A model generated the notes under the pieces. It ran no database searches, was not told where the DNA came from, and saw only the letters and a list, made by a program, of their open reading frames with translations. Source: Fidelibacterota bacterium (GTDB lineage Bacteria > Fidelibacterota > UBA8477 > JABMPR01). From it: a stretch of DNA of 46,390 nucleotides. The number at the start of each line of letters is the position of its first letter. Position 1 is the first letter of the stretch. Shown piece by piece: positions 1-46,390 of this stretch. The stretch is from the NCBI GenBank assembly GCA_013202385.1, contig JABMOT010000171.1, positions 1-46,390 on the forward strand. The letters are read 5' to 3'. The position numbers and the translations under genes were made by a program.

Positions 1-49
1 ATATACTAGATCCTGAACCTAGCGCGTCTACCAATTCCGCCACCCGGGC
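1..49 (-). tRNA. tRNA-Leu (anticodon CAG), 3' part truncated by the window edge
   Basis: Minus strand reads GCCCGGGTGGCGGAATTGGTAGACGCGCTAGGTTCAGGATCTAGT: Leu-type D-arm (GGCGGAATTGGTAGACGC), anticodon stem CTAGG/TCTAG, loop TTCAGGA. Confidence 0.93.
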
Positions 50-67
50 ATATCAAAAAAGCGGGCT

Positions 68-96
68 AATGTAACCTGACCTCAATCCCCTGTCAA
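68..96 (-). promoter_or_regulatory. sigma70-type promoter of tRNA-Leu
   Basis: TTGACA (96-91), 17-nt spacer, TACATT (73-68), then a GC-rich discriminator (AGCCCGC) shortly before the tRNA 5' end. Confidence 0.8.
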
Positions 97-714
97 TCAT
101 GAAAAAACAAGAATAAACCCAAGATTAGTTATGAGTAGCAAGCCCAGATTAGCCAGGATTACCAGGGGCTGGGCTGCAAGCAACTTGAAGGTTAGAATCT
201 GCCAGGGTTGAGAAACTTCCTTTGATAATATTTTTAGACTGCTCAGAAAGACAAGGGTAGTATAGCCGTACGCAAAAGGAGCCAGTATAGGTGTCTGTCC
301 CCAAAACATATGAATCGAGTCAATTTGCCAGCTAATCAGGTGATACTGGGAGAAAAAAGCTTCCAAAAAGAACGCCAGAAACACCATTGTCATGAAAATG
401 AGTGGAAGATTATAATCCCAGGCTTTTGCTGTGAGATATTCAGAGTCCAGGAAATTATTACTCCACTGCCAGGCGACATAAGCAAGGTTTGTCCAGAATA
501 CCCAAAATATCAAGGGTACACTAAAGAAGACAAGGTGAAAAGCCCCATATTGGTATAAGCTAATTATTCCCGAAAAAGCGATTTCACGAATGATTCCCAT
601 GACCATTCCAGCTGTCCAAAAAAGAGCAACGAACTGCAGATTATACTGTCTGACAGCATGAATTATCAATACAACGGTTATAAGCAGTGTGATCAGTTCA
701 ATCGCCAGAATCAT
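97..714 (-). CDS. multi-pass membrane protein, DUF422/CruF (carotenoid hydratase)-like
   Basis: About 6 hydrophobic helices. REIAFSG..LYQYG....FSVPL..W..W..LAY resembles the E..G...Y.Y....VP...W pattern of DUF422. Confidence 0.55.
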   Translation of the reverse strand: MILAIELITLLITVVLIIHAVRQYNLQFVALFWTAGMVMGIIREIAFSGIISLYQYGAFHLVFFSVPLIFWVFWTNLAYVAWQWSNNFLDSEYLTAKAWDYNLPLIFMTMVFLAFFLEAFFSQYHLISWQIDSIHMFWGQTPILAPFAYGYTTLVFLSSLKILSKEVSQPWQILTFKLLAAQPLVILANLGLLLITNLGFILVFS

Positions 715-883
715 TTGCTTCGGCTTTTATTTTTTGATTGAGTGAAATGATGCCCCAAATAAAAATAGGGAGATTTGACCAGAGTAGGTCATAGCGCTGA
801 TTGACAATTTCAGAGATTATGGCCAGGGTTAAAAATAAATCGATGACACCGTAGGGCAGATATGCCAGAAGGAGTTTATTCAC
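698..883 (-). CDS. small hypothetical membrane protein (2 TM)
   Basis: 61-aa ORF with a GTG start and two hydrophobic segments; overlaps the next gene's start by 17 nt. Confidence 0.5.
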   Translation of the reverse strand: MNKLLLAYLPYGVIDLFLTLAIISEIVNQRYDLLWSNLPIFIWGIISLNQKIKAEANDSGD

Positions 884-907
884 AAGTTACACTGCCCCAG
901 GTTTGCT

Positions 908-947
908 TACACCCAAGGCGGTGATTCGAATCACCGCTTTGAGTGTA
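908..947. repeat. 40-bp imperfect palindrome/hairpin
   Basis: TACACCCAAGGCGGTGAT-TCGA-ATCACCGCTTTGAGTGTA. The core GCGGTGATTCGAATCACCGC is a perfect 20-bp palindrome; no clear U-tract. Confidence 0.75.
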
Positions 948-970
948 TTGAAATGTGGTAGATAATTGAC

Positions 971-2029
971 CTAGTCGTTCCATTCTGCTTTGAAAATGTG
1001 AGTTGCTCGTGGATTGTCAGCATCGCGATTTGAAGCAAATGCCATCGATTTGCCGTCGGGGCTAAACATGGGAAAACTGTCAAAATATGTGTTGTGTGTC
1101 AATCTGACCAGCCCTGAACCATCAACATTGATCATATATAGCTCAAAATTGTGTCCATAGGCATTTGCCGCTACATTCCAATCATCCATGTTTGATGAAA
1201 AAACGATTTGCTTGCCATTGGGGTGCCACGAAGGTGCCCAATTGGTGGCACCATTGTCAGTCAAGCGCTTCATGTTCTGGCCATCGGCATCCATACTGTA
1301 AATGTCTAATGGAACGGCTTCAACTTGATTCAGAGCCATATTTTCCTGCCAGCGGAGTGTATCCTCAGCAGTTTCAGGATACCAGGCACGCCAGACAATC
1401 TTCTGTGCATCTGGACTAAAGTAGGGACCTCCATCATAGCCAAGATGGTTGGTTAATCTCTTGACATCAGAACCATCGATATTCATGGTGAATAACTCAA
1501 GATCATCATCAATTTCAGACGTAAAAATGACCTGTCCCGTAAGATATGAGACGGTAGGTTCCGCATCATAACCTGTGTTTTCTCTGATTCGGACAAGGTC
1601 AGAACCATCTGGATTAGCTGAATAAATATCGTATGGAAAGAGTGGCCAGAGGTATTTATTACCCTGAGGTTTTGGTCTGGGTGGGCAGCTATCAACCACA
1701 CCGAAGGTTGAGGCAAATATTATTCTCTCCTTGTCGATGCTGAAATATGAGCAGGTGTGTGCGCCAACATCTGGACTCACTCGATGCTGATTGGATCCAT
1801 CTGCATTCATAACATAGATTTTATCGCAAGCATTGCCATCACGCTTGCTCTGGAAAATTATCTCCTCCCCTTTTGGTCCCCAATACGCTTCACCATTGTC
1901 ACCTTCAAAGGTCAATTGTTCCACATTTGAGAGTCCAAATGGTTTTTCAGCTATGATAACTTCCTGTTGTGTACTACAGGCAATAAACGCCATAATAAAC
2001 AGCATGGAAAGACTTAATCTAAGATTCAA
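971..2029 (-). CDS. TolB-like PD40-repeat beta-propeller lipoprotein
   Basis: Lipobox FIAC; repeated YD..P.FSPDG..I.F.S and 'MNADGS...RLT' motifs; AGGAG RBS. Confidence 0.85.
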   Translation of the reverse strand: MNLRLSLSMLFIMAFIACSTQQEVIIAEKPFGLSNVEQLTFEGDNGEAYWGPKGEEIIFQSKRDGNACDKIYVMNADGSNQHRVSPDVGAHTCSYFSIDKERIIFASTFGVVDSCPPRPKPQGNKYLWPLFPYDIYSANPDGSDLVRIRENTGYDAEPTVSYLTGQVIFTSEIDDDLELFTMNIDGSDVKRLTNHLGYDGGPYFSPDAQKIVWRAWYPETAEDTLRWQENMALNQVEAVPLDIYSMDADGQNMKRLTDNGATNWAPSWHPNGKQIVFSSNMDDWNVAANAYGHNFELYMINVDGSGLVRLTHNTYFDSFPMFSPDGKSMAFASNRDADNPRATHIFKAEWND

Positions 2030-2070
2030 TGTATACTCCTCATTTGTATTATTTTGCTAACTTGATGAAA

Positions 2071-3267
2071 CTAATTCCGTTCTAATTCAAGACGGTAAAC
2101 AAGAACAGCATTGTGTATATGAATTGCAAATAAATCTTTGCTAATCCTGGAAATTTTTGGGAGTGTATGTGTCCAGGTTCCAAATGAGCTACGATGCGCG
2201 ATCCTACCGGTTTTTGTCACTCCTTCGAGCTCAAAATTGCGGTATGCTTGTTCACCATCTTCAGTAAAATAGGGTTCATAACGTAAATAAAGAAAGAGAT
2301 CCCAGTCAGGCAAGTAAGTTGCATCACTTATGGTGCTCAGATCAATAGGATGATAGCTACTAATCAGTGTACCATCACCCAGATTGACAACATTCAAATC
2401 GTTTTCTGAAATCACAAAAGCGGCCTCTCGACCCAGGGGTCTAATTTCCCAGAATTTCCAGGGATAATGCCCCATGATTTTGTCGCGATTAAACAGAGTC
2501 AAAGTAGATTCATAACCGTCATCAATCTCCAGAAAATAATAATCTGTGCCGGGAAGTGACTGAAGACCCTTCAGTTTACCGGACAGCGTCACAAGATCTC
2601 CAAGTCGATTATTGCTATTCCACATTTGGAGTTCAAGCAATAAAGGTAAATCGCCTGCTTGAATATTACAGGATGAAGCTGTGACCATTTCATTTCTTGC
2701 CTTCAACTGAGCGGCCAGGATAAGAGGACTACATTCAGGTTGATTCTCAGAAAGTCCAGATTCAATAAACAACAATGTATCCTCATTTTTCATTTCAAGA
2801 ACCCAGGCATTGTTAGTTTCAGTTAACAAGATGCTCATGTCATTGGTCAGCGAGTAATGGAGGGGACCACCTGCAATATCGACGCCGTGAGTCACAGTGT
2901 ACTGGGGTCGTCCACTGGCAGCAAACACCTGAAATGAATACAAGCGTTCTGCATTTTCGATCTGCATGGATTCATGCTCTTGAAGAAGCATGTAAGCACT
3001 GTGATTTGAATTAATTTGAAAAAGATCACCCGCTGTTCTTGAAATTTCGCGAGTCTTAATCCCCAAACTATCATAATGAGTTATCAGATCTCTTCCGATG
3101 GTGAGGTAAATGGGAAAGCCAGCGTTATTTTCGCGGAAGATGATTTGCTCCATGGGCGTATCGAAGGTCCATTGAGTGTAGGGAATGATGCGCATAATAT
3201 CAGCCCTGATGACCCCCAGCATAGACAAAGTGGCAAAAACATAATTTATTATATTTGTTGGTATCAT
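2071..3267 (-). CDS. hypothetical exported protein, probably beta-propeller-like
   Basis: Start reassigned to ATG 3267 (MIPTNII...), which forms an ATGA overlap with the upstream stop and gives a signal-peptide-like N-terminus. Confidence 0.7.
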   Translation of the reverse strand: MIPTNIINYVFATLSMLGVIRADIMRIIPYTQWTFDTPMEQIIFRENNAGFPIYLTIGRDLITHYDSLGIKTREISRTAGDLFQINSNHSAYMLLQEHESMQIENAERLYSFQVFAASGRPQYTVTHGVDIAGGPLHYSLTNDMSILLTETNNAWVLEMKNEDTLLFIESGLSENQPECSPLILAAQLKARNEMVTASSCNIQAGDLPLLLELQMWNSNNRLGDLVTLSGKLKGLQSLPGTDYYFLEIDDGYESTLTLFNRDKIMGHYPWKFWEIRPLGREAAFVISENDLNVVNLGDGTLISSYHPIDLSTISDATYLPDWDLFLYLRYEPYFTEDGEQAYRNFELEGVTKTGRIAHRSSFGTWTHTLPKISRISKDLFAIHIHNAVLVYRLELERN

Positions 3268-5408
3268 TTCAATAAAAGCATCTTTTGGGTTGAACTCTGC
3301 CTGAGTTCCTGTCCAATGCGAGCAAAATAGGCACCACTTGGCAGCGCTGATCCAAATTGATCTGATCCATTCCAATTCCAGGAATAGGTACCAGCATTCT
3401 GATTCCCCAACGCCACAGTGATGACTTGGTGACCTAGAATATCAAAGACATAAAGCGTGGCAGTTCCTGATTCATCCAACTGATAATCGATGCGGGTTGA
3501 TCCATTAAATGGATTGGGATATATCCGTGATATTGAGAGTGTTGCAGGGTTTTGGATATCATCGATGTTTACAGTCCCATTAAAATATTGAAGAACTCTG
3601 CCCATGAGATTTGAGCGTGCCAGCTCCGTATCAATGGTTTCAAAAGCGAGACCCATGACGATCGTTCCTGACGATTCATTACGATAACTGATCGCTGCAT
3701 TTCTGGAATTACCATATTGAAGGGCTATCTCGCCCCCTGAATTTGGGGTAAAATAATCGGGCCAGTCTTCTTCGTAGGGTGTGGTGCCATAACTGAAATT
3801 TATTCCTGAGAAATATGGAGCTAAACCATTTACGGCGGGGCTATTCCCATCGTCTCCGGCATAATCAAGATGCAATGTCTGGTTAAGAAAAGCTCGATCC
3901 GCGGCTGATCCAGCGCTGAGATCATATCCAATTTCCGCACCTGAGGCGAAAAAGTAACCACCCGCTGTAAGATAGTTGGAAATAATATTTTGCTCAGCTG
4001 TGCTGAAAGTTTCCTCCGTCCGGCTATCATCCCCTACAAACCAGATCACAACATCATATGTGCTTAGATTTTGGGATTGGGTCACCCACTCATTGCTTGC
4101 GGTGCTTATGGAGACCGGGGAGCCGCTATTCACGATGGCCTCAGCGTAATAGGTAGCAAAATTGTGGCTTTTTGAAGTCCACGAGCCATTGGTGCGATCA
4201 AAACCATCAACGATGAGGACATTTCCTGCGGTGCTGTTCAGCCTCACTCCATAAGTATCCGATTGTTGGCTCCGATTTGGAATGGGAGCATCGTCAATCG
4301 CTACCAGTCTGAATTGACGGTATGCATTCACTGGGAATCCAGTCACAGTGACACTGGTCATGTCCGCCGTAATTAAATCAGTTCCCGGGTATGGCGTCCA
4401 ACTCCCACTGGTCGATGAAAATTCCAGAATATACCCAGCAAGGTCAGGGTCGTTGGGAGCTGTCCATTCAAGATGTAGATCACCATTATCATCCGGTCCC
4501 AAATATGTTATCACCGGCTGCCCTGGTGGCAGTATATCAATATCGCTGATTTGAATGGGCACAAAGGTTGTATCCCAATTGTCTTGTGTATCCGAACTCA
4601 TCACTGAAACGATATAAGGTCCTGGTGGGTAAAGATCACAATCGAGAAAGCCGTTATAGTTAAAATGGTTGGTAATAATGTATTTGTAAATGCTGGTGCT
4701 TGAACCCGGTGCATAGACCCAATTGATATTCGCATTAGAATATTGAACATTTGCTTCAAATTCGAAAAAGGGTCCCTGAAGAACTTCAGTGGTATCTGCA
4801 GTGTACAGTGCCCAGCCAATGGTGTAGATTCCATTATTCATGTCAATACTGGATAACAGATCTGTCGTGTCAGCGGCCTGCGCGATGATATCGACACGAC
4901 CACTTAAATTATTTGAGGGAAAGGCCACAAAGCTACCATCCGAGACAAATTGGATAATGGGTGATCTGGGATGGTAGGAATCAACAAAAGGAGTGATCTT
5001 ACCTGGAAGCAATGGATTTCCTGCAGGATGACCACTGGCGCCTCCGCCATAATTGAGATGAACATGGGCATAGCTATCGGTTTGTCCCACAACCCCACCC
5101 TGGGCGACACTATTACCTACATGAAGCGTTGCAAGGGGGATGACATGCACATAAGCAAAATCTTCAACCCGAATCCAGTCTGAGCCAATTTCCAAGACTA
5201 AACCAGCCTGGATGTTTAAAACGTTTTCACCGTGAGCAAGAGGCATGTCGGTTCCGTTGTGGAAATGATCCCGATCCTCGCGACACTCGTCAAATGTGGC
5301 TGAAATGCGATGTTGGGTATTCATAGGTGCCATGGGCCAGGAAAAATTGTTGATCTGTGCAAACAGGGAGAATGGCATGATTAAAATGAGAAAGTGTTTA
5401 GGGATCAT
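3264..5408 (-). CDS. secreted M23-family metallopeptidase with FN3, alpha/beta domain and T9SS type-A-like CTD
   Basis: Signal peptide; Zn motifs HNGTD (HxxxD) and HVH (HxH); FN3 (LEWTAP..DLAGY); C-terminal YPNPFN..YQL..FDILG..WNG..SGAYF..KMLLLK. Confidence 0.8.
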   Translation of the reverse strand: MIPKHFLILIMPFSLFAQINNFSWPMAPMNTQHRISATFDECREDRDHFHNGTDMPLAHGENVLNIQAGLVLEIGSDWIRVEDFAYVHVIPLATLHVGNSVAQGGVVGQTDSYAHVHLNYGGGASGHPAGNPLLPGKITPFVDSYHPRSPIIQFVSDGSFVAFPSNNLSGRVDIIAQAADTTDLLSSIDMNNGIYTIGWALYTADTTEVLQGPFFEFEANVQYSNANINWVYAPGSSTSIYKYIITNHFNYNGFLDCDLYPPGPYIVSVMSSDTQDNWDTTFVPIQISDIDILPPGQPVITYLGPDDNGDLHLEWTAPNDPDLAGYILEFSSTSGSWTPYPGTDLITADMTSVTVTGFPVNAYRQFRLVAIDDAPIPNRSQQSDTYGVRLNSTAGNVLIVDGFDRTNGSWTSKSHNFATYYAEAIVNSGSPVSISTASNEWVTQSQNLSTYDVVIWFVGDDSRTEETFSTAEQNIISNYLTAGGYFFASGAEIGYDLSAGSAADRAFLNQTLHLDYAGDDGNSPAVNGLAPYFSGINFSYGTTPYEEDWPDYFTPNSGGEIALQYGNSRNAAISYRNESSGTIVMGLAFETIDTELARSNLMGRVLQYFNGTVNIDDIQNPATLSISRIYPNPFNGSTRIDYQLDESGTATLYVFDILGHQVITVALGNQNAGTYSWNWNGSDQFGSALPSGAYFARIGQELRQSSTQKMLLLK

Positions 5409-6556
5409 TGCGCAATTTCAAGCCATTCGTAATTGCTACCCACATAAAAGCGATCCCCATCAGTGTGGATCTGGAATAACTTTGAGAAACGCGGATCAAT
5501 TTGAATATCTGTCACTTTGTTTGCTCGCGGAAAATATACCTGAGCAAAATGAGTATTTCGTTTGGCGAAAAAATCAACTGCAACCCTGATTAATGCAAGT
5601 TGACCTTGATTGTTCACGGTCAGTCCCAGGCAAACTTTATTTTCATGGTCAAAATTTATTTGTTCAACTCGTTTTTGCTTCAGATCAAAGAGCTGGATTT
5701 GTTCATGACTACTCAGCGCAGCTAAAAACGCCCCATTCTCCGACATAACTAACTCGTGGCCAAAGTTTTCATTGTTCCAGAGGACCAACCCATTTGAGCT
5801 AACTTCCACAATGATGGGTTGCATTTGTTGGTTTTTGGCGCTGTAATTATAACCACTAATAAAGAATCGATTGTTCTGGAAGACAAACTTTTGGAGATAT
5901 GAAAACGGCAGTGGCTGTGTGAGCTGTTCTCGGCCGTCTGCATTAATTCTGATGAATAACGAGTTTCCAGCTAGACCGCCATTGAAGCCTGGACGCTCCA
6001 GAAGGATATAACATTGCTCCCCCACCCATTGCATGAGAATGTTTCGCTCCAGGCTCATATCACCATCATCCTCGTACAGCTGGCCCTCAGCGATGAGTTT
6101 ACCTGCCTTATAAAAAGTTACAATGGCTTTCACCGGGTCAGCCAAGGCCAGCACTCCATGATCAGATATTGCAGCAACATAGGGCTTTAAATCAGCAGCA
6201 GTTCCACGATTTACGGTGTAAAGGAGCTGATCATGTTCGTCATGGACATAATAGTCCGAATAACGTTGACCCTCCTTGACCTCATCCAGACCCTGGAGAA
6301 GTGAAAACAAACGATACTCACCGTTTGGTGAGAGACTAATTTGTACATCCGAATTGTATGTGGACATGGATTTAATTGATTGATTATCAATGCGGTAGAC
6401 CGATTTAGCTGAGGTGTAATATTCCGGATATCCATGATATGAAATCCAGAATCTTGCTGCGTCTTTCAATTCAAGAATTTGATTCAGCTCCGCAGCCAGT
6501 ACCGATCCAACAATCAGGCTAGTCAGGAGCAGCATATTTCGAGAGTAGCGCTTCAT
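5405..6556 (-). CDS. hypothetical exported protein, beta-propeller-like
   Basis: Signal peptide (VLAA); WD/PD40-like turns (SLSPNGEY, MSENGAFLA); ATGA overlap with the M23 gene. Confidence 0.72.
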   Translation of the reverse strand: MKRYSRNMLLLTSLIVGSVLAAELNQILELKDAARFWISYHGYPEYYTSAKSVYRIDNQSIKSMSTYNSDVQISLSPNGEYRLFSLLQGLDEVKEGQRYSDYYVHDEHDQLLYTVNRGTAADLKPYVAAISDHGVLALADPVKAIVTFYKAGKLIAEGQLYEDDGDMSLERNILMQWVGEQCYILLERPGFNGGLAGNSLFIRINADGREQLTQPLPFSYLQKFVFQNNRFFISGYNYSAKNQQMQPIIVEVSSNGLVLWNNENFGHELVMSENGAFLAALSSHEQIQLFDLKQKRVEQINFDHENKVCLGLTVNNQGQLALIRVAVDFFAKRNTHFAQVYFPRANKVTDIQIDPRFSKLFQIHTDGDRFYVGSNYEWLEIAQ

Positions 6557-7059
6557 TTTTTTTCCTTTTTCAGGCTCATTGACTCAAACACGAATATGCT
6601 GAAATTAACCATAATTCCAACCCTAAATTAAGCCTGCAAATAATGGCCATAGACGGCATAATTCAGGATAATTATTCAAGCCTGCTTTATGGCTTGGACC
6701 TGAATTTCGCCTGCTTCAATATAGCACAAATATATCTGCTCATTAGTTTGAAACAAATAATGACTCAAACGAGCCATTTTCTGCAAATACAGTAAGAAAG
6801 GTCAGAATTGCATATTTAAAGAAAATTGATTCACCCTATTTAGCCAACCATAACCAGCATGGGAGCACTTTTTAACAACTATGAGACCGTTAACCAGATC
6901 CAAGTTTTCTCCGATGCCTCAGGTGACACCAACCTCAGATTGTTCCATTCCAATTCATAGTAGCCCTGATGGGAAAATATCATTCTTTGAATTCCCAACC
7001 AGGCACCATAATTCACGTAATCAACAGGCTCTTGAAGCCCAAATCGACCCTACATTTTT

Positions 7060-7092
7060 AAAAATAAAAGAGGCTGTCCGAAGACAGCCTCT
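7060..7092 (-). terminator. Rho-independent terminator of cassette-1 operon
   Basis: Minus strand AGAGGCTGTC-TTCG-GACAGCCTCT followed by TTTATTTTT; cUUCGg tetraloop, about 27 nt after the stop at 7119. Confidence 0.85.
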
Positions 7093-7118
7093 CATTATTA
7101 AATCACAAGTGTGTTGTT

Positions 7119-8804
7119 TTACTTCAGCAGAACCATTCTCTTTGATTCAGTGAAGGAAGTGGTTTTCAAGGTATAAATGTACATACCAGATGCCACCTGC
7201 ACACCATTGTTGTCCAAACCACCCCATGTAAGATCATAGGATCCTGCACTCATTGAGCGATTCACCAAAGTAGCAACTTCTTTACCTGTCATGTCGTAAA
7301 CGGACATGTTTACCCGCTCATTATTCGGGAGGTTAAAGGTAATAGTTGTGCTTGGGTTAAAGGGATTAGGATAATTCTGCATGAGCTTGTAGTCCTTGGC
7401 AATCTGTACATCCAACTCTTTGATGGACACACTATGATTGGGAGAATCCAAAATTATCACAGGTGCTGAAACATTTGTGGTGGGGAATGCCAGTGAATAT
7501 GGGACGGATGAACTTGAGGTGTAAAGCACTTCAAGACCATCATCCTCATCCATATTGGCAATATTGATTAGACTCCAGATACCACCGCTGGCCATGTCTT
7601 CAACCGCATAGACTGAGTCAATGATCGTTGTTTCCCAGTTTTCGGGGGCTGTAATCTCACCACCTAAATAGGAACAGCGGATAATGATGCTGTTAGGTGT
7701 TGATGCGCGGCTACCATATACAAAGTCAATATAGCCATCGTTATCGATATCGCCCATGGCACCACCCCAGGGACCTCTGGATCCGCTTGGCCAGTACTCT
7801 GCCAAGTTGGCAACCTGCGTGGCCATGAGCGTATCACCCATTTCTTCCATGACATAAACACCTTTCATGGAATCATCACCCCAATCATAAATGGCACCTA
7901 CGATTTCGGTTGTACCGTCTTCATCAACATCAACGCCCATTGCAGACTGGACGCAGGATCCGCCAGCTAAAGGTGAAAGACCAGCATATTCATAGGCTGA
8001 TCCTGTCCAACTGATCTTGGTGATCTCTGTTTCTGAGAAGAAATAGGCGTTAGAGCCGACAACTGCAACATCCCATTTATTTTCCACACTCGAAGTAAGA
8101 CCAAAGTCATGACCTTCGCTCTCAAGTGTCCAGGTTTCTGAACCATCACCATTATCAGGGATATCGTCAACGGAACAAATTCCAAAATAATAGCCGCTGT
8201 TATTCCCAGCACGGTCAGCGAAGATAATCTCATCCACACCATCGCCATCAAAATCGAGTACTTCCATATCGATGGGTCGAATATTTTCGCCGTCAGCGCT
8301 GGCAATGCTCCAAGTTGAATTCGGATCATAGGCTCCAGCGTTTTCTACGCCAAAATTATCGCCACCAGCATGTTCATACACAACGATACGGGGAGGATTT
8401 GAGAAAGTTCCGGTGTTGTTAACAATGCCCCAGACCAATTCCTGTTTGCCATCAGCATCAAGGTCGGCCAGCACTAATGTGGGCCAGGTATTCTGCATAT
8501 CTACCAATGTGGCTGGTGGAATAGCACTCCAAACCATGTCCCAATCACCATTTGTGGCTTTTTCATATTTGTAGATACGGGGCACGAGTTCACCGGGGCC
8601 GTCATTCCAGTTGTCATTGACCATGTAGATCTCAATAAGACCGTCCTCATCAACATCCACTCCAGCAATGAAGTTTCCTATTCCACCATTATTGGTTACC
8701 TGGCTATCGTCGATCTCCACGAAATCAATTCTGGGGAACAAATCTGCCTGCACTTGGGCTATTAGGAATAGTCCAAATAACAGGATACGAGTAACTTTCT
8801 TCAT
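7119..8804 (-). CDS. secreted FG-GAP/VCBS-type Ca-binding repeat protein with T9SS type-A-like CTD
   Basis: Signal peptide (VQA); repeats DVDEDG, DLDADG, DFDGDG, DVDEDG, DIDNDG; CTD LMQNYPNPFNPSTTI...SGMYIYTL...KRMVLLK. Confidence 0.82.
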   Translation of the reverse strand: MKKVTRILLFGLFLIAQVQADLFPRIDFVEIDDSQVTNNGGIGNFIAGVDVDEDGLIEIYMVNDNWNDGPGELVPRIYKYEKATNGDWDMVWSAIPPATLVDMQNTWPTLVLADLDADGKQELVWGIVNNTGTFSNPPRIVVYEHAGGDNFGVENAGAYDPNSTWSIASADGENIRPIDMEVLDFDGDGVDEIIFADRAGNNSGYYFGICSVDDIPDNGDGSETWTLESEGHDFGLTSSVENKWDVAVVGSNAYFFSETEITKISWTGSAYEYAGLSPLAGGSCVQSAMGVDVDEDGTTEIVGAIYDWGDDSMKGVYVMEEMGDTLMATQVANLAEYWPSGSRGPWGGAMGDIDNDGYIDFVYGSRASTPNSIIIRCSYLGGEITAPENWETTIIDSVYAVEDMASGGIWSLINIANMDEDDGLEVLYTSSSSVPYSLAFPTTNVSAPVIILDSPNHSVSIKELDVQIAKDYKLMQNYPNPFNPSTTITFNLPNNERVNMSVYDMTGKEVATLVNRSMSAGSYDLTWGGLDNNGVQVASGMYIYTLKTTSFTESKRMVLLK

Positions 8805-8842
8805 TTTGCTTCCTTTCAGTTTGGTTATTAATAAAACTCTTT

Positions 8843-9808
8843 CTAAAAATTCATATCCAGGCCAAATCGGTGCCTGGGTCCGAAATATTCCATACTATTA
8901 AATGCATAATCCAGGCGAATGCCATGGATTAATTCGATGCCGCCACCCAAGCTCAATCCTTGGATATCTGTCCCCATCTGATAACCCAGGCGGAGTGCAT
9001 ATTTATTCATAAAAACTAGTTCAGCTCCTAATCCGTATAATTCATGACTATTATTGGAATGTATCATATTTGCAGCCAGATGCGAGGTGAAAAACGTATT
9101 CTTCCAACCATCCATGGAAATACCGGTCCTGAATGTCATGGGCAGGGGCCAGGTATCATACGAGCTACTGTCATTTACTGCTACTTCGACAGGATTGCTG
9201 AAATCGAGATATTGACCGCTAAACTGGGCTTCTTTTGAAAAATTCAGGATGCTCATACCGATATTCAAATTATGAAAGCCAGTCCGATACAAGGTACCGA
9301 TATCCCAGGCCAGCTGTGAATAGCCATCGTCATCATAGGATTCGCTTACATTTTTCATCGTCATCCCAAAGGAGAACTTATCTGTAATATGCCGCGAAAA
9401 ACTTAAACCGATGCTCATACCACCTAGAGAAAAGGTGCCATCACCAAACGGCATGTCTGGTGTGGTCCGAATTTCATCTCCATAGGTCACATAGACGGCG
9501 CTCACACCAAATGTACCGATGGTCTCCAGGTTATACGCTACACCCAAAGCCCCAAAGCTGATGTCTGCGGGCCAGTTTAAATAGCTTACATAAGAATTGA
9601 GCATGCCAGTCTCACCGAGGTCAGATAAGCCTGCTGGATTGACGAGCATGGCTGAACTCCCCCGAACCAGTGAGGTCCCGGAATTTCCCATGCCCATATT
9701 GCGGACATGGAGATTGACTTCCAGGAATTGACCGGCAACAGAACCGATAGACGATGAGGCCCAGAGGCTATTGAGCAGGATCAACATTGATATCAGGAGT
9801 TTATACAT
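8843..9808 (-). CDS. PorV/PorQ-like (FadL-fold) outer-membrane beta-barrel #1
   Basis: GQFLEV...RNMGMG and NPAGL motifs, alternating beta-strands, C-terminal Phe; GAGGG RBS. Confidence 0.82.
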   Translation of the reverse strand: MYKLLISMLILLNSLWASSSIGSVAGQFLEVNLHVRNMGMGNSGTSLVRGSSAMLVNPAGLSDLGETGMLNSYVSYLNWPADISFGALGVAYNLETIGTFGVSAVYVTYGDEIRTTPDMPFGDGTFSLGGMSIGLSFSRHITDKFSFGMTMKNVSESYDDDGYSQLAWDIGTLYRTGFHNLNIGMSILNFSKEAQFSGQYLDFSNPVEVAVNDSSSYDTWPLPMTFRTGISMDGWKNTFFTSHLAANMIHSNNSHELYGLGAELVFMNKYALRLGYQMGTDIQGLSLGGGIELIHGIRLDYAFNSMEYFGPRHRFGLDMNF

Positions 9809-9820
9809 GATTCCCTCACC

Positions 9821-11848
9821 CTACTTAAGAATTATGAATTTGCCGGTTTTGTCGCCCAGAGATGAACTCACGTGGTAAAGATACACGCCAGGGGCAACCT
9901 CACGATTGGATCTGCTGACGAGATCCCATTCAGCGGTGGCTGTGTTGGTCTCAGGAGCATTTTCGATACCGCGTGAATCTGTGGGCTGAATCATTTTTAC
10001 AAAATCACCATCCAGGGTGAATATCCTTACAACAGCATCCTCAGGCAAATTGATAAAAAATAATCGATCTTTCCACTGGGACGAGGAAGACGGTGTGGCA
10101 TTGTTCCAGGGGGCAGATGCACGATAAGGGTTGGGAACAACCAGAATATCATCGAGGGTATTCACCAAACTTTTCCCAGTTGCCGTGATAAAATCGCTGG
10201 TGGCCAGCTCCATATTGAAATATTTGTCCGAGTAGCCAGTCACAATCAGAGAATAGGTATAATCGTATCCAAACAACACATCAGAATCAAAAACACTGAC
10301 ATAGGAATCGCCAGTACTCGTGAGTTCAGCCTCGACTTCGGCCTTGGAAAGCACCCTCAGGGTGTCATAGATGGGTAATCCTGCAACCGTTCGTTCTTTG
10401 AACTTAGCCAGGATGTAGCCGGTAAAGTTTGGATGCGCCATGGATGCGCTGGGATCCCAGGTAACATCCACACCTTGGAATACATTATCAGCATCCAGAA
10501 CAGCTCCAATATTCAATTGCGCCAAAGGCGGAATTTCCGTCTGATCCACCTGGAAATTTTCTGCAACCAATGTTTTCGCAACCTCCATATCCTCTACAAG
10601 ACGGATAAAACTGTAAATCCCGGCGCGATCAGCATCTGCACCCACCCCGATGGCGAAGACCACCTCAATGGAATCGCCATAGGCCAATGAATCAACGGGA
10701 CCAAATGTGGTTATAGCACGATAATCCCCTTCATTCACACCTCCACCCAGAAAAGGTGGCAGCTTGAACAATTTGTCAAAGGTGGTTTTCCCGATGGCAT
10801 TTGTCCACATGGCGGCATCCCCTGAAAAATCCTGACCAATAAAGGAGGTGGTGTAGGACTTGGGTTTCATATATGGTGAACTGTGAATCATCTGCATGGC
10901 TAAAACACCGGGGGTCTGATATACACCCACTGGATTTGGGTTTGCAAAATCATCATTGGCATTATCATGGAGATAGCTACCTGAAACCGTTGAGAGGTCC
11001 AGTAGACTTGTATCTACTTCAGAGACATAGCCCCGATTATCACCATCAAACATGATGGTTAAGGTTGAATCACCCACAAACTGAGAAATATATGGCCAGG
11101 CGGCGGTATCCTGATCCATCTGGTATTCCATATATGGGAAGAGTTTTAATTCATCCCAGCTCGTTGTAAGACACAAGGCAAGATCGTCACGATTCACAAA
11201 ATCCGCTTCTGCGTCCCAGGTGGTCAATTTGCTTACATCCCCATCCATCCTGAACGTAAAATGCACATTTTGGAGTGTGGAAAGATCATCTGCAAACCCA
11301 TCCCCTGTCGTATCCACACCTACATTTTTAAAGAAATATCGGAAGATGATAAAATCGTCTGCAAAGTTGAGACCATAACTATAAGCATGCTGTGTAATCT
11401 CAAGACCTAGGGGAATATGTGTATCGTTGACTTTAATTGCGTCTGTAAATTTGGTCCATGAATGCTCGACCAATCCATTCTGGAGTGTTTCCATTTGAAC
11501 CAGTGCCAAAGGGGTGTACTCTTTGTCTTCAGTCGTGCTGGTTCCCCGGGCGCCATTCCGGGTCCCTGTCAGCCACAAGGAGCCTCGATAGAGGTACGAG
11601 TTCCCTGAGCCACCGGGCCAATCTGCAGAAGGCGTACGTTCGCGATATGAGTCATCCCCGATCATGGAAAAATTGGTGACGCGCATCCAAAGTGTGCCGT
11701 TCCGATGGTAATTGAAGTCATAGGGCACCAATTCACTCTTTTTAAATAAGGATACTTTTTTGTTCTGGAACGACATAGGCTCCCCCGCTGCCTGGAGCAA
11801 CAAACTGGTAAATATCAGGGTCAAATAGAGGGCTAACTTTCGGTTCAT
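9821..11848 (-). CDS. secreted TBDR-partner protein #1 with variant VVPNPY CTD
   Basis: Start at ATG 11848 (AGGAG RBS); signal peptide; C-terminus ILVVPNPY...LFFINLP...RIFTLDGD...WDL...PGVYLYH...GKFIILK. Confidence 0.82.
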   Translation of the reverse strand: MNRKLALYLTLIFTSLLLQAAGEPMSFQNKKVSLFKKSELVPYDFNYHRNGTLWMRVTNFSMIGDDSYRERTPSADWPGGSGNSYLYRGSLWLTGTRNGARGTSTTEDKEYTPLALVQMETLQNGLVEHSWTKFTDAIKVNDTHIPLGLEITQHAYSYGLNFADDFIIFRYFFKNVGVDTTGDGFADDLSTLQNVHFTFRMDGDVSKLTTWDAEADFVNRDDLALCLTTSWDELKLFPYMEYQMDQDTAAWPYISQFVGDSTLTIMFDGDNRGYVSEVDTSLLDLSTVSGSYLHDNANDDFANPNPVGVYQTPGVLAMQMIHSSPYMKPKSYTTSFIGQDFSGDAAMWTNAIGKTTFDKLFKLPPFLGGGVNEGDYRAITTFGPVDSLAYGDSIEVVFAIGVGADADRAGIYSFIRLVEDMEVAKTLVAENFQVDQTEIPPLAQLNIGAVLDADNVFQGVDVTWDPSASMAHPNFTGYILAKFKERTVAGLPIYDTLRVLSKAEVEAELTSTGDSYVSVFDSDVLFGYDYTYSLIVTGYSDKYFNMELATSDFITATGKSLVNTLDDILVVPNPYRASAPWNNATPSSSSQWKDRLFFINLPEDAVVRIFTLDGDFVKMIQPTDSRGIENAPETNTATAEWDLVSRSNREVAPGVYLYHVSSSLGDKTGKFIILK

Positions 11849-11870
11849 AATGTCTCCTAGGATCACTGGA

Positions 11871-14720
11871 TTAAAACTTCAGCGACAAGCCGAGTTTAAA
11901 CTGCCGCTCTGCGGGGTAGATCAGGGGTGTCCTAATGATCAAATTGGACAATTCCTCCTTGTAAATGATGTCAGGTGGATTGTCATCCCCGGGATCCTCA
12001 TCCTGGTTGAAATAGCTGGTGTAAATACTTTGGTGCACATCGTTATTGAGGGCGTTGTAGATATCAAGATTGAGCTGCAGGGTTAATGCATTCACCTCAA
12101 AACTACGGCTAATACGGATATCCAGATTGTCATAGGAAGGTAAGCGTTGATCGTTTACAGCTCCCAATACGCCATAGCTGGAAAAGGGTTTTCCAGTTCC
12201 GTATTCGTATTGAAAGTTAGCCACCCAATTTCGGGTAATGGACTTCAGTGCCGGGAGACCTTTGTTTGAATACAGTCCCAGGTTTACGTTGGAGCTGATC
12301 CGGCGGTCAAAATCAAGGGGATACATTTTCTTGTCATAGGGATACAATTTTACCCCCCCAGTTGAGGAATTTCGTCCTGTGGCGACAGAATAGGATACAT
12401 TCCCCTGGAGACTCCAGAAGCCTATCTTCTGCCGTTTAACGGCCAGCTCAGCACCCTTTACGTTGGCATAATCCCCATTCACATACCGGTTGACTTCCGT
12501 ACCATCAGGAAATACAAATTTCTCGTTGTTAACCAGATCTGACACGTCTTTGAAATACCCAGTGATGGACACTTTCAGACTGGGCGTAAACAAGTGTTCG
12601 AAGGAAATATCATAGGCCACAGTCTTTTCCGGTTTCAGAGCTGGGTTGCCTACCCAGTTTCCAACTTTGGTCAAGCTCTGATACTGATAGTTACGGAACA
12701 GATAGCGACCATCGGGTCTCTGGAAATAATGACCATAGGTAAAAAAGAGGATATCCCGATCAGAAATTGGATGTGAAATACCAATTCGGGGGCTAATCTG
12801 ATGACTGGCTTTGGCTTCCTGAGGATCGTTAAATATGGCATATCCCAGGCTGTCATAGCCTAATACGGGATTGGACATATTCCCTGGATATTGAACAGGA
12901 TCGCCGGTTCCATTGGGATTAAAATAGTCATAGCGAAGTCCTATAAGGGTGACCAGATCATCCTTAAATTCCATCTTGTCCTGGACAAACATTCCGAAGT
13001 CAAGGTCGTTCTTTTCCCAGATATCTTTGCGGAGGCTATTCAGGGCAAAATCGGTTTCCTCGGAGACGGAGGACCAGGTAATATCCGTTATCTTGGTGTT
13101 GTTCAGGTTGAACTGCCAACCTGCTTTGAGCATATGGTACTGGTCAAGCTGGGAGGTGAGATCTCCCTTAATCAGGTAGGAACTTACCTCTTGATTGCGA
13201 TATTCTGAATCATCGCCTCGCATCCACCAGAACTCGTATTCGCGTTCCCGTCGTTCAGGCCGAGGACCTTCCACTTCCCGATCCCATTGAAGCAGTTCTT
13301 CAGTATCACCATCCCCATCACGATCGGCATAGTCTTTCATACCATTCTCATAACTTGAGTTCAAAACCTGGGCGCTGAGCTCAAAAAAGGTATTGGATGA
13401 AACGGTATAAGTGAACACACCATAAAGCTGGGTGCTGTTTTTAACTCGGGATGTAAGGTGGTTCAATGGGGCATCAAGATAGAAATTCTGATGGAACCCT
13501 ACTGCCACTGAGTCTGAATCATTCAAGTTTATGTAATAAGGCGTTGAAAGGCTGTCGATTATACCAGAGCTGTACAGATTTGTATCCAGAGCATTCTCGA
13601 CGTACAAATATCGGATCAGCGTATCATTGCTGGCACTGAGATCTTCCACAAACTCATACAGGTCACTTTGAAAATTTTCTCCAGGGCCAAATTTTCCAGC
13701 CTGAAAATAGAAAGAATTCCATTCCTGCTTGGTCACATTACCACCAATGGACAGTTTGGCGCTGTTTGAGAGTCTGTAGGTCACTTTGCCCTGGTAACTT
13801 TGATTAAAGGCATCCTGATTCAGGTAATTGCCCTGCTTTCGGTCAAGGATGTCTCCTGAAATGGCAAATGTAAGACCGGGAAGAATGGGACCGCTTAGTG
13901 AAAAGCGATAATTATTTTCCAGCTTCTGCTGATATTTCGCATCCAGGCGCCAGGCATCTTTCGGCATGAGCGTTTCATTCAGTGAGGCAAAATCCGTGGT
14001 GGTGGAATACAATGAACCTGAGAAAGAGTCATCTCCTTCTTTCATTGCCAGGTTGAGCACGCCCGATTGAACATTACCATACTCTGCTGAGAATCCTCCC
14101 AGGGATACTTCCATCTGCTGCACGGCATCTTTTGGTACTCCCAATGTGAAGCCTCCAAAATCACCGGTATATCCGGCTGAAGCGTCCCGAATAGGAATGC
14201 CATCGATGACTACCAGCACTTCGCCGCTACGACCCCCGCGGAAGTTACTGCCAACAGCACCGGCTTGATTCTGAGCAATCCCAATAATGCTTTCTACAGG
14301 TTGCACTTCCATTTCTTCGGCTGATACAATGTGTTTTGAGGAAAATTCATCTTGATTCAAAAGGGTTCGTTGAGCGACAACCAGGACTTCTTCCCCGCTA
14401 CTGATAATTTCCGCTTCCATTTTTAAATCCACATAGCGCGTCAGATCAATGGATACCCTAACATCTGTCACTCGAATCGTTTTATAACCAATATAAGATG
14501 TCACAATGGTGTAGGTACCTGGGGGGACGTTCAAAATGACGTAGAAACCATCTTCATTGGTGGAAGCTCCCATATTTGAGTTATCAATAAAGACATTGAC
14601 ACCGATCAGGGGCACATTTTCAGCATCAGTGATAATGCCTGTGATCTTACCACTGGTTCCAGCCTGCAACATTGACATCATCCCTGTTAGAATAATGAAA
14701 GTGTGCAAATATCTTTTCAT
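11871..14720 (-). CDS. TonB-dependent receptor #1 with N-terminal carboxypeptidase-regulatory-like domain
   Basis: GKITG...GFYVILNVPPGTY; plug motifs FRGGRSGE..IDG and GGFSAEYGN..SGVLN; barrel motifs GLRYD, SPRIG, NPALKPEKT; C-terminal F. Confidence 0.92.
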   Translation of the reverse strand: MKRYLHTFIILTGMMSMLQAGTSGKITGIITDAENVPLIGVNVFIDNSNMGASTNEDGFYVILNVPPGTYTIVTSYIGYKTIRVTDVRVSIDLTRYVDLKMEAEIISSGEEVLVVAQRTLLNQDEFSSKHIVSAEEMEVQPVESIIGIAQNQAGAVGSNFRGGRSGEVLVVIDGIPIRDASAGYTGDFGGFTLGVPKDAVQQMEVSLGGFSAEYGNVQSGVLNLAMKEGDDSFSGSLYSTTTDFASLNETLMPKDAWRLDAKYQQKLENNYRFSLSGPILPGLTFAISGDILDRKQGNYLNQDAFNQSYQGKVTYRLSNSAKLSIGGNVTKQEWNSFYFQAGKFGPGENFQSDLYEFVEDLSASNDTLIRYLYVENALDTNLYSSGIIDSLSTPYYINLNDSDSVAVGFHQNFYLDAPLNHLTSRVKNSTQLYGVFTYTVSSNTFFELSAQVLNSSYENGMKDYADRDGDGDTEELLQWDREVEGPRPERREREYEFWWMRGDDSEYRNQEVSSYLIKGDLTSQLDQYHMLKAGWQFNLNNTKITDITWSSVSEETDFALNSLRKDIWEKNDLDFGMFVQDKMEFKDDLVTLIGLRYDYFNPNGTGDPVQYPGNMSNPVLGYDSLGYAIFNDPQEAKASHQISPRIGISHPISDRDILFFTYGHYFQRPDGRYLFRNYQYQSLTKVGNWVGNPALKPEKTVAYDISFEHLFTPSLKVSITGYFKDVSDLVNNEKFVFPDGTEVNRYVNGDYANVKGAELAVKRQKIGFWSLQGNVSYSVATGRNSSTGGVKLYPYDKKMYPLDFDRRISSNVNLGLYSNKGLPALKSITRNWVANFQYEYGTGKPFSSYGVLGAVNDQRLPSYDNLDIRISRSFEVNALTLQLNLDIYNALNNDVHQSIYTSYFNQDEDPGDDNPPDIIYKEELSNLIIRTPLIYPAERQFKLGLSLKF

Positions 14721-15467
14721 GGAATACCTCGTTCAATTCGATCAGAGTTAACTCAAAATACCATCACGTCATTCGTCGGGAGCTGTTGAACAAATGCAGA
14801 GTACTTATAATCATTCGCTTCCCCATGCTAAAACATTCACCTATGCATGCACCATAACTTGCGTGACTTTAAAAATAGCATGTTATTTAATATGAATACA
14901 ATTTTTAAGCCCTATAAATAGACCCACATCCTAAAATATAATAGGTTTAGTATTCTGTTAAATTCATACCAGTTAAGGTAAATATAGTTTGTACACAATT
15001 CGATAGTAACCTTTTTTCTTCTGTGGACAGATATAATTCAAATGTCGTTGTGATTTCTGGTTTTAGCTCAGGTGTTGGTAATCAGGGAAGAACAAACTCA
15101 TTCAACAAAATTCATGAATCTTGAGATTGAATGACTTGGTTTTTATATAATTGATGCTTCCATTTGAGTAACCATTCACAACTGTAAATCGGTTTTCCAG
15201 ATTTTTTGACGGGTAATCCATAAAGCCATGCTGGAAGCGATCCCCCACATCTGACATACAAGTTTCCAGTCTGCTTATCAGGCGGGAAATGCTTCACCTC
15301 GATTAACAATTCCAAGCTTCCGGCTAGAACTTCGCACAGCTGAACCATCTTAAACCTGGTGAGAATTTGATCGATCTTTTCTGCACAATATGATTCTTTG
15401 GACTTGATGCATTATTATCATCTGATTAGACTGGTGGAAGTCTGTGTACAAATAAGAGGAGTATCTC

Positions 15468-15734
15468 TTGCCACTATTTTTTTATCTCTAACGAGTGGGT
15501 CACCTTCCTAATCTTCTTTGCCATTATCATACTTTTCATAGGCATAGCTGAGTTAGCGCGTAAAGTATTCCGTCTTTCTCCTGAAATAACCTGGAAGTTT
15601 GTACATGCCTGGTTTCCCTGGCTCCCTTTTTCCTCCCTGCAAAGCTGCCTGTCATTTTGCTTGGGATGGTGTTTACCAATCTGAACTATTTTGCTCTAAA
15701 TATGGATGGTCCTCAAAGAATGCATGTGACTGAA
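15468..15734 (+). pseudogene. frameshifted, truncated copy of the 5' end of the prenol-kinase/DUF92 gene at 23575
   Basis: After an AAGAGGAG RBS and TTG it reads MPLFFYL / NEWVTFLIFFAIIILFIGIAELARKVFRLSPEITWKFVH / LVSLAPFFLPAKLPVILLGMVFTNLNYFALNMDGPQRMHVTE. This is colinear with residues 1-94 of the 504-aa protein, with 2-nt and 13-nt deletions. Confidence 0.9.
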
Positions 15735-16270
15735 GGAAGAATATTTTGATGTATGATAATTCATATTATCACTATTGATATTATGGATATTTTGACCGTT
15801 CGTTAATAAAATTAACAAACCCCTCTAAATAATACTTGTTCAGTAAATGCGGTCGTGCATATTGATTCCAACGTGCAAACAAGTTTGTGTTTGGTGAATA
15901 ATATATTTAATAAAATTGTTCATGTTAAACAATCGATAATTATGGAAAATATATCTATAAAGGAAGTGCTGCATATTGAATTTTTGATTCCCATCTTGCT
16001 TAGAAACTCAGGACATGGGTATTGTGTGGCATGTTCATTTTGATCCAGGCAATGAATAGGACATTCTATTCGGTGACTCAGTTTCACCAGGATTTGGTTC
16101 AAGTGACGGACTATCAGAACCCTGTCAGCGGCACTTACATTTATACGCTTAACCATAATGAAGAGCTTACAGGAAACCCTGCCTAAATAGTTCTGTCGAT
16201 TATCGAATAACATGGGTACCCTCTTGGTTTCTATTTTGTTATTTGTAGGTATATACTGATAAATCTTATA

Positions 16271-16294
16271 GGGAAATCTGAGATCAGCTTTCCC
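16271..16294. promoter_or_regulatory. inverted repeat upstream of TBDR #2 (operator or 5' hairpin)
   Basis: GGGAAATCTGA-GA-TCAGCTTTCCC, 11-bp arms with one mismatch, just before the AGGAG RBS. Confidence 0.4.
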
Positions 16295-16312
16295 AGAGTC
16301 TAGGAGAAATAC

Positions 16313-18976
16313 ATGACATCAATCTTTAAGAGCTTTCGATATATTGCTCTTTTTCTGCTTAGCATTGAGGTGAGTTATGCAGGAGCGGGGAAAATCGTGG
16401 GGACGGTTACAGATTACGAAACTGGCAGTGCTTTGCCATACGTGAATGTGATTATTCACGAACTCAATATTGGTGCTTCAACAGATATCAATGGCTATTA
16501 CATCATTTTAAATATTCCTCCAGGAGAATATTCAGTGAGTGCTTCATTTATCGGATATCAAAATACAAAATATGAAGGTGTACAGTGTGCCACGGGACAT
16601 ACTACCGTACAGAATTTCACTCTCCCCTCTGCTGTGATCTCAGGCGAGGAGGTGGTTGTTATTGCAAAACGCCCCTTGGTTCAGAAGGATTTGACTGCCT
16701 CCCAGAAGATTACTACCTCGGCAGAGATAAATGCTATGCCTGTGGAAAGTTTCCTGGATGTTCTCACTACCCAGGCAGGTGTCAACACGGGAGCAGATGG
16801 AGCTATCCACATCCGCGGCGGTCGCAGCAATGAAGTTGGCTTCTATATTGATGGCATATCAGTAGTAAATCCCTTTACAGGGTCCCTGGCAATGAATGTT
16901 TCCAATAATGCGCTCCAAGAAATGAAAGTTATATCAGGTGCCTTTAATGCTGAATATGGAAACGCCATGAGCGGTATCATTAATATTCAATTGCGCGAAG
17001 GAGGCGAACTACTCGATGGCAGTGTGACCTACTACACTGGCGATTATCTTTCCAACAATTCGCAAGTTTTTCCCAATATTGACGCTTATAACCCGATGGC
17101 CAACTCAGTTTTGGAGGCTGCCCTGACAGGTCCAATTTTGGGTCGCAAATTGACGTTTAATATCAGTGCAAGACTCCACAACAATGGTGGGTATTTGTAC
17201 GGTATTCGCGAACATGCCCCGGAAGACTCAGCCAATTTCCAGGATGGTGATGAATGGTATATAGAAAGCAGTGGTGACAGTAGCTACGTGTCAATGAATC
17301 CCTCAATTAGCGGTAATGGATTGGCCAAATTCACCTGGCGTATTAGCCCCCGCCTGAAAATGTCCTTTCAGGGTCTTTATGATCAGAGTCAATCAAAAGC
17401 CTATGTCCATACATATAAATATAATCCCGATGGTATTTATCAGTATTTGCGTGAGAATGGTGGGATTGCTGTCCGTTTAAATCAATCATTTGGCAGTACC
17501 TTCTACGAATTGAATCTGTACTACAATTCAACCAATTATCGCAAGTATGTATATGAAGATCCAGCGGATCTGCGCTATGTCTCCACATCCAACATTGTTG
17601 GTAGTCCCGGGTCAACCACATTTGCGTTCGGTGGCACGCTAATGGAGCATGACAATAGAAATTCTAAAACCCTGGGAACAAAATTCGACATTACCTCGCA
17701 GATTGGGTCCCATCATGAAATAAAAGCAGGTCTGGATGTTAAAACAGATCATTTGGAATCTGATGATGCCGTTATACTGTATAATGGTCAGCGCTATCGT
17801 GAACCAACTATTCTTCCCGCCAATCTTTCACCCAGTCATTCCACTTATACTGGTGATGCCACTTTCTTTAGCGCCTACGCCCAGGATAAACTTGAGTACG
17901 AAAGTATGATAATGAACGTGGGATTGCGCTATGACTTTTTCGAACCTAATGGTGAGTTCCCCACTAATCTGTTGGATCCTACTGGAACTGCCCAGGCAGC
18001 GGATTCAAAACATTCAATCTCACCCCGTTTGGGCGTATCCTTCCCCATCACGGATAAAGGATATTTACATTTTTCCTATGGCCATTTTTATCAATTACCT
18101 ACGCTGACAGCACTTTATTCCACGTCAATATTCGGCGCCAATATTACACCGTCGTTGGGCTATACGGATCTGAAACCTGAGAAAACTGTGCTCTATGAAT
18201 TTGGTCTTCAGCAGCAATTTGGCGAATACATCGCTCTGGAAGCCATCGCCTTTTATAAAGATATCCGTGATCTGCTGGCTACTCAGTCGATTTATTACGA
18301 ATCCGCAGTTTATGGTCCCTCCAACTACAGCATTCGTTTGAATAAAGATTATGGGACGGTCCTGGGGTATACACTCAGTCTTTCAAAACCCCATGATCCC
18401 GCGAGTCATCTCTCTGGTCACCTGGACTATACCTACCAGACAACAGAAGGCAATGCTACCAACTCAGGCTCCTTTTTCTTCAGCCAATTCTCTGAGACGG
18501 AAGAGGCCAAGCAGATTGTCTATCTAAGTTGGGATCAAACCCACTTGATAAATGGAACCGTCACCTATTCCGTTCCCAATAAATGGGGTATCAGTCTGAT
18601 TGGAAAGCTGGCTAGTGGCTGGCCTTATACTCCGACCATTCCACTGGCAAACTACAATCCGATTCCCAATAGTGAGCGGAAACCCTGGCAGCGGAACATC
18701 GATCTCAGGATGCACAAGAATATCCAGGTAGGTAATTTTGAAACCGTCCTGTTTGCAATGGTGTTTAACCTGTTGGATGAGCTTAATGAACGCTATGTGT
18801 ATGACGATACAGGACAAGCTGGATATACCTATGTAAACCAGAGTTCGGAGGAAACAGCAGAATTCAAAAGCCATTATGGAGAACCGGGCATCCACACCTG
18901 GTCAGAGTACCAGGTTCGTCCTACTTACTATTCTTCTCCAAGATCCACCTATCTTGGCATCACCCTTGAGTTTTAA
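16313..18976 (+). CDS. TonB-dependent receptor #2
   Basis: Signal peptide (SYA); GYYIILNIPPGEY; IRGGRSNEV..IDG; GAFNAEYGNAMSGIIN; GLRYD; SPRLG; LKPEKT; C-terminal F. Confidence 0.93.
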   Translation: MTSIFKSFRYIALFLLSIEVSYAGAGKIVGTVTDYETGSALPYVNVIIHELNIGASTDINGYYIILNIPPGEYSVSASFIGYQNTKYEGVQCATGHTTVQNFTLPSAVISGEEVVVIAKRPLVQKDLTASQKITTSAEINAMPVESFLDVLTTQAGVNTGADGAIHIRGGRSNEVGFYIDGISVVNPFTGSLAMNVSNNALQEMKVISGAFNAEYGNAMSGIINIQLREGGELLDGSVTYYTGDYLSNNSQVFPNIDAYNPMANSVLEAALTGPILGRKLTFNISARLHNNGGYLYGIREHAPEDSANFQDGDEWYIESSGDSSYVSMNPSISGNGLAKFTWRISPRLKMSFQGLYDQSQSKAYVHTYKYNPDGIYQYLRENGGIAVRLNQSFGSTFYELNLYYNSTNYRKYVYEDPADLRYVSTSNIVGSPGSTTFAFGGTLMEHDNRNSKTLGTKFDITSQIGSHHEIKAGLDVKTDHLESDDAVILYNGQRYREPTILPANLSPSHSTYTGDATFFSAYAQDKLEYESMIMNVGLRYDFFEPNGEFPTNLLDPTGTAQAADSKHSISPRLGVSFPITDKGYLHFSYGHFYQLPTLTALYSTSIFGANITPSLGYTDLKPEKTVLYEFGLQQQFGEYIALEAIAFYKDIRDLLATQSIYYESAVYGPSNYSIRLNKDYGTVLGYTLSLSKPHDPASHLSGHLDYTYQTTEGNATNSGSFFFSQFSETEEAKQIVYLSWDQTHLINGTVTYSVPNKWGISLIGKLASGWPYTPTIPLANYNPIPNSERKPWQRNIDLRMHKNIQVGNFETVLFAMVFNLLDELNERYVYDDTGQAGYTYVNQSSEETAEFKSHYGEPGIHTWSEYQVRPTYYSSPRSTYLGITLEF

Positions 18977-18988
18977 TTGAGGTCCAAT

Positions 18989-21900
18989 ATGACGACGACA
19001 ATCGAGCAAAAACGCACATTAAAATGGCTGATATCACTCCTCCTTTCTCTGGCTCTGAGCCAGGGAATAATGGGAGCTGACAAAATTCGAAGAGGCTCAC
19101 TTGAGTGGTTCGTGAATGGTCCTGAAAAGACATGGACCCAGACAGACTTCCGTCTCTATAATGAGTGGCGTGAAAATAAGCTATCCAAGGCAGTGGCCGA
19201 GGATGAACAGCTCCTGCGGCGCCAAAAAGCCATTATGAATGGCAATAAAATCACCACTGAAATATGGAACTATGGCTCTATTTCCCGACCCGGAAATACC
19301 ATTACTGACATTGTCTGGGAAGGTTTGGGTTATGGCTATGAATTTGGCCCCTTTATTTGCGCTGAAGTGGATGTTCAGTCTGATTCTCATGAGGATGCCT
19401 ATATTGCCGTCGATGCTGAGGGAGACACCTTGGTCTATGAAAATGGAGATCCGATCTGGCGAGCCCAGGTTATCAGCGATGGATTGACATCCAACGGGGG
19501 TGAGACTTCGCCTGATGGTCAGGACTTCTGGGGTTGGTCACCTCTGGCTTTTGATGATGCGGGTATCATCCCCTTTGCCGATCCTTTGACAGACAGAATG
19601 CCCATTAGTAATGACCTTGACCGCGATGGTGACGGTAAACCAGACAGTTGGCCAGCTGGTTGGTATAGTGAGAGTCTTGAGAAATATGTCTGGCCTGGAG
19701 CGCTGAAACAAGGATCAGCCAATTCAGATATGGAAATTTACTTTGTTGTGGATGACCGTATGAATCGCGAGTTTGCCTACTATCCCTTCTCGGATGACTC
19801 TTCAAAACAGGGTTTGGGGATTGCCATCGAATGTCGTTACTATCAATGGTCAAATCCTCTGGCAGAAGACATTATCTTTCTGGTTTACAAGGTCACCAAT
19901 AAAAGTGAAAAAGATCTTGAGGATGTGATCTTTGGCATGTGGGGTGATCCCCATATTGGAGGACCCTCCAACTATAACGATGATCTCTCTTTCTTTGATC
20001 ATGAACTGAACATGGTTTATGCCTGGGATGAAGATGGTCGCTCGGATAAGGTGGGTTCTGTCCCCGGATATTTTGGCTATAAGTTTCTGGAATCCCCAGG
20101 AAATCCCTATGATGGTTTGGACAACGATCAAGATGGTATGATCGACGAAAGCTGGACCAATGGGATTGATGATGATGGCGATTGGAACCCAGAGAAGGAT
20201 GATGTAGGTCTTGATGGTGTCGCTAACACCGGCGATGAGGGCGAAAGTGATGGAGTTCCTACCGCAGGCGATCCGTACGATCCCAGGCAACCGGGTGAAC
20301 CGAATTATGAATTTACCGATATCGATGAATCTGATATGATTGGCCTGACCAGTTTTGCATCTCCGCAATTCGGATCGCCGAACTATATCAGAAATGATGA
20401 TTACATCATTAATGAGTATTTGCAGCCTGGATATTATGACTCAAGTGGGGCTGCTTTAGCCGGTGATAATATCTTTTTGTATGGCTCAGGTAAATTCCCC
20501 CTTCCAAGAGATGAAAGTCGAAGATTCTCGATTGGTCTTATCATCGGTCAAGATTTTGATGATCTCACTTTAAACGCTGAAACCGCCAATCAGATTTATC
20601 AGAGTAATTATCAATTTGCGACACCTCCCCCAAAACCAAATGTTATTGCCGTAGCTGGCGATCAAAAAGTAACCCTGTACTGGGATGATATCGCTGAGGA
20701 TGCTTATGATCCGATCTCTGAGAGCAATGATTTTGAGGGTTACGTGATTTATCGAAGTACCGATCCATCTTTTCTCGATCAACAAACCATTACTGACTCC
20801 TATGGATCAAAATTTCTTTTTGAACCGCTCAAAATGGGTAACGGAGCCGAAGCTCGATTTGACCTGGACAATGAATATGTTGGATTGAGTAGTGTACCTT
20901 ATGCCAATCGTGGTTCAAGTTATTATCTGGGGAACAACACTGGAATTCGGCATGCCTTTGTCGACTCGAACCAGGTGATGAACGGTCAAACCTACTACTA
21001 CGCTGTTGTCTCCTATGATCATGGTGTTATTGAGCTTGAAATTGCACCCACTGAGTGTTCAAAAAACATTACGCTCAACCCTGAGAGCAATGAAATATTC
21101 CTGGATGCGAATACGGTTAGAGTCGTCCCAACCGCCCCAGCAGCGGGCTACATACCAGGCATTGTAAACGATGGAAGTATCCTCCATACCAGCGGTGTGG
21201 CTACTGGACAGCTTGCTATTAATGTTTTGGACGCTGACAGGGTCCAGGAATCCAACGCCTTTGAGATCAACTTTCAGGAGAACCCAACCCGCTTCTCGAT
21301 TCACGACATCAAACCCAACGAATTGCCAGTGACACTCATAGGGAGTCAATGGTTTCAGATGCCCTATCAGAATATTTACGATTCGACATTTACACTGGTA
21401 AATATTAGCACAAACGCAGAATATGATCGAGATATCGATTTTATTTTCTATCCAGATATTGGTCAATTACAACGTATTGAGACAGGTCATATACTTTCCG
21501 GCGAACCACTCATGGCGATATTCACATACTTCCCTGTTTGGGAGAGCAGTTTTATTGCAGGCGGTCCCCTGAACCCCATTTTTGATGGGATGACGATAAC
21601 GGTTGCTGATCAGGAATTAGGTATCATAGAAGCTATTTCGGAGTGGAGCTCTGGTAGTCAGACCACCTGGGAAGCCAGTATCGCCCCCTTCACTGGTGAT
21701 CTCACAAAACGTTTCCCTGCAGATTATGAGATTCGATTTTTTAATCAGAATGTAGATACTGCAAAGTTTTACCCGGTTGCTGCACCCTTCGAAGTTTGGG
21801 ATGTGACTCCAGGTCAAATTCCCGAAAAACGGGTCTTTGAAGTGTTAGAACCCATCGCTACAAAAGATTCCTTGTGGCAGAGGAGTGAACCCATCATCAT

Positions 21901-22411
21901 TTACAAAAGCAATGATGGAAATTTTGATTTCGGGTGGGAGGTTACTTTCTCACTACCAAGTACTGGTGATACCGTGAGTGCTGGATCGGGCGATATCTAT
22001 GCCTTTTTCACGTCTCGCCCCTTTACTGAGGAAGATGTTTACGGGTTTTCAACCAGCGCTTCCCATATCAACAATGAGGCAGCCAAGGCCGCCCTGGATG
22101 ACATCTGTGTTGTACCTAATCCGTATGTGGCCGTTTCAGCATTTGAACCCTATGATTATCAGCATCTTTTGGATCGCGGAGATCGCTTGGTTTATTTTGA
22201 CAATCTCCCCACAGAATGTACGATCCGCATCTATACAATCGCTGGAGAGCATGTAAAAACCATCGAGCATAGCTCCTTCATGAGTGATGCTCAGGAATTC
22301 TGGAATCTTACCAGTAAGGATAATTTCCCAATCTCTTATGGTATCTATTTGTACCATGTGGATGCCGGCGACCTTGGTCAAAAGATCGGACGAATTGCGG
22401 TGATCAAATGA
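18989..22411 (+). CDS. secreted TBDR-partner protein #2 with Asp-rich Ca-binding insert, FN3-like domain and variant VVPNPY CTD
   Basis: ATG 18989 with GAGG RBS; DRDGDG and DNDQDG..DE motifs; PPPKP linker then VTLYWD..FEGY.IYRS; CTD ICVVPNPY...YFDNLPTECTIRIYT...WNL...GIYLYH...GRIAVIK. Confidence 0.85.
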   Translation: MTTTIEQKRTLKWLISLLLSLALSQGIMGADKIRRGSLEWFVNGPEKTWTQTDFRLYNEWRENKLSKAVAEDEQLLRRQKAIMNGNKITTEIWNYGSISRPGNTITDIVWEGLGYGYEFGPFICAEVDVQSDSHEDAYIAVDAEGDTLVYENGDPIWRAQVISDGLTSNGGETSPDGQDFWGWSPLAFDDAGIIPFADPLTDRMPISNDLDRDGDGKPDSWPAGWYSESLEKYVWPGALKQGSANSDMEIYFVVDDRMNREFAYYPFSDDSSKQGLGIAIECRYYQWSNPLAEDIIFLVYKVTNKSEKDLEDVIFGMWGDPHIGGPSNYNDDLSFFDHELNMVYAWDEDGRSDKVGSVPGYFGYKFLESPGNPYDGLDNDQDGMIDESWTNGIDDDGDWNPEKDDVGLDGVANTGDEGESDGVPTAGDPYDPRQPGEPNYEFTDIDESDMIGLTSFASPQFGSPNYIRNDDYIINEYLQPGYYDSSGAALAGDNIFLYGSGKFPLPRDESRRFSIGLIIGQDFDDLTLNAETANQIYQSNYQFATPPPKPNVIAVAGDQKVTLYWDDIAEDAYDPISESNDFEGYVIYRSTDPSFLDQQTITDSYGSKFLFEPLKMGNGAEARFDLDNEYVGLSSVPYANRGSSYYLGNNTGIRHAFVDSNQVMNGQTYYYAVVSYDHGVIELEIAPTECSKNITLNPESNEIFLDANTVRVVPTAPAAGYIPGIVNDGSILHTSGVATGQLAINVLDADRVQESNAFEINFQENPTRFSIHDIKPNELPVTLIGSQWFQMPYQNIYDSTFTLVNISTNAEYDRDIDFIFYPDIGQLQRIETGHILSGEPLMAIFTYFPVWESSFIAGGPLNPIFDGMTITVADQELGIIEAISEWSSGSQTTWEASIAPFTGDLTKRFPADYEIRFFNQNVDTAKFYPVAAPFEVWDVTPGQIPEKRVFEVLEPIATKDSLWQRSEPIIIYKSNDGNFDFGWEVTFSLPSTGDTVSAGSGDIYAFFTSRPFTEEDVYGFSTSASHINNEAAKAALDDICVVPNPYVAVSAFEPYDYQHLLDRGDRLVYFDNLPTECTIRIYTIAGEHVKTIEHSSFMSDAQEFWNLTSKDNFPISYGIYLYHVDAGDLGQKIGRIAVIK

Positions 22412-23460
22412 GGACGCTGATTATGACCCGAAAAATAGTAGTGATAACCTTGATACTAATTTTTTGCACGAATACACTCTTCGCCCAAATTGGTAATTCC
22501 CAGACGATTACCAAAACGGGGACAACAGCGGCAGCGTTTTTAAAAATTGCTCCTGATCCTCGAGCAGCGGCTATGGGCAATGCCTTTATTTCCATCCCTG
22601 GCGATTTGAGTTCCATGCACTGGAATCCAGCTGGTTTGGATCACATCACTCGGAGTGAGGTTTTGTTTGTCAACAATAAGTGGTTGGCTGATATTGATTA
22701 CTTATTCATGGCCATGGCTGTGAAGTTGCCCTCCATCGGTACAGTTGGGATAAGTGCCACAAGTCTGAGTATTCCGCAAGATCTCGTTCGGACGGAGATT
22801 AAACCTGACGGGACTGGCGAATATTGGTCGGCTCAGGACCTGTCACTGACCCTTTCCATTTCACGGCGACTCACTGACCGGTTTTCTATAGGGGGCAACG
22901 CAAAATTTATCAGTGAGCGAATCTGGCACGAATCAAGTGCCAACATCGCCTTGGATTTTGGAACCTTGTATGATATGCCCATCGGTGGCATCCGTTTGGC
23001 CGGTGTACTATCCAATTATGGTCCCAAAATGGGTTTAAGCGGCCGTGATCTGTATTTCAGCTCGGATCCCGACCCCATCAAAAGCGGAACGGTCACTTTT
23101 GTAAATTCGGAATATCAAACCGACGATTACCCTCTACCCCTGGTCTTCAGAGTGGGACTGTCAGGCGAATTATTCGAAAATCAAAAAGTACGCTTAACCT
23201 GGGCTGCTGATGCACTGCACCCCAATGATAATCTAGAAAGCGTGAACCTTGGTGCAGAGTTGGGTCTGGCGGAGACCGTCTTTCTGAGAGCGGGCTGGTC
23301 ATCTCTCTTTTTACCCGATACTGAAGAGGGACTGACCCTGGGCGCTGGTTTGAACTATCGGATTGGTGGATCACAGAGCATACTAAAGGTTAATTACAGT
23401 TATTCTGATCATGGACGATTAAAGAGTGTCCAACGATTTTCACTCGGCTTAGCGTTTTAA
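22408..23460 (+). CDS. PorV/PorQ-like outer-membrane beta-barrel #2
   Basis: AAFLKIAPDPRAAAMG and WNPAGL motifs; C-terminal F; ATGA overlap with partner #2 (alternative start 22423). Confidence 0.85.
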   Translation: MRTLIMTRKIVVITLILIFCTNTLFAQIGNSQTITKTGTTAAAFLKIAPDPRAAAMGNAFISIPGDLSSMHWNPAGLDHITRSEVLFVNNKWLADIDYLFMAMAVKLPSIGTVGISATSLSIPQDLVRTEIKPDGTGEYWSAQDLSLTLSISRRLTDRFSIGGNAKFISERIWHESSANIALDFGTLYDMPIGGIRLAGVLSNYGPKMGLSGRDLYFSSDPDPIKSGTVTFVNSEYQTDDYPLPLVFRVGLSGELFENQKVRLTWAADALHPNDNLESVNLGAELGLAETVFLRAGWSSLFLPDTEEGLTLGAGLNYRIGGSQSILKVNYSYSDHGRLKSVQRFSLGLAF

Positions 23461-23574
23461 TCAAGCGCTAATATAGGCTCTACCCATAGAGTGATCGGGG
23501 GCTTTAATACCTCGGCCAACTTTTCCGCAAGAATTAGATTAGTTGGTTGATCAGTTTAGAGAAAGGAATTCACA

Positions 23575-25089
23575 GTGCCCTTGTTTTTCAATCTACCCAA
23601 TGAATGGATATCATTCTTCCTTTTCTTTGGCATTATTATGTTTTTTATTGGTATCGCTGAAATTTCCCGAAAAGTTCTACATATATCCCCGGAATTGACC
23701 CGCAAATTTGTCCACGTTATGGTTGGCATCCTGGTTTCCCTGGCACCCTTTTTCCTCACTGCAAAACTGCCCGTCATTTTACTTGGAATAATTTTTACCT
23801 TTCTGAACTATGTCGCTTTAAAAAAGGATGGTTTGAAGGGCATGCATACAACTGAACGCATCTCATTTGGAACTGTCTATTTCCCCATCGCCTTTACCCT
23901 CCTTGTGATCATGTTCTGGGATCGAAATATCGTTATTTTTATTGTGGCTATGCTGATTCTTGCCTTTGCGGACACAGCTGCAACCGTGGTTGGAGAGCGG
24001 ATTAATTCAAAAAATAAATTTATTTTATGGCACGACAAAAAAAGCTGGCCTGGCAGCATAGCATTCTTTACCACGGCTTTAGTGGTCATGTTGACCTGCT
24101 ATCCAATCTACACTGGATTTTTGAATGATAATCCGCTGCCCCTGATTCATCTGGTAGGGATGTCAGTATTTGTCGCATTTGTCTCTACAGTAGCTGAAGC
24201 TGTTTCAAAACGCGGTAGCGACAACCTTACATTGACCTTAACCGCCGCTCTTGGCATGGATCTTTACCTCACCAGTATGAATAACGGAACTCTGGTTGCA
24301 CTTTCAGGTTGGTTCATCGTTTCTTTTATTTTAGGATTCGGGGCATTTAAGCTAAAAGCACTGAGCGTCAGTGGTGGATTTGGTGCTTTTCTTCTGGGTG
24401 TCTTCATGTTTGGAATGGGTGGTTGGCACACAACCCTCCCCCTGATCGGCTTTTTTGTATTGTCAAGTCTACTCTCAAAAATCGCAGACAGACAATCCAA
24501 ACCAGATGTCATTCTCTCTAAGGGATCTCAGCGCGATATTGTCCAGGTTTACGCAAATGGCGGAATTCCGTTGATAATCACCATAGCCTGGTATCTGTCC
24601 AGCTTTTCAATAGAATGGCTGTATTGGGCATTTCTGGCCTCCCTGGCAAGCGCCACGTCTGATACTTGGGAAACAGAGATTGGCAGCTTTAGCAAAAAGC
24701 TACCGCTGAATATATTAACCTGGAAGCGTGTTGCGAAAGGTTACTCGGGTGGTGTATCATTTCTGGGAACCCTTGGAGGTCTCGTGGGTGCCGTATCAAT
24801 CATAGCCATATCTTATTTTATGGGTTACCTCGAGTGGGACCCTGCTTTGATCGCAGTCATTATTTTTTCAGGATTTCTTGGCAGCGTTGTAGATAGCATT
24901 CTTGGTGCCAGTATCCAGGCCAAATTCACCTGTGAAGTGTGTGGGAAATCAACAGAGCGCTTGAGTCATTGCCACCAGGAGACACGCCATGTATCTGGAT
25001 ATCTCTGGCTTGACAATGATTGGATCAATGTAGCCGGCTCCCTTTCGGGGGGCGTCATTTTCGTGTTGGCATATTATTTTACGTTTTAA
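23575..25089 (+). CDS. fusion of CTP-dependent prenol (phytol/dolichol-type) kinase and DUF92/TMEM19 domain
   Basis: N-half RKFVH, ADTAATVVG, KKSWPGS, SDNL (dolichol/phytol kinase motifs). C-half QVYANGG, SDTWETEIG, GGVSFLGT, DSILGA, CEVC..HC, DNDWIN (DUF92). Confidence 0.85.
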   Translation: MPLFFNLPNEWISFFLFFGIIMFFIGIAEISRKVLHISPELTRKFVHVMVGILVSLAPFFLTAKLPVILLGIIFTFLNYVALKKDGLKGMHTTERISFGTVYFPIAFTLLVIMFWDRNIVIFIVAMLILAFADTAATVVGERINSKNKFILWHDKKSWPGSIAFFTTALVVMLTCYPIYTGFLNDNPLPLIHLVGMSVFVAFVSTVAEAVSKRGSDNLTLTLTAALGMDLYLTSMNNGTLVALSGWFIVSFILGFGAFKLKALSVSGGFGAFLLGVFMFGMGGWHTTLPLIGFFVLSSLLSKIADRQSKPDVILSKGSQRDIVQVYANGGIPLIITIAWYLSSFSIEWLYWAFLASLASATSDTWETEIGSFSKKLPLNILTWKRVAKGYSGGVSFLGTLGGLVGAVSIIAISYFMGYLEWDPALIAVIIFSGFLGSVVDSILGASIQAKFTCEVCGKSTERLSHCHQETRHVSGYLWLDNDWINVAGSLSGGVIFVLAYYFTF

Positions 25090-25118
25090 TAGATTTCAGA
25101 TGATATCATAAATTGATT

Positions 25119-25166
25119 AAAAAACCAGGCACGGTTTCGAAACCGCGCCTGGTTTATTTCTTTTTT
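25119..25166. terminator. bidirectional terminator between convergent genes
   Basis: AAAAAACCAGGCACGGTT-TCGA-AACCGCGCCTGGTTTATTTCTTTTTT, with T-tracts on both strands. Confidence 0.85.
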
Positions 25167-25179
25167 AAAAAATCGACTG

Positions 25180-28100
25180 CTATTTCAGTAGCAGAATTCG
25201 TCTCCCTTGAATTCCAAGTTTAGTCTCCAGGACAACTATATAAACACCAGTAGCATAATCACTGCCGCTAAAGCGTATTTTATGTTCACCTTCCGTGAGC
25301 CGATCATTGATAAGTTGTTCTAGCTCCCGCCCCCTAATATCAAAGATAGAGAGTCGCACCTGCATTGGATCAGGTATTGAAAAACTCAACATAGTTTCAG
25401 GATTAAAGGGGTTGGGATAATTTTGATTTAGCCGAAACGCTGTGGGCTGTTGAAAAGACTCCTCATTTACAGAAACCCCAGGCATTCTTTTGATGATTCT
25501 GAAGTTATCTAGATATACACGACCACTTACTTCACCAAATTCTGGATCATAGGTCAATTGGAAACTATCCGCACGATAATTCGTTCCATCCAGAACCCCA
25601 CTACCAGTAAGCCATGTTCCTACCATGCTGGGATCACTCAGATCCCATTCGAGTAGTCTCCAGCCCTCCCAGTCGATTGTGTACCAGGTAGAAACTTCAC
25701 TTGTTATCCAACTACTGCCATCGCCTTCATCAATGGCGAAACGGAATTTATTGTTACTAGCATCACCATAGATATAACACTGGATGTTGTAGGAAGTGTC
25801 GAAATATACACTTGCGGGCGGCGCTGTATCCGGGATGTACTCTCTCAACAGATGTGAGCTTACGGTGGTGTCCCATTGATAAGCGATATATGCTGATTTT
25901 AAACCCTGATTGTAGATACTTGATGCAGGCAGATAATTACTGGTTGAGTAGCCAAAGGTTGTTGCAGAACCAATGGTGCCCGCGGTTGAGCCGCTCCCCT
26001 CAGGATCCCACCAGCCATTCATTGCTGTAAAATTATCTATGTCTATTATTTCAGAGTAATGTTCATTGAATGTAGTGAAAGATACTGAAATCACTTCATC
26101 CAAGGGATTCCCAATGGTATCCGAGATACTTTCTGCCAGGGTTATGGTATAATCGCTTGCAGCGTGAAGGGGTTCAAACAGCTTGATATCCAGCACCGAT
26201 TTTCCATAATATCCAGTCATCAGGAAACCAAATTCCTGTTCTTCTCCGGCTTGGCTAAAACTGATAGCGTCCATGGTCACGCTTTCACGATCCAATTCTT
26301 CATCAAAAACAAAAGAGATCACACCTTCAACATCAAAATCTTCAGCGGCGATAGTAAAATCAGGTGTACTATATATTACTCTGGGACCTGCTTCATCAAT
26401 TTCTTTTGTAAGGAAAGTATAGCTAAGGGTACCGCCGGCTACCCCGTCTGCGTCACCGTCAAAAGCGACCCCGTTAATGTCTTGAGCAACATCGCTGAGT
26501 GACACTGTATAAGCCGTAAGGAAATCCAAATTATTCAGAGGATATACGGTGAGGCGGTGATTTGACTCAGACCAGCTATAAATATCAACACCAATATCAG
26601 GAGAAAAACTAAGTGCAGACTCAACTGAAACGATGTTCATAGATTTGCTGAAATTGAATGTCAGAGGAGTGTTCACATTAACTGTGTCGTCTGGTTCGGG
26701 GTAGACATATAGAGCCACAGGAGCAAATGATTCCAATACGGAAGATTCAACACCAACAGCAGGCAGTGACTCGTTCCAATATCTGTCCAGCATGGTAGCA
26801 CTATAAAAATAGCTGCTGTTGTGATCCTGGGTTCCGTCAAATGATTCGGTTATAGTAAAGGTATCTGCACCAAAAAGCACACCAATAATCTTGCTCTCAT
26901 CTACATCGAATTCATCGGTCTCAGAGCGATAAATCGCCCACCATTGATCTTCTGTGACAGACTCATCAGGCGTAACAGTAATATCGAAAGTGAAATCGTC
27001 AATGATAGCTAGTGAGACCGAAGGCGAGACCGGTGACTCATTTACATAAATACCTGTGTCACGTATTTTAGTCTTCCCGCTAAAAAAGGTTGCGCCGGCT
27101 ATGGGCCAGTATTGATAGCCCTGCCAACTGCCATAGGAGAAGAATTGGAACCCATCTACCCAGTCAATCGATCTACAAGCATTAATCACACTTTCATGCC
27201 GTGACCATACATTATTCAAAGCAAATTGGTAGGATCCGGGACCGGCAGAGTACAATCTGCCTGCATTAACTCCAGGTTGGATGTACAATCCCCAATCATT
27301 TGATAATTCGTTAGTAAAGCCCCCCGATGTTGTCCAATGATAATGCATGGGAGTTAGTTGGTCGATATAGCCCTCGTTAAACCAGAGTGCTGCATCTTGA
27401 AAGACAGCATAGTAGCCATTCCAGCCTCCAGTTCCACCAGCCTTGTATTTTCCTATTGCAGCCACTGACAGACGAACCCAGGGTTTCTGGGTCTGGATAG
27501 AGTCATGGAGGGCATGTACAAATTCTGTAACTGAGGATCGCCAGAATTCCTCCCAAGAGTCATATTCGCTGGGAATTCCTCCCAAATATGAATGTTCAAT
27601 ATCATATGTATAACGTGCAGGATCAACAGAGCGGGCTGCTGCATTATACTCTTTTTCGACCATACCGTCCAAAATCTGTAATTGCGACTCTTCTGATAGC
27701 TGGGTTATTGTAGAGAAATCGCCGGTATCATACTCATTCCAGCGTACATAATCCAAGTGCAATCCATCAATATCATAGTTAGTCACCAATTCCATAGCTA
27801 CATCTAATGTATAATCTCTCACCGCTTGTAAGCCTGGTGATAAAGCACGATATCCAGGCATGGGGTTTCCATCCCCATCACGACAAACCCAATCTGGATG
27901 TGCTAGAGCAGGTGGAAGAGGCGATAATGTGGAGTCCACTGATGAAGTTTGAAAGGTATTGAACCATGCATGCAGTTCCAGACCACGGGCATGCGCCTGT
28001 TCAATGGCATATTGAAGTGGATCATATCCTGGGTCACTGCCACCTGCATAATAGCCCCAAGGTTCGAAGGATGAATTATAATAGGCAGTTCCACCTTGTC

Positions 28101-28308
28101 GCACTTGAAAGAGCACGGCATTCATATTGGCAGCAACATGGTTATCAAGAATGGTTCGGATTCTTGCCTGGTTTTCACTGACTGAGCTCCCTGCGCTGAT
28201 ATGTTCCCAAGTAATAACCCAGGTAGCCCGAAATTCCTGATTATCTGTTTGAGCCCAGATCGTGGACACACCGAACAGTATATAAATGTATATCCTCTGC
28301 CAATTCAT
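25180..28308 (-). CDS. secreted GHL10/DUF187 (YddW/DigH-like) glycoside hydrolase with Ig-like (SbsA/Big_5) domains, carbohydrate-binding-like domain and T9SS type-A-like CTD
   Basis: Start reassigned to ATG 28308 (GGAGG RBS; the longer ORF starts inside a terminator). EFRATW, NAVLFQVR, YDPL..AIEQAHARGLELHAWFN, YDIDGLHLDY; two FNFSKSM/FVFDEEL Ig-like domains; CTD LNQNYPNPFNP. Confidence 0.87.
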   Translation of the reverse strand: MNWQRIYIYILFGVSTIWAQTDNQEFRATWVITWEHISAGSSVSENQARIRTILDNHVAANMNAVLFQVRQGGTAYYNSSFEPWGYYAGGSDPGYDPLQYAIEQAHARGLELHAWFNTFQTSSVDSTLSPLPPALAHPDWVCRDGDGNPMPGYRALSPGLQAVRDYTLDVAMELVTNYDIDGLHLDYVRWNEYDTGDFSTITQLSEESQLQILDGMVEKEYNAAARSVDPARYTYDIEHSYLGGIPSEYDSWEEFWRSSVTEFVHALHDSIQTQKPWVRLSVAAIGKYKAGGTGGWNGYYAVFQDAALWFNEGYIDQLTPMHYHWTTSGGFTNELSNDWGLYIQPGVNAGRLYSAGPGSYQFALNNVWSRHESVINACRSIDWVDGFQFFSYGSWQGYQYWPIAGATFFSGKTKIRDTGIYVNESPVSPSVSLAIIDDFTFDITVTPDESVTEDQWWAIYRSETDEFDVDESKIIGVLFGADTFTITESFDGTQDHNSSYFYSATMLDRYWNESLPAVGVESSVLESFAPVALYVYPEPDDTVNVNTPLTFNFSKSMNIVSVESALSFSPDIGVDIYSWSESNHRLTVYPLNNLDFLTAYTVSLSDVAQDINGVAFDGDADGVAGGTLSYTFLTKEIDEAGPRVIYSTPDFTIAAEDFDVEGVISFVFDEELDRESVTMDAISFSQAGEEQEFGFLMTGYYGKSVLDIKLFEPLHAASDYTITLAESISDTIGNPLDEVISVSFTTFNEHYSEIIDIDNFTAMNGWWDPEGSGSTAGTIGSATTFGYSTSNYLPASSIYNQGLKSAYIAYQWDTTVSSHLLREYIPDTAPPASVYFDTSYNIQCYIYGDASNNKFRFAIDEGDGSSWITSEVSTWYTIDWEGWRLLEWDLSDPSMVGTWLTGSGVLDGTNYRADSFQLTYDPEFGEVSGRVYLDNFRIIKRMPGVSVNEESFQQPTAFRLNQNYPNPFNPETMLSFSIPDPMQVRLSIFDIRGRELEQLINDRLTEGEHKIRFSGSDYATGVYIVVLETKLGIQGRRILLLK

Positions 28309-28424
28309 ATTTGACTTTCCTCCATTAAATGTTGTCATAAAAGATAATCTGAAAATCCTACGAAGTAAGTATGATTCCTGTACAAACTGATCACATATTC
28401 CCACCTGAATCTGTACAACTAGGC

Positions 28425-28460
28425 ACAAAAAAAAGGCGAGCATAACTCGCCTTTTTTTGT
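28425..28460 (-). terminator. Rho-independent terminator after the 28476 gene
   Basis: ACAAAAAAAAGGCGAG-CATAA-CTCGCCTTTTTTTGT; an 8-U tail on the minus strand. Confidence 0.85.
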
Positions 28461-28475
28461 ACCATTAAGCAGCGT

Positions 28476-29786
28476 TTATTTAACCAACATCATACTTTTA
28501 GCACTCACTTGTCCGTTGAAGGAGAGCTGATAAATGTAAAGTCCTGAGCTTAGGTTTGAACCGTTGAAAGAGGCAACGTGATTTCCGGCATTCATTTGGT
28601 CATTCAGCAGAGTTGCAATTTCGTGACCTGCAACATCATAAACCGTCAAAGTGACCAGACCATCCTGATGGAGCTCGTAGGCAATTGTGGTTGATGGGTT
28701 AAAGGGGTTCGGGTAATTCTGCTTCAACTCAAAAGCGGTCGGAATCGTAATGGGACGATCCACACCGTCGGGTACCTGATTCCAAATTGTCACAGCGCAA
28801 TATCCAAAATCAGCAACATACATTTTGGTACCATCTGCGCTCCAGGCACAACCACGACCATTAAACATGCCACCCTGATCGTAAGCACCGTTAGGTGTTC
28901 CAAATGAGTACTTTTCTGTACCATCAGTCCCATAGACCCAATAGCGTGAACCGTGTAATGTGTCAGCTGTAAACTCAATCTGAGTATTGGCAGCATACAG
29001 CAAGCCTTCAGGACTCATGCTCACATCTTCCGCCCAAAGCTGTTGGAATGTGGTATCGTTGATCTGCCATCCTCCAATGGCTTCCACCTCCTCATGGGGG
29101 AAGGTACCAGGCAAATCACTGTGTAAGTGACGAATACCCATCCCATTCCAGGTTGAGCCCGTGTAAATATCCTGGCCATCACCTGAGACAACAATTGCAC
29201 GAGTATTAGAACCAGTAAATTCAGCAACGGCATTGCCGGTTTCAACCAAATCTGAATTCAGTATTTTGATTGCGTGACCTGGTCCCACTGTACCAATATA
29301 GACATTTCCCGCATCATCAACGGCAGGTTTTGACAAGGAGCCAGTGAAATCGGGGTAATCGTACATGGCCATTCCAGCGCCAGTAGTATGGTTGATCTTA
29401 TACATCTTACCGGCAACGGCGTAGAGGACATTCCCATCATTATCTGTTGTCAAACCGCGGCAGGAACTGACGAGTGTGTCTGTGACCCCGCTGATAGTTA
29501 ACATTGAAATCGGTGAAAATGAGGCTGGTGTTCCATCGGAAGATACAGCAAATATCTGATAGACATCCACAGTGTCAGTCGCAGTTGGATAAAGTGACGC
29601 AGTGGAATAATTGTACATGGCGTACCAAATCATTCCAGCTCCATCCACAGTCACACCGTGCATCCCGTAACTGTTTGTGATCTCTGTGTCGGGAATTTCA
29701 GCAAGCACGCCTTCAAATTCCCAGCCGCCAAATACGGCACTGCTTATTACCAACGCAGTGACGAAGATAGATAGCATTCTTCTCAT
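28476..29786 (-). CDS. secreted beta-propeller (NHL/SMP-30-like) protein with T9SS type-A-like CTD
   Basis: Start at ATG 29786 (AAGGAG RBS); repeats GVTVDGAG, GLTTDNDG, AVDDAGNVY, AWSADGTKMYVAD; CTD LKQNYPNPFNPSTTI...SGLYIYQL...KSMMLVK. Confidence 0.82.
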   Translation of the reverse strand: MRRMLSIFVTALVISSAVFGGWEFEGVLAEIPDTEITNSYGMHGVTVDGAGMIWYAMYNYSTASLYPTATDTVDVYQIFAVSSDGTPASFSPISMLTISGVTDTLVSSCRGLTTDNDGNVLYAVAGKMYKINHTTGAGMAMYDYPDFTGSLSKPAVDDAGNVYIGTVGPGHAIKILNSDLVETGNAVAEFTGSNTRAIVVSGDGQDIYTGSTWNGMGIRHLHSDLPGTFPHEEVEAIGGWQINDTTFQQLWAEDVSMSPEGLLYAANTQIEFTADTLHGSRYWVYGTDGTEKYSFGTPNGAYDQGGMFNGRGCAWSADGTKMYVADFGYCAVTIWNQVPDGVDRPITIPTAFELKQNYPNPFNPSTTIAYELHQDGLVTLTVYDVAGHEIATLLNDQMNAGNHVASFNGSNLSSGLYIYQLSFNGQVSAKSMMLVK

Positions 29787-29902
29787 GTTTTGTTCTCCTT
29801 CTGTTGTTTGCGATTTATACATGCCAAACGCGTAAGATTATACAATTGAACGCGCTTTTATGCACATGTTTTTATTCTATTTGTTAATATTTTAAACAAA
29901 CT

Positions 29903-31141
29903 TTATTGACGCCCAGCATAGGCTGCTCCAGCCTCCACCATATTAATTTTGGACACTCTGGTTGCTTGCAGCTGATACAGATAGTCGCCATTCCCCCACA
30001 CCAGGTCACGTGTGGGCGGTGATAGTATGTGATTGTAAAACGGTTTTAATTCAAAATTCTCATATACGAGTATAGCCTGAACAGCATCCAGACCCAGAAA
30101 CAATTTGCCATCTGCTGAAAATGTCATAGCATTGATTTGAACCCCTGCATAATCTGGGTAATCTGCCAGATCAAGTACCAGTTCTGAGGCACCCAGAGTA
30201 AAACCGGAAATATGATTTTTATAGACCACAGGAGCTGTGTTTGCACCGTTGGATGTCCTGAATCCGGAAACATATAGATCATTGTCAAAGACTCGTACAC
30301 ATTTAATGTTTAGACTGTCATAGGCCATGAGTGTGTCTTTGATCCCTGTATCAAAACTGATGCCCATCACATAGCCCTTGTTCGGTGCTTTTATGAATGC
30401 GACGAAGACATGGTTGCTATCGAGAAAGTCCAGATCGCGGGTCACATCGGATCCTGCAAATGGGAATAAATAGCTTCTATTATAAAGACCAGTGGTCTTG
30501 TCCATGGCATAGAGCAGTGCCCCACCTGTCAGGAAGAGCAGATCATTGCCTCCGTACTTCAGACCCGTCGAGGACACCGTCAATGTACTAAATTCAAGTT
30601 TTTTCAAACTATCAGGGAAGACTGAATACATTTTGATGGTTGGATTTCCAAACGTAGTAACCCAAAGGGCATCGTTTACATCACAGGCAAGGGAATAGAG
30701 TTGATCAAAATCATCAAAGCCGCCAACCGGAATGACGGCCGGCACAATTTCAAAAGGTGTTTCATATTCGGCAAATTGAAAGGCTCCCTGGACACTTATC
30801 CTGACAATAATCGAATCTCCTGAAATAACCGGGACACGCACTCGCAGACTGGTTTCACTGGCCGTAAGCACCTCTCCAGGTAGACCGTTAAAAAAGACCA
30901 TATTATAATCTGAAACCGCTGAAAAATTGCTACCGGTAATTATTACCACGCCTTCGCCGGCAAAGCTGACATCGTTCTGACTGTAATTGCTATCTGGAGC
31001 CACGTGTGTTATAGCTGGTGTTGGGTTCCCGGTCACATCAGGATTGTAGATGCTTTGTGGATCTTCCTCACAACTAAAAAACAGCACTATAACAGTGAGG
31101 GTCATTACTAATAATTTTTGGGTTTGTTTTTGCTGTCTCAT
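29903..31141 (-). CDS. IPT/TIG-domain lipoprotein with C-terminal beta-propeller
   Basis: Lipobox FFSC then EED; P.IT.V.P...VIITGSNF...N.VFF..A.ETSL.V.VP (IPT/TIG); start probably ATG 31141. Confidence 0.82.
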   Translation of the reverse strand: MRQQKQTQKLLVMTLTVIVLFFSCEEDPQSIYNPDVTGNPTPAITHVAPDSNYSQNDVSFAGEGVVIITGSNFSAVSDYNMVFFNGLPGEVLTASETSLRVRVPVISGDSIIVRISVQGAFQFAEYETPFEIVPAVIPVGGFDDFDQLYSLACDVNDALWVTTFGNPTIKMYSVFPDSLKKLEFSTLTVSSTGLKYGGNDLLFLTGGALLYAMDKTTGLYNRSYLFPFAGSDVTRDLDFLDSNHVFVAFIKAPNKGYVMGISFDTGIKDTLMAYDSLNIKCVRVFDNDLYVSGFRTSNGANTAPVVYKNHISGFTLGASELVLDLADYPDYAGVQINAMTFSADGKLFLGLDAVQAILVYENFELKPFYNHILSPPTRDLVWGNGDYLYQLQATRVSKINMVEAGAAYAGRQ

Positions 31142-31184
31142 ATTATTTCGTCCTGTTTTTTGCATGATACGCCAACTCCAAAGT

Positions 31185-33305
31185 CTAACGTATTACGATA
31201 AATTTTTCAAGGATAGAGCGACCATCAGGCTGCTCAAAATGTGCAATGTAAATCCCGCTGGAAATCACCTGTAGAGCATCTGTACTTAACAGCCAAAACT
31301 CATCTCCACTGCCGTCCGTATGCTGGATTGTCTTGATGAGATCCCCGCGTTCTGTATAAATTCGTATTGTGCATACTCCAGGAATGTCATAAAAAGCGAG
31401 CTTATCAGGTTGCCCGAGAAAAGCCTCCTGATTGATATTGTATGGATTTGGAACAATGCGAACCTTTTCCAAATTGCCAGCTTTTCTTTTTAAGGTTGCA
31501 GCCTGGGTCGTACGGGTATAAAATCTATTACTATGCAATGACCCAGAGGGATTCAATGTGGTATTATTTTCACTGCCATCATTAAAGGCCACCAAATAAT
31601 AAAAATAATTTTGACCACGAACAGGTGAGATGTCATCATAGTAATAGCTAAGCTCCGGATTATCCGTTCCAAATCCACAGGCGAAGATTTCTTCGAAAGT
31701 TGTATCCAGCTCACCTATGGCCCTGAACAGACGATACCCACCGAAATCCGCATCATTCTCAGATAAACTGGGTAGCCAGCTTGTGTAGATAAGATCCCCC
31801 CCTGACTCCACAGTGAAGCTCTGAGGTGGCTGTGGTGGTTGTGGAATGGTAAAACCAGAATCATAATTGCGTTTTGCTCGGCCAAAAGTAAGCATTATTG
31901 AATCTTTGCCTGTATATACCCAACTGTTTTTAAAGACATTCATATCAGTGGTCTCGTTTCCATCAGGCAAAGTAAAGGGTCCATTATCTCCGGGTGTATT
32001 GTAGGCCTGCTGCCAACGCTCTCCAATCACTCGGCACATTTCCCGACTCAAGCCGTTTATACCCTCTGCTTCCACAATATGAATACTCTCGCCGAGTGCC
32101 AGATCGAAGGGACCATAGGTCATCATGACATTGGTGCCTCCGCCATCGTTGTGTGCCTTCCAGGGATCAAATGGATCCGTGATATCACCACCTGTAAAAA
32201 CTTCATCCATCCGAGTTGTATCCCCCATGTTCGACCCGCCAAAAGGATGGCCCGAAAGCATTTCATAGAGATCACTCATGGCGTCAACATTCTCGATTCG
32301 TTGATCACCTATTTTTGGATAGGTATCACCGGCATGCCAACCAAGGAATACAGGTTGGGCAATCCAATCTTCAGGATCCAGTGCCGATCGATCCACATGG
32401 AGAACAACAGAACCCGTATGATGCGGGGATGTCAATCTGCCCGTAGCTGTTAAATCTGGACCGCCAATATTATCGAAGGTATTCTTTTCCCCTTGTCCAG
32501 CCCAAGAGAAACCTGCCCGGAGCCAATCTACAATGGGATTATCGGGCGTAATTGCTTCTTGATAGTGAAGTGAATAATCCTCTCCACGGCGTGTAACCCA
32601 TGTGTGTTTACCCCAACTCTGTCCATCACCGATGGTCCAGTTGGCTTCTCGACCCATTGAATAGCGTGTTCCCCAGCCAATCCTTACACCGAGCAAAGAA
32701 TCTGTGAGTTCTATATCTGCATCCCAATCGGCATTGCCAGTATTGGTGAAGGTAAATTCTTTAATGAAGTAGTTGTCATGATATTGCTGACTAAAAGCGT
32801 AAATTTTGCGGGTCATAGTCAAACCCATGGAAGAATTCACAATATTTGTGATAATTCTGTCTGCAAGCTGATCTGGGTCGATGGCATCTATCTCACCAGC
32901 AAAGATGACTCCGAGATCATTGCCATCCACATAGACATTAGGGGGTTGGAAACGACTGGTTTGGGTCAGCTCCATTGGAAATAGACCGATGCCCTCAGCA
33001 TCCTGGGTGTAATACACACCATATCTGGACCAAAAGGCACCATTCTTATCTTTAAAATCTCGAGAAGCTGCCCATGCACGTTTGATGACGGCATTATCCT
33101 GGAACCGATAGTCAGCTGGCCAGATCATACCTTCGTAATAGCTGTTATTCCAGCCTCTCTCAGATCCATAGGCAGAGAATTGACTCTGGAGACTACCAAT
33201 ACGAACATAACGTTTCAGGGATGCATCGACCTGACCTTGAACCATGGACAATCCAAGTAAAAGGACAAAGCTCAAAATTGCGATGATACTACGACGGATC
33301 TTCAT
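31185..33305 (-). CDS. secreted TBDR-partner protein #3 (FN3-like domain, variant IVPNPY CTD)
   Basis: Signal peptide; TGATG overlap with TBDR #3; PQPPQPP linker, FGGYRLFRA; CTD VRIVPNPY...FYDIPGVCTIRIYTERGDL...SGIYIAHF...KFIVIR. Confidence 0.85.
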   Translation of the reverse strand: MKIRRSIIAILSFVLLLGLSMVQGQVDASLKRYVRIGSLQSQFSAYGSERGWNNSYYEGMIWPADYRFQDNAVIKRAWAASRDFKDKNGAFWSRYGVYYTQDAEGIGLFPMELTQTSRFQPPNVYVDGNDLGVIFAGEIDAIDPDQLADRIITNIVNSSMGLTMTRKIYAFSQQYHDNYFIKEFTFTNTGNADWDADIELTDSLLGVRIGWGTRYSMGREANWTIGDGQSWGKHTWVTRRGEDYSLHYQEAITPDNPIVDWLRAGFSWAGQGEKNTFDNIGGPDLTATGRLTSPHHTGSVVLHVDRSALDPEDWIAQPVFLGWHAGDTYPKIGDQRIENVDAMSDLYEMLSGHPFGGSNMGDTTRMDEVFTGGDITDPFDPWKAHNDGGGTNVMMTYGPFDLALGESIHIVEAEGINGLSREMCRVIGERWQQAYNTPGDNGPFTLPDGNETTDMNVFKNSWVYTGKDSIMLTFGRAKRNYDSGFTIPQPPQPPQSFTVESGGDLIYTSWLPSLSENDADFGGYRLFRAIGELDTTFEEIFACGFGTDNPELSYYYDDISPVRGQNYFYYLVAFNDGSENNTTLNPSGSLHSNRFYTRTTQAATLKRKAGNLEKVRIVPNPYNINQEAFLGQPDKLAFYDIPGVCTIRIYTERGDLIKTIQHTDGSGDEFWLLSTDALQVISSGIYIAHFEQPDGRSILEKFIVIR

Positions 33306-36256
33306 CAGAATTTAAACCTCATACCAATGGTGAATTTGCGAGGATCCAAAAAGGTTAGCGAGCGATAATTGGGCATATCAATATAGGATCGTGTATCCCT
33401 GCGACGCTCATTCTCCAAGTCAATATCCGGATCATTGTCCGGGTTTGCCACCATGGGATCATACTCCACATCGTCATCCCGATACACTCCAACATAATCG
33501 TCACCCGCCTCAATGTCTTCTTCAAATGAAAAATGCAGTGACTGAAGATAGTCGATATAATCAAACTGATCTGAGAACCCACTATAGCGCAAATATTTTT
33601 TATCGAACACATTGGCAACATCACAGAATAATTCAAGATTCCTGTCACCCAGAGCCAGAGATTTCTGCAGGCGAAGGTCCACATTCCAGCGAGGTGCCCA
33701 TTGTACGTATTTGTCAATAAAAAGGAGACTGGACAGGTTGAATTGGCTTCCCGTTTTGTAATCCCCAAGAAAACTCAGTGTGAATCCGCCCAATGGGTTT
33801 ATGCTCAGAACTTTGGGACCAAATGTTGAAGGCGTACGGAAAGCGATATTTGCTCTAAAATAAGGTTGCGGCCGTGGTCGGTCATCCTTGACATTCACCT
33901 GTTCGTAATCCCGCTGTTCCTGCGGATTCTGATAATAGCGCAAAAGACCAAAATACCCACTCGTCTTTACCATATAGGTATAGTTAATAAATCCACTAAT
34001 AAATCGGCCTTTAGGTTTGCTAACGGTCACTTCAAACCCACGGATATCCTGGTAATTATTGCTTTGTGCTTTGCGATAATTAACAGAACCATTGGCATTT
34101 CGATAAATGACCCAGCCTGACTGATTGGTGATGTCCTTGTAATACGCTGCCAAATCCAGGAGAACTACATTGTTAAAACCATGGGAATAACCCAATTCAT
34201 AGGCAACTGTCTTCTCCTGATCCAATTCCGGATTTCCCAAATCAGTAACCAAACCATTGGATTCACGTTGAATCCTGAATCGGTAGGTTGATCGTGCTTC
34301 GGAGTAAAAATGACCATAGTTAAAGTAAAGCTTTGAATGATCCGTGATGGGATGAGCCACGCCCAACCGCGGTGCCAGAGTAAGGTTTGATTGAGCCGGT
34401 TTCTTATCAGCCAACTCCTCCAAGGAGCTACCAACTCCCTGTTGAAATAGCTCATCAAAAGCATCCAGAAGATACACATCAGTATTGGAGGCTGAGTACT
34501 CACCACGGAGTCCTAAATTTGCAATAAAGCCCTCATATTCCAGTTTATCCTGGATGTAGGCACTAAACCGTGACGGCGAAACGTCGTAACTCATGTTCCT
34601 GGTCCAAGTATCCTTATCACTTTCCGTATAAGAGCGTACCTGAAAATCATACAGGGTCATTTGCAAGCCCATTTTCAGCTGGTTATTCTCATTGATCTGG
34701 GCGGTGTAGTCACTTTTCAACAGGAAGGAGTTTGTGCGGCTGGTATCGCGCCCCAGATTCATCCAATCGGCCGAATTGTATCCATAAGGAGCTTCATCAT
34801 CATAAAAGCCCGGGAAGATCTCAATCTTTGTTGTGTCTCTATATTCCAGCTCAAAAGTTCGATACTGGGTACGTCCATACTGAGCAATGATTTCAAAATA
34901 GGAATCACTGCTCAACATGTGATTATAGCTCAAATCCACCCTACCGCGATAAATCGAATAGGGACTGAAATATCCAGGTGTAAACAGAACAGCGTCCGTG
35001 GCTAGATTTGCAACGTTGTAACTGCCCCTGAGGAGATTGCCCTCTGGGACGGTCGTCCAGTTCGCCTCATTCACAGAGTGTTCCTCAGCATATAGCAGAT
35101 TTGCGACTAGTTTTTGGTGAGGACTAATCTCATAGTTGAGTTTTAAGCGCGTAGAATTGGAGCTATATCCATCCCGAGAGAGTGGAATAACGAACATTTC
35201 CTTCTCTTCACGGAAGGAAATGAAAAAGCGTAGGGAAGAAAGACCGGGTAATGGACCTCCAAAACCCATATCCAGTGTATGGTCAGGCTTGGTGATGTCC
35301 CCCGACCTGCGATGCTCCCAAATCCACTGCTGTTGAGCGGCGGTGGACGTCATTCCCGCCAGAGGATTATTGCGCTCATTCCAACCCGCAAAGGTTGCAT
35401 ACTGTCGTCGTGTGTATTCATCCCAGCTTCCATTATCCGTGCCACTCCAGGCGACTGTATCATCCAGGTAAGGTCTCAGAAAATAGGAACTCTTATCATA
35501 GGGTGAAATCCCGTAATGTTTGGGTGCTGCGGGACTGACCTGATAATATAAGGAGCCCTTGTAATGATCTGCGGAACCCTCAGCGGTGATAACATTGACG
35601 ATACCGGACCGGATATTTCCATATTCTGCATTAAATCCACCTGACTGAACCTGAATTTCTTCTACAGAGCTTAGACTAATGGTGGTCACTGGTGCATTGG
35701 AACGGCTGTCACTTAGCAGAAATCCATCCATCATAACTGCAGTTTGATAAATACTACCGCCTCGCACTTCCATATTTTCCACACCAGCTTGAACACCGAG
35801 GACAGATGCAACGGATGAAATGGGCAATTGTTCAATGGATTCTGAATTGACATTCAGTTGGCTTCCGGAGAGGTCTTTCCGGACGATTGGCCTTTCAACG
35901 ATCACTGTGATGGACTGCATTCCTAGCACTTCAGGTGAAAGCTTAATATCGATATTGGAGGTGAGTCCGATAACGACCTCAATATTTTCAATTACCGCAC
36001 CCGTATAACCAATAATTGAAGCTTGGATTCTATGTTTTCCAGGTCGGACATTCAGGATGGAATAATAGCCACTCAGATCGCTGGCAGCACCAATACCCAT
36101 ATCTGTCACGATTATATTTACACCCACAAGAGCGTCCCCAGACTCAATATCTGTGATACGTCCACTGATTTTACCGGTTGTGGAGGCATATGATACTGAT
36201 GTTAGCATCATGATGCAAAATGTCAGGAAGCAAAGCCTTTTCTTCATAGGTGACAT
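33305..36256 (-). CDS. TonB-dependent receptor #3
   Basis: TTGKISG, GYYSILNVRPG, VRGG, SGGFNAEYGNIRSGIVN, YIQDKLE, APRLG, NPELDQEKT; C-terminal F. Confidence 0.92.
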   Translation of the reverse strand: MSPMKKRLCFLTFCIMMLTSVSYASTTGKISGRITDIESGDALVGVNIIVTDMGIGAASDLSGYYSILNVRPGKHRIQASIIGYTGAVIENIEVVIGLTSNIDIKLSPEVLGMQSITVIVERPIVRKDLSGSQLNVNSESIEQLPISSVASVLGVQAGVENMEVRGGSIYQTAVMMDGFLLSDSRSNAPVTTISLSSVEEIQVQSGGFNAEYGNIRSGIVNVITAEGSADHYKGSLYYQVSPAAPKHYGISPYDKSSYFLRPYLDDTVAWSGTDNGSWDEYTRRQYATFAGWNERNNPLAGMTSTAAQQQWIWEHRRSGDITKPDHTLDMGFGGPLPGLSSLRFFISFREEKEMFVIPLSRDGYSSNSTRLKLNYEISPHQKLVANLLYAEEHSVNEANWTTVPEGNLLRGSYNVANLATDAVLFTPGYFSPYSIYRGRVDLSYNHMLSSDSYFEIIAQYGRTQYRTFELEYRDTTKIEIFPGFYDDEAPYGYNSADWMNLGRDTSRTNSFLLKSDYTAQINENNQLKMGLQMTLYDFQVRSYTESDKDTWTRNMSYDVSPSRFSAYIQDKLEYEGFIANLGLRGEYSASNTDVYLLDAFDELFQQGVGSSLEELADKKPAQSNLTLAPRLGVAHPITDHSKLYFNYGHFYSEARSTYRFRIQRESNGLVTDLGNPELDQEKTVAYELGYSHGFNNVVLLDLAAYYKDITNQSGWVIYRNANGSVNYRKAQSNNYQDIRGFEVTVSKPKGRFISGFINYTYMVKTSGYFGLLRYYQNPQEQRDYEQVNVKDDRPRPQPYFRANIAFRTPSTFGPKVLSINPLGGFTLSFLGDYKTGSQFNLSSLLFIDKYVQWAPRWNVDLRLQKSLALGDRNLELFCDVANVFDKKYLRYSGFSDQFDYIDYLQSLHFSFEEDIEAGDDYVGVYRDDDVEYDPMVANPDNDPDIDLENERRRDTRSYIDMPNYRSLTFLDPRKFTIGMRFKF

Positions 36257-36264
36257 GATTTCCC

Positions 36265-37251
36265 TTAAAGTGAAAATCTCACTGTCATGCGTTGAACATC
36301 GCCCAGGCGACCAAAAGCCTCGTAGGCGTAATCAAATACAACTCCAAATTGCTGAATACCCAGGCCAAAAGAGAGGTCATTTTCATCGTTTGCCGAGCGA
36401 TAGCCCGCCCTCAAGGACAGCATATCAATGGGTCTGTATTCCAAACCGATCCGTATTTGTTCCGCGTGGGAGCGATAGTGAAGTGCATCGATACTTAAGA
36501 GCATCTGCTGCTTTTTCATCGTTGACCGTTTCAAATCAAAGATGTCCATTGAAATCCCCAGGGTGAAAGCAAGCGGTAATTGGAAACCCTCTTTCTCAAA
36601 GATGACTTCATTGGAAAAATTTCTCACTGACATGCCAAATGCGAGACTATTCCAACCGGTTTTATATATTGTTCCAAAATCGACAGCATTAGCAAAGGCA
36701 AGATTAGATTTAACTGTATCAGCGATCCCTGTTTCATCCGGATAAACACTCTTGCCATAGTTCAAGCCCACATATTTAAAATGTCCACCCACTGAGAATT
36801 TATCGTTGAGCGCTTTAGCATAGCCGATACCTGCTGCATAGGCTGAGGGTCTTAAAATTTCGGTATCCACATAACCCTGATCATTATCCCAGCGCTGCGT
36901 GCCCTGAATATCGCCGTAGTCAACGCCAATATAGGATAAAGCGAGAACGCCAAGATTGCCATCTCCGGGTTTATAGGCTACAGAAAAGGAATTATAGTTG
37001 ATGTCAGCAAACCATTGGTTTTGACTGGCCATGAAGTTGATCGCTTCTTTCATGCGTGCCATTCCAGCAGGGTTAAAGAACACTGAGGCGGATTGCATTT
37101 CCACAGTTGTCAATGCGCCAGCCATACCACCCGCCTTCGCATCGGAGTCTACACTTAGAAACTGACCACCAGACTGGGCTAGCTTGATTTGGCCGAATGT
37201 TGCTGAAAAGCCAAAACACAGGATGAGGACGAACACGTAAATCTTTTTCAT
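36265..37251 (-). CDS. PorV/PorQ-like outer-membrane beta-barrel #3
   Basis: Start reassigned to ATG 37251 (MKKIY..., signal peptide); GQFLSVDSDAKAGGM and FNPAGM motifs; DYAY..FG.LG...R..VRFSL end. Confidence 0.85.
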   Translation of the reverse strand: MKKIYVFVLILCFGFSATFGQIKLAQSGGQFLSVDSDAKAGGMAGALTTVEMQSASVFFNPAGMARMKEAINFMASQNQWFADINYNSFSVAYKPGDGNLGVLALSYIGVDYGDIQGTQRWDNDQGYVDTEILRPSAYAAGIGYAKALNDKFSVGGHFKYVGLNYGKSVYPDETGIADTVKSNLAFANAVDFGTIYKTGWNSLAFGMSVRNFSNEVIFEKEGFQLPLAFTLGISMDIFDLKRSTMKKQQMLLSIDALHYRSHAEQIRIGLEYRPIDMLSLRAGYRSANDENDLSFGLGIQQFGVVFDYAYEAFGRLGDVQRMTVRFSL

Positions 37252-37276
37252 GCGAAACCTTCTAGACCTTCTCATC

Positions 37277-38296
37277 TTAATTGCCCTCCAAAAGTGCCAA
37301 ATGGAAATTCTGAGATAACATGGCTTCATTCGGTAGAAATTGTATCAAATATTCCTCTGCATCCAGAGCGAAGCGGGTCATGGTTTTCACCTCGGGACAG
37401 TATGCAATCAGTTCCATGGAAATACTGTTGTCTAGAGGGGTCTGTCGCTCACCTATTGCGTTCCATATGGATATTGACATGTACGAGTTTGTATTGAAGG
37501 ATACGTCACCACTCCCCATTGTATTGCGATCCCATAAGAGATACCCCGCATCGTTCGCACTTTCCAGTTCTATGTGCATAAGGGAATCTGGATATTCCAA
37601 ATAGACTGAGTCAGCCCTTAAGGTTTCAATGGCCAAGCTAAATCCCAAGCCATCGCTAAGATAATCTTTAGCAGGTGCCAGGATTACATTGGCTAAACTG
37701 CTGTCTTCCACGCGATGGACCCTTGTCGTTGAAGATTGTATCACAATAGCACCATGAAAAGATATCTGCCAGGCATCACCTGCGCCCACGGAACCTTGTG
37801 AAAAACTCAGATAAAAGGGTGTGGTTTCCGATCCGATAATCATCAAGGTATCCAGATCCAAACCGGTCAAATTGGCAGCACCTAGAGGATTATATTTATA
37901 GACCAGTTTAATGCCGTCCACGACCATGGTATTTTCATCGTAAGTCAATGATAGAAAACGCAATGCAGCTAAAGTATCCGCTCCATCGATAAATACATAG
38001 ACATCCGGTTCAATTAAAAAATCGTCATCGAACCAGGATGATCCGATTCGTTCTGTTGCAGCGAGAGCTGCGTCAATATCCTGACCAACCCAGACTGGCC
38101 CCAGTGGTCTCAAATCTGCCCCAAAGAGATTCACCCAGAGTGTATCGTTTAGAAGCTCGCAGGCAGCTTGTTCTGTATCATTCAGTACATAGGTTTCCTC
38201 CTGATAGAGCTCGCAATGTTGTAAACCGAAAATTGGGAGGATGAAAAAGATCCCAAGTAGGGGACGTTTAAATAGTATGAATATGCTTTTTATCAT
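37277..38296 (-). CDS. hypothetical exported protein, probable lipoprotein
   Basis: Hydrophobic N-terminus ending in LQHC followed by acidic residues; lies within the operon. Confidence 0.7.
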   Translation of the reverse strand: MIKSIFILFKRPLLGIFFILPIFGLQHCELYQEETYVLNDTEQAACELLNDTLWVNLFGADLRPLGPVWVGQDIDAALAATERIGSSWFDDDFLIEPDVYVFIDGADTLAALRFLSLTYDENTMVVDGIKLVYKYNPLGAANLTGLDLDTLMIIGSETTPFYLSFSQGSVGAGDAWQISFHGAIVIQSSTTRVHRVEDSSLANVILAPAKDYLSDGLGFSLAIETLRADSVYLEYPDSLMHIELESANDAGYLLWDRNTMGSGDVSFNTNSYMSISIWNAIGERQTPLDNSISMELIAYCPEVKTMTRFALDAEEYLIQFLPNEAMLSQNFHLALLEGN

Positions 38297-38307
38297 TTGA
38301 AAACCCC

Positions 38308-40389
38308 TTATCGGATAACAATAAATTTTCGGAAGGTGGATTGCCCATCCGGTTGCTCAAAGTGGGCTATGTAGATGCCACTGACCACCACCTGCCTGTA
38401 TTCGGTGACTGAGTCCCAGGATTCATCACCGCTATTATCTGTATGTTCAATTGTTTTTATCAAATCTCCCCGCTCTGTGTATATGCGAATCGTGCACATA
38501 CCCGGAATGTCATAAAAGTAGAGACGATCTTCTCCTGAATTACTAAACTGCAATGATTTAGATGCAATATTGAATGGATTGGGAACCACCCTAATTCGAT
38601 CAAGTGATCCGGCAGGTCGCTTAAGAGATGCCCCTATATTTGTCATCGTGTAGAATTTACTACTGTACAAGGGGGCTCCAGGAGAAACCTGATTGCTATT
38701 CCCATCATCATAAGAGACGATATAATAGAAATATTTAAATCCACGTTTGGCTTTTACATCCGCAAACTCGTTAGTCAGGTTGGTCACATCGCAGGAAAAG
38801 ATCTCTTCGTAGCTGGTATCAGGTTTATGCATGGCCCTGTAAACTTTATATCCCATAAAACCGGGATGTCCCTCGGCATTGGAACTCCAGGATAGTCCTA
38901 TCCGATCACCACCAGATGTAACGGTAAACGTTTCAGGTGGAGGAGGTGGTTCAGGTACCGCATAATCAGCTTCATAGGTGTCATGAGCGCGGCGAAAGGT
39001 TTGCATGAGCGAATCTTCTCCAGTAAACACCCATTTATCTTTGTATTCATCTTTATCAACAGGAGCACTTCCATCAGGATTAAGAAGCTCCCCAATCGCA
39101 ACATTACCATCAAACCAGTTGCCTCCAACCTCATAACACATTTCTCGGTTTATGCCTGCAGCACCCTCAGCAATAACAATATGAATTTTTTCTCCGGGTG
39201 CTATATCATAGGGACCATAAGCAATAAACTGCGAATATCCACCTGCGTCAGTGCCCCAGGTATCCGCATAACCACTTCCGATATCCTCAGCCTGTGACAT
39301 GCCAGGATGACCAGCTGCCATATGCAGGTAGCGTTGCTGCATTTTAACGGAATTAAATTGATCATTGCTTTGGGTAATGGGCTGATCAGAGCCGGTATAT
39401 AATGTTGTTGAGGGTTGATAAACATCATCGCTTGCATCGGTGGTTGATTTATCGGCGTGAAGTGTGACTACACCAACAAATTGCTGGGCACTCAAGTGAC
39501 CATCTCCACCAGTTCCATAATATGGTGAACCAATATTGTCATGACCATCAGTTGATTTTGAATGTAAACCATGCCAGGAATAGGCCGCCCGCATCTCATT
39601 GTCTGCCGGGATTTCACCAATCACTTCATTGACTGTGTTGGCGCCCCAGGCAGTATTTTGAGGAGCCCAATAACCACCGGCACCATATGGACCACTTTCG
39701 CGTGTAGGAGCGTAGCGGTACTGCATAGCGAAATAAACGCCAGTTAATGTTTCATTAAAAGTTGCTCCTGATGAACTATAAATACCGGTATTCTCAAAAA
39801 CATAATCAACGACATGATAATTATCGTGATATTGGTTTGAAAAGCCACGGATGGTGCGAGTCATGGTGATTCCCACTGAGGTGTTAACCACGTTTTCAAT
39901 TCTGCGATCTTCCTTCATAGTAGCATCAACGCTATCGACAATATCAAGATATTGCAGGATACTGGCAGGATCACCATCCACGAAAACACCAGGATGATCA
40001 TATTTCCCATACATTTTAAATTTTTGGATAAGTATCTCTGTTTTGGTATCCACGGGTCCACGCGGACCAATATGGGCGACCTTAAAGTCATAGTTCACGT
40101 TAACCTGGGGATCGATAAAGTCAGTTGTTCCAATCCAAAGCGCTTTGGCTGCCTGTGCATCCTGATAGCTGTATTGTGCTGGCCAGCGCAATCCATCCTG
40201 TTGATCTCTTATCTGTCCCGTACGGCCAACCTCGACCTCACAACCTTCTTCAGAATACCAGTTATGCAAATTGCCAACAGCAATCCACTTGCTTTCAGCA
40301 GCAGATACTATATTCATCACAAAACCAATAGCCATCAAAAAGACTAGGGCATGCGCATGAATTTTACTTTTCATTCTATTGTTTACCAT
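38308..40389 (-). CDS. secreted TBDR-partner protein #4 (FN3-like domain, variant VVPNPF CTD)
   Basis: Signal peptide (VSA); colinear with partner #3; PEPPPPP linker; CTD IRVVPNPF...FYDIPGMCTIRIYTERGDL...SGIYIAHF...KFIVIR. Confidence 0.85.
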   Translation of the reverse strand: MVNNRMKSKIHAHALVFLMAIGFVMNIVSAAESKWIAVGNLHNWYSEEGCEVEVGRTGQIRDQQDGLRWPAQYSYQDAQAAKALWIGTTDFIDPQVNVNYDFKVAHIGPRGPVDTKTEILIQKFKMYGKYDHPGVFVDGDPASILQYLDIVDSVDATMKEDRRIENVVNTSVGITMTRTIRGFSNQYHDNYHVVDYVFENTGIYSSSGATFNETLTGVYFAMQYRYAPTRESGPYGAGGYWAPQNTAWGANTVNEVIGEIPADNEMRAAYSWHGLHSKSTDGHDNIGSPYYGTGGDGHLSAQQFVGVVTLHADKSTTDASDDVYQPSTTLYTGSDQPITQSNDQFNSVKMQQRYLHMAAGHPGMSQAEDIGSGYADTWGTDAGGYSQFIAYGPYDIAPGEKIHIVIAEGAAGINREMCYEVGGNWFDGNVAIGELLNPDGSAPVDKDEYKDKWVFTGEDSLMQTFRRAHDTYEADYAVPEPPPPPETFTVTSGGDRIGLSWSSNAEGHPGFMGYKVYRAMHKPDTSYEEIFSCDVTNLTNEFADVKAKRGFKYFYYIVSYDDGNSNQVSPGAPLYSSKFYTMTNIGASLKRPAGSLDRIRVVPNPFNIASKSLQFSNSGEDRLYFYDIPGMCTIRIYTERGDLIKTIEHTDNSGDESWDSVTEYRQVVVSGIYIAHFEQPDGQSTFRKFIVIR

Positions 40390-40424
40390 AAATGTGTTTT
40401 CCTTATCCGTGTATCTGCCAGCCT

Positions 40425-43400
40425 TTAGAAATCATAAGAAATATTGATGCCCAGAAAAATATCCCGGGGTGAGAGGAATATGAATGAGCTCTGGTTCGGC
40501 ATGTCAATGTATGCTTTGTCTTCAACAACTTTATCTAGATAGGCAGGGGCAACCTCTCCCCAACCAGTGTTGTGATCGTATTGCAAATAACTCTCCGAGG
40601 CGGCATCATAATAAATTGCCAGCTCACTTCTGTTATTTGCATCGATTTTATTTACATCTCCGATCCACTCAATGGGAACGTAACCAACATCATCAGGCCT
40701 GACGTCTCCAGGATTGTCAGCATGTGCAAGACCAGGTAGAATTGGCTGTCCGATGGCTTCAAGCTTGTTTTCCGGAAGCAGCAAAGAGCTCAGATAAAAG
40801 CCATAGTCGTGAATGTCTTCAAAACCGTAACCACTGAATGTTTTAAAATTCAGGGCATTGTTGATATCGGCGAAAAACTTTACACGCATATTTCCCGCAG
40901 AGAATATTTTCGAAATTTTCAAATCAACCGATTTTGCATCCTGCCATCTAAAATTATAGGCAATACCCCCAATACCATTGGGGTTGTAGGTGAACCAGGA
41001 GCCGGCTCGCCAACTGCTCAAGATATTCAAATGCCATTCTGAAAAGGGCTTTTGCCCTAACAAGGTCGGACCTAAGCTTTTTGGTGTGTGCAAATCGATT
41101 ACGGATTTAACCCTGGGAGTTGGTCGAGGTTTGCTCTGAACTGTATTATCTCTCAAATAATCTCGCTGCTCACTGGGATTTTGATAATATGACTTAATTC
41201 CAAAATATCCGGATGTGTTCACACGATATTCAAAGTTTACATTTCCAGTGAGCCAATCACCAATCATCTTGGAGATATCCGCCTCAAATCCGCGGATATC
41301 TTCATAGCTATTTGCCGTGAGTTGACTATAGTTCACCTGTCCATTAGCACTGATATAATTTGTCCAATCCTGCTGATCCGAGATATCTTTATAATAGGCA
41401 GCCAGGTGGAGCAGATATGTGTCAAACAACGCATGATCATATCCAAGTTCGTATGAAATAGTTTTGGCCTGATCCAGCCTTGGATCTCCAATCACGGATA
41501 ATTGGGTCAGATCCTCAATATTGAGATCTGAATTGAGCACGGCTTTCCGTTGAACCCTGAATAAACTTTCGGCGGTAGGCACTTGTCGATAATGTCCATA
41601 ATTGAAATACAATTTTGAATTGACGGTTATGGGATGGGAAATGGACAATCTAGGACTTAGATACAATCTGGCTGCAATATCTTTCTTTTCAAAACTGTCT
41701 TCAGCGGATTCACTGTATCCCGATGAATAAAAGCTGCCATCATAGGGATCCACATCATACCAGGAAGCGTTAGGGCTGATCAGTTCAGCATTAAGCCCCA
41801 GGGAAGCGATAAAACCTTCAAATTCCATTTTATCCTGTATATAAGCTGTTAACCGGTAGGGATTGTAGAACATCCTGGTCCAATAATTCCCCTCAGGGAG
41901 GAAGTAATTAAGGGAACCAAATTCCATCGCCAAGTCGTCATAGACAAAGTCGAATCCAGCTTTCATCTGATTATTTTGATTTACCTGATTCACATAATCG
42001 ACACCAAGCGAAGTTGTTTTCACGACGCTCTGATCACGAGAAGTGCTCACAGCTCCACCCATGTTCATATTTCCATCTACTGTACTCACAGGAGTTCCAT
42101 AAAAGCCCACAGGACCTTCATCTACAAAATAGCCTGGGAATATTTCATATATCTGGGACGTATCGCGGGCAGCACCTGGACCAGTATCATAGCGCTTCTG
42201 GATATGTTTTACGCTTACTTCATAATACGAAGCAGAGCTAAGAAGATGGGTGAATTTTGCAGAAAAGGTTGAATGCCTTACCTCTGTAGGCGCCCAATAT
42301 TCGTTGGAATAAAGTCTCCAGGGCATAGTAAAACCAGCACGGTCGACCTGTGAAGCAAGACTGGACACCGATGACAAATAGCTGGTAAGTCCACCTCTTG
42401 ATGATGTCGTTGCATTGAGACTTCCAGCCATATATGTAAAATTCAATTTTTGCGTTTTTGATACATCAGCGGTCATACGCAGCAAGGCTGTCTTTGAAAG
42501 TGTGCCAGTTTCGGACACGGGAAAGAGATACTCATCGTTTTCCTGTCGGTAAGACAGGTAAAATCTGAGATTTCCCAGTTGTTCGCCAATAAAGGGGACC
42601 GGACCGCCGAAACCACCATCAATATTGATATCAGGATTAACAATATTTCCTGCTTTGCGATATTGCCATTCATAAAGCCGTTTTGCTCCTGCAGGGGTCA
42701 GATCGTCACTAGGGTCATCATTGGCCAGGGAAGATTCTGAAACTGCATTCCAACCACTAAAACTTGGATATTGACGCTGAATGTATTTGTCCCAGGAGGT
42801 ATAAGAGCCATCTTGATTGATGTCGGTATAGGATTCACCTTCATCCCAATAACCATTATTATTAGCATCAGTGTAGGATTCACCATTTTCCGTTCCAGTC
42901 CAGGCCACGGCCTCATCCAGATAGGGACGCATGTAAAATGAATCTTTATCATAAGGCGATATGCCAAAATGTTTCGACTCAGCCGCACTGTGCTTAATTG
43001 TGAGAGTACCACTATAGCCGCCACTGCCGTCCTTGGTTACCACATTGACAACACCAGAACGAACATTCCCATATTCTGCGCTAAAGCCACCCGTTTGAAC
43101 TGATATTTCCTGGACAGCACTAAGGGGGATTCCAGTAATGGGTTGATTAGTACGCTCATCTTTCAGCTCAATCCCATCAATCATCAATGAGGTTTCATCA
43201 ATACCACCACCCCTGACAGAAAACCCACTCACACCAGCCTGAAGTGTCAGTACTTCAGATATACTGGTTACTGGCAATTCTTCAATATCTTCAGCAGTCA
43301 CACTGCGCTGACTGGCGGCCACATCCATTTTAATGACTTTGCGTTCAGCAGTTATTGTAACAGATTCACCCTCGAGGATTTGATCAGACATATCGATATT

Positions 43401-43691
43401 GATATTTTGAGTACGATCAATCTCAACCCGAATATCTTTTATGGTATACTGGGAATATCCAATCATACTGGCTTTCAGTTCATGAAAACCTGGAGGAACA
43501 TTCAAAATGACATAATAACCATCAATATTGGTGACAGCCCCAAGACTGGTCCCTTCGACAATGATATTAACCCCAATCATGGGTTCGCCAGTGCTTTTTT
43601 CCCTGACCATACCAGAAATTTTGCCAGTGGTTGCAGCCATCGTTAATGATGTAATGGCTAGCATGACAAGAAATAGACTCGCTTTTCTCAT
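40425..43691 (-). CDS. TonB-dependent receptor #4
   Basis: TTGKISG, GYYVILNVPPG, VRGG, TGGFSAEYGNVRSGVVN, YIQDKME, SPRLS; C-terminal F; GAGG RBS. Confidence 0.92.
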   Translation of the reverse strand: MRKASLFLVMLAITSLTMAATTGKISGMVREKSTGEPMIGVNIIVEGTSLGAVTNIDGYYVILNVPPGFHELKASMIGYSQYTIKDIRVEIDRTQNINIDMSDQILEGESVTITAERKVIKMDVAASQRSVTAEDIEELPVTSISEVLTLQAGVSGFSVRGGGIDETSLMIDGIELKDERTNQPITGIPLSAVQEISVQTGGFSAEYGNVRSGVVNVVTKDGSGGYSGTLTIKHSAAESKHFGISPYDKDSFYMRPYLDEAVAWTGTENGESYTDANNNGYWDEGESYTDINQDGSYTSWDKYIQRQYPSFSGWNAVSESSLANDDPSDDLTPAGAKRLYEWQYRKAGNIVNPDINIDGGFGGPVPFIGEQLGNLRFYLSYRQENDEYLFPVSETGTLSKTALLRMTADVSKTQKLNFTYMAGSLNATTSSRGGLTSYLSSVSSLASQVDRAGFTMPWRLYSNEYWAPTEVRHSTFSAKFTHLLSSASYYEVSVKHIQKRYDTGPGAARDTSQIYEIFPGYFVDEGPVGFYGTPVSTVDGNMNMGGAVSTSRDQSVVKTTSLGVDYVNQVNQNNQMKAGFDFVYDDLAMEFGSLNYFLPEGNYWTRMFYNPYRLTAYIQDKMEFEGFIASLGLNAELISPNASWYDVDPYDGSFYSSGYSESAEDSFEKKDIAARLYLSPRLSISHPITVNSKLYFNYGHYRQVPTAESLFRVQRKAVLNSDLNIEDLTQLSVIGDPRLDQAKTISYELGYDHALFDTYLLHLAAYYKDISDQQDWTNYISANGQVNYSQLTANSYEDIRGFEADISKMIGDWLTGNVNFEYRVNTSGYFGIKSYYQNPSEQRDYLRDNTVQSKPRPTPRVKSVIDLHTPKSLGPTLLGQKPFSEWHLNILSSWRAGSWFTYNPNGIGGIAYNFRWQDAKSVDLKISKIFSAGNMRVKFFADINNALNFKTFSGYGFEDIHDYGFYLSSLLLPENKLEAIGQPILPGLAHADNPGDVRPDDVGYVPIEWIGDVNKIDANNRSELAIYYDAASESYLQYDHNTGWGEVAPAYLDKVVEDKAYIDMPNQSSFIFLSPRDIFLGINISYDF

Positions 43692-43889
43692 ATAATGACC
43701 CTCAAGTGTAATTTTTCAATTGAAAGCTCAACTGCATAGCAGTCAACTCTCCCAAGAAACAATTATAGTATTTGAGCATTTCCAATGTACTTAAATTTTT
43801 ATGCGGGACACACTTTTTTTGCATAATATACTGTCTTCATGCGCACCCATACCAGTATACATTCTCAAAGATTTAGCATCAATTCATTT

Positions 43890-43906
43890 TGCAATTTCGA
43901 TACCAA
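43890..43906 (-). promoter_or_regulatory. candidate sigma54 (-24/-12) promoter of cassette-3 operon
   Basis: Minus strand TTGGTATCGAAATTGCA gives GG-N10-GC with TTGCA, about 200 nt upstream of TBDR #4. Confidence 0.45.
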
Positions 43907-44050
43907 TATATCTATGTGGTTAGTTAATACCATTTATTTATTAACTATATCAAAAATAATTCCTGACTGCAACGCGATTTAATGAAGCCCAATAGTTGCG
44001 ATTTATTCACCATTTCCTCCCTTAAATTGTGGAGGATTTTTCCGAAAATA

Positions 44051-46390
44051 CTAGTGAGCTTCCAGCCAATTGTCCCCAATACCGATGTCTACAGTGAGAG
44101 GAATATCCAATTGAACAGTATTTTCCATAGTCTCTCGCACCAGAAGAGTGATCTGGTCCACTTCTTCCTCAGGAACTTCAAAAACCAACTCATCATGGAC
44201 TTGTAAGATCATTTTTGTATCCAAACCTGCCGCCTGTATCCTATTGTGGACCAGAATCATGGCTTTTTTGATGATATCAGCTGCGGTACCCTGGATGGGC
44301 ATGTTGGTGGCAATTCTCTCGGCCCCTTCCCTGCTCATCCGATTGGAAGCATCAATGTCCGGAACCGGTCGTTTCCTGCCGAATAAAGTCTGGACAAACT
44401 TGTGCTCCCGGGCAAAAGCAATGGTCTCATCGAGATAATTTCTGATTCCTGGATAGGTGGCGAAATAGTTACTGATCAATTCAGCTGCCTCAGATCTGGA
44501 AATATCCAGTTCATTTGACATTCTAAACGGACCTGCACCATACATAATCCCAAAATTGACCACTTTGGCTCGACGGCGCTGATCAGGATTCACACCAAAA
44601 AGATCGGTCCCAAACACATGCGCTGCTGTTGCTGTATGAATATCCTCACCATTTTTGAAGGCTTCAATGAGCCGCTCATCCCTGGAATATTGCGCCATGA
44701 GTCTTAACTCAATTTGAGAATAATCAGCCGCCAGGATTTTCCAACCCGGATCCTGAGGCCGAAAGGCTTTTCGAATATCACGACCCAGTTCTGTGCGTAC
44801 AGGAATATTCTGGAAATTTGGATTGGTTGAACTTAATCGACCCGTTGCAGCAATGGTCTGGTTAAAATTTGAATGAATACGACCCGTTTTTTTGTGAATG
44901 AGCAAAGGTAAGGTATCTGTATATGTGGATTTTAACTTGGCTATCTGTCGGTAATCCAACATATATCGGGGAATGGCGTGCTCTCTGGCCAGTATCTGCA
45001 GCACATTCACATCAGTCGAATAGCCTGTCTTGGTTTTCCGGATCGGTTTGATCCCCTTTTTCTCAAACAGGATCTGAGCCACCTGTGCTGGCGAGGCTAC
45101 ATTAAATTCTTCACCAGCCTCCTCATAAATTGCCTTTTCCAGCCGCTCCAGTTCTTTACCGAAGCCTACGGACATTTCATCTAATATTGTGGCATCAACA
45201 AAAGTGCCCTTCCGCTCCATTTCCAGGAGCACAGGCATGAGGGGCAGATCAATATCGTGTAAAACAGATCCAAGTTCATCCTGCTCAATCTTTTCAGACA
45301 AGATTTCATAGAGCTGAAAGGAAATATCAGCATCTTCAGCGGCGTATTCACTGATCACATCAAGGCTGACCATATCCATAGTGATTTGATCTTTGCCTTT
45401 GCCAATAAGCTCCTCAATATGAATGGGATCGATGCCAAGATACTGAACACTGAGATCATTCATGCCATAGCCACGCCCACCGGGATTGACCAGATAACCC
45501 GCTATTTGTGAATCAAAACCAACCCCCTTCACCTCTATGCCATAACTCTTCAAAACAGAGAGATCAAACTTCAGATTGTGACCCGTTTTAAGGATTGTCT
45601 CTGAATCCCAGAAAGGCTTCAATTCGCGCAACACTGTATTTGTATCATCCTGGCTGAATGATCCATCAGGTGGGTTCGGATATTTAACAGCAATATATAC
45701 AGCCTTGTTAGCTTCCCAGGAGAATGACAGACCGACGATTTCAGTTGTTAATACATCCAGACTGGTTGTCTCTAGATCAAATGCAACCATCTTTTGTTTC
45801 TTAAGCTCCTCCACCAAGTCGATAAGCTCAGGAATATGCTTCACAACACTGTACTGTCTATTTCGTTCCGGTCGTGGGACCTGAGTCCCATCTGAATACA
45901 AAACCCGGACATCATCCAGGGGTTTCATCAAATTAAAGAGCTCAAATTCCTGAAAAATACTGCGAGCTGCGTCAATATCCATGGATTCAATCCGGATCTC
46001 TTCCCAGGAGGGCATGGATTCCATATCAGTTTTAATTGTCACCAATTCCCTTGAGAGCAGCGCTTTTTCCCGATTTTCCTCAAGTTTGAGTCTTAATTTT
46101 GGATTACTTATTTCCTCAAGATGCTCGTAAATCTCAAGGATACTGCCATGCTCCTGGATCAATTTTACTGCGGTCTTAGGACCCACACCAGGGACGCCGG
46201 GAACATTATCTGAAGCATCACCCATGAGGCCCAGCAGATCTATAATTTTCTCAGGCGGAACACCCCATTTTTCTTCAACATAGCTGGCTGTCCATACCTG
46301 GTTGTCTTTGGGATTGACGATTTGCACCTTATCATTCACCAATTGGGCGAAATCTTTATCGCCGGAAAGAATTTTTACTTCAAAACCTTC
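44051..46390 (-). CDS. polA: DNA polymerase I (5' part outside the window)
   Basis: 5'-3' exonuclease motifs SGDKDFAQL and LMGDASDNVPGVPGVGPKTA; 3'-5' exonuclease FDLETT; polymerase motifs TGRLSS, DYSQIELR, RRRAKVVNFGIMYG, LQVHDEL. Confidence 0.98.
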   Translation of the reverse strand, partial: EGFEVKILSGDKDFAQLVNDKVQIVNPKDNQVWTASYVEEKWGVPPEKIIDLLGLMGDASDNVPGVPGVGPKTAVKLIQEHGSILEIYEHLEEISNPKLRLKLEENREKALLSRELVTIKTDMESMPSWEEIRIESMDIDAARSIFQEFELFNLMKPLDDVRVLYSDGTQVPRPERNRQYSVVKHIPELIDLVEELKKQKMVAFDLETTSLDVLTTEIVGLSFSWEANKAVYIAVKYPNPPDGSFSQDDTNTVLRELKPFWDSETILKTGHNLKFDLSVLKSYGIEVKGVGFDSQIAGYLVNPGGRGYGMNDLSVQYLGIDPIHIEELIGKGKDQITMDMVSLDVISEYAAEDADISFQLYEILSEKIEQDELGSVLHDIDLPLMPVLLEMERKGTFVDATILDEMSVGFGKELERLEKAIYEEAGEEFNVASPAQVAQILFEKKGIKPIRKTKTGYSTDVNVLQILAREHAIPRYMLDYRQIAKLKSTYTDTLPLLIHKKTGRIHSNFNQTIAATGRLSSTNPNFQNIPVRTELGRDIRKAFRPQDPGWKILAADYSQIELRLMAQYSRDERLIEAFKNGEDIHTATAAHVFGTDLFGVNPDQRRRAKVVNFGIMYGAGPFRMSNELDISRSEAAELISNYFATYPGIRNYLDETIAFAREHKFVQTLFGRKRPVPDIDASNRMSREGAERIATNMPIQGTAADIIKKAMILVHNRIQAAGLDTKMILQVHDELVFEVPEEEVDQITLLVRETMENTVQLDIPLTVDIGIGDNWLEAH

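Follow-up and report, generated by a model that had tools for sequence, protein, structure and literature searches.

We asked whether the C-terminal tails (CTDs) of four receptor partners encoded in the window, meaning the whole 46,390-nucleotide stretch of DNA analyzed here, are addressed to the barrels encoded beside them. A sequence-only reading had described two CTD classes, the variant one tracking PorV paralogues, and had proposed a possible addressing code; the eight window CTDs and the gene order were found to be as described. The source genome, a marine Marinimicrobia/Marinisomatota MAG that is 72% complete, yielded no match to PF07980 (SusD). It contains core T9SS genes: profile searches found SprA (732 bits) and PorU (689 bits), and a housekeeping PorV candidate, distinct from the paralogues, is located at C89 (NF033710, 203.4 bits versus ≤75 bits for the paralogues).

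In triad 1, on the minus strand, the TBDR gene T1 (11871..14720), encoding CarbopepD_reg, Plug and TonB barrel domains (PF00593 84.6, PF13715 64.3, PF07715 27.5 bits), comes first. The partner P1 (9821..11866) has 681 residues, a signal peptide and a variant CTD (114 bits with the variant HMM) at about residues 562–681 (9824–10183). The barrel gene V1 (8843..9808; NF033709 160.5 bits) starts 12 bp downstream of P1. Triad 2, on the plus strand, consists of the TBDR T2 (16313..18976; PF00593 81.5, PF13715 65.6, PF07715 41.9 bits), the 1144-residue partner P2 (18977..22411; variant HMM 124 bits), whose CTD lies at about residues 1031–1144 (22067–22408), and the barrel V2 (22408..23460; NF033709 182.0 bits), the start of which overlaps the P2 stop by 4 bp.

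The other two partners share a barrel. On the minus strand, the TBDR T4 (40425..43691; PF13715 67.7, PF07715 45.9 bits) is followed by P4 (38308..40389; 693 residues), with its CTD at about residues 587–693 (38311–38631), and by the barrel V3 (36265..37329; NF033709 170.0 bits), the true start of which is probably the Met at 37251. Next come the TBDR T3 (33305..36256; PF13620 50.7, PF07715 25.4 bits) and the 706-residue partner P3 (31185..33305; variant HMM 107 bits, CTD at about residues 603–706, 31188–31499), after which no separate barrel gene follows, V3 being the sole barrel for P4 and P3. Between P4 and V3 is hyp339 (37277..38296, minus strand), a predicted lipoprotein with an invariant Cys28 after a hydrophobic leader. 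Its beta-sandwich domains (model pLDDT 78.5) gave only generic beta-sandwich matches (Z ≤8.7), and it was kept in 12/12 other one-barrel loci fetched.

All three barrels passed the 90-bit cut-off of the PorV/PorQ family model NF033709. For most of them the PorQ model scored above the PorV model (80.7 versus 48.9 bits for V1, then 84.6 versus 61.4 and 64.2 versus 62.2), and neither equivalog cut-off was reached. As a control, NF033709 was also found above cut-off in Bacteroides thetaiotaomicron, which is not known to have a T9SS, so family membership alone is no proof of a T9SS role.

The variant tails follow the motif [IV].[VI]VPNP[YF], a 12–20 residue insert, F.[ND][LI]P..[CA].[IV]RI[YF]T..G, W, G[VI]Y and [KR][FI]..[IV][KR], and in the window they are present on all four TBDR partners. 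The canonical tails (YPNPFN...K.MLLLK) are carried by four type A CTD proteins encoded on the minus strand: K1 (3264..5408; canonical HMM 113.5 bits), K2 (7119..8804; FG-GAP repeats, PF18962 31.7 bits), directly downstream of V1, K3 (25180..28443; GHL10 and Big_5, PF02638 118.2 bits) and K4 (28476..29822). K1 and K2 fall beyond the range 9821–38610 given in the sequence-only reading. K2, K3 and K4, the three canonical proteins scanned whole, passed the TIGR04183 cut-off of 23 bits (44.3, 30.1 and 39.9 bits). As whole proteins, P1–P4 all fell below it (16.6 bits, no hit, 15.3 and 18.6 bits), and a Pfam scan of these four gave zero matches at E ≤0.01.

Over its full length, an HMM trained on the four variant tails matched 17 ORFs in the genome with scores of at least 53 bits, the next best scoring at most 30.1 bits, while an HMM from the four canonical tails gave the variant ORFs no more than 20.0 bits. 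The 17 variant and about 104 canonical ORFs separate cleanly, a split far beyond chance, and the proposal of two discrete classes was borne out. The four window variants were below the TIGR04183 cut-off and were not type B, but 16/17 variant tails in the genome matched TIGR04183 weakly (E ≤1), one protein reaching 25.4 bits. Type B identity was considered and rejected (TIGR04131 matched 2/17 tails, best E 0.022). By its sequence, the variant tail is best described as a divergent type-A-like T9SS CTD, and since it is still type-A-like, PorV and PorU may handle it.

The variant class does track the PorV paralogues, as had been claimed. In the source genome, a barrel gene lies directly downstream of 12/17 variant genes, compared with 0/104 canonical genes; an adjacent barrel is absent for the other 5/17, and there are 10 complete TBDR–partner–barrel triads. 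A search for P2-orthologous loci found 67, of which 60 had a variant CTD, and the barrel came next in all 59 of those with downstream DNA. The order TBDR, variant-CTD partner, barrel was conserved in 59/59 informative loci across several FCB phyla, with record titles naming Marinimicrobia, KSB1, Calditrichaeota, Fidelibacterota, Ignavibacteria/Melioribacteraceae and Rhodothermales. In five further genomes, a PorV_fam gene was found within 600 bp downstream of 29/35 variant CTDs, and the variant profile matched 41/41 related genomes.

When the variant profile was searched against the PDB, the only matches at E <0.01, both weak, were PorZ (5m11, 24.1 bits, E 2.5e-4), which ends in ...RFAVIR, and PorU (6za2, 22.5 bits, E 7.6e-4); no cleaved cargo CTD was among them. 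The canonical profile, in contrast, matched the cargo CTDs 8glk_D and 8glj_D and the RgpB CTD, with PorZ at just 16.1 bits. The PorZ model NF052228 matched 15/17 variant tails (best E 3.7e-11) and 10/18 canonical tails (best E 8.2e-7). The modelled P4 CTD superimposed on that of PorZ with Z 11.8 and an rmsd of 2.0 Å over 84 residues (26% identity). By sequence as well as by fold, the CTD nearest to the variant tail is the one that PorZ retains. In the AF2 model of P4 (pLDDT 87.4), a signal peptide is followed by a beta-supersandwich (about residues 28–525), an FN3-like domain and the CTD; structural matches to the body are the N-domains found in GH15, GH94, GH65 and GH116 enzymes (Z 18–19). 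The partner body is predicted to be a galactose-mutarotase-like beta-supersandwich, of a carbohydrate-binding type, with an FN3 domain.

A complex model of the P2 CTD with V2 gave an ipSAE of 0.92 (best control 0.00), a score that covers the cognate pair, does not bear on preference over the housekeeping PorV and may reflect PorV–CTD complexes that are already solved (8gl6 and its relatives). Of the solved complexes used for calibration, 116/157 reached the mark, as did 2/215 mismatched pairs. Partner pLDDT was at least 78, and at least 83% of contacts agreed between runs. The modelled contacts involve VVPNPY, IRIYT..G, G.Y and the C-terminal strand. The 12–20 residue insert, which had pLDDT <50 at P4 residues 605–617 in the AF2 model, lies outside the predicted interface.

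The explanation that we consider rather probable is that the variant tails are a PorZ-like, type-A-like class on Sec-exported partners, which are held by dedicated 14-strand barrels of the PorV/PorQ family and displayed beside the TBDR. A partner encoded between a CarbopepD_reg-type TBDR gene and a dedicated barrel gene would pass the outer membrane via SprA. Its tail would then be received by the loops that the co-encoded barrel exposes outside the cell, a docking seen in the complex model, and not by the housekeeping PorV. The barrel would be a private carrier and probably a permanent anchor, like PorQ for PorZ and PorP/SprF for type B cargo; because it would carry and anchor the partner, the latter would be shown next to its receptor as a substrate-capturing component. 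We infer that the tail is retained, that the barrel anchors the partner, and that the partner works together with the TBDR and binds glycans.

A stricter version of tail recognition, possible but tentative, is the lock-and-key code of the sequence-only reading, in which each barrel paralogue reads its own partner's tail alone and the tail sorts the partner to its receptor locus. P3 and P4 are 66% identical in the CTD (69/104 aligned residues) and 36% in the body (202/561). The near-identity noted earlier for stretches of their CTDs is found in those stretches but not over the whole length, although the CTDs are indeed more conserved than the bodies. P1 and P2, each with its own barrel, differ in the CTD (37% identical), also as described. 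Across the one-barrel loci (12, window included), the partner CTDs are 51–71% identical (11/12 at ≥61%) and the bodies 36–40%, whereas in the six orthologous two-barrel loci the CTDs are 43–52% identical at equal body divergence (35–37%), with barrels 47–50% identical to each other. V3 is orthologous to barrel Va of the two-barrel loci (59–61% identity), not to Vb (45–49%). A one-barrel locus in KSB1 likewise has CTDs at 63% and bodies at 44%; neighbouring triads with their own barrels have 36–37% and 28–30%. The two-barrel B tails are on a long branch of the CTD tree (0.71; support 100/99). With body and TBDR accounted for, CTD and barrel still diverged together in a partial Mantel test (r 0.56, n=11; r 0.39, p 0.006 without a recent duplicate, n=10 triads), and barrel positions that are ortholog-conserved but paralogue-variable make up 8/45 at the interface and 23/279 elsewhere.

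Other results speak against a strict code or do not decide for it. The shared-versus-separate barrel contrast comes from related genomes and is probably a single evolutionary event, and plain orthology remained acceptable for the B-type CTDs in an AU test (p 0.36). Class-wide invariant motifs dominate the predicted interface, where specificity-like CTD positions are not enriched (5/40 versus 9/80). Positions that switch between two-barrel B tails and the rest show no enrichment there either: they are at the interface in 8/19 cases versus 32/83 others for the CTD (p 0.49), and barrel switch positions in 8/37 versus 34/244 others (p 0.16). A tandem pair at C93 is a counter-example, with the CTD at 55% and the body at 65%. 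Coevolution of CTD and barrel, proposed as a check, received support from the partial Mantel test but not from rank correlations, which were alike for barrel with CTD (0.46), TBDR (0.52) and body (0.48). The per-paralogue code thus has partial support. Class-level recognition of the tails by the barrels is well supported, and each tail is likely to be tuned to its own barrel.

It is unlikely that the barrels are just private shuttles that ferry the partners from SprA, with PorU cleaving the tail and the partner fixed to LPS or released. Among solved barrels the nearest is a shuttle, PorV from F. johnsoniae (6h3i; 97.2 bits), PorU is encoded in the genome and the tails are type-A-like. However, the tails are nearer to the two known uncleaved CTDs, of PorZ and PorU, than to cleaved cargo CTDs, the barrels mostly score higher as PorQ than as PorV, and one barrel gene per partner gene would better suit a stoichiometric anchor than a recycling shuttle. 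It is quite improbable that the partners are ordinary cargo whose tail, a divergent form of type A, is served by the housekeeping PorV and removed by PorU, with the neighbouring barrels doing another job, such as letting hydrophobic or amphipathic substrates through in the manner of FadL or a BamG-like structural one beside the receptor. In favour of this reading, the type A motifs are kept with weak TIGR04183 matches, the barrels are members of the FadL/PorV superfamily (V3 matches Toluene_X weakly; BamG 26.6 bits for V1), NF033709 also matches in B. thetaiotaomicron, and BamG loops bind a surface lipoprotein without a T9SS role (PMC12578637), but it leaves unaccounted the sharp tail class, barrel adjacency for that class alone, the joint persistence of tail class and gene order across phyla, the confident tail–barrel model, and PorV/PorQ family scores (160–182 bits) far above those of the BamG or FadL models.

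The analogy drawn earlier, to type B CTDs with PorP/SprF, is apt. In Flavobacterium johnsoniae, according to PMC12618676 and PMC9143113, type B cargo genes are linked to dedicated PorV-like barrels (PorP/SprF-like) that are needed for secretion and anchor the cargo, with partial specificity, several cargos sometimes using one shuttle. The linkage of cargo and barrel genes is the same here, but the tails are not type B, the barrels are of the PorV/PorQ family and the cargos partner receptors instead of being gliding adhesins. PorZ, whose retained CTD docks on PorQ, is a nearer precedent: in the PorZ–PorQ and PorU–PorV pairs of the P. gingivalis T9SS attachment complex, as reviewed in PMC10202324, a type-A-like CTD stays uncleaved and docks on a PorV/PorQ-family barrel, which keeps the protein on the cell surface. 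The variant tails have the PorZ and PorU CTDs as their best solved relatives and share the C-terminal motif ...[KR]FAVI[KR] with PorZ. They differ in the insert after the PNP motif and in their unrelated bodies (beta-supersandwich and FN3), the PorZ model matching at the C-terminus alone; there are many pairs per genome, where PorZ–PorQ is one, in operon-like order behind TBDRs, the barrels are under both equivalog cut-offs, and retention is inferred.

With canonical type A cargo, PorV and PorU, the variant system shares the fold, the layout of motifs (PNP, G.Y and a basic strand at the C-terminus), the translocon components in the genome and modelled contacts through shared motifs; it differs as a discrete class, with four window proteins below the TIGR04183 cut-off, an insert and a FAVIK-type end. 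BamG–BamH, from the BAM complex of Bacteroidota, also pairs a 14-strand FadL-like barrel, whose extracellular loops bind a surface-exposed protein, with its ligand, and the genes of the BamG2H2 paralogue are paired in an operon (PMC12578637). In contrast, BamH, a lipoprotein, lacks a CTD, the pair is unlinked to T9SS tails, and BamG matches V1 weakly (cut-off 250 bits).

As in the SusC/SusD loci of Bacteroidia, a CarbopepD_reg-type TBDR gene is followed by a gene whose product is a putative partner that binds substrate at the surface, and secreted enzymes are encoded close by; in the window, GHL10 and other CTD proteins are encoded near the receptor genes. Unlike in those loci, where SusD is the partner, no SusD was found and the receptors score far below the SusC/RagA model TIGR04056 (42–71 bits, 60.1 for T1, cut-off 368), the partner is a T9SS-type cargo instead of a lipoprotein, and a barrel is the third gene of the unit. 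The triads may let these bacteria build a SusD-free nutrient uptake machine, and the system is a novel form of the CTD-carrier principle, itself already known.

The genome to which the window belongs is a MAG of 3.17 Mb in 318 contigs, estimated to be 72% complete, in which the window is contig C148. The window contains four genes for TonB-dependent receptors of the CarbopepD_reg plus Plug type (T1–T4). Behind each receptor gene, no more than 35 bp away or slightly overlapping it, is a large partner gene (P1–P4) without a Pfam match. Three genes encode PorV/PorQ-family barrels (V1–V3), scoring 160.5, 182.0 and 170.0 bits, respectively, against the family model NF033709 (cut-off 90 bits). The gene orders are T1–P1–V1, T2–P2–V2 and T4–P4–hyp339–V3–T3–P3, and the stop of P2 overlaps the start of V2 by 4 bp. 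ORF calling was mechanical, and the longest ORF for V3 (36265–37329, − strand) runs into the end of hyp339. A start at the Met at 37251, which opens a signal-peptide-like sequence (MKKIYVF...), is more likely and fits the length of the V3 orthologs (335–353 aa).

The hyp339 gene (37277–38296, − strand), between P4 and V3, encodes a predicted lipoprotein of β-sandwich domains, in which Cys28 is invariant and is followed by acidic residues in the consensus (SCEDYEE). It belongs to no NCBIfam family, has a weak match to HmuY in Pfam (E = 0.0026), and gave only generic β-sandwich matches by fold comparison. The gene is kept in 12/12 of the other fetched loci in which two partners accompany a single barrel, as P4 and P3 do V3 (one-barrel loci), and phmmer detected none in the loci with two barrels. 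Elsewhere in the window, residues ≈380–460 of P2 (18977–22411, + strand) contain runs of D.D.DG-type acidic repeats that, from reading the sequence, resemble calcium-binding, thrombospondin-type-3-like repeats. A 172-aa ORF antisense within P2 (19850–20368, − strand) is most likely spurious. Just past the second triad, 23575–25089 (+ strand) encodes a DUF92/TIGR00297 membrane protein with an N-terminal membrane extension of ≈240 aa.

The four partners end in a variant C-terminal domain (CTD), and four other proteins in the window carry the canonical T9SS type A CTD; two of the latter (3264–5408 and 7119–8804) lie outside the coordinates that the sequence-only reading gave for its claim of two CTD classes. 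When whole proteins were scored against the type A model TIGR04183 (NCBIfam cut-off 23 bits), three of the canonical window proteins were scanned and passed with 30–44 bits, while all four partners fell below the cut-off (P1, 16.6; P3, 15.3; P4, 18.6 bits; P2, no hit). The other type A model, PF18962 (Pfam cut-off 27 bits), had no match in P1–P4 at E ≤ 0.01. The P1 tail reached 22.7 bits against TIGR04183 as an isolated domain, and one variant paralogue elsewhere in the genome reached 25.4 bits. An HMM built from the four variant tails matched 17 ORFs of the genome at ≥53 bits over its full length, and the next match had 30.1 bits and was only partial. An HMM built from four canonical tails matched ≈110 ORFs, and the variant ORFs scored at most 20.0 bits against it. 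At fixed thresholds, the genome has 17 ORFs with a variant CTD and 104 with a canonical one, and the claimed division into two classes is real and discrete.

The 17 variant tails share the motifs L..I.VVPNPY, a variable insert of 12–20 aa, I.F.NLP..CTI.I.T..G.LV.TIEH, W, G.Y.Y and GKFAVIK, and their alignments have an invariant P, P, F, P, G, W, G and Y. They have the type A architecture, a C-terminal β-sandwich of ≈80–100 aa in which the PNP and G.Y motifs and a basic C-terminal motif are present. A 661-aa protein on another contig (C172, locus L013, 3926–7246, + strand) has a tail with weak scores against the variant HMM (20.7 bits) and the canonical HMM (23.5 bits); 390 bp behind it is a weak PorV_fam barrel of 316 aa (47.3 bits), possibly a third kind of pair.

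Assignment of the variant tail to type B was rejected, as the type B model TIGR04131 matched only 2/17 isolated variant tails at E ≤ 1 (best E = 0.022), compared with 1/18 canonical tails. At the same threshold, 16/17 isolated variant tails matched TIGR04183 (best E = 4.8e-7), 15/17 matched the PorZ model at its C-terminus (best E = 3.7e-11), and 12/17 matched the PorU model. For the canonical tails, the corresponding numbers were 18/18 for TIGR04183 (best E = 8.7e-16) and 10/18 for PorZ (best E = 8.2e-7). Among the sequences in the PDB, the hits of the variant profile were PorZ (5m11, 24.1 bits) and PorU (6za2, 22.5 bits), with cleaved cargo CTDs absent. Those of the canonical profile were FlgD, the F. 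johnsoniae cargo CTDs 8glk_D and 8glj_D, PorU and the RgpB CTD, with PorZ at only 16.1 bits. In a predicted structure of P4 (pLDDT 87.4), residues 594–692 superimposed on the PorZ CTD with a Z score of 11.8 and an rmsd of 2.0 Å over 84 residues with 26% identity. By these TIGR04183, PorZ and PDB matches, together with the P4 superposition, the variant tail is a type-A-like, PorZ-like subclass; the sequence matches are weak and provide a ranking rather than proof.

The partners themselves fall short of the PorZ equivalog NF052228, which covers two β-propellers plus the CTD and has a full-length cut-off of 260 bits: matches, at 15–33 bits, were confined to its CTD portion (positions ≈655–757). 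Nor was a bona fide PorZ above this cut-off found in the 72% of the genome estimated to be present. On contig C90, which carries the gene for SprA (11248–17532), a 526-aa protein encoded ≈4 kb away from it (locus L101, 1362–4030, − strand) has a weak match to a glycosylhydrolase-like β-propeller and a PorZ/PorU-like C-terminus (23–24 bits; TIGR04183, 16.9 bits), and is directly followed by a weak PorV_fam barrel of 364 aa (49.5 bits). These two may be a tail–barrel pair of a further class, perhaps the PorZ/PorQ analogue of this lineage.

The variant tail is closely coupled to barrel genes. In this genome, a barrel gene lies directly behind 12 of the 17 variant genes; ten of these are complete receptor–partner–barrel triads, and the other two are cut by contig ends. 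Among the exceptions, hyp339 intervenes at P4, the barrel is upstream of its receptor at P3, the barrel comes after a receptor on contig C228, and on contig C93 two tandem variant genes have a barrel 2–5 kb upstream. In comparison, 0/104 genes with a canonical CTD are directly upstream of a barrel; in five cases (7119–8804, − strand, in the window; one each on C76 and C89; two on C93) a canonical CTD gene is directly downstream of a barrel, as a fourth gene.

The coupling extends beyond this genome. The variant profile had matches, which are not copy numbers, in 41/41 related genomes from 10 family-level groups, although these genomes are not independent of each other. A search with the P2 protein yielded 67 loci, in records titled Marinimicrobia, KSB1, Calditrichaeota, Fidelibacterota, Ignavibacteria/Melioribacteraceae, Rhodothermales and others. 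The variant tail was present in 60 of them, the other seven being truncated before the tail. A barrel was next in all 59 loci with downstream DNA, and a receptor was directly upstream in 56/60, the remaining four being cut by contig ends. In five further genomes, to which these loci led and where coordinates were matched by eye from tables, a PorV_fam gene in the same orientation started at most 600 bp downstream for 29/35 variant tails (7/8, 3/4, 8/10, 8/10 and 3/3). Four of these five genomes had one much higher-scoring PorV_fam gene (320–342 bits) elsewhere.

The barrels fall short of the models for PorV and PorQ proper. V1, V2 and V3 scored 48.9, 61.4 and 62.2 bits against the PorV equivalog NF033710 (cut-off 250 bits), and 80.7, 84.6 and 64.2 bits against the PorQ equivalog NF033711 (cut-off 220 bits). 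NF033709 had 19 matches in the genome, in ≈17 genes. The best match to PorV proper is a fifteenth barrel, on contig C89, with 203.4 bits, under the cut-off, whereas no other barrel exceeds 75 bits. Behind this gene comes one for an M6-like protein with a canonical CTD. The best PorQ-like gene (C217) had 114.6 bits. Core T9SS components of the genome are SprA (732 bits), PorU (689 bits) and the C89 PorV candidate. In a control, NF033709 was above its cut-off in Bacteroides thetaiotaomicron, which is not known to have a T9SS, so the model probably also covers BamG-like barrels.

A complex of V2 (residues 27–350) and the C-terminal 120 residues of P2 was modeled using alignments of 66–67 rows each. 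The model had an ipSAE of 0.92 (0.92–0.93 in three runs), compared with 0.00 for the best control, with a partner pLDDT of at least 78 and at least 83% of contacts shared between runs. It passed a calibration mark that was attained by 116/157 solved complexes and 2/215 mismatched pairs. The modeled contacts involve VVPNPY, IRIYT..G, the G.Y strand and the C-terminal strand. The P2 CTD is thus predicted to bind V2. Since PorV–CTD complexes have been solved (8gl6 and related), the pass may reflect likeness to these, and it is silent on preference among barrels.

The sequence-only reading had further proposed a lock-and-key code that addresses tails to individual PorV paralogues. P3 and P4, which share V3, are 66% identical in the CTD and 36% in the body (the partner minus the CTD), the largest CTD excess among well-aligned variant pairs; the medians over 136 pairs of variant proteins are 37% and 28%. 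Species of the same genus differ in layout, as a comparison of loci L092–L099 with L081–L091 and L100 showed: some have the one-barrel order T4–P4–hyp–V–T3–P3, others the differently ordered, two-barrel Va–T–P–T'–P'–gap–Vb. In 12 one-barrel loci, including that of the window, the partner CTDs are 51–71% identical, the bodies 36–40% and the receptors 40–45%. In six orthologous two-barrel loci, the CTDs are 43–52% identical, the bodies 35–37%, the receptors 40–43%, and the two barrels 47–50%. V3 is orthologous to the barrel ahead of the P3-type unit (59–61% identity) and not to the second barrel (45–49%). A KSB1 one-barrel locus has 63% identity in the CTD and 44% in the body; between neighboring triads with a barrel apiece, the values are 36–37% and 28–30%.

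This contrast, probably a single event, could mean that the tails diverged faster once there was a second barrel, or that a shared barrel kept them similar. In the CTD tree, tails with their own second barrel are on a long branch (0.71). The B tails (the type that in two-barrel loci goes with the second barrel) from one-barrel loci group with the A tails at a support of only 82/75, and an AU test did not reject simple orthology, i.e., B-tail monophyly (p = 0.36); it is not necessary to assume that P4 received the P3 tail by gene conversion or a domain swap. The C93 cluster was considered as a second case of similar tails under a shared barrel, and was rejected: a comparison with orthologs of its truncated first gene gave a modest excess only (CTD 55–63%, body 44–53%), and in the tandem pair the CTD (55%) is less conserved than the body (65%).

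Mirror-tree analysis of 11 triads gave a Mantel correlation between CTD and barrel of r = 0.77 (partial r = 0.56 given body and receptor), inflated by a recent whole-locus duplicate (C213/C287). With the duplicate removed, r was 0.52 and partial r 0.39 (p = 0.006), compared with partial r of 0.38 for receptor and barrel and 0.08 for body and barrel; we regard this as a small-sample hint. Conservation is higher at the modeled interface than elsewhere, and this holds among paralogues too (0.61 vs. 0.44). Specificity-like positions in the CTD were not enriched at the modeled interface (5/40 vs. 9/80), those in the barrel were so only about two-fold (8/45 vs. 23/279), and lineage-switch positions showed no enrichment there (p = 0.49 and p = 0.16). 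The proposed code agrees with the greater CTD identity in one-barrel loci and with the residual CTD–barrel correlation, but not with the CTD interface positions or the C93 pair, and the AU result is compatible with plain orthology. A strict address for each paralogue is possible. Recognition at the level of the class, in which a private barrel family would bind the PorZ-like tail, is well supported by the comparative evidence and one model.

The body of P4 (residues 28–525) matches the β-supersandwich N-domains of GH15, GH94, GH65 and GH116 enzymes and galactose mutarotase (Z 18–19, rmsd 3.1–3.8 Å, 244–280 residues aligned), and an FN3-like domain lies behind it. Homologs of the partner family number more than 1000; they have no Pfam domain, and their annotation is just "fibronectin" or hypothetical. 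From the fold, which does not in itself show function, we infer that the body may bind glycan. By analogy with the CTDs of PorZ and PorU, which are the two retained T9SS CTDs and are bound to PorQ and PorV according to the review PMC10202324, the tail would be retained on the mature partner; this likeness and the layout of one barrel gene per partner suggest an anchoring role. If this reading holds, it accounts for the display of substrate-binding proteins at receptors in these SusD-less phyla. It also gives annotators a rule for spotting such loci, and the natural pairs with one barrel or two could be used to dissect CTD–carrier matching.

All functional statements made here are computational. 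A more general scheme, which we consider rather doubtful as it stands, would extend this to every receptor locus. In Marinisomatota and several other FCB phyla, each receptor locus would have its own T9SS carrier or anchor barrel, whose loops would read a paralogue-specific version of the PorZ-like tail, and therefore each glycan-binding partner would be exported, sorted and fixed beside its own TonB-dependent receptor. Receptor, barrel and T9SS-delivered lid would make up a three-part outer-membrane machine, a functional equivalent of SusCD built by a secretion system rather than by lipoprotein export. We found no account of the triad or of the tail class in the full-text literature, with few subscription journals covered and passages of the Caldithrix genome paper included.

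The loci differ from a SusC/SusD pair. T1–T4 scored 41.9–70.6 bits against the SusC/RagA model TIGR04056 (cut-off 368 bits), which no match in the genome reached, and the gene next to the receptor is not a SusD of PF07980, a family with no matches in this genome at its 72% completeness. The partners also differ from PorZ in their bodies, which in the PorZ model comprise two β-propellers and in P4 a β-supersandwich. In current accounts of the T9SS, a single PorV shuttle serves all type A tails and private carriers serve only type B (PMC12618676), exit from SprA is carrier-bound (PMC10994853), and cognate PorV-like barrels have been speculated to shield CTDs from cleavage (PMC10202324). Here, a type-A-like tail class appears to have private PorV/PorQ-family barrels, many per genome, and the tail–barrel pairs belong to loci for TonB-dependent uptake in marine and sediment bacteria that are abundant and for the most part uncultured.
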